In this document: piece after piece, positions 1 to 64,000 of the stretch
Numbering within the stretch: the first letter of the stretch is position 1
Layout: the number at the start of each line of letters is the position of its first letter
Source of the DNA: Haliotis rubra
Taxonomy: Eukaryota
DNA: 64,000 nucleotides
Assembly (NCBI RefSeq): GCF_003918875.1
Contig: NW_025765570.1
Coordinates: 682,001 to 746,000, forward strand
Direction of reading: 5' to 3'
Position numbers and translations under genes: made by a program
Notes under the pieces: generated by a model
The model's database searches: none
What the model was told of the DNA's origin: nothing
What the model saw: the letters and a program-made list of their open reading frames with translations, nothing else

Positions 1-504
1 TCCACAGCAAGTCGAGGAATTCATGAAGCTCGGGGTGATGCCTGCTATTTATATGGCGTGACGTCAAGCGGGACAAAGCGGGACCAAATAATACCACGAC
101 TGCTGGTTGTAGCAATGCATGCCGATGCTGGAACAATATGCTTCGGGCTTACCATGCCGTACACTGGACGTAAACAATGCGCCAACAATACTTGACCTGG
201 ACGTAAACAATACGCACCATTTTCGGCCACGCATTGCGTGCCAAGTGCGTAAACACGACGCGAACAGTGCGCAAAATAGGCTTCACGGCTTTCATGCGCA
301 CCATCTAAATTACACGCATTGGCACGACGAATTGCGCGGCAGTGTTGAGGCAAAATTTGTGCAAGTGTCAATGTGGCATGAGAATCGGAAGATGGTTGCA
401 AATCTAAAATAGGTCCACACATGTCGTAAGTCTATCTTATCTTCATCAAAGATGGCTGCACATTTTGCATGAAGCATTAAATAATCTGCTTCAAGCTGAT
501 GATC

Positions 505-1028
505 TGTCTGTATCAGGACAATCAGTCATATCAGTCATGTCGGAATAACTTGATCATCAGTCATGTCGGTCATGTTGGGATACCAGGACCATCTCTCATG
601 TCAGGATAACAGGACCATCTCTCATGTCAGGTATCACCTGTCATGTCAGGATAACAGGACCATCAATCAAGTCGGGATAATAGGAACATCTGTCATGTCG
701 GGATAACAGGACCATCTGTCATGTCAGGATACTAGAACCATCAGTCGTGTCGGTCATGTCGAGAGAAAAGGACAATCAGTCATGTCGGTCATGTCGGGAT
801 AACAGAACCATCAGTCGTGTAAAGATAACAGGACCATCTGTCATGTCAGGATACTAGAACCATCAGTCGTGTCGGTCATGTCGAGAGAAAAGGACAATCA
901 GTCATGTCGGTCATGTCGGGATAACAGAACCATCTGCGTGTCGGTCATGTCGAGAGAAAAGGACAATCAGTCATGTCAGTCATGTCAGAATAACAGAACC
1001 ATCTGTCGTGTCGGTCATGTCGGGATAC
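505..1028. repeat. Degenerate minisatellite, ~26-bp unit with ~9-bp sub-repeats
   Basis: Repeated catgtcgggataacaggaccatctgt and catgtcggt variants. Confidence 0.85.
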
Positions 1029-1383
1029 TTGTGTGGGCATGTAGGAGCAGCTGGACAAGGCATGAACTTGTTGGAAAGCTAGCACACCTAAGATCGATGT
1101 TGTGTTTATTTTTAAACATGTCAGGCGAAATCAAGCATTACGTCCTGTTTAAGATTTTCAGTGAGAAGATGAGAAGAACTTTTTGGATGGGTGTTAATCA
1201 TTCCGGTGAATCCATAGATAACAAGAGCTGACATTATGTTATTGTGTTTCAGACATTGCGGTCTGGACATACCATTCCTTCACTGGATGGAGTATTTCAT
1301 AGCATCACATCTACCTTCACTCCCTGCCATTGCAGACGGATACAGTACAAAGTATTACCAAAATGTACAGGCCTGGGCCAGAC

Positions 1384-4300
1384 CAAACAAACAATATAGT
1401 GTAGAGTGTATGTATGAACCTGCGTCCTCACCTCCACAGAGGTCTACCTTCCACCAGTTGGACAAACAAAACAACGTAGTGTAGAGTGTATGTATGAACC
1501 TGCGTCCTCACCTCCACAGAGGTCTACCTTCAACCAGTTGGACAAACAAAACAACGTAGTGTAGAGTGTATGTATGAACCTGCGTCCTCACCTCCACAGA
1601 GGTCTACCTTCAACCAGTTGGACAAACAAAACAATGTAGTGTAGAGTGTATGTAGTGTAGAGTGTATGTGAACCTGCGTCTGAACCTGCGTCCTCACCTC
1701 CACAGAGGTCTACCTTCAACCAGTTGGACAAACAAAACAACGTAGTGTAGAGGTATGTGTGAACCTGCGTCCTCACCTCCACAGAGGTCTCACCAGTTGG
1801 ACAAACAAAACAACGTAGTGTAGAGTGTATGTATGAACCTGCGTCCTCACCTCCACAGTCCTCACCTCCACAGAGTGTGTATGACCCTGCGTCCTCACCT
1901 ACCTTCAATCAGTTGGACAAACAAAACAACGTAGTGTAGAGTGTATGTATGAACCTGCGTCCTCACCTCCACAGAGGTCTACCTTCAACCAGTTGGACAA
2001 ACAAAACAACGTAGTGTAGAGTGTATGTATGAACCTGCGTCCTCACCTCCACAGAGGTCTACCTTCAACCAGTTGGACAAACAAAACAACGTAGTGTAGA
2101 GTGTATGTATGAACCTGCGTCCTCACCTCCACAGAGGTCTACCTTCAACCAGTTGGACAAACAAAACAACGTAGTGTAGAGTGTATGTATGAACCTGCGT
2201 CCTCACCTCCACAGAGGTCTACCTTCAACCAGTTGGACAAACAAAACAACGTAGTGTAGAGTGTATGTATGAACCTGCGTCCTCACCTCCACAGAGGTCT
2301 ACCTTCAACCAGTTGGACAAACAAAACAACGTAGTGTAGAGTGTATGTATGAACCTGCGTCCTCACCTCCACAGAGGTTTACCTTCAACCAGTTGGACAA
2401 ACAAAACAACGTAGTGTAGAGTGTATGTATGAACCTGCGTCCTCACCTCCACAGAGGTCTACCTTCAACCAGTTGGACAAACAAAACAACGTAGTGTAGA
2501 GTGTATGTATGAACCTGCGTCCTCACCTCCACAGAGGTCTACCTTCAACCAGTTGGACAAACAAAACAACGTAGTGTAGAGTGTATGTATGAACCTGCGT
2601 CCTCACCTCCACAGAGGTCTACCTTCAACCAGTTGGACAAACAAAACAACGTAGTGTAGAGTGTATGTATGAACCTGCGTCCTCACCTCCACAGAGGTCT
2701 ACCTTCAACCAGTTGGACAAACAAAACAACGTAGTGTAGAGTGTATGTATGAACCTGCGTCCTCACCTCCACAGAGGTCAACCTTCAATCAGTTGGACAA
2801 ACAAAACAACGTAGTGTAGAGTGTATGTATGAACCTGCGTCCTCACCTCCACAGAGGTCTACCTTCAACCAGTTGGACAAACAAAACAACGTAGTGTAGA
2901 GTGTATGTATGAACCTGCGTCCTCACCTCCACAGAGGTCTACCTTCAATCAGTTGGACAAACAAAACAACGTAGTGTAGAGTGTATGTATGAACCTGCGT
3001 CCTCACCTCCACAGAGGTCTACCTTCAACCAGTTGGACAAACAAAACAACGTAGTGTAGAGTGTATGTATGAACCTGCGTCCCTCCACCTCCACAGAGGT
3101 CTACCTTCAATCAGTTGGACAAACAAAACAACGTAGTGTAGTGTAGAGTGTATGTATGAACCTGCGTCCTCACCTCCACAGAGGTCTACCTTCAATCCAG
3201 TTGGACAAACAAAACAACGTAGTGTAGAGTGTATGTATGAACCTGCGTCCTCACCTCCACAGAGGTCTACCTTCAACTCAGTTGGACAAACAAAAAACAA
3301 CGTAGTGTAGAGTGTATGTATGAACCTGCGTCCTCACCTCCACAGAGGTCTACCTTCAATCAGTTGGACAAACAAAACAACGTAGTGTAGAGTGTATGTA
3401 TGAACCTGCGTCCTCACCTCCACAGAGGTCTACCTTCAACCAGTTGGACAAACAAAACAGTGTAGAGTGTATGTATGTAGTGTAGAGTGTATCAACCAGT
3501 TATGACAAAACCTGCGTCCTCACCTCCACAGAGGTCTACCTTCAACCAGTTGGACAAACAAAACAACGTAGTGTAGAGTGTATGTATGAACCTGCGTCCT
3601 CACCTCCACAGAGGTCTACCTTCAACCAGTTGGACAAACAAAACATTGTAGTGTAGAGTGTATGTATGAACCTGCGTCCTCACCTCCACAGAGGTCTACC
3701 TTCAATCAGTTGGACAAACAAAACATTGTAGTGTAGAGTGTATGTATGAACCTGCGTCCTCACCTCCACAGAGGTCTACCTTCAACCAGTTGGACAAACA
3801 AAACAACGTAGTGTAGAGTGTATGTATGAACCTGCGTCCTCACCTCCACAGAGGTCTACCTTCAACCAGTTGGACAAACAAAAAACAACGTAGTGTAGAG
3901 TGTATGTATGAACCTGCGTCCTCACCTCCACAGAGGTCTACCTTCAACCAGTTGGACAAACAAAACAACGTAGTGTAGAGTGTATGTATGAACCTGCGTC
4001 CTCACCTCCACAGAGGTCTACCTTCAACCAGTTGGACAAACAAAACAACGTAGTGTAGAGTGTATGTATGAACCTCCTCACCTCCACAGAGAGGTCACCT
4101 TAGTCCTCACCTCCACAAGGTCTACCTTGGACCAGTTGGACAAAAAACAACGTAGTGTAGAGTGTATGTATGAACCTGCGTCCTCACCTCCACAGAGGTC
4201 TACCTTCAACCAGTTGGACAAACAAAACAACGTAGTGTAGAGTGTATGTATGAACCTGCGTCCTCACCTCCACAGAGGTCTACCTTCAACCAGTTGGACA

Positions 4301-7066
4301 AACAAAAAACAACGTGAAGTGTCAACCAGTTGGACAAACAAAACAAGAGTGTATGTATGAACCTGCGTCCTCACCTCCACAGAGGTCTACCTTCAACCAG
4401 TTGGACAAACAAAACAACGTAGTGTAGAGTGTATGTATGAACCTGCGTCCTCACCTCCACAGAGGTCTACCTTCAACCAGTTGGACAAACAAAACAACGT
4501 AGTGTAGAGTGTATGTATGAACCTGCGTCCTCACCTCCACAGAGGTCTACCTTCAACCAGTTGGACAAACAAAACAACGTAGTGTAGAGTGTATGTATGA
4601 ACCTGCGTCCTCACCTCCACAGAGGTCTACCTTCAACCAGTTGGACAAACAAAACAACGTAGTGTAGAGTGTATGTATGAACCTGCGTCCTCACCTCCAC
4701 AGAGGTCTACCTTCAACCAGTTGGACAAACAAAACAACGTAGTGTAGAGTGTATGTATGAACCTGCGTCCTCACCTCCACAGAGGTCTACCTTCAACCAG
4801 TTGGACAAACAAAACAACGTAGTGTAGAGTGTATGTATGAACCTGCGTCCTCACCTCCACAGAGGTCTACCTTCAACCAGTTGGACAAACAAAACAACGT
4901 AGTGTAGAGTGTATGTATGAACCTGCGTCCTCACCTCCACAGAGGTCTACCTTCAACCAGTTGGACAAACAAAACAACGTAGTGTAGAGTGTATGTATGA
5001 ACCTGCGTCCTCACCTCCACAGAGGTCTACCTTCAACCAGTTGGACAAACAAAACAACGTAGTGTAGAGTGTGTATGTATGAACCTGCGTCCTCACCTCC
5101 ACAGAGGTCTACCTTACCTTCAACCAGTTGGACAAACAAAACAACGTAGTGTAGAGTGTATGTATGAACCTGCGTCCTCACCTCCACAGAGGTCTACCTT
5201 CAACCAGTTGGACAAACAAAACAACGTAGTGTAGAGTGTATGTATGAACCTGCGTCCTCACCTCCACAGAGGTCTACCTTCAACCAGTTGGACAAACAAA
5301 ACAACGTAGTGTAGAGTGTATGTATGAACCTGCGTCCTCACCTCCACAGAGGTCTACCTTCAACCAGTTGGACAAACAAAACAACGTAGTGTAGAGTGTA
5401 TGTATGAACCTGCGTCCTCACCTCCACAGAGGTCTACCTTCAACCAGTTGGACAAACAAAACATTGTAGTGTAGAGTGTATGTATGAACCTGCGTCCTCA
5501 CCTCCACAGAGGTCTACCTTCAACCAGTTGGACAAACAAAAAACAACGTAGTGTAGAGTGTATGTATGAACCTGCGTCCTCACCTCCACAGAGGTCTACC
5601 TTCAACCAGTTGGACAAACAAAACAACGTAGTGTAGAGTGTATGTATGAACCTGCGTCCTCACCTCCACAGAGGTCTACCTTCAACCAGTTGGACAAACA
5701 AAACAACGTAGTGTAGAGTGTATGTATGAACCTGCGTCCTCACCTCCACAGAGGTCTACCTTCAACCAGTTGGACAAACAAAACAATGTAGTGTAGAGTG
5801 TATGTATGAACCTGCGTCCTCACCTCCACAGAGGTCTACCTTCCACCAGTTGGACAAACAAAACAACGTAGTGTAGAGTGTATGTATGAACCTGTGTCCT
5901 CACCTCCACAGAGGTCAACCTTCAATCAGTTGGACAAACAAAACAACGTAGTGTAGAGTGTATGTATGAACCTGCGTCCTCACCTCCACAGAGGTCTACC
6001 TTCAATCAGTTGGACAAACAAAACAACGTAGTGTAGAGTGTATGTATGAACCTGCGTCCTCACCTCAACACAGAGGTCTACCTTCCACAACCAGTTGGAC
6101 AAACAAAACAACGTAGTGTAGAGTGTATGTATGAACCTGCGTCCTCACCTCCACAGAGGTCTACCTTCCACCAGTTGGACAAACAAAACAACGTAGTGTA
6201 GAGTGTATGTATGAACCTGCGTCCTCACCTCCACAGAGATCTACCTTCAACCAGTTGGACAAACAAAACAACGTAGTGTAGAGTGTATGTATGAACCTGC
6301 GTCCTCACCTCCACAGAGGTCTACCTTCAACCAGTTGGACAAACAAAACAACGTAGTGTAGAGTGTATGTATGAACCTGCGTCCTCACCTCCACAGAGGT
6401 CTACCTTCAACCAGTTGGACAAACAAAACAACGTAGTGTAGAGTGTATGTATGAACCTGCGTCCTCACCTCCACAGAGGTCTACCTTCAACCAGTTGGAC
6501 AAACAAAACAACGTAGTGTAGAGTGTATGTATGAATGAACCTGCGTCCTCACCTCCACAGAGGGTCTCAACCAGTTGGACAAACAAAACAACGTAGTGTA
6601 GAATGTATGAACCTGCGTCCTCACCCACCAGTTGGACAAACAAAACAACGTAGTGTAGAGTGTATGTATGAACCTGCGTCCTCACCTTGACAAACAAAAC
6701 AACGTAGTGTAGAGTGTATGTATGAACCTGCGTCCTCACCTCCACAGAGGTCTACCTTCAATCAGTTGGACAAACAAAACAACGTAGTGTAGAGTGTATG
6801 TATGAACCTGCGTCCTCACCTCCACAGAGGTCTACCTTCAACCAGTTGGACAAACAAAACAACGTAGTGTAGAGTGTGCGTGTGAACCTGCGTCCTCACC
6901 TCCACAGAGGTCTACCTTTCACCAGTTGGACAAACAAAACAACGTAGTGTAGAGTGTATGTATGAACTTGTGTCCTCACCTCCACAGAGGTCTACCTTCA
7001 ACCAGTTGGACAAACAAAACAACGTAGTGTAGAGTGTATGTATGAACCTGCGTCCTCACCTCCACA
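1384..7066. repeat. 80-bp tandem array, ~70 copies
   Basis: Unit aacgtagtgtagagtgtatgtatgaacctgcgtcctcacctccacagaggtctaccttcaaccagttggacaaacaaaac; near-identical copies. Confidence 0.98.
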
Positions 7067-7150
7067 AACTTCTCCCTGGTGATACACACATGCTGTGTCG
7101 TCACACTGACAGAACCGTCCTGAGTATCTCGCAGGACTGGTGCTGGATAT
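7060..7150 (-). CDS. Integrin beta-like exon 12 (I-EGF2/3)
   Basis: tcttgttgttcaag|ATA...GGA G|gtgagg; ISSTSPARYSGRFCQCDDTACVYHQGEVCG. Confidence 0.92.
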
Positions 7151-10100
7151 CTTGAACAACAAGAGGTAATATTGCCCATGAATAATTATTTTCTATGATT
7201 TACACGAAAGTCGTTTTTTGTCTCATGAATCGTATCCAGTAACTGAGAAGCATGTTCACTACATTCAAAACTTTTCTTAGTTCTATAATAGTACTAATAG
7301 TTCTATAAAATTATTCATAGTACTATACGTTCTCCTCATTCAAAACTGTTCGTAGTGCCATACGTTTGCCTAATTCAAAACTGTTCGTACACCTATATAT
7401 TATCTACATAAGAAACCGTTCGCAGTGTTCTGTGCTCCCCAAAGTCAAAACTGTTCACATTTAAAGACAGTGTACAGTTATATTGAAGAACTGTATAAAA
7501 GACAGTGTAAAATAAGCTTAAGATTCTATAAGATAATGATACGATATGGTCTCGGATTCTGCAAAAAAAGTCACTACATGATCGTAGCTAAGTGACAGGC
7601 TTGACTAACAATAAAATAACAAAGACAAAATCTAACATGGCGTTCAAGATGATTCATCTGTGTGGATGCAGGCATGTGCTTATGACTCCATGTCGTCCAT
7701 TATCCCCATCATGCCAAGCCCCTGTCAAGTTAAGAGCATGTGATATTTTTAACGTCTTTTGATAAGAAGAGGCTACAGGATCGAACCATCGACCTCCTGA
7801 TGTAGTGCAGACGCTCAATACTCCGCCTCCCGTCTTTGACCCGTGAAGATCCGAATTAGAATATTGGCCTTCAGTAACCCATGCTTGTCGTAAGAGGCGA
7901 CTAACGGGATCGGGTGGTCAGGCTTGCTGAATTGGTTGACACATGTCATCGGTTCCCAATTACGCAGATCGATGCTCCTAGTGTTGATTACTGGATTATC
8001 TGGTCCAGACTCGATTATTTCCGGACCGCCGCCATATAGTTGGAACATTGCTGAGTGCGGCGTAAACCTCAACTCACTCACTCACTCCTCTCGTTTTTAC
8101 TCTCCTGGCGGTCTGTAGCGAGCATGACGTCAGGGTAGAGTTTGTGGGAGGACGTGCTTATTGAGCAAATGTGCTCGCATACTTACCGAGTTACACTGAC
8201 ATCTTCCACAGAAGCACGTGCCGCGACCAGAGCACTCCTCAGTCATACCTCTGAAAGTGGAAACCAATGTACGTCATTACGAAGAACAATACCTGTATAA
8301 CGTGTGCATATTCACGGCAAAAAAAGGTTTGGCATCAGTTGCATCAATTAAGAACGCTAGTTCCTAAACATATTTACAAATAATTAATTTCAACTGAATT
8401 ATCATTTTTCATTAGAATACTTGAAGATGGGGAAATATGAAATATATTTTAACCAAAAGAGTGAATTTGATGACGTTAAGCTTTGGCCAGATCAAATAGG
8501 TGATTGTCCCGAACAAAAATAGTGTTTATCAATGATCCTAATTCGACTTAGTATGTAACACTTGTTCTGATTGGTCAGTGCTGTAAATTTCCAACCGTAT
8601 AATCAGCAATTTGAAAACCGATTCACCAAAACCTTTGAATGTTTCCCTACGCTATTTGGGTAAAGCTTTTTTTCAGGGCACTGACATTTGCAGAAGCATG
8701 AGGTCAATTAATTCGCCCCTATCCCGTTAAAATGGATGGACTTTGTGTTAAAAAAGACAAAACAGTTACTGTATCATAAATTCAGTTGTAAGTTCACACG
8801 ACTGACTCGCAACGGGCTGTTGACCCAATACCGTTAGATCATGGAACACGATTTATGACGTCAATATGGCCCATAGTTGAGGAATCAGCGGGCCATTATC
8901 ATTTGCAGTGGCCCGCTCATTTCTGTTAACTAGAGGGAGGTTTCATGATAATTTTAGCTATAACACTATGATTTATTCACCATTGCCAGATTTAGTCAGT
9001 ATGCACATAATAAACCAGGAAGTACAGACTTAAGAAAACCATTAACCTTTAGAGTTGTTACCCTAATTTCTGTGCCATGTACACCTTACTGTTATATCTT
9101 AAACCAAAGACTGTCGCATTTCCTTGAAGATGACAATATTTTGGCAGATGAGCAGAACGGATTCAGAAGCAAAAAGGGGTGAGGTGAGGTGAAATTGGGT
9201 TTAACGTCGTACTTGAGAATATTTCTCTCATATGACGACGTGCATGCATGTGTATGTGTATGTGCGGCTGTTTGTACTAGCCCAGACTTAGGCTGGTTTT
9301 ATACTGCTAGGCCACTGAGATACCATGCCGCAGTGAAGCATGAATACCCCACTCAGGCACATTATACTGACTCCGAGCCGATCAGTCCTTGCTGAACCCA
9401 TTAATGCCGAGCGCCAGGCAGGGACCAACAAGTACCATATTTTAACGTCTTTTGGTATGACGCGGTCGGGGATCGAACCCGCGACCTTCCGCTCTCCGGG
9501 CGGACGCTCTAACCACTACACCACTGAGGCGGTCTAGAAAAAAGGGGATGCATGGCACATATATACACATTGTTTACACTTATTGAAGACAGAAAAACTT
9601 CTAATCAACCAACATACGCTGGATTTGTTGATCTCAAGAAAGTTTTCGATAATGTTGATCGAGAGTGTATGTGGTACAAATTATGTAAAACTGGAGTTTG
9701 TGGCACAGACGACCAGTGCTCGTGGAGAGTGAGTGGCTATACACATTCAAGTTTCAACTTAACCCAGGGAGTGAAGCAGGGATGTCAACACCAACACTGT
9801 TCTCCATATATATAAACGACATGGTAGACATAAAGTCTCTCAACTGTGGAATATAAGTTGACAACATCACCATATCCCTGATGCTCTTTGGTGACGACAT
9901 TGTGTTATTAGCCCCAAACGAAGAAAGTCTACAATCTATGTTTAATTAAATGTTGTTGACAAGTGGTGTTTAAAGTGGCAACTTACATTGAATGCAGACA
10001 AAACCAAAGTTGTTCATGTTCGTCCCAACAATTGTCAAGCTACTCCTGTTAAGTTTTCATGTGGAAGTGATAATATAGAAATAGTGGATAAATATATATA

Positions 10101-13100
10101 TATTTAGGACTATGGTTCCTTGATCATGAACACTCAGATCTAAGTGTCACAGTGAGGAAATAGCCAAATCAGCGAGTCGGGCTCTGTCCTGTCTCCAGAT
10201 AAAGTGGATTGAAGCAGGAGATATGACATATGAAACATTCACTAAACGCGTTTGTTCAGCCAGTTCTATTATATGGATCTGCGGTATGGGATACGGAGGA
10301 ATACAGCTGCATAAATTCAGTTCAGAATAGAGCTTGCAGATTTGATCTTGGAGTGACTCGTTCTACTTCAAAGTGTCCCATCCGTGGAGAAATGAGCTGG
10401 AAGAGATGCCTCACAAAACGCGTCGAATTATTCAGACTGTTTGCGTCGCCGATATAACAAACTTTGCGGCTATATAACCACCGGTGTACGTCAAACACAG
10501 TACAGGTATCCCCTAAATGACGGGGTGTGAAAATCACCTAACTATGTCATGATAAATTTACTGACAATAATAATGATAGTCTGTGAGTATACCGAGACAT
10601 TACGCCCCATCTCTTAGCAACATCGGGATCGGTGGGGTAGCCTAGTGGTTAAAGCGTTGGCTCGTCACGCCGAAGACCCGGGTTCGAATCCCCACATGGG
10701 TACATTGTGTGAAGCCCATTTCTGGTGTTGCTGGAATATTGCTAAAAGCGGCGTAAATCCAAACTCGGTCAGTCAGTCTTAGCAACAGTAACCTTCAACG
10801 CTTTTCAGTTTTCTACTTGTTTGCACCACTTAGTATACTGTATAAGCAGTCCTCATGGTAACCAAATCATGAATGCGTTTCTGCAGCAGCAACCACAGCA
10901 CTTATGTTATACTCCTTCATTACAGACATGAGTGAGTGAGTGAAAAAGTATGGTTTTCTGAAGCTTTCAGAAATATGCCAGAATTATCGCGACGGGTGCC
11001 CACAGAAATGTATAGTGCCTATGAGGAATGGTACCTTGACCACTCCTGACATGTTTGAAGATCTGGAGACATGGTGTGTCATCGTATCCAAATTGAAGTC
11101 CAGACTCAATTATGTATCGTTGTTATTAAGAGTAAAGATTGCTGTACCCTCACAGGTAGTGTAGCAAATGATACTTTTGAAGTGAACTATTATAGTTAAA
11201 ACACATTTAAATATGTAATAAAGTTTTACTGGTGACATGTAGGCAGCAGTAAGGCATGTAACATCAAACACCTTCAGCCTGTCCTTGTTTTATCCTATTG
11301 GTGCCGAGCTGCAGGAAGAGACAGACAGACAGACATACAGACAATACTTTATTACCTTGAAAGGAATTCGGTTTGGTTCACAATGAATAACAACATATAA
11401 AATATAACACTACTAAAAACATAAAGAGAGATAAATATGTGCTTAAATAGAAATAAATGAATAAGATGAAAACTGGACATTCAACATTTGTTTAAAATTG
11501 TAATACTTTGAGGTACAAAAGACGTTCGAGCTTGTTTAGTCTTGGTGATTGGCACTGTGTAGAGGCGGCCCGAAGACAAAAGCTTATACTCTAGATTTAA
11601 GTGTAAGATACGAGTGACGTCTTTGTACGTCTTCGCGTATAATGCAATAAGAAGTTCCAACCTTCTGCTCTCCGGGCAGACGCTCTGTCGACTAGATCAC
11701 GAAATCTGTGGTCTTCGGCGCGACAACAACTAAATAGTCCCAGAAAGCTGTGGTCCACGACGGAAATTCTGCTGAATAGTCCCAGAAATCTGTGGTCCAC
11801 GACGGAAATTCTGCTGAATAGTCCCAGAAATCTGTGGTCTTTGGTGCGACAACTGCTGAATAGTCCCAGAAATCTGTGGTCCACGACGGAAATTCTGCTG
11901 AATAGTCCCAGAAATCTGTGGTCTTCGACGCGACAACTGCTGAATAGTCCCAGAAAGCTGTGGTCTTCGGTGCGACAACTGCTGAATAGTCCCAGAAACC
12001 TGTGGTCCACGACGGAAATTCTGCTGAATAGTCCCAGAAATCTGTGGTCTTCGGTGCGACAACTGCTGAATAGTCCCAGAAATCTGTGGTCTTCGGTGCG
12101 ACAACTGCTGAATAGTCCCAGAAATCTGTGGTCTTCGGTGCGACAACTGCTGAATAGTCCCAGAAATCTGTGGTCCACGACGGAAATTCTGCTGAATAGT
12201 CCCAGAAATCTGTGGTCTTCGGTGGAAATTCTGCTGAATAGTCCCAGAAATCTGTGGTCCCAGAAATCTGTGGCGACAACTGCTGAATAGTCCCAGAAAT
12301 CTGTGGTCCACGACGCGACAACTGCTGAATAGTCCCAGAAACCTGTGGTCTTCGGTGCGACAACTGCTGAATAGTCCCAGAAATCTGTGGTCTTCGACGC
12401 GACAACTGCTGAATAGTCCCAGAAAGCTGTGGTCTTCGGTGCGACAACTGCTCAATAGTCCCAGAAACCTGTGGTCCACGACGGAAATTCTGCTGAATAG
12501 TCCCAGAAATCTGTGGTCTTCGGTGCGACAACTGTTGAATAGTCCCAGAAATCTGTGGTCTTCGGTGCGACAACTGCTGAATAGTCTCAGCAATCTGTGG
12601 TCTTCGGTGCCACAACTGCTGATTAGTCCCAGAAATCTGTGGTCCACGACGGAAATTCTCCTAAATAGTCCCAGAAATCTGTGGTCTTCGGTGCCACAAC
12701 TGCTGAATAGTCCCAGAAATCTGTGGTTCACGACGGAAATTCTCCTGAATAGTCCCAGAAATCTGTGGTCCACGACGGAAATTCTGCTGAATAGTCCCAG
12801 AAATCTGTGGTCTTTGGTGTGACAACTGCTGAATAGTCCCAGTAATCTGTGGTCCACGACGGAAATTCTGCTGAATAGTCCCAGAAACCTGTGGTCTTCG
12901 GTGCCACAACTGCTGAATAGTCCCAGAAACCTGTGGTCCTCGACGGAAATTCTGCTGAATAGTCCCAGAAATCTGTGGTCTTCGGTGCCACAACTGCTGA
13001 ATAGTCCCAGAAACCTGTGGTCCTCGACGGAAATTCTGCTGAATAGTCCAAGAAACCTGTTGTCTTCGGTGCGACAACTGCTGAATAGTCCCAGAAACCT

Positions 13101-16100
13101 GGGGTCTTCGGCGCGACAACTGCTGAATAGTTCCAGAAACCTGTGGTTTTCGGTGCGACAACTGCTGAATAGTCCCAGAAATATGTTGTCTTCGGCGCGA
13201 CAACTACTGAATAGTCCCAGAAATCTGGGATTTTGGGTCCGGATCGCCCATCGCCATCAGGATATTTCTGTATACACCCATAGCGTGGTATACGTCCAAA
13301 CGTGACTCGCTGTTTTCTAACACATTACGCTAACAAGCCGTAGCAGAAGTCAAATACCTTTTCAGCATAATCAACTCACATTAATTCACAACTTACCGGG
13401 CAATGCACTGATCCCTGCCGCCACACTCACAGTTATCTCCATACCTGCCTTCATTACAAGAGCAAAGCCCACACGCGTACGTTCCTTGCTTGTGGCACAC
13501 TACCGACTCGATCTTTGGTAACAGAGAGGGAAACAGTCAGTCTCCTGGGATCAGACAAATAGATCCACTAATCTACACACTCGAACAAATTACTCCCATC
13601 AAACCACCAAAACCTGCTTTCATAATTAGAAGAAGTCTACTAAAAGCCATTGTACCATGAACATGGTACCATGAATCAATATCTAGTAGTGCTGATACAA
13701 GGGGAACGTATCCAGTCCCACTGGTGGAACTTATCATACAATAGATGCAATGGCAAGTCAATTGTTTCCGTGAAAAACACGGGAACATATGTTAGAAGCC
13801 AAAACGGGGAATTGGAACAAACGTTTCTTACCGGGCGGGTAATGTAAAAAAAAAATCCCATTTTTCATAATGGGCAATGGCAACAGATTGTTGTGCTTTT
13901 CCAGACAAAGCTATCCCTTGATCACGGTCAGGTTTAACATACAGCTTACTCTATGGACTTTAACAGTGGTTGAGACGTAGGGTTGGCATTTAAACAGCTG
14001 GAATCCAGACACTCCACCAGTATTGGCAAGTGTGCTAAGGTTTTGCTGAAAAATGCTCCTCAACCAATGTCTTAATCGCAATCCATCATAGTTGGACTCA
14101 TTACGTTTCAGTCACAATTCTTATCTTTTACAACAAGTCGTTTGAACAAACAGATAGAACTATGCCATCGAAGTGCGCAAGACCATAAATATCTGTGAAA
14201 AGGCGGGGAAAAACGTTTTCGTAGCTCGACATCATAGTTAATACAAAAAACACTGTGACGACAAAGATTCTATCGACATGACTTAATAAGTCATGGAATT
14301 AACAAAATCTATGTTCTATGTTATAAATCTACTCACGACAGCTTCGTCTGGTTTTTCGCAGTCACAACGACACACCGAGGTGAGGAGAACCTTCAGGGGC
14401 CTCTTTTTAAAGCTGCCAACAATCACCTTGATCCTGAAAGGGGGGAACAAAGACTGTAATTACTGAGTTACCAGGCCAGTCCCATTAAGTTCAGGGTGAG
14501 ACACAAAGTAAATTAAATGCGTTTAACGATGATACCAATCAGTGCGTGATACCCATCAGTACGTGATACCCACAGCACGAACCGTTGTCCAAGATTCTGG
14601 CACGGCTATGCAGCTCAGCAACCTTCTCAGCACGTCAGCTTCGACTGTTTCCAAACACTACATCTTCAACTGCATAAGATGGCTTTATGTCAATAAGTTG
14701 TCCTTGATTCCCTATATGACAGACATCATATCGTACATTCTATCCTAATGTATTTTAATTTATGACAAACTTAGTGACTGCCTTTGTTGAAGTTGTTCAA
14801 TACGCGTACAGAGAGATATAGTAAGCTTGCAAACGTACTTTTTTGGTTTAGGGAGGCACCTCTTCATTTGGACCGTCATAGTAACATTCACCTGCAGAAA
14901 CAAACCCTGATACTCGAGTCGGGGACGACACTTTACTTATTTCACTTATATCGTGGTGGCACTCACCACTAATTATTCCTAGAAGATTGTACTAGACAAT
15001 ATACATGATGGTATAACTATTGAAAAAGCACATGCACTGGGGATGTGTTTAGCCGTACGTGCCGCCATTAATAATGACGGTGTGTCGCAACGAGTGCTAT
15101 GTCTTGTTTGGATTGTGTACGGATCGTCGTTCATGCTATCAACCACTGGTTTTACATGTTCTTGATTCGACAATGTCAATGGGGCTGTGACGACGCAGGA
15201 CAACATGCACTCAAGGTGACAACTAATACACATATTAAGTTATCTCACCACATTTCCATTTGATGTCGGGCATTTCGCGATTTTCTTCTTCCATTCAAAT
15301 CTAAAAAGATTAAACATTTGTTAAAATTCGAACATTTGAAAAGCCCTTTGAAAATGATAAGGAACTTTTATTTCGGATTCTAAATTATAAACTTATTTAT
15401 GCACTTTCGAATATATCTTTCAAATATTATTTCACGCGAGATTTACACAATATAAGACTTTACAAATGGACGAGAGGCCAGTCATTTGACCTGAAACTGA
15501 CGTTCTTTTACGAACGACACATTTTGACGTTCAAGAGACGGTGTTTTATTACAAAATACGTTAACAACGACGGACCCCTTCCGTATTCATGCAGATTCAG
15601 ATTCAGTTTATTCAGTAATTCTGGCCTTAAGGCCTACATTACAATTGTTGATGTTACAAAATACTAAGCAAGTCACGTGAACTTATGGTTACATTCATGG
15701 TTGCATTCATGGCTACGCACAGTGAAAACATGTTTGAGATAAATTGCTACAGACTTAACAATCATAATATTCATTCGGACACCCTTGTTGGAATTCCGTA
15801 ACATTAACAAATTGAGAAGCATTATCTGCGATCACTTTGACTCTTTAATGTAAGACTATGTGTTTACGCATTCATTGGCAATAGTACCAGATTTGACTGC
15901 ATGCCTGTGCATATAACTTATATCCTCTCCACAACCATTAGTCAACAAAACAGCCAGCTGCACATCCAACCCACGGATATCGTTGCGATTTCCCGGACAC
16001 TATTCTTCGGTTTCTCTTTGGCCATAATCACTTTTCATAATCATACTCATAAGGTTATAATCGGCCGACTGATCGAATAAATTCAGTAAGAAGTTTGAAA

Positions 16101-19100
16101 ATCTCGTCACGTTTTTTACGTTTGCGCCTCCAACCTCATAATAAAAAAGTACTAGAATCTGTACTTTACTAAGAAAGTGTAATCCCAAATATAACACATG
16201 TTACCGATTTCTAAATGACATTGTGTAATCCTGATGACTGGTTACCATCCGCCATAAAATAGAAGCAATATATAGGACTAGTACTTCATTTACAGACATG
16301 GTCAGACGTAACAAAGACCATCTGATATGAAATGTAATTTTCTGGAGATGAGGGTACCGTATTTGCGATGCGAGTACCGATCTCTTACAGAAGCAAGTCT
16401 CTAATATACGGAGGTATGGTCATCGTGATGCCATTGAAATCAGATTCAATTCATTGTTCACGTCACGATATGGCTGATACATTGCGATGTGACGATAAAT
16501 ATTAACTCACTCACTATAAAAAGGTATAAAAATTGACATTCATTTTGTGAGTTCTTTCGAAAATGAACCTGTACAGGCAGAGTGAAAACCTGTGTGAGCT
16601 TCAGAGCTTTGCTTGGTCATTTTATGAAGGTATATACTCCAAACAACTCACTCAAAGTATTTGTCAACCCTTAAGTGGATATCGAGCTGTCCACCTATAT
16701 GTCGCCACTCACCCTTCACAGTCAGCCTGTACTGTAACCCTCACTCCTCGCGGGTAGCGAAACCGCATAATCACCGGTGTCTGGAAAACGAAGTCTTAAA
16801 CAATGTACCAAACTGAAGTCATATATACTTCCCATCAATAGTTTAGACTCAATTAAAACACTCACTTTATGCTATGTATATGCAAACTTTATGCAGATGA
16901 ATTGCACGAGGATCATGCATCAAATTGCTGAAAAGCATGTGCAAATATCGTGCGTGTGAATAGCTGCGTTTTGGTGTAAAGTTTTGTTAAAAATCCCCAA
17001 ATTTTACTGATTTTTATAATTTATTGAACTCATGACAATATTCTTTTCAACGTTACAATACAGTTCATATTTTAAACGGTATGGAATATTTTGCAAAATT
17101 AAGTAAGTGGCTATATTTACACAAGTGAGTCTAAACTTTTGATAGGAAGTATATATACATGAGCATTATTCTAGCATGCTTTGCAAACCAAATTCTGCGT
17201 ATCAAAATGGAAACTCGGATTATTTTACTCTGATGAATACACAAACTGAAATTGAATTTGGTATTAACAATTTACTTGCAATCTCAGAGGAATACACAAA
17301 AACGTGAATGCCCCGAAGTATGGACACCATGATTTAGTCACCAGTCTGATTGTCAAACAGTTCTCAACAATTGTACAATGCCTCGTTACATGTCCATGCC
17401 CGAAAACTGCCGTCGGTAACTGTAGAAATAGCGCGTTGTATCGGACCAATGAACCCTATGAATGTCCTTTTTCGCGGTTTTCTCTAAGCCTGTGTATCAT
17501 TAAGTAAGTGATGTCTGATCGGACGACGTTACATGATACCAGCGGCCCCATTCTTTCTCTATCATTAAGTAAGTGATGTCTGATCGGACGACGTTACATG
17601 ATACCAGCGGCCTCCTTCTTTCTCTATCATTAAGGAAGTGATGTCTGATCGGACGACGTTACATGATACCAGCGGCCTCCTTCTTTCTCTATCATTAAGG
17701 AAGTGATGTCTGATCGGACGACGTTACACGATACCAGCGGCCTCCTTCTTTCTCTATCATTAAGGAAGGGATGTCTGATCGGACGACGTTATATGATACC
17801 TGCGGCCTCCTTCTTTCTCTATCATTAAGGAAGGGATGTCTGATCAGACGACGTTACATGATACCAGCGGCCTCCTTCTTTCTCTATCATTAAGGAAGGC
17901 ATGTCTGATCGGACGACGTTATATGATACCTGCGGCCTCCGTCTTTCTCTATCATTAAGGAAGTGATGTCTGATCGGACGATGTTACATGATACCAGCGG
18001 CCTCCTTCTTTCTTCATCATTAAGGAAGTGATGTCTGATCGGACGACGTTACATGATACCAGCGGCCTCCTTCTTTCTCTATCATTAAGGAAGTGATGTC
18101 TGATCGGACGACGTTACATGATACCAGCGGCCTCCTCTATCATTAAGGAAGTGATGTCTATCGACGTTACATGATACCAGCGGCCCCCATTCTTTCTCTC
18201 ATTAAGGAAGTGATGTCTGATCGGACGACGTTACATGATACCAGCGGCCTCCTTCTTTCTATCATTAAGGAAGTGATGTCTGATCGGACGACGTTACATG
18301 ATACCAGCGGCCTCATTCTTTCTCTATCATTAAGTAAGTGATGTCTGTCTGATACCAGCGGACGACATTACATGATACCAGATCGGACCTCCTTCCAGCT
18401 CTATCATTAAGTAAGTGATGTCTGATCGGACGACGTTACATGATACCAGCGGCCTCCTTCTTTCTCTATCATTCATTAAGGAAGTGATGTCTGATCGGAC
18501 GACGTTACATGATACCAGCGGCCTCCTTCTTTCTCTATCATTAAGGAAGTGATGTCTGATCGGACGACGTTACATGATACCAGCGGCCTCCTTCTTTCTC
18601 TATCATTAAGGAAGTGATGTCTGATCGGACGACGTTACATGATACCAGCGGCCTCCTTCTTTCTCTATCATTAAGGAAGGGATGTCTGATCGGACGACGT
18701 TACATGATACCTGCGGCCTCCTTCTTTCTCTATCATTAAGGAAGGGATGTCTGATCGGACGACGTTACATGATACCAGCGGCCTCCTTCTTTCTCTATCA
18801 TTAAGGAAGGATATGTCTGATCGGACGACGTTATATGATACCAGCGGCCTCCTTCTTTCTCTATCATTAAGGAAGTGATGTCTGATCGGACGACGTTCAT
18901 GATACCAGCGGCCTCCTTCTTTCTCTATCATTAAAGGAAGTGATGTCTGATCGGACGACGTTACATGATACCAGCGGCCTCCTTCTTTCTCTATCATTAA
19001 GGAAGTGATGTCTGATCGGACGACGTTACATGATACCAGCGGCCTCCTTCTTTCTCTATCATTAAAGGAAGGTATCTGATCGGACGACGTTACATGATAC

Positions 19101-22100
19101 CAGCGGCCTCCTTCTTTCTCTATCATTAAGGAAGTGATGTCTGATCGGACGACGTTACATGATACCAGCGGCCTCCTTCTTTTCTATCATTAAGGAAGGA
19201 TGTCTGATCGGACGACGTTACATGATACCTGCGGCCTCCTTCTTTCTCTATCATTAAGGAAGTGATGTCTGATCGGACGACGTTACATGATACCAGCGGC
19301 CTCCTTCTCTATCATTAAGGAAGGGATGTCTCGGACGACGTTACATGATACCAGCGGCCTCCTTCTTTCTCTATCATTAAGGAAGTGATGTCTGATCGGA
19401 CGACGTTACATGATACCAGCGGCCTCCTTCTTTCTCTATCATTAAGGAAGTGATGTCTGATCGGACGACGTTACATGATACCAGCGGCCTCCTTCTTTTC
19501 TATCATTAAGGAAGTGATTGATCGGACGACGTTACATGATACCAGCGGATCTCTATCATTAAGGAAGGACGATCGACGACATGATACCAGCGGCCTCCTT
19601 CTTTCTCTATCATTAAGGAAGTGATGTCTGATCGGACGACGTTACATGATACCAGCGGCCTCCTTCTTTCTCTATCATTAAGGAAGTGATGTCTGATCGG
19701 ACGACGTTACATGATACCAGCGGCCTCCTTCTTTCTCTATCATTAAGGAAGTGATGTCTGATCGGACGACGTTACATGATACCAGCGGCCTCCTTCTTTC
19801 TCTATCATTAAGGAAGTGATGTCTGATCGGACGACGTTACATGATACCAGCGGCCTCCTTCTTTCTCTATCATTAAGGAAGGGATGTCTGATCGGACGAC
19901 GTTACGACGCCTCCTTCTTTCTCTATCATTAAGGAAGTGATGTCTGATCGGACGACGCATGATACCAGCGGCCTCCTTCTTTCTCTATCATTAAGGAAGG
20001 ATGATCGTTACATGATCGCGGACGACGTCAGACGACATGATACCAGCGGCCTCCTTCTTTCTCTATCATTAAGGAAGGGATGTCTGATCGGACGACGTTA
20101 CATGATACCAGCGGCCTCCTTCTTTCTCTATCATTAAGGAAGGATGTCTGATCGGACGACGTTACATGATACCAGCGGCCTCCTTCTTTCTCTATCATTA
20201 AGGAAGGGATGTCTGATCGGACGACGTTACATGATACCAGCGGCCTCCTACCAGCGGCCTCCTTCTTTCTATCATTAAGGAAGGGATGTCTGATCGGACG
20301 ACGTTACATGATACCAGCGGCCTCCTTCTTTCTCTATCATTAAGGAAGTGATGTCTGATCAGACGACGTTACATGATACCAGCGGCCTCCTTCTTTCTCT
20401 ATCATTAAGGAAGTGATGTCTGATCGGACGACGTTACATGATACCAGCGGCCTCCTTCTTTCTCTATCATTAAGTGATGTGATCGGACGACGTTCATGAT
20501 CAGACGACGTTATCATTGATACTGATCAGACGACGTTACATGATACCAGCGGCCTCCTTCTTTCTCTATCATTAAGGAAGGGATGTCTGATCGGACGACG
20601 TTACATGATACCAGCGGCCTCCTTCTTTCTCTATCATTAAGGAAGGGATGTCTGATCAGACGACGTTACATGATACCAGCCTCCTTCTGATGACGCTGGA
20701 GGAGAGTCCGACTTCCATCTTAGGCATGGGTCATGGGATTGGATGAATAAGGACTCGGTCATCATGTTCATTTGTTTTCTTCGTTCTTCCAGGTCTTGAC
20801 CGATCCTTTACTTCACTAGTGGCCACGCGCTTCATCACATGTTGTCTAATATCCATGTTCTGGTTACTGTTCATGTTGGCACCTTTCCTTTGTTGCAACA
20901 CCACATCCCTGTGTTATGCATGCCAATCGTGTATGTTCTGAAAATCTACGTCCTGCCGTGTCCAGAAAGGTTCATCCTTGTACTGCCGTCTATTAAATCA
21001 GTTCTGAAAACTGCAGCGCACATGCTGTACTTATACGCCAATATGACTGGCGCCTTCGCAGCAGATAAACATGATGCCCACTGCTTTTGAGAAATTGTTT
21101 GAAGCATGTGCATGTGAATTCCAGTATGCTAGGTATGATCACCTGTTGGGACCAAAATTTTAAAACTGCCCTTGGATTCAGGTGGGCTTAATTAATGGTC
21201 ATGTGTATACCAAACTGTACATTACTGACACAAGTCAGAAGCATTATGCATACGTACATTTTAAGCTGGTGTTGAAACAGTGACCAAAATTTGAAAATAT
21301 ATTTTCAGTTTGGAAAGACTTATTTACATACCATGCACAAGACCAAATCACATTGTTGTTCCACACAGATTCATAACGGCCATCCACCCTAACAGAAACC
21401 CATCATGACGGACATGGGCAGGACAACAGACAAACAAAAGGCCATAGGCTCACTTGACCCTCCTTCCGGGGTGGGCTTAAACAGGGTTCAAGAAGTATGG
21501 GACTTGATATTTGATTTCATTTTATAATACTTTATTGTCTCGAAGGAAACTTCACAAGCAATAGCCATATATATCAAAACATCAAGACTTACCTTCTTGG
21601 CTTTAACACGGAAAGGAATGTTCGCTTTGGCACCTGTAGATGGAATATGTAATAGGAAGAGTGTCACAAAAACATGGCACTAGATCGGCATGAAATGAGA
21701 GCTGTTGTATATCTTTCCTCAATACAAAACGAGAGTACAAACTACGTGAAATGAGAGAGCTGGTCCCAGCATTCAAAATTCGTCTATATAACGCCCATAG
21801 TGAAGCTAAAGTAACAACTCACAAGTGAGATGTATTTAAGGACAGATGTAATGCCAACAGATTTAATTCAACAATGTTAGCTTGATGTGAGTCAATGCGT
21901 TTGTGTTAGTGTGGAATAGATGGTGGTAATATTCCTCTACCTCGTCTCAAATGGAGGTTAACAAGCTGTGGTGTAATGGGACGGTTTCGCCTGATCTCAC
22001 GGGCCTGCAATCATACATATTTTGCGAATGAGTAAAGATATTTAACCCCGAAATCATATTCAAAGGCAGATTCTCTCAAATGACGACAGTTAACCTTCCT

Positions 22101-24046
22101 TGGCATGACATAATCTTCATATTACTACAGTTAGTCTTCCTTGACATGATAGAATCTTCTTATCACTACAATTAATCGTCTTAGTCATGACAGAATCTTT
22201 ATATTACTACAGTTAATCTTCCTTGACATGACAGAATCTTCACATAATCACGGTTAATCACCCTTGTCATGACAGAATCTTCATATTACCACAGTTAGTC
22301 TTCCTTTTCATGACAGAATCTTTATATTACTACAGTTAATCTTCCTTGACATGACAGAATCTTCACATTACCACGGTTAATCTTCCTTGTCATGACAGAA
22401 TCTTCATATTACTACAGTTAATCTTGCTTGACATGACAGGATCTACATATTACTACAGTTAATCTTCCTTGGCATCGCAGAATCTACATATTACTACAGT
22501 TAATCTTCCTTGACATGACAGAATCTTCATATTACCACAGTTTATCTTGCTTGTCATGACAGAATCTTCTACTATTAGTCTTCCTTGGCATGATAGAATC
22601 TTCATATTACTACAATTAATCGTCCTTGGCATGACAGAATGGTCATAATTACTACAGTTAATCGTCCTTTGACATGACAGAATCTACATATTACTACAGT
22701 TAATCGTCCTTTGACATGACAGAATCTACATATTACTACAGTTAATCTTCCTTGGCATCGCAGAATCTACATATTACTACAGTTAATCTTCCTTGTCATG
22801 ACAGAATCTTCATATTACTGCATAACATATTACCGAAGTAATCTGAAAGGCTAGCCCTATAAATGTTTTTTTCAGTAGTTTACTCTGTATGCGCTCCCAA
22901 AGGCCTCAAGTATAACAACGCTGGATGTACAATGGTCATGACTATTCATTCAATGTTTATGTACGTGACAGCTCATTTGAAGTGTCCCGTGTTACGTCCC
23001 GAAATAAAAATAATACATTAGGTGATAACGGGAATATCTTTGTTGTACTTAGAGTAATGGCATGCGTATTGAGTGTATATTGTTGGGCCCTACAATGGGT
23101 AAGTTTCGTGTACCATGCAATAGAATTATGACATTAATACATATCGCTTCTAAATGAAGGAATATTCGACATGTGCCTGACAAATAGTGTTATATGGGAA
23201 AGAGATTTGTTTCAGTAATAAAATACATTTAGTTCATACCTTTCTAATTGTCGTGAAGATCCGTTCCGGCGACACAATGTGTTTTTCATAACAAGTTGAA
23301 CCCTTCTTCAGCTTATTAAAGGGAAAGCATCGAGGTTCTCGAAAATATCCCTGTTGATAATATATAGGTATGGCATGTATCAGACAGTAAGTGAGTGAGT
23401 ATGGTTTTACGCCGCTTTTAGCAATATTCCAGCAATATGGGGGACACCAGAAATGGGCTTCACACAATGTGCCCCTGTGGGGAATCGAACCCGGGTCTTC
23501 GGCGTGACGAGCCAACGTTTTAACCACTAGGCTACCCCACAGCCCTGTATCAGACACAGTTTTACTTGGTGTACATACCTGATATGGTGTTACACAATTA
23601 CAACATGGAGTAAGACTAATCTGTTAGGTACGCACCTCGCTGCACCACGCGCACCTGACATTGGCGGTGATGCACTCACTGCAGGAGGTGGCGTTTGTGG
23701 GACAGATGGGCTTCCTGGACACTGAAGACACAACAATACACATTAAGGATACACACAGACTGCGGGCGTTACCATGTTAGGTCACTTTAAAATTAGAAAC
23801 CTCCCCCTATTTTTAAGAAGAATTTCCGTGCATAGAATGATGCGGATGTTTTGGTCCACAAGACTGCCTTACTTCAAAATTTATGAGGGGGTAAATTTTA
23901 AGGGTTCACCAATGGGGTGGGGCAGCAATTCTGTACACACGCACTGGGGGGCAGCAATTCTGTAAATAAAAGTATGTTTAAAAAATTATGGGAAGGGGAG
24001 GGGGGGCATTGATTTTGTACATGATATAGATACAAAATCATCATCA

Positions 24047-24086
<40 letters not shown>

Positions 24087-24187
24087 AGAGTTACCGTTTA
24101 AAGGACAATGTAGCAACGCCGATAAAACACACGTGTACCTGCTAAGTTCACAGCAGTAAGCAGCAATACGACAGCCAAGATGTCCAT
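7060..24187 (-). CDS. Integrin beta-like gene, 12 coding exons (signal peptide-PSI-hybrid-I-EGF1-3), lacking the beta-I domain; 3' end unresolved
   Basis: Hand-spliced product: MDILAVVLLLTAVNLAVSRKPICPTNATSCSECITANVRCAWCSEGYFREPRCFPFNKLKKGSTCYEKHIVSPERIFTTIRKAREIRRNRPITPQLVNLHLRRGAKANIPFRVKAKKTPVIMRFRYPRGVRVTVQADCEGFEWKKKIAKCPTSNGNVVNVTMTVQMKRCLPKPKKIKVIVGSFKKRPLKVLLTSVCRCDCEKPDEAVIESVVCHKQGTYACGLCSCNEGRYGDNCECGGRDQCIARGMTEECSGRGTCFCGRCQCNSISSTSPARYSGRFCQCDDTACVYHQGEVCG. Integrin-beta motifs: SCxECI..CAWC, PQxxxLxLRxG, CxCxCE, CSGRGxCxCGxCxC, YSGxFCxCDD. All introns GT-AG and phase-consistent. Confidence 0.9.
7838..8087 (+). mobile_element. SINE-like family B (no tRNA head; (TCAC)n tail)
   Basis: gacccgtgaagatccg...cttgtcgtaagaggcgactaacgggatc...gcggcgtaaacctcaactcactcactc; homologous copies at 25443, 36337 and 50248. 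Confidence 0.88.
8187..8250 (-). CDS. Integrin beta-like exon 11 (I-EGF2)
   Basis: cactttcag|A...TCG|gtaagt; GMTEECSGRGTCFCGRCQCNS. Confidence 0.93.
9012..10460 (+). mobile_element. Degenerate non-LTR retrotransposon reverse transcriptase remnant (RTEX-like, clade uncertain), interrupted by a SINE
   Basis: Fragments LTFRVVTLISVPC...ILADEQNGFR, FVDLKKVFDNVDR, QGVKQGC, LMLFGDDIVLLA and VQPVLLYGSAVW...VQNRACRF, with frameshifts and stops. Confidence 0.9.
9180..9535 (-). mobile_element. tRNA-derived SINE family C (Meta-domain-like body, (CACCT)n tail)
   Basis: Minus-strand head gtggtgtagtggttagagcgtccgcc...ggttcgatcccc (Pol III A/B boxes); flanked by aaaaagggg at 9171 and 9539; second copy at 27124. 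Confidence 0.9.
10623..10776 (+). mobile_element. tRNA-derived SINE family A
   Basis: ggtggggtagcctagtggttaaagcg...ggttcgaatccc; TSD tcttagcaaca at 10612 and 10777. Confidence 0.92.
11701..13229. repeat. 42-bp tandem array with two interspersed unit types, ~36 copies
   Basis: Constant gctgaatagtcccagaaatctgtggtc followed by either cacgacggaaattct or ttcggtgcgacaact. Confidence 0.97.
13397..13512 (-). CDS. Integrin beta-like exon 10 (I-EGF1)
   Basis: accaaag|ATC...GCC CG|gtaagt; IESVVCHKQGTYACGLCSCNEGRYGDNCECGGRDQCIA. Confidence 0.92.
14337..14433 (-). CDS. Integrin beta-like exon 9 (hybrid end, CxCxCE linker)
   Basis: cctttcag|G...GTC|gtgagt; IKVIVGSFKKRPLKVLLTSVCRCDCEKPDEAV. Confidence 0.9.
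14839..14891 (-). CDS. Integrin beta-like exon 8 (hybrid)
   Basis: tttctgcag|GTG...AAA AA|gtacgt; VNVTMTVQMKRCLPKPK; phase 0 to phase 2. Confidence 0.82.
15249..15300 (-). CDS. Integrin beta-like exon 7 (hybrid)
   Basis: tctttttag|A...GTG|gtgaga; FEWKKKIAKCPTSNGNV; phase 2 to phase 0. Confidence 0.8.
16143..16230 (+). mobile_element. 3' fragment of family D element
   Basis: aaaaagtactagaatctgtactttactaagaaagtgtaatcccaaat...cattgtgtaatc matches the right ends of the 40732 and 48765 copies. Confidence 0.8.
16713..16780 (-). CDS. Integrin beta-like exon 6 (hybrid strand that normally follows beta-I)
   Basis: cgttttccag|ACA...GAA GG|gtgagt; TPVIMRFRYPRGVRVTVQADCE(G); phase 0 to phase 2. Confidence 0.85.
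16826..17151. mobile_element. Tc1/mariner-type MITE
   Basis: Inverted termini tacttcccatcaatagtttagactca / tgagtctaaacttttgataggaagta in a TA context; left-half homolog at 34093. Confidence 0.8.
17496..20690. repeat. 65-bp tandem array, ~49 copies
   Basis: Unit gaagtgatgtctgatcggacgacgttacatgataccagcggcctccttctttctctatcattaag. Confidence 0.98.
20670..20990 (-). mobile_element. Degenerate Tc1 transposase N-terminal (HTH) remnant
   Basis: Minus-strand fragments TIGMHNTGM, ATSEVKDRSRPGRTKKTNEHDDRVL (GRPR-type motif) and LSSSVIRRRLVS, running into the 65-bp array. Confidence 0.75.
21593..21633 (-). CDS. Integrin beta-like exon 5 (hybrid strand that normally precedes beta-I)
   Basis: catctacag|GT...AAG|gtaagt; (G)AKANIPFRVKAKK; phase 1 to phase 0. 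Confidence 0.85.
21941..22004 (-). CDS. Integrin beta-like exon 4 (hybrid domain, N-terminal part)
   Basis: gattgcag|GCC...CGA G|gtagag; AREIRRNRPITPQLVNLHLRR(G), matching the integrin-beta IxPQxxxLxLRxG motif. Confidence 0.88.
22086..22820. repeat. 41-bp tandem array, ~18 diverged copies
   Basis: Unit cttcatattactacagttaatcttccttgacatgacagaat; lies in intron 3 of the gene. Confidence 0.95.
23240..23350 (-). CDS. Integrin beta-like exon 3 (PSI C-terminal half)
   Basis: atcaacag|GGA...AAG|gtatga; 37 codons, GYFREPRC...GSTC...IVSPERIFTTIRK. Confidence 0.85.
23387..23545 (-). mobile_element. SINE family A
   Basis: Reverse complement of the family A head and body; TSD tgtatcagaca at 23376 and 23546. 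Confidence 0.92.
23636..23721 (-). CDS. Integrin beta-like exon 2 (PSI domain)
   Basis: gtgtcttcag|TG...GAG|gtgcgt; SRKPICPTNATSCSECITANVRCAWCSE. Confidence 0.92.
24048..24084. repeat. (CA)n microsatellite
   Basis: Pure CA run in intron 1. Confidence 0.95.
24139..24187 (-). CDS. Integrin beta-like exon 1 (signal peptide)
   Basis: ATG GAC ATC TTG... = MDILAVVLLLTAVNLA, then G|gtacac donor (phase 1); hydrophobic core. Confidence 0.8.
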
Positions 24188-25287
24188 TTCCCTTGTCTCT
24201 GGAGTCGGCGTATACTGTCACAGCAACATCAAACATACATGGTAAAGTCATTTCGATAGATATTATTTTTAATGACCAATTTTATGTAAATATGTTGTAT
24301 ATAGTTTTGTTCACAGAAATGAAAATAGCTGAAGAAAGTAAACACAAAATAGTTCTATATGTCTGGCATCATGTTTTCAAGTAATAAACCGATGACATAT
24401 AAAACGTTTTCTTATAACACAGCGGGTGGTTTGCATGCGAATAAAGGTTGATTGTATGATAGTACAACTACAAATACACCCTTGGGGCAAACTATGCAAT
24501 GGAAGGATGACTGCAATCACTGACGTTAGATTCTGATGCTGCTGCAGTCATTCAGTTTAAATAGCTACCATCGCGGAGTGTCAGTTCTCAAGAAACGTTC
24601 ATGGCTGACTTGAATCAGCTGTCCTCCCCTAGTGTGCTTAAATTGTCGTTTGTGATGTTACGACATGGTTGCAAATGCGTAGTTGCAAAGCCTAATGGAA
24701 CGTTATAAGCAAACTTACTTTATGATTGGTGAAACGCCCCCATAAATCGCTTCAAGATGTGAGATGCCGACAAACTCGTCAACAGCTAATTTAAAATGTT
24801 TTAATCCCTCACTCTGTTAAATATTTACGTGTTATATTTTCACTCAGTGTGTTCAATAATATTGCAAACATATGCGTCCTCTGGTAAGCATTAGATGCAG
24901 TGTGTTGCTGTATGTTGTGAACTGTAAACAATCTTACCTTCGGCGCTTAATGTTTATATCAGCTGTCCCAGACACCCCTGACTTAAATTACACCACGTGA
25001 CCCCGAAACAGGTACTTTCAGTAAAGACCTCAAGATCCTTATTGACAGTATCATGTGTCTGACTGTTTATATACTATATTTTGAAAGAATTCGAAAGCAG
25101 AGAAACATCACAGCAGCGACACAACGTCCTGTAATACTGATTCCACTATTTACTGTCACATAATAATTACTGTGTGGAGTCAATACTATGTCCGTCATCT
25201 ATTACACAATGTATATATCAGAATGGTAATTGTGTCTGAACACGTCAATAAGTCAACATATCAATAGATCATTTCCATAATAATTCT

Positions 25288-25430
25288 GGGGCGGTGTGGT
25301 AGCCTAATGGTTAAAGCGTTGGCTCGTCACGCCGAAGACCCGGGTTCGAAGCCCATTTCTGGTATCCCCCCCCCGTGATGTTGCAGGAAAATTGCCAAAA
25401 GCGGCCTAAAACCAAACTCAGTCTGTCAGT
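25288..25430 (+). mobile_element. SINE family A (small internal deletion)
   Basis: ggggcggtgtggtagcctaatggttaaagcg...; flanked by cataataattct. Confidence 0.9.
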
Positions 25431-25442
25431 CATAATAATTCT

Positions 25443-25690
25443 ACCCTCGAAGGTCCTGGTTAGAATATCTTCAGTAACCCATGCTTGTCGTAAGAGGCGA
25501 CTAACGGGATCGGATGGTCAGGCTCGCTGACTTGGTTGACACATGTCATCGGTTGCCAATTGTGCAGGTCGATGCTCATGCTGTTGATCACTGGATTTTC
25601 TGGTCCAGACTCGATTATTTACAGCCCGCCGCCATATAGCTGGAATATTGCTGGGTGCGGCGTAAAACTAAACTCATTCACTCACTCACT
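25443..25690 (+). mobile_element. SINE-like family B
   Basis: Homologous to 7838-8087; flanked by cataataatt. Confidence 0.9.
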
Positions 25691-27123
25691 CCATAATAAT
25701 TAGTTTCTGTATTGAATACAGGTGTATTTGTATTTACCGCTGGTGTTCAGTTTGGCACCACTGGGTAGGATTCCGAACATGGGTATAACCTGCAGGATGG
25801 ATGTTTGGTACCATCATGTAATACCTACTGGATTATTCTCTTCTTTCAAGCGCCGTAATAATATAGTAAAACACCTTCCGGGTATATCCTTTCTTTTAAA
25901 CGTCATAATAAATACAACTATCTTCTAACAATGCCTCATCTCTTAAGATGCAGTATTTTATGTTGCAAAGTGTCGATACCTGACATGTGTTAGAACAATA
26001 ACAGTACATTGGTGCGTACTGTCTCATACAGTGGATCAGAGTTGCGTCGTCATCACCTGGTTTAAACTTAACGCAACAATGTCTGACATTTGTACAGATA
26101 CATTTACATATAAAATAGTACTTACATAGGCTGGATGTTCCTGGCTTATACACCACGAGAGTTGCACCACAACATTCAAGATGAAGTCCTTGACCCCTCC
26201 AGCAAGCAGCACAAAGTGCGCTGTCAAATATTATGACGAGCTGAACAGCTGACGAAGGAGTATGAACCTTGAAACTTGAAACCAAGTCTTGCTGAAAGAC
26301 TAACTGAATGCTAAACCCATAGATGTATAGTCATTTTATCTTTTAAAGAGGCACGCTTAGATGAGCGGACGGTACGCCAAAGGACCCCATCTATAAGAGG
26401 GTGAAAGTTTTCTTTCTTTTTATACTTTTTATCAATTATCATTTAAACTATTAATTATTACTTTAGAGACTTATGCTAGTCTACATGAAACCGTTTCAGG
26501 GGTGATGGGGCTGTGTTGATGCTCTGCGGCGTAAATATACTCTGCAGTGCTGAGCGAACGCAGTACATGGAAACGCCGGATGTACCAGGCTCAGCGTTTA
26601 CCAGGGTTAACACCAAGGAAGCAACATAATATATGCACATGATGTAGGTTAGCTTTGGAACGTTATCCGTGGTTGCTGATGTGTTTACTTGTTATAGTCA
26701 ACAATCATGGTACTGCGACACGTAACAGCTTAACATCTTTGAGTGGCATTTAGAAGTTGGTGTGATGAACAACGAACAAAGTTCCATGGATATACAATTT
26801 CTGATAAATGTAAGCGACGTTTCGGTGTAGATGCTAACTCTACGTCGGTGCAAGCGCTAGGATAAATATATGTATTAGAATAGAATTTAATTACAAAACA
26901 TAGTATGATACTTTAAAGCTTTTTCAAAGTCAGAGTTTAACCCTTTGATATATTTTCAGAATAGCTTGATCAAAAGAAATGTCAAGTCTGTTTTTCATAG
27001 TTGACGTTTTGGAACATTAATTCTGCAATTGAAAAGGTTCGAACTTCAGCACGTAAATATGTTCTTCACTATAAATATATGTTCGTGGTGACGATATATA
27101 TGTCATTGGCATACTTCAGTAAG

Positions 27124-27471
27124 GTGAGGTGAGGTGAGGTGAGGTGAGGTGAGGTGAAATTGGGTTTTACGTCGTGCTTGAGAATATTTCGCTCATATGA
27201 CGACGTGCATGCGTGTGTGTGTGTATGTGCGGTTGCTTGTACTATCCCAGACTTAAGCTTGTTTTATAGTGCCAGCCCACTGAGATACCATGCCGCAGTG
27301 AAGCATGAATACCCCACTCAGACACATTATACTGACTCCGAGCCGACCAGTCCTTGTTGTACCCATTAATGCCGAGCGCCAGGCAGGGACAAATAAGTAC
27401 CATATTTTAATGTCTTTTGGTATGACGCGGTCGGGGATCGAACCCGTGATCTTCCACTCTCCGGGTGGATG
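27124..27471 (-). mobile_element. SINE family C, 5'-truncated
   Basis: Homologous to 9180-9535; TSD cttcagtaag at 27114 and 27472; expanded (GAGGT)n tail. Confidence 0.9.
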
Positions 27472-28566
27472 CTTCAGTAAGACACCTCTGGCAAGGTAAG
27501 AGTTTATTGTACGATTTGGACTAAATACAGTCTATATTATGATAATATGGTTACGTTTCACTATTAGTGACACCCGGTGTCACGAAACAGGCGAAATCAC
27601 CAGGCTACACCAGTGCCCCCCCATTATCATACGTCTTATGGATTTCCTCACATAGAATGAAGATAACATGCACAGAGATAATTAATTTACATGTTTAACG
27701 TGCATTAGGGGCAATTTTGACACATCTGTAGCAAGTATTGCACCAGCTGGGGAAATCGGCTCACAAGCAGAGGTACCAATGTGCACAGCCAACCCACAAA
27801 ACAACACCCGAATAAATAACGTGATTCTATTAGTCAGCCGCAGAGGGCTGATATATATAATCAGTCAACAGGAAAAAATGATAATTTGAGTATGTTTGCA
27901 ATCAATTGTAAGAGTACATTTATGTGAAGAACATTAGATGAACACGCTATAGATTCGTTACCTAAGAAACAATCTTCAACAATCACGATACCTAGCTATT
28001 ATAAAAGTATACAACAGTCTACGTGTGGTTGAATATTTTATGTCTGATACACTCTTATACACCCCCACATTGGGGATTCACACAATATAATTCTATAATA
28101 GTCATAATACATATTCAAAGGTAAACAGTGTAATAAAGTTAAACAGAATTGAAGTAATTTATCAAGAACAGATGTACATGAGAATATCTGAGAAATATAC
28201 CAAAGTATACCATGTTCCACATAAAACTGAAGGTAGTGGCAAGGGTAGTAGTATATAGTTAAGCTAAAACCGATTAACGTTAAGATATAATAGCATATTG
28301 TAAAGATTTAAAAAAAGTAGAAGATAGTAAAGTTTCACAGCTAAGTAAATACACGATGTGTTTATAAGTGTGCCACAGAATGATTTATGACTGACTGTCG
28401 TCTCGTTAATGATGTGAAAAGCCAGGTGGATAAAACCCTCTTTTGACACACCCCTTGGTTCACTCTTGATTTAAATCCTTCAAATCATACAAATGCATAT
28501 GATTTCATAGAACTTTGATTGGAGAGTCTAAATCTCCTACATACGCGTTATTCCCATATCGTACAG

Positions 28567-28827
28567 GGACCGGTTGTTCAAAACTCGGTTATCTTAACCG
28601 TCGGTTAACTCCTAACGGCATTAGCCATGAACACCATTTTGCGAGTTAACCACATTGTTAAAAAGTTAGCGGCGGTCCTTAGGTGTGTTAACTTAACGTC
28701 ACGTTAACAACCTGTTAAAAGTTAACAGAGTTTTGAACAACAAGATGACCCTCTGTTATTAGTTAACAGTCGGTTAAATATACTTGACGGCTGGTGAAAA
28801 GGTAACCGAATTTTGAACAACCGGGTC
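28567..28827. mobile_element. MITE, PIF/Harbinger-like
   Basis: Terminal inverted repeats ggaccggttgttcaaaactcggtta / taaccgaattttgaacaaccgggtc, flanked by cag; internal gttaac repeats. Confidence 0.75.
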
Positions 28828-29044
28828 CAGTTTGATGAATCTAATCTAATCTAATCTGGTCTAGTCATTTTGTAGAGCGCTGAACTTTCATAGAACACGT
28901 CACAATTTAATTTTGGACTCACAAAAGTCCAGAAACTCTCCGCACTGTGGACACTTTCTGACAAAGGCATTCGACAAAATTAAACATGCAGTTGTTATGA
29001 ATATATGCTAAGGATGAAAAAATTAAAAATATTTTAAATTTAAA

Positions 29045-29806
29045 CTCGCTCGCCCATGGGCCGGCCCATGCCCATGGCGAACAGTGGCCCATGGGCGAGG
29101 ATTTTTAATTTCGCTCAGACTTCATGTTTTGGACTGACTGCCTGAGTTTGGTTTTACGCCGCTTTTAGCAATATTCCAGCAACATCACGGCGGGGGACAC
29201 CAGAAATGGGCTTCACACATTGTACCCATGTGGGGATTCGAACTCGGGTCTTCGGCGTGACGAGCCGACGCTTTCACCACTAGGTTACCCCACCGTCCCC
29301 ATGTTTTGGAAGTTGTAAATGAATGAGTGTATGTTTAAAGGCACCATGACACAAATTTCAAATCATTTTAACTTAGTTCGGCTAATTTAGAGCGATATTA
29401 ACAAATCTCGCCAATGGGCGAAAAACATTTTGGCCCATGGGCGAGAATGTTTAATTTCGCTCAGAATTCATGTTTTGGAGGTTGTAAATGAATGAGTGTA
29501 TGTTTAAAAGCATCATGACACAAACTTCAACTCATTGTGACTTAATTCGGCTAATTTAGAGCTATATTAAAAAATCTCGCCCATGGGCGAGAATATATAC
29601 TTTTACTCAAGATACATGTTTTTCCATGTTTTGGAGGTTATAAATGATTGAATGTATGTTTATAAGCATCATGACACAAAATTCAAGTCATTTTGACTTA
29701 ATTCGGCTAATTTTGAGCGACATTAACAAATCTCGCCCATGGGCGAAAAACATTTTGGCCCATGGGCGAGAATATTTACTTTTACTCAAAATACATGTTT
29801 TTCCAT
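29045..29806. repeat. ~160-bp unit repeated about three times, with cgcccatgggcg palindromes; SINE inserted
   Basis: catgttttggaggttgtaaatgaatgagtgtatgttt...ctcgcccatgggcga recurs near 29300, 29470 and 29625. Confidence 0.8.
29134..29299 (-). mobile_element. SINE family A
   Basis: TSD catgttttgga at 29123 and 29300. Confidence 0.92.
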
Positions 29807-30830
29807 ATTAGGCAATCTTGAAGATTAAAATGCTTATTCTACATCTAAGAATACACAGAGACAAGCGACACCCTCTCATTGTCACACGCAATACTTTCTG
29901 TTAACGTAAGCACAGCGTTTTTAGTGCCTCAGTGACGTTTAATCCTTGTTGCAGAAGGTGGGGAAATTCTGCCTTCTATCCTACACGCTGTTCTGGTGAG
30001 TTTACTTGATACATACGTCGTGGTTCTTTGAAAATATTTGGTAGGGTATTTGCTTTACCATGGCCTTTGTGTATTGGAATTAAAAACTGGCTTTTAAGAA
30101 AACGATCAAGGAATGTATTAACTTAATGATGTCATTGAACAGTCAGGCAATGATCTACGAGCCTCCTTTGTGTGGATCATCTGGACAAAGTGAAAATGGA
30201 ATTCATCTACAGTGAATTGGCAGTTTTGCAACTTGCGTTTTGTACATTCTGATTGTGTATATAGTCACTTTAAGCAAGGAGTAGCTAGTTGTGGAATTTA
30301 AATAAAGTCCAAATGTAAATATCGTCTTTATAGGAATAAGTTTGACAACCATACACAAGCTTTTTAATGTTACCGTTGAAGCGTTTGCAACGTTTTGTCA
30401 TTTTGTAGATTTCGTTAAATCTACATTTAGAAAACTGGTGCTTTGCACAGCGATGTTTCTTACGAAAGAGACGTAACTATCTTCCTTGTAAAAGCCCTGT
30501 TACACTCCATAGGGTTGGCTTACAACGCACTGGCAATGCCCTGCAAACGCCATGCCAACGCTGATAGACGGAGTGCAGTTATCGCCATGGCAGCTCCGTG
30601 TTAACACATTCATCGCCGTGGTCGCTCCATGTGGTTGGTGTGAAAGCGCATTGACATAGATAACACTCCGTGTAAGCGCCGTAGACGCGCCTTAATGACG
30701 CAGTTGACAGACGCATTGTTATCACTAAGGACTCCGTGACGTCTCCGTGCAAGCGCCGCCGACTACCTTGGCTGTCTGTGTTTTCATGGACGCCGCGGGA
30801 TCGCCAAGAGGTCGCTGCCCTTGTGTGGCG

Positions 30831-31738
30831 AATGAGACATCCCGTAAATAGTTTCCATGTGTGCTGCCTTGGGTGACCAATGAGACATCACGTAAATAGT
30901 TTCTACGTGTGCTGTCTCGGGTGACCAATAAGACATCATGTAAATAGTTACCGTGTGTGCTGCCTCGGATGACCAATGAGACATCACATAAATAGTTTCC
31001 ACGTGTGCTGTCTCGGGTGACCAATGAGACATCACGTAAATAGTTTCCACGTGTGCTGTCTCGGGTGACCAATGAGACATCATGTAAATAGTTACCGTGT
31101 GAGCTGTCTCAGGTGACCAAATGAGACATGATGTAAATAGTTTCCACATGTGCTGTCTCGGCTGACCAATAAGACATCATGTAAATAGTTTCCACGTATG
31201 CTGCCTCGGGTGACCAATGAGACATCATGTAAATAGTTTCCACGTGTGCTGTCTCAGGTGACCAATGAGACATGATGTAAATAGTTTCCACGTATGCTGT
31301 CTCGGGTGACCAATAAGACATCATGTAAATAGTTACCGTGTGTGCTGTCTTGGGTGACCAATGTGACATCACATAAATAGTTTCCACGTGTGCTGTCTCA
31401 GGTGACCAATGAGACATCATGTAAATTTTTACCGTGCTGCTCAGGTTTTACCCTGTAAATAGTTACCGTGTGTGCTGTCTCAGGTGACCAATGAAACATC
31501 ACGTAAATAGTTTCCACGTGTACTGTCTCGGGTGACCAATGAGACATCACGTAAATAGTTTCCACGTGTGCTGCCTCAGGTGACCAATGAGACATCACGT
31601 AAATAGTTTCCACGTGTGCCGTCTCAGGTGACCAATGAGACATCACGTAAATAGTTTCCACATGTGCCGTCTCAGGTGACCAATGAAACATCACGTAAAT
31701 AGTTTCCACGTGTGCTCTCTCAGGTGACCAATGAAACA
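30831..31738. repeat. 48-bp tandem array, ~19 copies
   Basis: Unit gtgaccaatgagacatcacgtaaatagtttccacgtgtgctgtctcgg. Confidence 0.96.
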
Positions 31739-32852
31739 AAGTTACGTTACCAGTGGGGAAACTATCACGAGCTATAAAACCTCAAAACAATGTATATATT
31801 TTACAATATTATATTGTTAAAAGACACGGGACATCGAACACATTTCTTGTCAGCTGTATATGTATGGAATATTATTTCTTTATGTGGATATTGATGGGTG
31901 CATTTCCCGAACAGGATAACCGCCTGAAATTATCGATAAAACTTTCTTCGGTTACATTTTCGATATTTGGATTTTGTTTTCATTCAACAAAATCACTTCT
32001 CATCATTTGCGTTGTCGCCGGGAAGCTCTTTGGTGCGAGAGAGACATCATGTACTTAGTCGTTGTTTTCAGAAGCCGTTTCATTGTAGGCGTCCAGATAT
32101 TACAGTCATGTTCACGGTCGGTTTCATTGAAAACCAGATCGAAATGTTTTTATGAAGTTTCAATGTTTATGAAAACACAATGATAAGTTCATTATTCCGG
32201 GATTATAAGCCAAAACATTAACACGTACATAAACTTCCGTTTTCTTTCAAACCTTGCATTTTAGTCACTGGATATGAAATTAAACATATAAATTAAATGT
32301 GAGGACTTGTTATCATATCAAACTAAATTTAGATGGACCCATTTTCATGTGGTAAAATAACTGAAATATTTGGGGGTCAGAAGGATACCTGCATTTCCAA
32401 ATCAATTCAAAGACGAAACTGTATTTCATCTTTGTTGATCAATGTGGGAATACGCCCATTTCCGCAGATGGTTTATGCAGGTTTCACTTTATGTCCGGCA
32501 ATATTCAGCACATGTTAAAAACATACTTTTATAAACATGTTTAAAACATACTTTGCGCACAAGCCAGTCTTCTGGTGTAAAACCGGATAGTAAACCAAAT
32601 AACAAGTGGCTGATAATTGAATTTCTCTAACGCTACAAATTAATTGAATTACATGGGACCTAAAGAGATGTAGGAATGTAATTTATCATGTCTTTTCTGC
32701 TGGACATTAATGATGTAACATTTGTGTATCTTTAAACAACTCGAAACATAAGAGTGAGTGAGAATGAGTGAATCTTGCTCAGCGCCGCATCAGCTATTTT
32801 GCAGCTATTCGCGGCGATTGAAACATACAGAAGACGATATCCGTTTCACATA

Positions 32853-33997
32853 CACTCAAGGCCAAAAGAAAGTGGCCCATTATATTTTTGATATATGAAA
32901 TCTATTCAAAATTGTTGAAATTTAATTTCTATTGTTTAACATTCGCCAAAATACAGTTTCGGAATCGGCATCAACGGCACTCGGTCGAGTTGTCAGCAGA
33001 CACACAGTTAGACGACAACTACAACATGCCGGAATTCGAGACCACAGTCGATTCCGCGGCACAATGCTGACACGTCAGCATCGCCTGAATAGGCTGATCT
33101 GGGCACGTCGTGTTTGATGATGGCTGGTTCGTGATTGGCGTAGGGTTCTATTCAGTGATGAGAGTAGGTTTCGTTTATAACATAACGACGGTAGCGCTCG
33201 TGTGTATCGCCGTCGTGGTGAACGTCATGCCCCGTCATGCGTTATGGAGGTTCAGGCTCATGGTGGTGGGAGTGTTATGGTTTGGGAAGATATCTGTGGC
33301 GAGATGAAGACGCAATTGGTCAAAGTTCAAGGCAGCCTGACAGCACAACAATACACTGACCAGGTGATTCGTCCAGTTGTGTTTCCTTTCTTTAATCAAC
33401 ACCATGGGACATAATCTCAACAAGACAATGCTCCTGCACACACAGCTGGGATTGTGACAGACTTCATGGGAACCAATTACATCAACGTTTTGATTTGGCT
33501 GTCTCGTTCACCTGACCTCTCACCAATACAGCAACTATGGGACTTTCTGGACAGGAAAATCAGAATGAGACTAAACCCTCCAGCAAACCTGAGACAACTG
33601 GAACAGGCCATTCATGAAGAATGGAGGAATATCACAAATGCCTTCATTAGACGTCTCACAACGTCAATGAGTACGTCGAGTACTTGCATGTATCAATGCA
33701 GAAGGAGGACACACACGATACTAAGTAATGCACACCTAAACGTTGACAAATGTGTTTTAATATGAAGTTCACAGATAGTGTTCAACACAACTGAAAACAT
33801 GTAACTTTGCCTTTTGATACCAGTGTCATTTAATTAAATGTTGCTTAAACATTACTTCGTGGTTGATGTTGTAATAACCTCTAGATGTTTAACAAGTGGC
33901 CTTTCTATCAACATAAACAGATATGAAATGAATTTTTTGTCTGTGTTGATTTTTATTAAGATCTTTGGCACTGGCCACTTTCTTTTGGCCTTGAGTG
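32853..33997 (+). mobile_element. Tc1-family DNA transposon, internally deleted, with transposase pseudogene
   Basis: Perfect 25-bp TIRs cactcaaggccaaaagaaagtggcc / ggccactttcttttggccttgagtg with TA TSDs. Motifs VSRHTVRRQL, WRRVLFSDESRF, GGGSVMVW, QDNAPAH and SPDLSPIQQLW (catalytic E replaced by Q); multiple stops. Confidence 0.95.
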
Positions 33998-34092
33998 TAG
34001 TAACGCTAAACATGTTGAACTCTGTGTGATGATCGTCATTATAAACGATACGTATGACATCTTCCTGCATCCAGGTGCTGACGCTCGTCTAT

Positions 34093-34272
34093 ACTACCCA
34101 TCAAAAGTTTAGACTCACTTAGAGCACTCACTATATCTTAAGTATATATATATGGTTACGTCGAAGATGAATTTCTCTACAACTTGGGGGAACCAACTGC
34201 AAACCTTATGCAGATGTGTTGCAAGAGGATCATGCATCAAATTGCTGAAAACCATGTGCAAATATCGTGCAT
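34093..34272 (+). mobile_element. Left half of the 16826-17151 MITE family
   Basis: tactacccatcaaaagtttagactca...gaggatcatgcatcaaattgctgaaaa...tgtgcaaatatcgtgc shared with the 16826 copy. Confidence 0.8.
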
Positions 34273-35310
34273 GTTATTACCTACAACAATGGTCATGCCT
34301 GACATACTGCTTCACGCTGTGTCTCCCTCAAAGATTTAACATTGTATTACCTACAACAATGGTCATGCCTGACATACTGCTTCACGCTGTGTCTCCCTCA
34401 AAGATTTAACATTGTATTACCTACAACAATGGTCATGTCTGACATACTGCTTCACGCTGTGTCCCTCAAAGATTTAACATTGTATTACCTACAACAATGG
34501 TCATGTCTGACATACTGCTTCACGCTGTGTCTCCCTCAAAGATTTAACATTGTATTACCTACAACAATGGTCATGCCTGACATACTGCTTCACGCTGTGT
34601 GTCCTCAAAGATTTAACATTGTATTACCTACAACAATGGTCATGCCTGACATACTGCTTCACGCTGTGTCTCCCTCAAAGCTTCAATGGTCGCTGACATA
34701 CTGCTTCCCTGTGTCTCCCAAAGATTTAACATTGTATTACCTACAACAATGGTCATGTCCCTGATTTAACATACTGCTTCACGCTTGCTGTGTCTCCCTC
34801 AAAGATTTAACATTGTATTACCTACAACAATGGTCATGTCTGACATACTGCTTCACGCTGTGTCTCCCTCAAAGATTTAACATTGTATTACCTACAACAA
34901 TGGTCATGTCTGACATACTGCTTCACGCTGTGTCTCCCTCAAAGATTTAACATTGTATTACCTACAACAATGGTCATGTCTGACATACTGCTTCACGCTG
35001 TGTCTCCCTCAAAGATTTAACATTGTATTACCTACAACAATGGTCATGCCTGACATACTGCTTCACGCTATGTCTCCCTCAAAGATTTAACATTGTATTA
35101 CCTACAACAATGGTCATGCCTGACATACTGCTTCACGCTGTGTCTCCCTCAAAGATTTAACATTGTATTACCTACAACAATGGTCATGTCTGACATACTG
35201 CTTCACGCTATGTCTCCCTCAAAGATTTAACATTGTATTACCTACAACAATGGTCATGCCTGACATACTGCTTCACGCTGTGTCTCCCTCAAAGATTTAA
35301 CATTGTATTA
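34272..35310. repeat. 70-bp tandem array, ~15 copies
   Basis: Unit attgtattacctacaacaatggtcatgcctgacatactgcttcacgctgtgtctccctcaaagatttaac. Confidence 0.97.
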
Positions 35311-35540
35311 CATACATACATACTAACATTTGTATAGCGCCGATATCCAGCTCAGCTCAGCTGCTCAAAGGCGCTTTGTTTTTCCCTCGTTCACTGGATG
35401 TCAATCTCAACGGCACATCGTATTGTCAATCTCAACTCTCTGGGGAGCATACAACTCATGCAGCCACAAGGCGCACCGAGTTAGTGTGGCATTCCCATCC
35501 TTACGAGGTACCCATTTACAGCTGGGTGGACTGGGACTGG
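35311..35540 (-). mobile_element. CORE-type SINE fragment with L2-like tail
   Basis: Minus strand reads cagtccacccagctgtaaatgggtacc (CORE-like) and ends gcgctatacaaatgttagtatgtatgtatg. Confidence 0.65.
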
Positions 35541-36336
35541 ACTGTAAACGTCTGAGGTGCCATTTGTGCCAAACCTGGTGATGTTTAATCTATCCCTATC
35601 CTTTTGCCATCATGTGACGTCTTGCTTTCAGGCGGGCGGTTTGTACGGTGTTGAAATTCGCCTTTCTTTCATTATACATACGTCTCTGTGACTGGAGCAG
35701 ATTTGAGCCTATTGCCTTGCGTAATTAATATAAGGAAACTATAATTAATCTTGAAAAGGCCCGCCACACCCTGGTAACATTAGATTTACCGGTACTTGGC
35801 TCTCGTGCGTCCCATGCATAATTGAAATAAGACTGTGATCACATGCTGCGTCCAAGTGCAACGCGGCGGTCTCAAAAGATGTGAATTATTTAGTCACGGG
35901 GCAAAGAGATTGTTTTTAAATCTTTATTTCTTTCTACAACCGATCATAATGTACAGACTGTGCGAAACTTAAAAGTATAATCGCATCGCTATGGACACAA
36001 GCCTTCAATTCTTGCCTCGAGTCCTATCAAGATTTTATGAGCGCTTCTACTTCCTACGTAACATTTCCCTTGAGTTGGGTTCGGTGCCGTTTTGAGCAGT
36101 TTTGTGTGATTCAGCTGTGTTGCGGTCAAGAGTCGGTGTCCTTCTCGCCATCTCCGTCATGCGTGCATCTGTGTGGCATACTAGCCAGTGTTTTGGATAT
36201 TTACAAGGTCTTCAGCAATATTCCAGGAACATTAGTAGCGTATGTGAGTTTCTCACATTGTATCTCTTTGTGGATAGAATGTGGACGAGCGACTGCTTTT
36301 ACCACCACTAGGCTACCACATACATACATGCGAGAG

Positions 36337-36602
36337 GACCCGTGAAGATCCGGGGTAGAATAGGTCGTCAGCAACCCATGCTTGCCACAAAAGACGACTA
36401 TGCTTGTCGTAAGAGGCGACTAACGACATCGGGTGGTCAGGCTCGCTGACTTGGTTGACACACGTCACCGGTTCCCATTTGCGCAGATTGATGCTCATGC
36501 TGTTGATCACTGGAATGTCTAGTCCAGACTAGATTATTTGCAGACCGCCGCCATATAGGTGGAATATTGCTGAGTGCGGCGTAAAACTAAACTCACTCAC
36601 TC
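36337..36602 (+). mobile_element. SINE-like family B with a duplicated hairpin segment
   Basis: atgcttgccacaaaagacgact followed by atgcttgtcgtaagaggcgact; degenerate TSD acatg(c/t)gag. Confidence 0.9.
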
Positions 36603-37436
36603 ACATGTGAGCGATTTACCTTCATGAAATTAGGACCAACTTTACTCGTAAAGTAGCAGTTGGTGCTGTGAACAGTGTACCTTGTTATTGCCTTCAGGCG
36701 ACGATTATCACTGCATACATAACATATAATTCTGAAACAAATATACGATAATGATAACACCATCCCCAGATCCACACAATCACTAAGAGTGTTCGAATTA
36801 CCTCCCTTGTGTCGGAGATTGAACTATGTCGGATATCGATTACTCGGTTGTCACTGCGAGGCCGAGACTGGCTGAACGGTGGCAGTAGTAGGAGGTGGCA
36901 TATTCTACTGAACATCTGATAATTCTGGACAGGTACACAGTACTAAGAATTTACATTCTCAAATCGGTTACCTCGAATAAACCAATAGTTTCAAACCATC
37001 CGTTTGGGAATATTCTTACAGGCTTGTTTATGTCGAACTCGGGTGTCTAGCTCATAATGCTGTTCCTCAGGTATAAGTTACGATTACTGAAACTATGGAT
37101 GCTAATAATGTTATTACTCGAATTCATCGGATATTGTTACTAAAGTAACAACGATTTCTTGAAACAGCACACAGCTATGAATATATCAGTGATTCAAAGT
37201 GCACCTTCCCTTCCTTGTTTGTTTCCTTGCCACTGATTTCACACTTTCATGTCTTTGTGTGGGAAGTTTAAGACATATGGCCATTTCAGGTTTTGAAATA
37301 CATCTAAGAGAAATAGTTTCTACGTATGTAAGCAGAACGTTATGTTCTGACCATATTAGCTATTGATCTATGCTATGATTAAAATAGATATAAATATAAA
37401 GTTCTATATATGTCGTTCTCTTTCCAGTACCTTATA

Positions 37437-37600
37437 GGGGCGGTGGGGTAGCCTAGTGGGTAAAGCGTTCGCTCGTCACACCGAAGGCCCGGGTTCGATT
37501 CCCCACATGGGCACAATGTGTGAAGCCCATTTCTGGTGTCCCACGCCGTGATAGTGCTGGAATATCGCTAAAAGCGGCGTAAAACCATACTCACTCACTC
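37437..37600 (+). mobile_element. SINE family A
   Basis: Full head, body and (ACTC)n tail; no TSD seen. Confidence 0.9.
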
Positions 37601-38079
37601 AAAAATATGCGTCATCTTAGCGGTATGTATGTAAGTAACATCACTAATTCAGCGTGAAGTCTTTGAATGGCATTTACAAGTGATACACGTAAAAGGTGAA
37701 CATTTATGGATGTCAACTTCTTTATTATGAGAATTGTTTATTTCTTCGTGGGAGAAATACACCTGATGAAAATCAATACTAAACTAAGTATATTAACAAC
37801 TTTTACCTTGCGTAGCAACGCGACAAAACAACATTGTTAAAGATTGACGTAACGTTGACGTATCGTTGACGTTGTTTACCAAAGGGAAGCAACGTCAAAT
37901 GTCTCGTTAACGCATTTCTCGCCTATCTAAAATGTGTCTTAAAATGCGTTAAAATGTAACAAGGCGACGTATTCATAATACGAAAGACTGGTGTGATCTC
38001 TGCTGTAATAACTGACGGCCCGAGTGGTTGTGTCCTTACCATGGCGGAACTACCATGCTCGATAATATCACAGATTTGA

Positions 38080-38270
38080 GGATTGATAAAGTAGATATCT
38101 CCAGCAAGGATTGATAAAGTAGATATCTCCAGCAAGGATTGATAAAGTAGATATCTCCAGCAAGGATTGATAAAGTAGATATCTCCAGCATGGATTGATA
38201 AAGTAGACATCTCCAGCAAGGATTGATAAAGTAGACATCTCCAGCAAGGATTGATAAAGTAGATATCTCC
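38080..38270. repeat. 28-bp minisatellite, ~7 copies
   Basis: Unit ggattgataaagtagatatctccagcaa. Confidence 0.95.
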
Positions 38271-39548
38271 ATCTTGATAGAAGATAACATCCTTTTTACC
38301 CTGCTACACAAAGTATAGTATACACGATACACTACATACAAACATAACTACCTACGCTGGACAGATTGCGGAATGGAACAAGCCCCCACCGAAAAAATAT
38401 AAAAAATCCTAACGCTGACATATCCCTGTAAACATAATTCATCATATAAATTGTAGTATTTGAAACATTCTTCCCAGAAAATTCTATGCATACAGAATAC
38501 ACCAGGGACCAATATGAAATTTCAAATGAATATTAACACTAACTTTTTCCAGCCATCGTGCCCAGAGCATTTGTTCCAAGTCTTCACTCCCTGTGATGTT
38601 CAGTGATGTTTGACAAGGCTGATGGGAATTGTTGACGGCGAGGTGCAATACACTCCTGATTTACTTGCGCACCGTTCAGAAACATTTTCCGCAACATTAC
38701 ACTGTAAGTTAGATAGTTTTGTGTTGTGTGTGAACATGTCTATGTATATATATATAGCTTCAAAAATGAACTTCGAATGTTTTTGCTGAAAGTGTAAATC
38801 TGCTTCTGTAGTTTGTGAGGCTGGATTATTTCAACCCTATCAAATAATGACAGTTTACCATTCGGTTCACATAGTAGAACATATGAACTCAACAAAGTAC
38901 TGGTCTTACATCGATACATGAGCTGACTACATAATACGACTATCGTGGAACAAGGTAACGCATTGGTGCATCCTACTTTGTTCGCAATACAGCATCTATC
39001 TTGCTAAGATGCTTCTTAAGTAAACATGTTGGTCGTGGTTTATCAGCTTTCGGGTTTGGAAGACGAATAGAACTTTATGTGAGAAGCGTCTTACAATCTC
39101 CATGCCTGCAACAGTTCCGTACGTCAACACGATACAAAGACCGACGACAACGTAGTTCCGACGCCGTGATGTCCGCATCGTGATAACACATGGCAACATG
39201 CACACACGTACTGTGTTCAGGAAATACTGTGAGTGACGGGTCTACTGGAAGTGCAGGATATGCTTACCCTTTTCGCGAACACCTGGTGTCAGGAATGACT
39301 TTCAGTGGTGCAATCATTGTATAGTCGTTAATTCGTCTTTAACGTCCAGGGGAACCTGTTTCGGGGGTAAATCGAGACCAGTAATTATCTGGCGTTGACA
39401 TTTAAAATAAAAGTAACTGATGTCTGTACAAGTTCAATAATAGAAGGAAGCGCTCGTAAAAGGTCCCTGTCCGGCTGCTCGTCGGGACGGTCCATAGATC
39501 CAATGCACAGTGAAATGATTACTTTGAGAGTCGGTTGTGGGGGCAGTT

Positions 39549-40164
39549 TATTGATATCAAGTTAGTCTAAAAATACTTACGTCACATCGAGGTATTGATA
39601 TCACGTTAGTCTAAAAGTACTTACGCCACATCGAGGTATTGATATCACGTTAGTCTAAAAGTACTTACGCCACATCGAGATATTGATATCAGGTTAGTCT
39701 AAAAGTACTTACGTCACATCGAGGTATTGATATCACGTTAGTCTGAAAAGTACTTGCGTCACATCGGGGTATTGATATCACGTTAGTCTAAAAGTACTTA
39801 CGTCACATCGAGGTATTGATATCACGTTAGTCTAAAGTACTTACGTCACATCGAGGTATTGATATGACTTTAGTCTAAAAGTACTTACGTCACATCGAGG
39901 TATTGATATCACGTTAGTCTAAAAGTACTTGCGTCACATCGAGGTATTGATATCACGTTAGTCTAAAAATACTTGCGTCACACCGGGGTATTGATATCAC
40001 GTTAGTCTAAAAGTACTTACGTCACATTGTTGTATTGATATCGTGTTGTTCTAAAAGTACTTGCGTCACATCGAGGTATTGATATCACGTTAGTCTAAAA
40101 TGTACTGGCGTCACATCGTTGTATTGATATCGTGTTGTTCTAAAAGTACTTGCGTCACATCGAG
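39549..40164. repeat. 44-bp tandem array, ~14 copies
   Basis: Unit tattgatatcacgttagtctaaaagtacttacgtcacatcgagg. Confidence 0.96.
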
Positions 40165-40731
40165 GGATGTGTAATATAACTGAATAATGATATCCTGGAT
40201 CAGACAAGCTAGTGGTTGAAAGTATGAACACATTCAACAACGCAGCTAATGCAGGTTCACATGCACCACCCCATCAGGACATGTCTCGGACTGGACGCAC
40301 CTCTTTATATACCTCGCTGCTATGGTAGGAAAGCCGGGACTGAGAAGCCAAAATGTTATCCGAGTAAATGCTCTGAACCTGAGAAGGAATGAACTGTTGT
40401 TGATATGAGTTTGAGAGTCAGTTCAGGAATTATACGTATAAGTTACTCTGAGTGAAGACATGCTGTCAGTAGACCACCTACCCATTGGCTTCGTGACCAG
40501 TCTGACAGGTACCCACTACACTATAGGTATTCTTTCCGAAATACACTTAAGAGGGCTACTGAAGGTATCGGTGAGAACCTCTTGGCACAGGACAGACTGA
40601 AAGCGAACTGTGACATAAAATCTAAACATAGAAATGTCAGTCCTAGCGATACGGTGTCAGTGCTGGGCTAGATACCAAGATCCGCAAGTCTGTGGATAGG
40701 AAAGTCAGTGAAACTAACAACATTGTACTAA

Positions 40732-41024
40732 TGCTACATATGTTATATTTAGGATTACACTTTCTTAGTAAATCTAAACACAAAGTCCGCAGTCCAGACA
40801 GCCAGTTGTCCCACTGCCATTCTTGTGGAAGTCGCGGTAGCTGAGCGGGTTAGGCGGCTGACCTTGTGTGCTGGCGATTTGGTGCCTGACTCTGAGGGTG
40901 TGTTCGAATCCCGGATGGGACTCAACCCAAAAATGTTCTAGAATTTGTACTTTACTAAGAAAGCGTAATCCCAAATATACATATGTTGCATTTGATCACT
41001 TTCTAAATGGCATTGTGTAATCAT
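40732..41024 (+). mobile_element. Family D element: tRNA-like core between inverted repeats, plus a 3' tail
   Basis: Inverted arms 40732-40772 and 40951-40990; core gtagctgagcgggttaggcg...gttcgaatccc; TSD aacattgtactaa at 40719 and 41025. Confidence 0.85.
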
Positions 41025-43243
41025 AACATTGTACTAACGCCAGACAGCCAAAGATTGTGTCATTTGAATGTGATCAAAGAATTTAATGACAGGTCTCAAA
41101 ATTTCAAGTTCTTGCGACATTTCTTCCGGAGAATCCGTATGAGATTTGCGCATCCCTAAGTCTACAAGTGATCATGCGAAGTGTGACGATTTACGTGAGG
41201 AGATTTTCACAGGCTTAAGAATCTTAGTGTTAAACAGTCTTGATGAGATGTTCGCACGTCTTACTTCATATCAATAGAGACAGTTGTCAGATATAATTCA
41301 CGAGTTTATCCCTTTGTTTCAAGATGTACCTAGAGGTAGTCATGACACCGAAAGAACTACATCGAATGGAGTGAGCAGAACGGCCTCAAAACTGGCCCAT
41401 GTATGTTGCTTGCTGTAAAGTAATTTTAGGTAAACACAGAACTTTCTAGTCTAGAAAATAACACTTATCACGTAACTGCGTGAATGATAACACGATGAAC
41501 GTACTTCCCTTCAGGTTCTGTCACGTTAAGAACTGACAGGTGTCTTGACGTGCGGAAATTAGCTGATTTACAGCATAAATTCATTCTAATGACTAATCAC
41601 TTGTTTTATCTCCACTACTATTCCCTTGTCTTCTCATCAGGCAGGGTTTCAGGATACAGGATTACAGTTGTAAGGTTAAATGTATATACTTAAAACAGGT
41701 GACTCTGATCATATGAATGTGTCCATAAGTAAATAATAATAACTATTGTATATATAGGAGCTCTACATACTGAACAATCTTCCAAACGTGCACTCAAGAC
41801 GACAATGTGACGACAGACCACGGCAACTTCGCGACGCTATATACACGGATCAAACTGGGTCACTCAACTTTAATACACCCACACTGCAACAGCAAACCTT
41901 TCCACCTTACATACAGTTTTAAAAGCCGAAATATATTCAGAATGATAACTCGTTTGTCCAAACTTCCAGAAATGGTTTAGGTTACACCAAAACCAGCACA
42001 TTTATGACGAGAAAATGAAAAATGTATAATTAATTATATCCCCTGAAATACTGAATGGATTATCTGGTTGCATTTCTTGTAAATTGCTGTAATATTCGAG
42101 ATGAAGGTCGGTGGCTTGCAAAAGGCACTGAGTCTTAACATAGACAAACCTTTACCTACATTTCGTTTAGAAAATGGCGTACTTAAGCTCCACTATGAAT
42201 ATATCTGAAAACCCCGAAAAACTTCTGTTACATTTAGTCTAATGTATATATGTCGTGCATCTTGTAAGTCCCAAACAGGCAAAAGTTATGACGAAAACTA
42301 TCGATTTTCTTTTCATATGGACACTTTTGATAACTTCTGATAATAAAACGATGTATAGAACTTCTTTCTTAAACATGTCAGGACTTATAACTCATATTTG
42401 GATCCATTTGCCATCCCTTTTATCGAGCCCGTGTGAGATCTCACAACGTAGATTTGTGTTTATATCACTACAATTTCATAATGTGAAGTGAACATGCCAT
42501 ACGGCTTCTCCATTGGACGAGAGGCCGATCACATGACTGTACAACTAACGTATTAACGACACGGTTTTTGTACTGGACTCCAGAATAGACGAATGATGGA
42601 CCACTCAAAGAATGTTGAGAAAACTCTTGGATTTCGATCGCACAAATACACAGAGAATAGTTGTTTCTGATCATTTATACTGCTCTGTGTCGGTTTTGAG
42701 CGAATTTGACCATGAGAGTTTTGACTATCATAGCCCAGTGAACAAACATGAGAAATGCACGACTAAACCATAGCCTATATCTGTATCTAGACTGGCGGTC
42801 CACTGTGAATGTAGACAGACAGATTATTTATTAGAGTCTCACCTCATGGACATAAAATAATACAGCATAATATACAAAAATAATACATGAGCCGCTCCAT
42901 TTGGAGTTATGAGAGACTATCTGTTAAAACCATGTACAATGATAAAATACACTATGATATGAGAAGCATAAATATGATTATAAGCATATACATACAGACA
43001 TAGGGAGCATATCAAAAGCATAAAATATATGACTAGGAATTGTACAATTTTCCCATTCGTTTGTCTAAAATAAGTTTACATGTTTTGGAACATAAATTGG
43101 CTAAATGTAGTTTAGTGTCTGTTGTTTGCATCACCTTTGATTGATCGGCTAGCTGATCAATTGAGTAACACGTAATCGCCACATGTTTACTGATTACTTC
43201 TGCAATCTCCTCATGCTGATCAGGTCGGCCATTGTGCCGTCGT

Positions 43244-46200
43244 CTTGTACATGAAGTAAATACATTACCCCACACTGTCACCGTCAAGCTTGTACATGAA
43301 GTAAATACACTACCCCACACTGTCACCGTCAAGCTTGTACATGAAGTAAATACATTACCCCACACTGTCACCGTCAAGCTTGTACATGAAGTAAATACAT
43401 TACCCCACACTGTCACCGTCAAGCTTGTACATGAAGTAAATACATTACCCCACACTGTCACCGTCAAGCTTGTACATGAAGTAAATACACTACCCCACAC
43501 TGTCACCGTCAAGCTTGTACCTGAAGTAAATACACTACCCCACACTGTCACCGTCAAGCTTGTACATGAAGTAAATACATTACCCCACACTGTCACCGTC
43601 AAGCTTGTACATGAAGTAAATACACTACCCCACACTGTCACCGTCAAGCTTGTACCTGAAGTATATACATTACCCCACACTGTCACCGTCAAGCTTGTAC
43701 CTGAAGTAAATACATTACCCCACACTGTCACCGTCAAGCTTGTACCTGAAGTAAATACATTACCCCACACTGTCACCGTCAAGCTTGTACATGACGTAAA
43801 TACATTACCCCACACTGTCACCGTCAAGCTTGTACATGAAGTAAATACATTACCCCCACACTGTCACCGTCAAGCTTGTACATGAAGTAAATACACTACC
43901 CACACTGTCACCGTCAAGCTTGTACATGAAGTAAATACATTACCCCACACTGTCACCGTCAAGCTTGTACATGAAGTAAATACATTACCCCACACTGTCA
44001 CCCTCAAGCTAGTACATGAAGTAAATACATTACCCCACACTGTCATCGTCAAGCTTGTACATGAAGTAAATACATTACCCCACACTGTCACCCTCAAGCT
44101 TGTACATGAAGTAAATACATTACCCCACACTGTCACCGTCAAGCTTGTACATGAAGTAAATACATTACCCCACACTGTCACTCTCAAGCTTGTACATGAA
44201 GTAAATACATTACCCCACACTGTCACCGTCAAGCTTGTACCTGAAGTAAATACATTACCCCACACTGTCACCGTCAAGCTTGTATCTGAAGTAAATACAT
44301 TACCCCACACTGTCACCGTCAAGCTTGTACATGAAGTAAATACATTACCCCACACTGTCACCGTCAAGCTTGTACATGAAGTAAATACATTACCCCACAC
44401 TGTCACCGTCAAGCTTGTACATGAAGTAAATACATTACCCCACACTGTCACCGTCAAGCTTGTACATGAAGTAAATACATTACCCCCACACTGTCACCGT
44501 CAAGCTTGTACATGAAGTAAATACATTACCCCACACTGTCACCGTCAAGCTTGTACATGAAGTAAATACATTACCCCACACTGTCACCGTCAAGCTTGTA
44601 CATGAAGTAAATACATTACCCCACACTGTCACCGTCAAGCTTGTACATGAAGTAAATACATTACCCCACACTGTCACCCCTCAAGCTGGTACATGAAGTA
44701 AATACATTACCCCACACTGTCACCGTCAAGCTTGTACATGAAGTAAATACATTACCCCACTGTCTGTCACCGTCAAGCTTGTACATGAAGTAAATACATT
44801 ACCCACACTGTCACCGTCAAGCTTGTACATGAAGTAAATACATTACCCCACACTGTCACCGTCAAGCTTGTACATGAAGTAAATACATTACCCCACACTG
44901 TCACCGTCAAGTTTGTACATGAAGTAAATACATTACCCCACACTGTCACCGTCAAGCTTGTACATGAAGTAAATACATTACCCCACACTGTCACCGTCAA
45001 GCTTGTACATGAAGTAAATACATTACCCCACACTGTCACCGTCAAGCTTGTACATGAAGTAAATACATTACCCCACACTGTCACCGTCAAGCTTGTACAT
45101 GAAGTAAATACATTACCCCACACTGTCACCGTCAAGCTTGTACATGAAGTAAATACATTACCCCACACTGTCACCGTCAAGCAAGTAAATACATTACCCC
45201 ACACTGTCACCGTCAAGCTTGTACATGAAGTAAATACATTACCCCACACTGTCACCGTCAAGCTTGTACATGAAGTAAATACATTACCCCACACTGTCAC
45301 CGTCAAGCTTGTACATGACGTAAATACATTACCCCACACTGTCACCGTCAACCCGTCAGTAAAGCATTACCCCACACTGTACATGAAGTAAATACATTAC
45401 CCCACACTGTCACCGTCAAGCTTGTACATGAAGTAAATACATTACCCCACACTGTCACCGTCACGTAAATACATTACCCCACACTGTCACCGTCAAATAC
45501 GTACCATGAAGTAAATACATTACCCCACACTGTCAAATCAAGCTTGTACATGAAGTAAATACATTACCCCACACTGTCACCGTCAAGCTTGTACATGAAG
45601 TAAATACATTACCCCACACTGTCACCGTCAAGCTTGTACGTGAAGTAAATACATTACCCCACACTGTCACCGTCAAGCTTGTACATGAAGTAAATACATT
45701 ACCCCACACTGTCACCGTCAAGCTTGTACATGAAGTAAATACATTACCCCACACTGTCACCGTCAAGCTTGTACATGAAGTAAATACATTACACTGTCAC
45801 ACACTTGTACCGTGAAGTAAATACATTACCCCACACTGTCACCGTCAAGCTTGTACATGAAGTAAATACATTACCCCACACTGTCACCGTCAAGCTTGTA
45901 CATGAAGTAAATACATTACCCCACACTGTCACCGTCAAGCTTGTACATGAAGTAAATACATTACCCCACACTGTCACCGTCAAGCTTGTACATGAAGTAA
46001 ATACATTACCCCACACTGTCACCGTCAAGCTTGTACATGAAGTAAATACATTACCCCACACTGTCACCGTCAAGCTTGTACATGAAGTAAATACATTACC
46101 CCACACTGTCACCGTCAAGCTTTGTACATGAAGTAAATACATTACCCCACACTGTCACCGTCAAGCTTGTACATGAAGTAAATACATTACCCCACACTGT

Positions 46201-46526
46201 CACCGTCAAGCTTGTACATGAAGTAAATACATTACCCCACACTGTCACCGTCAAGCTTGTACCTGAAGTAAATACATTACCCCACACTGTCACCGTCAAG
46301 CTTGTACATGAAGTAAATACATTACCCCACACTGTCACCGTCAAGCTTGTACATGAAGTAAATACATTACCCCACACTGTCACCGTCAAGCTTGTACATG
46401 AAGTAAATACATTACCCCACACTGTCACCGTCAAGCTTGTACATGAAGTAAATACATTACCCCACACTGTCACCGTCAAGCTTGTACATGAAGTAAATAC
46501 ACTACCCCATACTGTCACCGTCAAGC
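43244..46526. repeat. 45-bp tandem array, ~73 copies
   Basis: Unit cttgtacatgaagtaaatacattaccccacactgtcaccgtcaag. Confidence 0.98.
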
Positions 46527-47751
46527 AGTTCTTAATGATGATAGTATTTTTATTGTTTCCTCTATTTGCTGTAACCAAGCAACAACAAGTGTTACTGCTG
46601 TGAAATGTGAACATATATACGCTTACGTCATCTCTTGTTTTGAGAAACTGATGATGTCGACACAGATGATGGTTGTATGGCTGTCAGGGTAAATGACTCA
46701 ATGATATTGTGAATACATCATTCGAGGTACCAAGCAACGTTCCTATACTTTGGTCTTCACTTTGTAAATGCACAAAGAGTCTCCAAAGAATCCATACAGA
46801 CTGAAAGTCGGTTGCTTAAATTAACATAAGATTTAACATCAAGTGCGTATGAAAACAGTATCAATAAACTCCTAACGAAGGCAATCAAGAAGATAACATA
46901 AAACTTAAATTCTAAACTAAATAACAGAAAAAGACGTGAAAATAATAAAACCTGCGTGGAGGTTTTCGGCCTTACAAAAACAAACGGAAACAAAAAGCAA
47001 AAATGTCGGCATAAAATTGATATGAAGCCAACTAAAACCAAATTGTTTTTACCACCACGAGGATGGCTTCAAGAGGACGTCTTCTGTCAGCGTATTAGTC
47101 GGGTTGACGATCTGGATATGCAGCATCACAGAGGACTACTGACAGTAGGGCCTTCATGGGATGTGTTATGTGTTAAATAAACGAATTACAAAAAAGACTC
47201 GTCTGTTATATAAATATAAATCATCTGTGACACTATGAATTCACAACCTCACGTTACTAAAATACCGCCAGGTGCCATTTCTCATACTGCAAACATATTA
47301 TGTTATTGTTAATGCTAAGCCTTCAAGGGAGATAAGCTAACAGATACATCGTGTTTCGCAAGCACAGAATAACTAATGTATGAGCTTGGCAATTATCATC
47401 ACAAATTCCTTATAAGGTTAAAAACCTAAGACGATTTGGATGAAAATCATATTGACTTTATATTAGATTACACCACTTGTATACTGAACTGAACTGAACT
47501 TTATTCACTCAGGCTGCAAACTGCAGCATAAGAGATACATAAATAATATTTACATGTATACAACATAAGAAGTATATACAAACGGTATGACAGGTGCAAT
47601 GTACATCGAGCTAGTTACATATTAAGTTATTTAAATTATTTCTTAAATATAGCCATAATTATTTTGCAAAAATGGAAAGTTTTCTTAAAGTTCCTAGCTT
47701 CATGGTGTTAAATAGTATATTCATTTTATACATATTTGGTATATATACCAA

Positions 47752-48470
47752 ATGTTGATCATGGCTCCCAAGTGGATTGCACCAACTTTGAGTCGGCCTC
47801 AGTTCTCCATAGGTGATTGTGTTGTCAGCCCGGCCACGGAAGCACGTAATCTTGGAGTGATCTTTGATTCTCACATGACCCTTGAGCCCCATGTCAAAGC
47901 AATCTGCAGGCGGTCCTATTACCATATCAGGAATATTGGTAAGATCCGAAGATATCTTGATGAAATAACAGCAGCAGCATTAGTTCAGTCCTACATCACA
48001 TCTCGCCATGATTACTGCAACTCACTCCTCTATGGTTTCCCAGCTCATCTGGTCAAGAAACTGCAGCAGGTCCAGAATGTAGCGGCTCGTGTGGTCACTC
48101 TTACTCGCAAGTTCGAGCACATCACCCCTGTCTTGAAGAGACTTCATTGGCTACCTGTTCGCTACCGAACCATCTACAAGATTCTGCTCCTCACTTTCAA
48201 ATCTCTCCACAATCTTGCTCCTAACTACATCTCAAGTCTTATCCAGCCATACCAACCTCGGCGCAGTCTGCGGTCAGCTGACAGTCATCTCCTTGTGGTA
48301 CTAAACTCCAGAACCAAGTCTTACGGCGAACGGTCTTTTGCATCAGCAGCACCATTCTTATGGAACTAACTCCCAATCAACATACGGGCCTCACAAGAAC
48401 TCTCACTCTTCAAAACCAAACAAAACACATCTGTTTAGCCAAGCCTACTGAATCTCACTGTATAGATGTG
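47752..48470 (+). mobile_element. 5'-truncated L2/CR1-group LINE, C-terminal part of ORF2
   Basis: ARNLGVIFDSHMT, SRHDYCNSLLYG, LQQVQNVAARVV, HITPVLKRLHWLPV and RSFASAAPFLWN are typical of L2-clade ORF2; runs into the gap. Confidence 0.92.
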
Positions 48471-48751
48471 NNNNNNNNNNNNNNNNNNNNNNNNNNNNNN
48501 NNNNNNNNNNNNNNNNNNNNNNNNNNNNNNNNNNNNNNNNNNNNNNNNNNNNNNNNNNNNNNNNNNNNNNNNNNNNNNNNNNNNNNNNNNNNNNNNNNNN
48601 NNNNNNNNNNNNNNNNNNNNNNNNNNNNNNNNNNNNNNNNNNNNNNNNNNNNNNNNNNNNNNNNNNNNNNNNNNNNNNNNNNNNNNNNNNNNNNNNNNNN
48701 NNNNNNNNNNNNNNNNNNNNNNNNNNNNNNNNNNNNNNNNNNNNNNNNNNN
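48471..48751. other. Assembly gap (N run)
   Basis: 281 consecutive n. Confidence 1.
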
Positions 48752-48764
48752 GCCTTCTCAGATT

Positions 48765-49100
48765 AAACAAATGTTATATTTGGGATTACACTTTCTCAGT
48801 AAAGCACAGATTCTAGTTAACCCGCTCAATTAACATTTATCACATGGGTACAAAAAGTCCATGGTCCACACTACCAGTTGTCCGACTTCTACTTTTGTGG
48901 AAGCCGCGGTTGCTGAGCGGATAAAACGGCTGACATTGTGTGCTGGCGATTAGGTGCCTGACTCTGTGAGTGTGGGTTCGAATCCCGGATGGGACTAAAC
49001 CCAACAAAAGTACTAACATCTATTCTTTACTGAGAAAGTGTAATCCCAAATATATCATTTGTTACATTTCATCACTTTCTAAATGGCATTGTGTATTCAT
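48765..49100 (+). mobile_element. Family D element, second full copy
   Basis: Inverted arms ~48766-48817 and ~49011-49063; tRNA-like core; TSD cttctcagatt at 48754 and 49102. Confidence 0.85.
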
Positions 49101-50247
49101 GCTTCTCAGATTTAGTTGAACACAAAACAACAGAAGAAATACATGATTCTACTTGCGACTCGCCTGTCGGTTAATTTTGGCGCAGGCTGAAATGTGATGT
49201 GATATTTATTACTTTACCGTTGTTTCAATGGCTAAATAGAACAAAGAAAGGGAGATGATTACAGTGCGCATGTACACTGTGCGTTGTGACGTCAATCTGG
49301 TATGCGACACTAAGCCAAATCGTTCTGGACATGTAAGCTGGAATAGGTATCATTAATATGTTTGCTTCAGCATTTTAAAGAAGATTTTTCCTTGTTCTAA
49401 TCTAAGGTTTGGATGTAATGTTGATTTTAAATGTTAGATGTTAAATGTAACTTTTTGGGCCATTTCTAAAGTTCTTACTCAAACGGCCTCTTTGTTAACG
49501 GGGACAGAAATAGTCCAGTTGGACCTGGGTGACTTACACGATTTGCTGCCCTCTACTGATGCCGGATCCGCTGATCGCTTTTTGTAATTACAGATCATAA
49601 TTCGTTTTAGGCCCACTATCATGCTCACTATCATTCTACGCTTGCCGGTATGCTTATAACGCTAAAATATCATCACCCCAATCGACATACCGCAGTGCAC
49701 TCAGCACCTGTCTTTCAACTCCCTGGGGAGTGTCCCACCCTAGCCGTCTATGACGATCCAGAGCCTAAACAGTCACATTACCATCTCTTCTACGGAGTAC
49801 TAATATTTGTACATAACAAGATGATATCATCGTTCTGTGTATCACATTTGATCTTAAGAAAATTAACCCATCAAATATTCAAACACAGTCCCCCTCAACT
49901 ACGTCCATTCCTTGACTAAATCTTTGAGATCCATTCCCTAAACTGTATAGCGTTTTCAATATTCCTAGCTACAGGATAAATCCTGGTTACTCGTGAATAC
50001 CCGTTGCCCATCCTTACCACATGTTGTCACCGTTTTGGGGGATTGCAACAGTCATCATTTTTGTCATCATCGCCTCCACACATCTACCATAAAAGATGGT
50101 GACAGCTTCACTTAGACTTTGAATGTTGATCAATGGTGAGCAAACAACTTTAGAGAAAGCGTTTTATGGTGCTCTTTGAAATCATCATAGAGTTGTACCT
50201 GACAAATTGTAAAACATTGACACCAAGGAATATTATTGGATATATAT

Positions 50248-50499
50248 CCACCCGTGAAGGTCCGGGTTAGACTGAGCCTTCAGTAACCCATGCTTGTCGT
50301 AAGAGGCGACTAACGGGATCGGGTGGTCCGGCTCACTGGCTTGGTTGACATATGTCATCGGTTCCCAATTGCGCTGACCGATGCTCATGCTGTTGATCAC
50401 TGGATTGTCTGGTCCAGACTCGATTATTTACAGCCCGCCGCCGTATAGCTGGAATATTGCTGAGTGCGGCGTAAAGCTAAATTCACTCAATCACCCTAA
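50248..50499 (+). mobile_element. SINE-like family B
   Basis: TSD tggatatata at 50237 and 50500. Confidence 0.9.
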
Positions 50500-52860
50500 T
50501 GGATATATAGATGACCATTGGCGAGTTCAACTCTTTCCCTGATGCATCAAATTGGAAAATTGGAATTGACATTTACCCATTCACTTCAAATCAGACTTGT
50601 TCCATTCTCATTCCCTTCTCAGTCCGAGCAGCCTTCGCCCACCTCCTCCTATTGCAATGTTTTATTATTCAAAAGATTAGAAAATATGCCTCATTTCCAT
50701 AATATCACTGGATACAAGCAGTGGCACATATCCCACACCCTCCAGACCGCCCCTTCACACTATATATTCCTTGCCATGATTTTGTATTTCACTTATCTTA
50801 CAGTTTGTCACCTAACTCAGGAATGTAAAAGTGACCACGATCGAAGACCAACGGAACGCTGGAGACTCTGCTGGAGACTCTGCCCCGGATACAGCAGCGG
50901 CTCAAACCACTGCCCCAGACAGATGGTGGAAGCCGTGCTTGTTGACCGCTGCCCTGTGAGTGTGTGTAAATGATGGAATCGGGGAAGTAGATCCCCGCAG
51001 ACAGGGTACGCACTCCTCATCGTCCGAGGCAATAAGACATGGCAAATGCTGATGAGAGGGTTTATCACCTGACATTTCAAACCCCTGCTGAAATGGGACA
51101 CTTCTAAACTTTATCATTAGTCGATTACAGGATTTCAAAGTTACCTTCTCACGGGCCCATTGCTTTTAATGCGTCGCCAGTTTGGTGTAAAATAGATTTA
51201 AAGCGAAAAAAATAGACGTTTTATAACCAACGAATGCGAGAAATCCTGTGGGACGCGAGCAATCAAATCGTTGCTCTTCAAACAGTTTCTAGGCAAATCC
51301 AGTTTTGGTAGGAAACTTTCTATTGTGAGATCGAGAAAAGCCATTTCCGAGTGGAGTCGCGTCACGTGCCGGACAAATTGAATTCTAAAATTTGATTTCA
51401 TTTCCATCAAACGTCCCCCCGTCCCCACTTATCCCATCTCGCTCACTTGCGAGTCTAACATGTTTGTCTCCCTTGTGTTATCTTCAATCTTCAAGACGTC
51501 AGATTTTTGCTCGTGGATAGAATTAGAGACCAAAATTAGAATTGATCACCCCCAAATGGCGCGTTATTGGATCCAATGTTTTCATCGACAGAGATAATCA
51601 GATCATTGGCGTTCAAATATCATTTACCTTTGAATGCGCCGGGCCCCATCTCGCAATGGTGATGGGCCAAGGCGCCTACCTTACAGGGCCCCTATTCATC
51701 CCCTTTAACTGGATTTTGGCTCTCACATCTCGCTTTATAGCTGCGTCTTCACAGACATGTCTTAATACTTTGTGTTTCATTTGACGGGGAAGTGGTTAGA
51801 TCGGATTAGGGGCAAACGCAATTAATAAAAACTCGCCGGGGCAAATTGCGTTTTCCTTATCAAATCAGCGAAAGTGATAAGTGACTTTTGTAGGTTGGTG
51901 TTGTGCGCTGATTAAAACCTTCCTCGATGGCTGCAAGCGAGCCTAAGCCGCGCTGAGCTTTATCGCCGCTCAGAGACTGATCTGATTTTCAATTTGCCGA
52001 ATAACTTGATTCCCATGTTCCCATGGGACACGGTACGCCCGTGCAAGTCTCTCTTCGCCGGTATCTTCATTCATCAATATGTCATGACTCTAACTCGCCG
52101 AGTAAATCTCGGCTTTAAGACTTTTCCTCAAGCATCAACCAAAGCCCACTAATTCAGGTTCGAGGGCCCCAGCTAAGAGAAAAGGGGTACCTGGGAAACT
52201 AAGTCGCCTTAATGACCATGGTGTCTTGTTTTCGCATTCACCACGTGGCAGTGTTGTAAGCCCACAGCAAATTGACTGCGGGATTAGTAATGAAATAAAT
52301 CGCAGGTAAGGCTCATTCGTTACACAAAATAGCTTCCTCGCGCTGCTCTTTGACAGTTGAGGAAGAGGGGAGATTTCACAATTTCATTTGAGCTGACAAG
52401 CGTTTGATGACCTTGTGATAACTGAGTAGAGGCAGCAGAGACATAGAGGCTTGTTAAAAATATACCTAGTCTCTTATAACACATTGTCTTATAAAACGGT
52501 TGTTCTTGTGGCAGTAGCTGGGTGCTGACAGCAGAATCATATAAGGACATCACGACTGCTGTACAGAAACGTTACCTGGCATCTTGTCTATACATAGACG
52601 TATGATACATATACAATGGTCCAAGAGAAAAATGAATTATTCCATCATTTTAGAAGGAATTTAGAAGATGAGGAATAACTCATTTGTACTCTTTCGCTGT
52701 TTACAGGGGATATATTTGGCAGTAAAATTTCAACACCAATTCAAAATTTAAATATAAATAATAACTTTGCATTGTATTAATAAGAACCATTTTGATAAAT
52801 CAATATCTACAAACGTTAGTTTTGGATTTTGTTGTTTAAAATATTTCAGGAAATGCCACA

Positions 52861-52943
52861 GTGAGTGAGTGAGTGAGTGAGTGAGTGAGTGAGTGAGTGA
52901 GTGAGTGAGTGAGCTTTAACCACTGGGCTTCCCCACCGCCCCC
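52861..52943 (-). mobile_element. Internally deleted SINE A: head fused to an expanded (GTGA)n tail
   Basis: About 13 GTGA units followed directly by gctttaaccactgggcttccccaccgcccc. Confidence 0.75.
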
Positions 52944-53092
52944 AGCGGTACGTGTAAATTAGCTGTTTGATTAAGTAATTACACTTAAATAAACGAATGA
53001 TGACTGTCGCGTTTGATATAGTTACAGCACGTCCGTCTGGAAATTATCAAGCCTCGACAAAGCGACCAGTGGTGGCCAGCTTGACCAGCGAT

Positions 53093-53489
53093 CAGTGATC
53101 GAAATAACGGCCTGCCCGCCTGCCCGAGACTGTCAACTTTCTTCTCGGGCTGCCTGAAAAAATCTCCACCAGCCCGATTGTCTGGTTTATAATTTTAAGA
53201 CTAATCTACTTACTATTCACTCTTATCAATCCATAATTATCATGTCATGTCTTGATGATAAAGATTATGAAAGCAGGATTGCAAGGCACTTTTGAAATGT
53301 CACAGACAGGGGATGTTGTGACTTTGAGTATTTCATGTTTGTTGTTTTGAATTTGCTTAATTAATACACATTTGAAACGATGACACTTGTTTGTTTTTGT
53401 AAAAACTGCAATATATGAGTCAAAGGTGCGGGCAGGCAACATTTATTGGTCACCTGCCCGACTGTCTGCTTGAGTTATTTCAATCACTG
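53093..53489. mobile_element. hAT-type MITE
   Basis: TIRs cagtgatcgaaataac / gttatttcaatcactg; 8-bp TSD ccagcgat / ccaacgat; subterminal cctgcccg repeats. Confidence 0.85.
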
Positions 53490-54021
53490 CCAACGATCGT
53501 AAACTGAAGGTAGATGCCATGTGTGTTGTCGTGGCATAATGCCCCGGAGATCTCTGTAGAGAGTTATTGTCCTTCTCGGGATCCATTAATCATGGGTTCG
53601 AATCCCAGAATCTATAAGTATGATCCTTGTTATGTCAACACAGTACCCGTGATCATGCTTCTCACTAACATGCTGACCGTCTACTACCTGTGTCTTACGA
53701 CTACACGCGGTGCTGCTTGAGTGAGTGAGTTAAGTTGCAAGACCATTCTGATCTGACTCATTCACTCAAACAAAGCTTACAGCTAGGACTAGATATCAGT
53801 TTCATTACTAAGAATGGACAAAGTAGTATATGTGGAATGTAACCAATGGCTTGCACGCCTGACAAACAGGCTTTGCGATAGATAATCACTTCCTGCAAGG
53901 ATTCGGTGTTCGAATCCATTTTGTTTATCGGTGGGTGAGTTACAATTTAATGTTACCTCGTCGATGTATCAGCCATATCGTAAGACAAAATTATACATTA
54001 AAATACAATATATAAACTGGA

Positions 54022-54184
54022 CTGATTGAGTTTGGTTTTACGCCGCTTTTAGCAATATTCCAGCAACATCACAGCGGGGGGACACCAGAAATGGGCTTCA
54101 CACATTGTACCCATGTGGGGATTCGAACCCGGGTCTTCGGCGTGACGAGCCAACGCTTTAACCACTAGGCTACCCCACCGCCCC
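54022..54184 (-). mobile_element. SINE family A
   Basis: 14-bp TSD atatataaactgga at 54008 and 54185. Confidence 0.93.
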
Positions 54185-57100
54185 ATATATAAACTGGATA
54201 AAATCCTGTCACCGAAGCACATTTTAATAACTAGATTACCATATATCATATTTAAAACTAGTTTATGGGCATTTAAAACAATAAACTATCAATTAACAAC
54301 ACAATATAGAACGGGGCTAGAGATCGCTGGGAATAAATGTCCCTCATAGGGGCATAATGCTTCTCCTCCCTGCACTGTTCCCCGGCAGGATCTATGCCGT
54401 CCCTGCAGCTGGCGGTGGTTGTACGAAAGTTTAGCTATTGGTCTATGCTATGATTAAAATAGATATAAATATAAAGTTTATATATGTCGTTCTCTTTCCA
54501 GTACCTTATAATGCTCATGGATTTCACCATGTTGGTAAAATGATACCTCAACTCAAGTTCCTTGTCATGCAATGTACATGTGTAGAGACCAAAACAAGTC
54601 TAAAATAAAAAAATATAAATATAAATCTATTTTTCTTTACGTACGTGCATAGAATACAACAAATTTCATGGTTTGTTGGTTGGGCATTTTGTCAGATTTA
54701 CCAACGGAAGTACCGCGAAAGCAAAGGCTTCAGACACTGAAATTGGAAACCTTACGAAATGGAATCGATGACTGGTAAATTGCGGTGTTCATCGATGCAT
54801 AAACAAACGTCAGTTGTAATAAAATAAATCTACTACTTAATTCGTAAATATCATTTGCTGAATATTCTTCTAATTTCATAGTGCGATTGATGACATGGAG
54901 AAAAATTTCTGGCCTGACTTCATTGCCCGTTGTCCCAATTTCCTGAAGGTTCATCGAAATTGAATTACCGTCCAACGCGACAGTAGATCTGATGTAAACA
55001 TTGTTAACTTTCGGATTACTCAAAGGGAGGTAATTTTGGAATGCACTTTAGTCAGATTCATGTATACTATACGATGGTAGATCTCTCGCAGTAAGTCATG
55101 CTATCACATTTACGGAAATTTAATGTGTTTACATCTGAATGTGTTTTCGTAAAACAAGCAAAAATCGCAATGGTTTAACGCCTGTTCAAACATTATCACC
55201 CGTTTACCATGAAGACTGATAATCTTCTGGCTTTCCCTCGAAATACTACTACTGGAGGTGGGGTTTTCCTCACTCACGCACCTTTGTGTGACATTGCAGA
55301 TCCGACTTTATTAATGCGCGGTTTCTATGAGATGCATTACAATTGTAACCTTCATCACCAGACTGACTGTAATTTCCTCCACATGCGGAGACGAAGAAGT
55401 ACGAGCCATTTAACACCAAGCTAAACTGCGCTATATCAAATCACTCACTGTGTCGTTTTACCTCTGTTGTACACTATATTAAATGAAAATTTACTGAAAG
55501 TAAAGCACTCTCAGATAAAGACACAAGTCAACTGCAGGGGAATTTTGGCCAGCTTACTGTATCTACTGCACAGTTCATGGTATCATTTCCCATCTCGTTC
55601 GCAGGAGTGTTGCTTGTAATTGGTATCGCCATGCTGGCGTCCGTGTCTGTCCCCGTGTACCTGACGTCGAGCGGCGCCGTATACTTAATACTAATTAACC
55701 CTACCACCTCCGTCCATACGTTTGATTTAAAAGCATCCTTAACTAGACAATTACATGTATTCAGTTACGTAAATCGGAAATAGTCTTTTCCGAACACGAG
55801 AGAATCCATTTCGTTTGGAGGAGTCAATTTCGGCGCCGACCAAATCAGTAGCTGTCACTCACCACATCGTCTCCAAAGATGAAACAGACAATCTCGTGCT
55901 GACGGAAGATGCCGATTACTAATTAGGTGTTTGGTTCGGCACCGCGGCCATTACGAACTCCGCACGTACTCAACAATGGCGGACAAAGACGTCAAGACCA
56001 GCCGCATCAAAATGATGTATAGTAATTGAATTTTGAACTGCCGCCGAGGTGTGACATATTGAAGCGTTTTAATCGTCTTAATCCACACAACGCATCAATT
56101 TCACTCTCTGCAAGCGCGGCGACTGGGGTCACCTATTTTCGTGACCCGCCATTGCCGGCAGGAAATAAGGCTGACGTTATGTCACATGCAGATTGCGTTT
56201 AATCTGGCAATTTTCCCGGGCACAATGGACGCCTATCAGAGCCGCCAGTAAAGGTTAGGCTGGGAGAAACTGGTTAGCGCATGTTAAAATGGAACCGGTA
56301 ATAAACCATTATGACAATGCTATTAGGAATGAATTAATAGTGATGTCTTGTCACTGTTTTATCTATGGAATTGGTGATGGTTATTTTCCTGGACGTCGCT
56401 CTTCCCCGAGGGACACTGAAGAAATATAACATTTCGTCGAGTTATGATATCATCAAAATATTTCTCTTTGGCGCATTCAGATGCGCCCTAGTTATGAGAA
56501 GTTATTAAGGGGGACTTTATGACATTGGTCGCGTGTTTATTTTACCATTCATTCTAACAGAGGAAAGACCAGGGTCACAGACAGGGGAGGGTGTTTTATC
56601 CCATATTTATAATTACACCAAAGTGTGTTCTGTTTGCGAAAAAGGGTAATCGCTACCGCTAGAACTTGTCACTCACAAAAAGCCTAAAAACCTCAAGGTT
56701 TTGTGAATATATTTACAGTGGACATAACTTTTATCAGGGACGATTGTGAAGTCAAAAGGTCTGCTCGTATAAATTTATATACCAAGAATATAAAGTTAAG
56801 CGCCAGCGCCATCAAAACTAAGATGTGAAGCTGTGGAAATGTTAGGCTAAAATAATTGGGAAGACCAATCCATATTTAGAGAAGGTTCAGCTCGTAACTG
56901 ATTTGGAAATATTGTTAAAGATATGATGGCACTGATTTTTAAAGCAAAATAACTATTCCTATTCTGCTTATACAACACTATTAAACTTAGGTATCACTTG
57001 TCAAAAATGGCAGTCATGTGACCATATAACAGTCATTTCTGATTTTAACTTTTCCAAAGAAGGTACCTTTTTTAGGAAAACAAAATGCATGTTTTCCAAA

Positions 57101-60100
57101 AGCGGATATATCCTGTTTAAAATAAAATATTATTTCCATAATGGTTTTGTTTCTAAAATAAAAGTACTAAACCAAATTATGGTAGTTGTTTTTTCTGAAA
57201 GATTTCTTATGAGACAACCTATATTGGCAAAATATACTGGGTGGCGCTTAACTTTTTATTCACAGTATACAAAGCCCGGAAAGGGTACAATTTGTAAGTC
57301 TGTTATTGATTTCCTCGCCTTTAAATTGCTGAAATATTGTATAAATGACCTAACATTCATTCGCGCCTTTTAAATGCCAACCCACTGATATATATCTTGA
57401 AGCGTTTGCATTATATATCCTGAACTTCCTGAGAGCCGATCGTACCACTTCGGAGGGTATACTATTTAAAAAGTATAAAGGTTCATATTGTGTTTTTAAA
57501 TGTCATAGATTTGACTTGGAGCGTTCTGTTTCAGGCACATACATAGTGCGTGTTTCACACTGAGAACGCGTCCTACCCAGCGGCTGCATGTAGCTTGTTG
57601 GAATACAACAACTAAGGTGAGTACATGAATGGTGTTTATCGCCGCAATCACCTATCATGTAGTCCAAATATAACGGTGGAATGTTACAGATCAAGTCCAG
57701 CAGAGGCAAACAGGTGACAATATACGACAAAACAAAGTACACTTTACATACTGGTGTACTCCTCTTTATGTAAGGTGTACATGTAAATCGTCTTGCTTAA
57801 AGCTCGGTGTGGTCACAGGTCATGCATGCAGTATGTACTCTCACAAATACACTTATTCGATTAAACCCAAAGACCACTCGATAAATAATAATCTGGGAAA
57901 ACCGGAATTTTAGGCACATAACGAATAATTCATTCGTTTATACCCTGTATTATTTTTAAAATAATGAATTTGTTCAAAGTTGTACTGTGTTTTCAATACA
58001 GAATGATTATATTATATATATCTTTATAGATATGTACTTTATAGTGTGTGTATAGATAATTATGTGTAAGTCTCTCTAAAATACCATTATCTGAAAAAGT
58101 ATGAAATCTCGTATGCAAATTCAATGCAATTCTCGTTTTATTCTTCAGACTAAAATTATCTAGATATATTTTCTCCCTCCTTATTCAAGTTTACCGATCT
58201 CTCCCAAAATGTATTTTGAAAACTGTATACAAGCATGTATTTACATTATTATGATACCAGATTTCTTTAATTACCATACACATGTGGTCCGATTTATATG
58301 GGTGTATATGGGTGACCGAACTGCTTAATGATAACTGCCGATAAAGACAGATTAAGCGTTAAGTTTGTAGTAATACGGGAAGATCAAACCCGCGCCGACG
58401 CGACGATAGAGCTACAGCTGACAAACAATCGATTACCCTAATGAGAATCAAAGCGAGAATCTTGTATGAAACTAGCAGACATCATCAATTATAGAAAAAC
58501 ACGTGCGTGCCCATTGTCCCGTGCCTTGCCTTTTCGGCGAAAACACAGTGTGGGGCGGCCATTATTCCCACTGACCAAGTCGTCTAGTGTACCTACCAGG
58601 TGACCATTATCATAACCATTTGTAGTGTGAAGGAGCCATCACGTCCGTACCTCAAATCTCGCGGGACATCTCGCAGCGTTACGTGACTTGCCAATTCAGT
58701 ATGGCTGACACAACGGTAATAAGCCGCGGTACATTGGGTTCTCGTTCTTCATTAGCATTCTGATCACTAGTAAAGTGCCTTAAGACACATGAAAATCATA
58801 ATTTGTCTATCAAGACTCCGGGATAACTCTAAGATATGCATAATCACATCAAATTCGAGCGATTTCCTTTCAATTTGTTTCAAGCATGCCGTCAAAATTC
58901 AAAGCGGGAAGCGCTATAGGCCGACGTGCCTTATTGCCCTCGTTGTGGTGTGTGAAAGGACAAACCGCTGGAAGCTAGGAGACGTTGCCGTCGCCGCCTT
59001 TTAATTGGCAGCCTCGTGTGCAGCGGTAACTTTAATCAAACACTTCATGCCCTGTGTTTGATTTCCCCAATCACGTGATGCGAGTTAATCAAAACGCGCC
59101 TCTGCCTGTTAGAGAGCTCTTGGCGATAAGCGCGTGAATTAACCCAAAGATCCGCAGCATCGGAGGACGATTTGTGGAAATCACAGGGAACAAATGTTTC
59201 TTTCACGCAAATGCCACATAACTCCAGTCCACGGGGCCTTAGCGTTTTTGCATTTGGAATTAAAACTCTTTCGCAATCTTTGTAGTCACTATAAGAACCC
59301 CACTGAACAGTTTTTCAAGCAAATGAAAACTTTGCAATCTATTGAAATTGGGGAAAAAACTTTCCTGTTTTGGAAGGGTATGTTTTTCTCAACTTGAAAT
59401 TAATCTCATGGCCATATTGTGTAGTTCTAAGTTGGTATGCAGGTGACAAGTTAGTTCGACTTGAGCAGGCTCATCAATTTAATTGGCTCTCGGTGATATT
59501 GGTGAAAATCAAACCCTGCAAGTGGCAAGCAAACCCATATTTCAATGTTAAATCAGTGAAAATTGGAATGATGTATATAGCCAGAAAAGAATTGACTTCA
59601 CATGTGTTCAATTCAAAGCGTGGATGTTTTTAACGCCTGTGATCAACAAATCACCTATCTGTATATCATAAACAAGACACGCAGCACCGAATGCTGGCAT
59701 GTTTATTCTCGAACTAAATGGCATTCAAGAATAAGGTACATACCCAGTAAACATGAGCCAGTCCTATACAAGAAGGACTTACGTTTATTGATTTGTTGAA
59801 TATATGTTTAGGAGCTTTAGTACTAGTATTCAGCTTAACAGGGATAAAGAAAAACTAGAAGCGGCATGATAACAGAGGAAGGCATGGCTTTACTGCAGAG
59901 TTAGAACTTTGACCTTGCACGACACTGAGGCATTTCTTCAGATGCTATTAAACACAAATAGAAGGCTATCAAAACCTAGCTTGTTTAAAGTCTCTTTGAC
60001 CATATTTTATATTATTTTTGATATGGTTCCGGTGCTAAAGCCCACTTTATGTCCTTCCTGTTTCAGGAAATAGCTACTTGATCTGTCAGCGGGACTGGAC

Positions 60101-60389
60101 AGTCTCTCCACGCGCTGGAGTCGCTCAGCAGTAATTGGAAATTGATCAACTTCGATGTAACGTTACACTGCCATATTAACACATTACAACCTTCGCTCAT
60201 TTGTCCATACATCTACAGTTGTCTCCCGTTTTGCTTTTACTGAAAGATAATTTAGGCAAATGATAAGTATTAATCTGATCAGATTTTATTAATCTGCTTT
60301 CGATAAAAAGCATGTCACCAGTATGTCGGTTTTACACTCCTCTAGATCATTTGCTGTTGTCCCAGTTCAAACACAGATACATTTATACT

Positions 60390-60500
60390 CATGCCAATAA
60401 TGGTTGTCACCCCCTTCAATATTTTTAATTGGAGAGGGGGTGGGGGTGTGAGTGTGTGTGGGGTTGGGGTGGGAGGGTGGTGACAATCATTATTGGCATG
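60390..60500. repeat. 22-bp inverted repeat around a G-run-rich spacer (possible MITE relic)
   Basis: catgccaataatggttgtcacc / ggtgacaatcattattggcatg, one mismatch. Confidence 0.7.
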
Positions 60501-63500
60501 TTTTAACTAAAACACTAATAATGTTGCTGAAATAAGTTCGAAATATACATGCGTTCGTGTGTGCGCGTGTCTGTGTGTGATATACCCTTGCTCGTGGGTT
60601 CCGTCAAGGGGAAACACGTCTACGACCCACTTTCCCCCTCCACGGTGCCCTGGTCGAACCTTCAATACCACCGAGTAATTCCAAACTCGCCCGATCGTCT
60701 TTTCCCACTTTTTTCAGAGCATTGAACTTCAAAAAATGAACGGCATACCAACAATGTTCACTACCTCGTGCTTGAAAACGGTACAAGTATCTATACCGAA
60801 ACGTCGCTATTGTACAATAAAGAAGTTGATCATCCATAAACACTTGTCTGTTACTTACAACTTCTAGAATGCCTCTCAAACAGAACGTTGAACAATCGTG
60901 TCAAATTCATTAACAAGCTGGTTAATAATGGTTACAAGTATATTATTAGGTGGTGATAATAGTACATATGTTATAGGAAATGTATTTTACTGTCACAATA
61001 ACAATCTGCTGCAATGGATTACTAACGTGGATTCCTTAAAATCAAAACCAAACATATTCCTTAAATGCTTACTTAAATTCTTAAATTACTTTAGGATAAT
61101 GAAGTCAGTAATATGCAACTGATTGCACACATTAGACACGTTCGGACAATGTTTGAGAGGACTGAGTGCATTTTGGTGCCTAAAAAACACCCTACTCCAC
61201 ACCCAACAAATTTGACGTTGACGTCTCGCGAAATCTTGTCTGTCGCATTTTGGCGTGCGACGTGCGCGCAATCGCTTGCCTAACTTCCTAGCTTGTCTTA
61301 AAGTGATTGATTTTGTTCGTTCAATCTGAAAAGCGAGGTCTGTGACAAATCATATTACATGCCGTCACTCCACAATCGATGCTCCCATACAAGACAAATT
61401 CCGAACCGTCAGATTGTGATAGGACAACAGGCTAATTCGTCGTAGTGCAATTCCCGGGAAATTAAGTGATCATCGAGGTATCTGGCCCTAACTCTCCGGC
61501 TTCCGTTATGACATATTTAGGCGATGTATGATTACTTTAGGCGCTAGTAATTATCCCGATGTCGAACGCCGCAGAGAACTTATAAAACTATCACCTCAAG
61601 CGGAACGAAACTCCGTCGCTTCTTCTACTCGAAGCAGGGATCGGGAAAGAAACGAAAAGAGGATCAGTGACGCTAATTTCTTAGCGCTTGAGGTCCGAGC
61701 GTGTGTAGGCTTTAGCTCCTTGCGCAGCGGCAAATCGTCTGGCGTTATTCCTACGCTTTTGTACACCAGAGGGACTATATCTTCAATCCCCGGTCAATGT
61801 CGTGAAATGATTTTCTTCATAATTTCATGGCAGTGCGATCTTATGATGAGACTTGTATGAAATGGGCAATATAATATGAGTTTGTAATCTTATTTACGAA
61901 GGCAGATTTTCTTCCAAGCCTCTTTCCCAGCCACTTGACAAGTTGATAGGATTACAGAGACCAAATTATTCTATTAAAACCCACGATAGTGCAAGAATTC
62001 TATCATGGTCGTTTTCCACTTGGCTGAGTTAATGCTGTCTGGATAGACAAAGGTTAGATCGGACTGGGCTACCTTAAAGATTAGGCTTTAAATCTTCCTT
62101 AAATCGCTACTGCAAATACAAGAAAATGTGAGATTGGTACAGGTTTTCATTCGTCTATTTTCTTCCTTAGGTAGATTTACGGCATCGGGGCGTCTTTAAT
62201 TCCAATCAGAAAACGTCGTCATTTTCCATCACCGATCCCAGACAATCGCATTACCATCACTGGAGAGTCAATTAAGGGGAGATAATCACCGATTTCTACC
62301 TGTTTAGCAAACAGTGGCTTCTTTCTTGGGCTCAGGACTTTATTCTGTCGATAGACGAAATACGCGCTACGTTAAAACACACCTGTGATGAACTGTTGAT
62401 AAACCCTTGAACCGGTTTGGATTGAGAAAAGTAGTTAATCAAATAGAACAGTTCTGTAAAGATCCAGAGGATACTGTGTACGGAAAACAGAAGATCTTTC
62501 ATCTTTAATAAACTTTCAAGGATATAATTAAGAAGGTAACCGGATATTCATATTACTGAAAGCGAGTTCGGGTTTGTTGAAAAGATTTATTCCACATGAA
62601 AAAAATATTTGAATGCTAAAAATTAATACTTTCTCTGTGAGTTTCTGGGTTTTTCCAAATAACACTTATATTATTTTACCGCCGACAGGTACAAAATGTC
62701 TTGATATACCTATCGATGTACCTATATATCGATGTACCCGTGCATATAAAACATACAATAAAGGCATCTCAGCTTAAACAAAAATCGATTTCAGCGGAAT
62801 AATAACTCTTAATTTTCCTTCATTCACAATCACTTTTTCGGTATGAAAAATATTTCAAGAACGCTCCTTACTAATGAAAAGAGTGAAACTGTGAAATACG
62901 TTGTTTTCTTCTATCAAAGGGATTAGGTGTGAGAAGCCTGTCACATTTTCGCGATTAATATGCCATAAAACTGGTTATGACAGCGCAGGGCAAACTGTAG
63001 AATATGAGAAGGTTAACCACTCAATAGCAGTAAACCTGTGCAGTTAGGTCAAGACTGGTTTTATGTCCTACCCCGCCCCGTATTTCTACTCCCAGTGTAA
63101 GGCCACCTTTAAAGGTGCAAATACAAAAGAATTACCTGTAAAAAGAACAAAATTCAAAGCCTTTTGTCCGTGAAATTTTTTTACTGTCTAGACAAACAAT
63201 ATTGATGCTTCTGTAATGACATACAAAAAATATCGTTGCCAATAAATTTCATCTAGATTTTGCTCTTAAATAAAAACGTTTATGATTCGAATCAATGTGA
63301 TACAACAATCATTATCAAATTTCGATTTGTTTTATGTTCTTGCATAGATTCCGTTCGATGACTAGAAACGCTCTCGGATATTTTTATCCTACAAATCGTT
63401 AGGAACGTCATTGATAACGGGCACCAGGATTTTATGAGTGGCTTGAACTTAAAACTGAACAAGTCCTTTTCTAAATCAAATATGTTGAATTCACACATTA

Positions 63501-63899
63501 ACATTATCCGTGTGGAACTTTGGCACGACTTTGTAATGAAGACCTTTTGTAACGAACAGAATGAAGGAACACATCTCAAACTCTTGCGTTGTACGCTCTT
63601 CAGTGTCCCACAGAATAACACATCTCACGTACAATGCACGATTATACGATTTTTTAATAAAAAAATTTCCACCGAGTGACCCTCATAATTCAATTCCCGA
63701 CCCCTGCAAAATAGGCAATTAGAGGGGTGAGAAGTTGGGGTACTGGAGGTCAGGTGGCGCTGCCGAAATATACCAGCAGAAACTGATACACAACACCTTT
63801 ATTGATCCGTTGGCAACATAGCGTACATACATATATGGAATCCTTCCATATTCTACGGTTTTTCCCGACTGTAAGGGTTTCAGATTATATTGAAATTAT

Positions 63900-64000
63900 T
63901 TATTGAGTTTGTTAGCAAAAATAGATCGATCTTTATTCGTGGATTTTGTTGCAGCTCCCATGGTCTCAAAATAGAAACAGGCAGATATTTTAATGTTCCT
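63900..64000 (+). mobile_element. LINE (RTEX-like) C-terminal remnant, cut by the window edge
   Basis: Translates to CCSSHGLKIETGRYFNVP, matching the SxHxLxIETGRY motif of non-LTR ORF C-termini. Confidence 0.6.

Follow-up and report, generated by a model that had tools for sequence, protein, structure and literature searches.

An abalone integrin beta-like gene without a beta-I domain, probably encoding a selectively maintained, secreted ectodomain

Background

In canonical integrin beta subunits the hybrid domain is interrupted by a beta-I domain of about 240 residues. Pieces of the beta leg also occur on their own: ITGBL1 has been termed a 'stand-alone integrin stalk' (Berg et al. 1999, cited in PMC8921176) and is reported in PMC8921176, with reference to Song et al. 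2018, to be secreted and to inhibit integrin activity extracellularly. In nematodes, a C05D9.3::GFP fusion is located at the muscle cell membrane (PMC3096668), and a GPI-anchored proteome includes Bm1972a, a related protein of Brugia (PMC6742230). Here we analyse a 64-kb stretch of Haliotis rubra DNA, referred to as the window, which contains what we consider, with a probability of roughly 0.85, to be a genuine and selectively maintained gene for a secreted headless integrin-beta ectodomain.

Results and discussion

Gene structure

Twelve exons of the gene lie within the window, between positions 24187 and 7060 of the minus strand, on which all exons and introns below are given. All 12 could be rebuilt as the original prediction had them, each with a pyrimidine-tract AG acceptor and a GT donor, and they splice in frame into a stop-free open frame of 297 residues that equals residues 1-297 of the annotated H. 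rubra protein, a product of 537 residues named "integrin beta-like protein 1" by NCBI (GCA_003918875.1). Exon 1 (24139..24187) contributes the start codon and signal peptide (MDILAVVLLLTAVNLA) and matches the N-terminus of the annotated protein. The PSI domain begins in exon 2 (23636..23721; CPTNATSCSECITANVRCAWCSE; Pfam PSI_integrin, E 3e-6), where the canonical cysteines are invariant, and ends in exon 3 (23240..23350), which also starts the hybrid domain. Exon 4 (21941..22004) encodes a hybrid strand (ITPQLVNLHLRR) whose P94 and Q95 are shared with canonical betas, and exon 5 (21593..21633), ending in phase 0, encodes the final hybrid strand before the beta-I insertion site (GAKANIPFRVKAKK). 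Beyond intron 5, exon 6 (16713..16780), beginning in phase 0, provides the first hybrid strand past that site (TPVIMRFRYPRGVRVTVQADCE). The hybrid domain continues through exon 7 (15249..15300; FEWKKKIAKCPTSNGNV), which was located by a phase-constrained exon search and is present in the annotated protein, and exon 8 (14839..14891; VNVTMTVQMKRCLPKPK), and is completed in exon 9 (14337..14433), which carries the CxCxC linker to I-EGF1 (…LLTSVCRCDCEKPDEAV). I-EGF1 is encoded by exon 10 (13397..13512; Pfam I-EGF_1, E 7e-9), whose internal alternative donor (GGCAG/GTATGG) agrees with isoform X2 of H. asinina. Exon 11 (8187..8250) holds the core of I-EGF2 (ECSGRGTCFCGRCQCNS; Pfam EGF_integrin, E 7.5e-8), and exon 12 (7060..7150), the last in the window, holds its end and the start of I-EGF3 (…RYSGRFCQCDDTACVYHQGEVCG), finishing in phase 1.

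The original prediction had the gene span 7060-24187. This range is correct for the 12 exons but too short for the gene, since exon 12 lacks a stop codon and the coding sequence continues outside the window past an 80-bp satellite. Exon 13 is found 8705 bp downstream of exon 12, and the full map comprises 20 coding exons reaching about 8.8 kb beyond the window start, so that the window holds the 5' 55% of the gene; exons 13-20 encode further I-EGFs, the beta-tail domain and the stop. The complete protein thus consists of a signal peptide, PSI domain, hybrid domain without beta-I, six I-EGF-type modules and a beta-tail domain, with protein-level Pfam matches to EGF_integrin (2.6e-21) and Integrin_B_tail (9.4e-16).

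Absence of the beta-I domain and of a membrane anchor

The splice between exon 5 (...RVKAKK) and exon 6 (TPVIMRF...) is a phase 0/phase 0 join, as predicted, and coincides exactly with the beta-I site of canonical integrin betas: exon 5 aligns to ...FKVKFKRVEG, which directly precedes YPIDLYYLMDLS, and exon 6 to SSVKLQDN...IKYFSSC, which directly follows beta-I. Neither a DxSxS nor a YYLMD motif occurs anywhere in the window, whichever frame is read. A beta-I profile HMM of 243 positions, which recovered held-out canonical betas at 1e-110 to 4e-55, found nothing in six-frame translations of the window, where the top stretch had an E-value of 18 and lay outside the gene; over the window and four Haliotis loci together the best E-value was 0.1. 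Intron 5 (16781..21592; 4812 bp) is, by the same HMM, free of any beta-I coding remnant, in keeping with the original prediction, and the annotated proteins of all species gave no match to Pfam PF00362. An HMM of the transmembrane and cytoplasmic parts reached at best an E-value of 3.2 in the gene loci, against 1e-36 and 1e-28 for the controls. The loci searched comprised the gene and its flanks, 10 kb per side in H. rubra and 3 kb for the three other Haliotis. The beta-I domain, transmembrane helix and cytoplasmic tail are missing from this gene and its orthologues.

The signal peptide is the sole hydrophobic 19-mer of the H. rubra protein, no second hydrophobic segment being present, and the stop codon is conserved one or two codons past the final cysteine of the beta-tail. 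From the signal peptide, this conserved stop and the lack of a transmembrane or cytoplasmic exon, we infer that the mollusc protein is secreted. Of the roles floated earlier, a secreted protein or decoy fits these observations, while an alpha-independent receptor does not, because the mollusc form has no membrane anchor through which it could be expected to signal. Since the MIDAS, ADMIDAS and SyMBS sites and the propeller-binding face are all missing, the protein should be incapable of forming a canonical alpha-beta head or of binding ligand in the canonical way.

An AF2 model of the H. rubra protein has a mean pLDDT of 78, with residues 76-194 of the hybrid domain at 91-97 and two low-confidence parts (326-376 and 403-425, pLDDT below 50). 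In this model the junction falls within a hairpin joining strands 106-114 and 120-125, and the two hybrid halves are predicted with high confidence to close into a sandwich without beta-I, the fold that the original prediction had suggested looking for. Foldseek matched the model to integrin betas at E about 1e-31 to 1e-33, and to short PSI/hybrid/I-EGF fragments of beta2 with TM scores of 0.74 (5e6v_A, 224 residues) and 0.65 (2p26, 280 residues). By phmmer, residues 11-223 align to 5e6w, 2p26 and 5e6v as a single contiguous stretch, whereas native betas align in two stretches with about 260 residues between them. The stretch from PSI through I-EGF1 is predicted, with high confidence, to take the fold of these crystallised human beta2 fragments, which are too short to contain beta-I.

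Possible roles of the secreted protein

By analogy with ITGBL1, we propose that the protein may be a soluble integrin modulator: a 'free leg' that would attach to the legs of integrins, or to other partners outside the cell, and thereby tune integrin activation or adhesion. We regard this, tentatively and at less than even odds, as its most likely mode of action. A serious possibility, to which we give somewhat less than an even chance, is that the protein is real and secreted but does not regulate integrins, re-using the leg scaffold for a structural or recognition task in the extracellular matrix or hemolymph, for instance that of an EGF-rich matrix or immune-recognition component. In favour of this, abalone proteins have acquired I-EGF modules that add about 88 residues. 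Moreover, the nematode relatives carry a Ser/Gly-rich stretch and a short hydrophobic, GPI-signal-like tail at the C-terminus, with no match to the beta-tail domain, and the tethering at the muscle cell membrane described for such proteins (PMC6742230, PMC3096668) points to a role at the cell surface or in the matrix for which integrin legs need not be involved. Against this, ITGBL1, the only stand-alone integrin stalk known to have been characterised, reportedly acts on integrin activity (PMC8921176), and the PSI, hybrid, I-EGF and beta-tail domains still follow one another in the native order, so that, judging from solved ectodomains, the surfaces by which alpha and beta legs pack in bent integrins may be kept.

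Selective maintenance

The gene might alternatively be a decaying partial duplicate, that is, a recent pseudogene that lacks beta-I and transmembrane exons and has not yet acquired stops. Satellites are indeed invading its introns: an 80-bp satellite (TRF, 1384-7066) grew out of the exon-12 donor, which it copies about 70 times, and makes up most of the start of intron 12 (1..7059; 8705 bp in all), while in other Haliotis species only the 14-mers of the exon end and the donor are present. No short transcript-derived protein crossing the H. rubra junction was found by search; the transcript-like evidence is that a distant relative has a contiguous open reading frame on a Logan contig and that H. 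asinina has multiple RefSeq isoforms. Yet no frame or splice site is broken in any of the four Haliotis species (dS up to about 0.7) or in the chiton Liolophura, and whole-gene dN/dS (NG86, Haliotis pairs) is 0.28-0.41, not very low but with bootstrap upper bounds of 0.37-0.58 in the five deeper pairs; the shallow rufescens-cracherodii pair gives 0.45 with an upper bound of 0.77. In the five deeper pairs the hybrid domain stands at 0.21-0.28. The 50 codons around the junction are noisier (0.3-0.8), and the tail region is at about 1 in one shallow comparison. The canonical cysteines of the PSI, hybrid and EGF domains are all kept in alignment with canonical betas, the cysteine count is even (64), and the architecture recurs in nematodes. 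Purifying selection, moderate rather than strong, acts on the coding sequence, which bears out the maintenance originally suggested, and we consider decay very improbable.

Integrity of the locus

Intron 5 contains a 65-bp array at 17495-20680 (TRF), 3.2 kb long at 88% identity, as had been noted, together with a 34-nt inverted-repeat pair (16821-16854 / 17123-17156); a putative Tc1 relic gave no Pfam match. Such an array is a collapse-prone type of sequence and H. rubra is represented by one assembly, so that beta-I exons could in principle have been lost by its collapse. However, the array is specific to H. rubra, where it inflates the intron, and is missing from the orthologous loci of H. 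asinina, H. rufescens and H. cracherodii, whose assemblies, in contigs or scaffolds about 89-94 Mb long, all show exon 5 adjacent to exon 6, with array-free introns of 1439, 2358 and 2395 bp, respectively. These orthologues share the same 19-20 exon structure and the same junction, KAK(K/T) joined to TP, and the chiton gene also has an intron there; with beta-I signal found nowhere in the window, the four loci or the annotated proteins, an artefact of assembly is scarcely credible. We likewise find it hardly conceivable that the 537-residue product is a minor exon-skipping form of a locus that also codes for beta-I and transmembrane exons since, although the locus is alternatively spliced (five annotated isoforms in H. 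asinina, two in H. rufescens) and exons 5 and 6 have the compatible phases that skipping needs, no beta-I-like or transmembrane/cytoplasmic-like coding stretch occurs in the gene or the flanks searched, the longest isoforms (X1, 542 and 572 residues) also lack beta-I, and in the chiton the canonical betas (CM072730.1) and the headless gene (CM072720.1) are on different chromosome records.

Origin and wider family

The headless protein of Liolophura matches those of abalone in architecture and intron positions. Because the junction and its intron are common to four abalone species and the chiton, loss of beta-I predates the gastropod-chiton split. A likely origin is that a new donor came into use directly behind the final N-terminal hybrid strand and was joined to the phase-0 acceptor that ancestrally lay at the beta-I/hybrid boundary, the skipped exons being subsequently lost. 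In the alignment, proteins of Pristionchus and Trichuris are missing precisely the same beta-I segment, with PSI_integrin at about 22-66 and I-EGF_1 at about 221-283, spaced as in the mollusc protein. The mollusc and nematode headless forms may have one origin or separate ones (AU p 0.38).

The original prediction knew of no description of the architecture. We, too, found no paper on it; the architecture is, however, already present in databases, where NCBI annotates the protein in abalone, giving the H. cracherodii orthologue a name taken from C. elegans C05D9.3, and where nematode proteins have the same beta-I-less layout.

Comparison with known systems

Compared with canonical integrin betas (human beta1, beta2 and beta3, Drosophila betaPS and C. 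elegans PAT-3), the abalone protein is homologous over its whole length, with an identical order of PSI, hybrid, I-EGF and beta-tail domains and with all canonical cysteines conserved in PSI, hybrid and I-EGF1-2; several intron positions are in common with a canonical beta gene of the chiton. It differs in lacking about 243-260 alignment columns exactly between the two hybrid halves, in lacking the transmembrane helix and cytoplasmic tail, and in having two or three additional I-EGF-type modules.

Fragments of human beta2 (2P26, 2P28, 5E6V, 5E6W, 1YUK), from which we take beta-I to have been deliberately excised, have equal domain content and topology, their hybrid domain likewise leaving no space for beta-I, and align contiguously over the junction (query 11-223 to chain 8-224, E about 1e-12). 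Since such fragments have been crystallised, a PSI/hybrid/I-EGF module without beta-I can evidently fold alone. They are, however, laboratory constructs of a canonical subunit; the abalone protein is the product of a natural gene and is conserved between species.

Among nematode proteins, C05D9.3 ('uncharacterized integrin beta-like protein') was compared by name and its relatives in Pristionchus and Trichuris by sequence; the nematode relatives end in GPI-like tails, whereas the mollusc proteins end soluble. ITGBL1, whose name NCBI gives to the H. rubra protein, is like it a secreted stand-alone piece of the beta leg without beta-I, transmembrane helix or cytoplasmic tail, but by description consists of I-EGF repeats only, whereas the abalone protein also has a PSI domain, a whole hybrid domain and a beta-tail.

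Gene structure and extent

We manually assembled, from the sequence of the window (~40-46% GC, eukaryotic and rich in tandem arrays), a 12-exon model of the minus-strand integrin beta-like gene that runs from 24187 to 7060 and lacks a beta-I domain; a short exon at 15300-15249 was recovered by searching, with phase as a constraint, the interval from exon 6 to the next exon that could be recognised. Each of the 12 is bounded by an AG acceptor, with a pyrimidine tract before it, and a GT donor, and once spliced they yield an open frame of 297 aa beginning with a methionine and a hydrophobic signal peptide, as expected from the original prediction of 12 exons in frame without stops. The predicted phase-0 join of exons 5 and 6, where canonical integrin betas carry beta-I, was recovered in the rebuilt model: exon 5 ends in phase 0 with ...GAKANIPFRVKAKK, exon 6 starts in phase 0 with TPVIMRFRYPRGVRVTVQADCE, and the junction sequence is AAGCCAAGAAG|ACACCGGTG. 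Exon 12 ends in phase 1, is free of stops and abuts an 80-bp satellite (1384-7066); the 12 exons are therefore an incomplete gene.

Used as the query of an exhaustive HMMER search, the I-EGF1 exon gave one strong match, P0001, a 537-aa product annotated as 'integrin beta-like protein 1 [Haliotis rubra]' on contig QXJH01000161.1 of GCA_003918875.1. Residues 1-297 of P0001 are identical to the hand-built model. The exons of P0001 were placed on loci with an exact-peptide exon mapper, and on its full genomic locus, L001, they comprise 20 coding exons spanning 33 kb, so that the gene span first proposed, limited to 12 exons, was too short. Exons 13-20 lie 1.6-8.8 kb past the window start, preceded by an intron 12 of 8705 bp with the 80-bp satellite inside it, and code for more I-EGF modules and the beta-tail domain. 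The last exon codes only for (M)-C-P and the stop, and the product ends in ...ATGTGCCCGTGA. The next gene called downstream, at L001:50618-51691 and outside the window, is a single-exon 7TM receptor (7TM_GPCR_Srw / 7tm_1) of 357 aa.

Domains retained and lost

Pfam places a PSI domain in exon 2 (PSI_integrin, E 3e-6), I-EGF_1 in exon 10 and EGF_integrin in exon 11; in P0001 the stalk is matched by EGF_integrin (2.6e-21) and I-EGF_1 (2.3e-6) and the beta-tail by Integrin_B_tail (9.4e-16). Aligned with the canonical betas of horseshoe crab, damselfly and eel, the protein conserves every canonical cysteine of the PSI, hybrid and I-EGF1-2 domains, those of the PSI domain (C23, C30, C33, C40, C43, C53 and C65) being invariant. 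Missing relative to the canonical betas are ~260 columns, which start at YPVDLYYLMDLS and extend through the alpha7 helix, and the gap falls exactly between K116/K117 and T118.

No match to PF00362 was found in P0001 or its orthologues. We built a beta-I HMM of 243 positions from 34 canonical betas, with which held-out betas score 1e-110 to 4e-55; it was negative on the protein itself, and over 14,559 six-frame stretches from the window, L001 and three orthologous loci its best E was 0.1, with no match in intron 5 (16781-21592), from which a beta-I exon had been predicted to be absent. A six-frame regex scan of the whole window found no DxSxS or YYLMD motif and, for MIDAS-type motifs, gave only chance matches. 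A weak beta-I-like stretch of H. asinina (L002:43392-43532, E 0.1), within the intron that follows exon 6, lies out of order and is probably a chance match. That intron (L002:7641-45056) spans 37 kb in H. asinina; its length in the three other species is 1.2-1.4 kb.

The only hydrophobic 19-mers in P0001 are those of the signal peptide, and its C-terminus, ...RVRVERTRMCP, is followed immediately by the stop, whose position is conserved within one codon in four abalones and is equivalent in the chiton Liolophura. An HMM of the transmembrane segment and cytoplasmic tail, run on the loci including 10 kb downstream, gave a best E of 3.2, with controls at 1e-36 and 1e-28. From the lack of a membrane segment, the conserved stop and this negative search, the mollusc protein is predicted to be soluble and secreted; the earlier suggestion of a secreted protein fits with a signal peptide and neither a transmembrane segment nor a hydrophobic C-terminal tail.

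Orthologues and selection

Orthologues were found in H. asinina (82% identity), H. rufescens (69%) and H. cracherodii (69%), with exon structure and junction identical to those of H. rubra and junction introns of 1439, 2358 and 2395 bp, respectively. The chiton Liolophura sinensis has a 450-aa protein of matching architecture, whose gene has its introns at the same positions, the junction among them. The sharing of the junction by three independent Haliotis assemblies and the chiton gene rules out both a collapsed assembly and the skipping of exons in a canonical beta gene, and the short junction introns of the other three Haliotis bear out the expectation of an uncollapsed assembly. A search for short transcript-derived proteins across the junction (P0001:70-215) gave no matches and is uninformative on expression.

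The abalone proteins have extra I-EGF-type modules of ~88 residues, encoded by exons 13-15 (L001:35836-36797, P0001 299-386), which are missing from the chiton protein and from canonical betas; AlphaFold confidence is below 50 across much of this segment. We also observed an internal donor (GGCAG|GTATGG) within exon 10, at ~13449, that corresponds to the shortened I-EGF1 seen in isoform X2 of H. asinina (P0016). An isoform using it would drop half of I-EGF1, cysteines included, an odd product if real.

Rates of dN/dS were estimated by the Nei-Gojobori method with bootstrap, on codons of the four Haliotis genes taken from the mapped exons. For the whole gene they are 0.28-0.41 in the five deeper pairs (dS up to 0.71; bootstrap upper bounds 0.37-0.58) and 0.45 in the shallow rufescens-cracherodii pair (upper bound 0.77). 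By domain, they are 0.21-0.28 for the hybrid domain (five deeper pairs), 0.25-0.43 for the I-EGFs and 0.24-0.31 for the beta-tail (deeper pairs). In the four species no reading frame is interrupted and every splice site is intact. The gene is under purifying selection of moderate strength, as anticipated for a maintained gene; a pseudogene is ruled out by these ratios, by the intact frames and splice sites and by the conserved cysteines.

Predicted fold

An AlphaFold2 run on a 44-sequence alignment gave a mean pLDDT of 78. The hybrid domain is present in the model as residues 76-194, all beta-strands with pLDDT 91-97, which gives confident form to the closed beta-sandwich that had been proposed for a hybrid domain without beta-I; the former beta-I insertion point is modelled as a tight hairpin between strands 106-114 and 120-125. 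Foldseek matched the model to integrin beta ectodomains at ~1e-31 and to beta2 PSI/hybrid/I-EGF crystal structures, namely 5e6v_A (224 aa; TM 0.74, rmsd 4.0) and 2p26 (280 aa; TM 0.65). A fold search of afdb_swissprot gave only canonical betas among the best 30 matches listed and was no help in placing C05D9.3 or ITGBL1. By sequence, the short beta2 fragments align to query residues 11-223 in one contiguous stretch over the junction, whereas native betas align in two stretches ~260 residues apart.

With chains of only 224-280 residues, the beta2 fragments have no space for a beta-I domain, and we take them to be the 'PHE' constructs from which the I-like domain was deliberately removed. This makes the abalone protein a natural counterpart of these crystallised fragments, and the crystallisation of such constructs provides an experimental precedent for folding without beta-I and without an alpha subunit. 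Absence of beta-I, a hybrid domain predicted to fold and selection together support the inference of a headless integrin beta.

Repeats in the introns

The 80-bp satellite at 1384-7066 starts exactly at the exon-12 donor (...TGTGGAG|GTGAGGAC, repeated ~70 times). The only 14-mers that H. rufescens and H. cracherodii (L003:21265 and L004:19595) share with it cover the end of exon 12 and its donor, so the array arose from this splice donor and is confined to the H. rubra lineage; it puts dozens of decoy donors into intron 12. There are also a 65-bp array (17495-20680, ~47 copies), a 42/84-bp array (11701-13227, ~36 copies) and a 41-bp array (22067-22819, ~18 copies). The 65-, 42- and 80-bp satellites are absent from the orthologous loci of the three other Haliotis species and are recent additions unrelated to the loss of beta-I.

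Copies of a tRNA-like SINE (…GGGTAGCCTAGTGGTTAAAACG…GGGTTCGATTCCCCAC…) occur in both orientations in several introns, at 23400-23530, 9442-9570, 10642-10785 and 7815-8081; Rfam on the whole window found nothing at gathering score, including no tRNA for the SINE copies. On the strand opposite the gene, an RVT_1 fragment in intron 10 (9552-9815, plus strand; E 0.001, below gathering score) is probably a decayed retroelement. Pfam searches of open stretches in intron 5 and in the introns next to it matched neither a transposase nor a VWA domain, leaving the 'Tc1 relic' that had been proposed in intron 5 unconfirmed.

A wider family and its probable origin

The identical beta-I gap is found in our alignment (A2) in four Haliotis-clade proteins, the chiton protein P0020, the Pristionchus proteins P0102 and P0109, the Trichuris protein P0090, and P0105 and P0081. 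The nematode carriers are from Pristionchus mayeri, P. entomophagus and Trichuris suis, together with a metaclust entry and a 468-aa ORF that runs uninterrupted along a Logan contig of 1638 nt (SRR23162816); the Pfam spacing from PSI to I-EGF agrees across the beta-I-less proteins. Among the nematode relatives (P0102, P0105, P0109, P0090, P0081) Pfam finds no beta-tail domain, and their C-termini have a Ser/Gly-rich stretch and then a short hydrophobic tail resembling a GPI signal. The mollusc C-termini (...VERTRMCP, ...RNRMC or ...KVFAGR) have no hydrophobic tail, so no GPI-type anchor signal. The soluble mollusc and GPI-like nematode endings are two separate routes for exposing one headless module extracellularly.

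The H. cracherodii orthologue carries the NCBI name 'uncharacterized integrin beta-like protein C05D9.3', taken from the entry for C. elegans. C05D9.3::GFP in body-wall muscle was assigned to the class 'cell membrane (+/- muscle arms)' (PMC3096668, Tables 1-2), and the Brugia orthologue of C05D9.3, Bm1972a, appears in a table of potential GPI-anchored proteins (PMC6742230). The architecture had been thought undescribed, and indeed our literature search found no paper that describes it, with C05D9.3 appearing in lists only; but the family was already catalogued and the gene annotated by NCBI. The gene is one of a family of integrin-beta-like proteins without beta-I that databases list but nobody has studied, and its architecture is not new. 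Its sequence is already in RefSeq/GenBank through annotation pipelines, and there is no new discovery at the sequence level.

A tree inferred without the beta-I columns groups the headless proteins of molluscs and those of nematodes into one strongly supported clade each (both at 99), near the base and outside the canonical bilaterian clades; it does not order the two clades relative to each other, and a single clade for both forms was not rejected by the AU test (p 0.384). A profile search with the headless alignment recovered no members beyond those known and no vertebrate ITGBL1, the word prefilter probably hiding C05D9.3 and arthropod clusters. Hits in the ESM Atlas hint, as leads only, at more PF00362-less clusters in nematodes and arthropods. 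We consider it rather unlikely that the headless PSI-hybrid-I-EGF proteins are an ancient protostome/bilaterian family with a conserved extracellular job of its own, of which the mollusc form is soluble, the nematode form GPI-tethered and vertebrate ITGBL1 a further-reduced descendant. Were this so, the family would be a widespread, unstudied trans-acting regulator of integrin conformation, for example by docking on the legs of membrane integrins and holding them bent or extended.

The chiton canonical beta gene has a phase-0 intron exactly at the C-boundary between beta-I and hybrid (NYK|KISSTVEL), equivalent to the exon-6 acceptor; at the N-boundary it has no intron, and the exon continues from the hybrid strand into YPVDLYF.... 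The simplest path to a headless gene would be a new donor directly after the hybrid strand, joined to the existing acceptor, followed by loss of the skipped exons and of the transmembrane and tail exons. Since beta-I is inserted in a hybrid loop with its ends spatially adjacent, such a deletion would be structurally tolerable. The annotated model of the Liolophura canonical beta (P0057, locus L007) jumps from ...TISYQSMCLG to YACGVCKC, probably an annotation gap in which the C-terminal hybrid exons are missing.

Proposed mode of action and relation to known systems

Given that the MIDAS-bearing domain, the main interface with the alpha propeller, the anchor and the tail are all absent, we infer that the headless protein cannot be an adhesion receptor; it would instead act extracellularly, through its leg surfaces. 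We rank first, at about 35-40%, a soluble modulator of integrin conformation or adhesion, because vertebrate ITGBL1 (TIED), the only characterised stand-alone integrin stalk, is reported to be a secreted inhibitor of integrin activation (PMC8921176, with reference to Song et al. 2018 and Berg et al. 1999). A role in the matrix or in recognition, independent of integrins, is about equally possible.

The annotation names 'integrin beta-1-like' and 'beta-PS-like' are misleading for these proteins, none of which can serve as an adhesion receptor. The hybrid domain is usually regarded as the lever that passes movement of beta-I to the integrin legs. That PSI, hybrid, I-EGFs and beta-tail have been kept by selection for hundreds of millions of years after the loss of beta-I, anchor and tail implies a function of the leg-plus-hybrid module itself, and what a conserved 'free integrin leg' with a retained hybrid domain does biologically is a testable question. 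The abalone, chiton and nematode relatives, C. elegans C05D9.3 above all, are tractable systems for this function, and could address whether ITGBL1-like regulation of integrins is ancient.

P0001 shares with canonical integrin betas the PSI domain, hybrid domain, I-EGF stalk and beta-tail, and differs from them in having no beta-I/MIDAS, transmembrane helix or cytoplasmic tail (NPxY, Integrin_b_cyt). ITGBL1 has no PSI, hybrid or beta-tail domain. By its sequence features, P0001 appears to resemble ITGBL1/TIED in carrying a signal peptide and no membrane anchor, whereas it adds PSI, hybrid and beta-tail to the I-EGFs; ITGBL1/TIED consists of ten integrin-type EGF repeats only in the description that PMC8921176 cites from Berg et al. 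1999. With the C05D9.3-type beta-I-less proteins P0001 has in common the PSI domain, a contiguous hybrid domain without beta-I and the I-EGF repeats, but the nematode members end in a GPI-type C-terminal tail that the mollusc form lacks.
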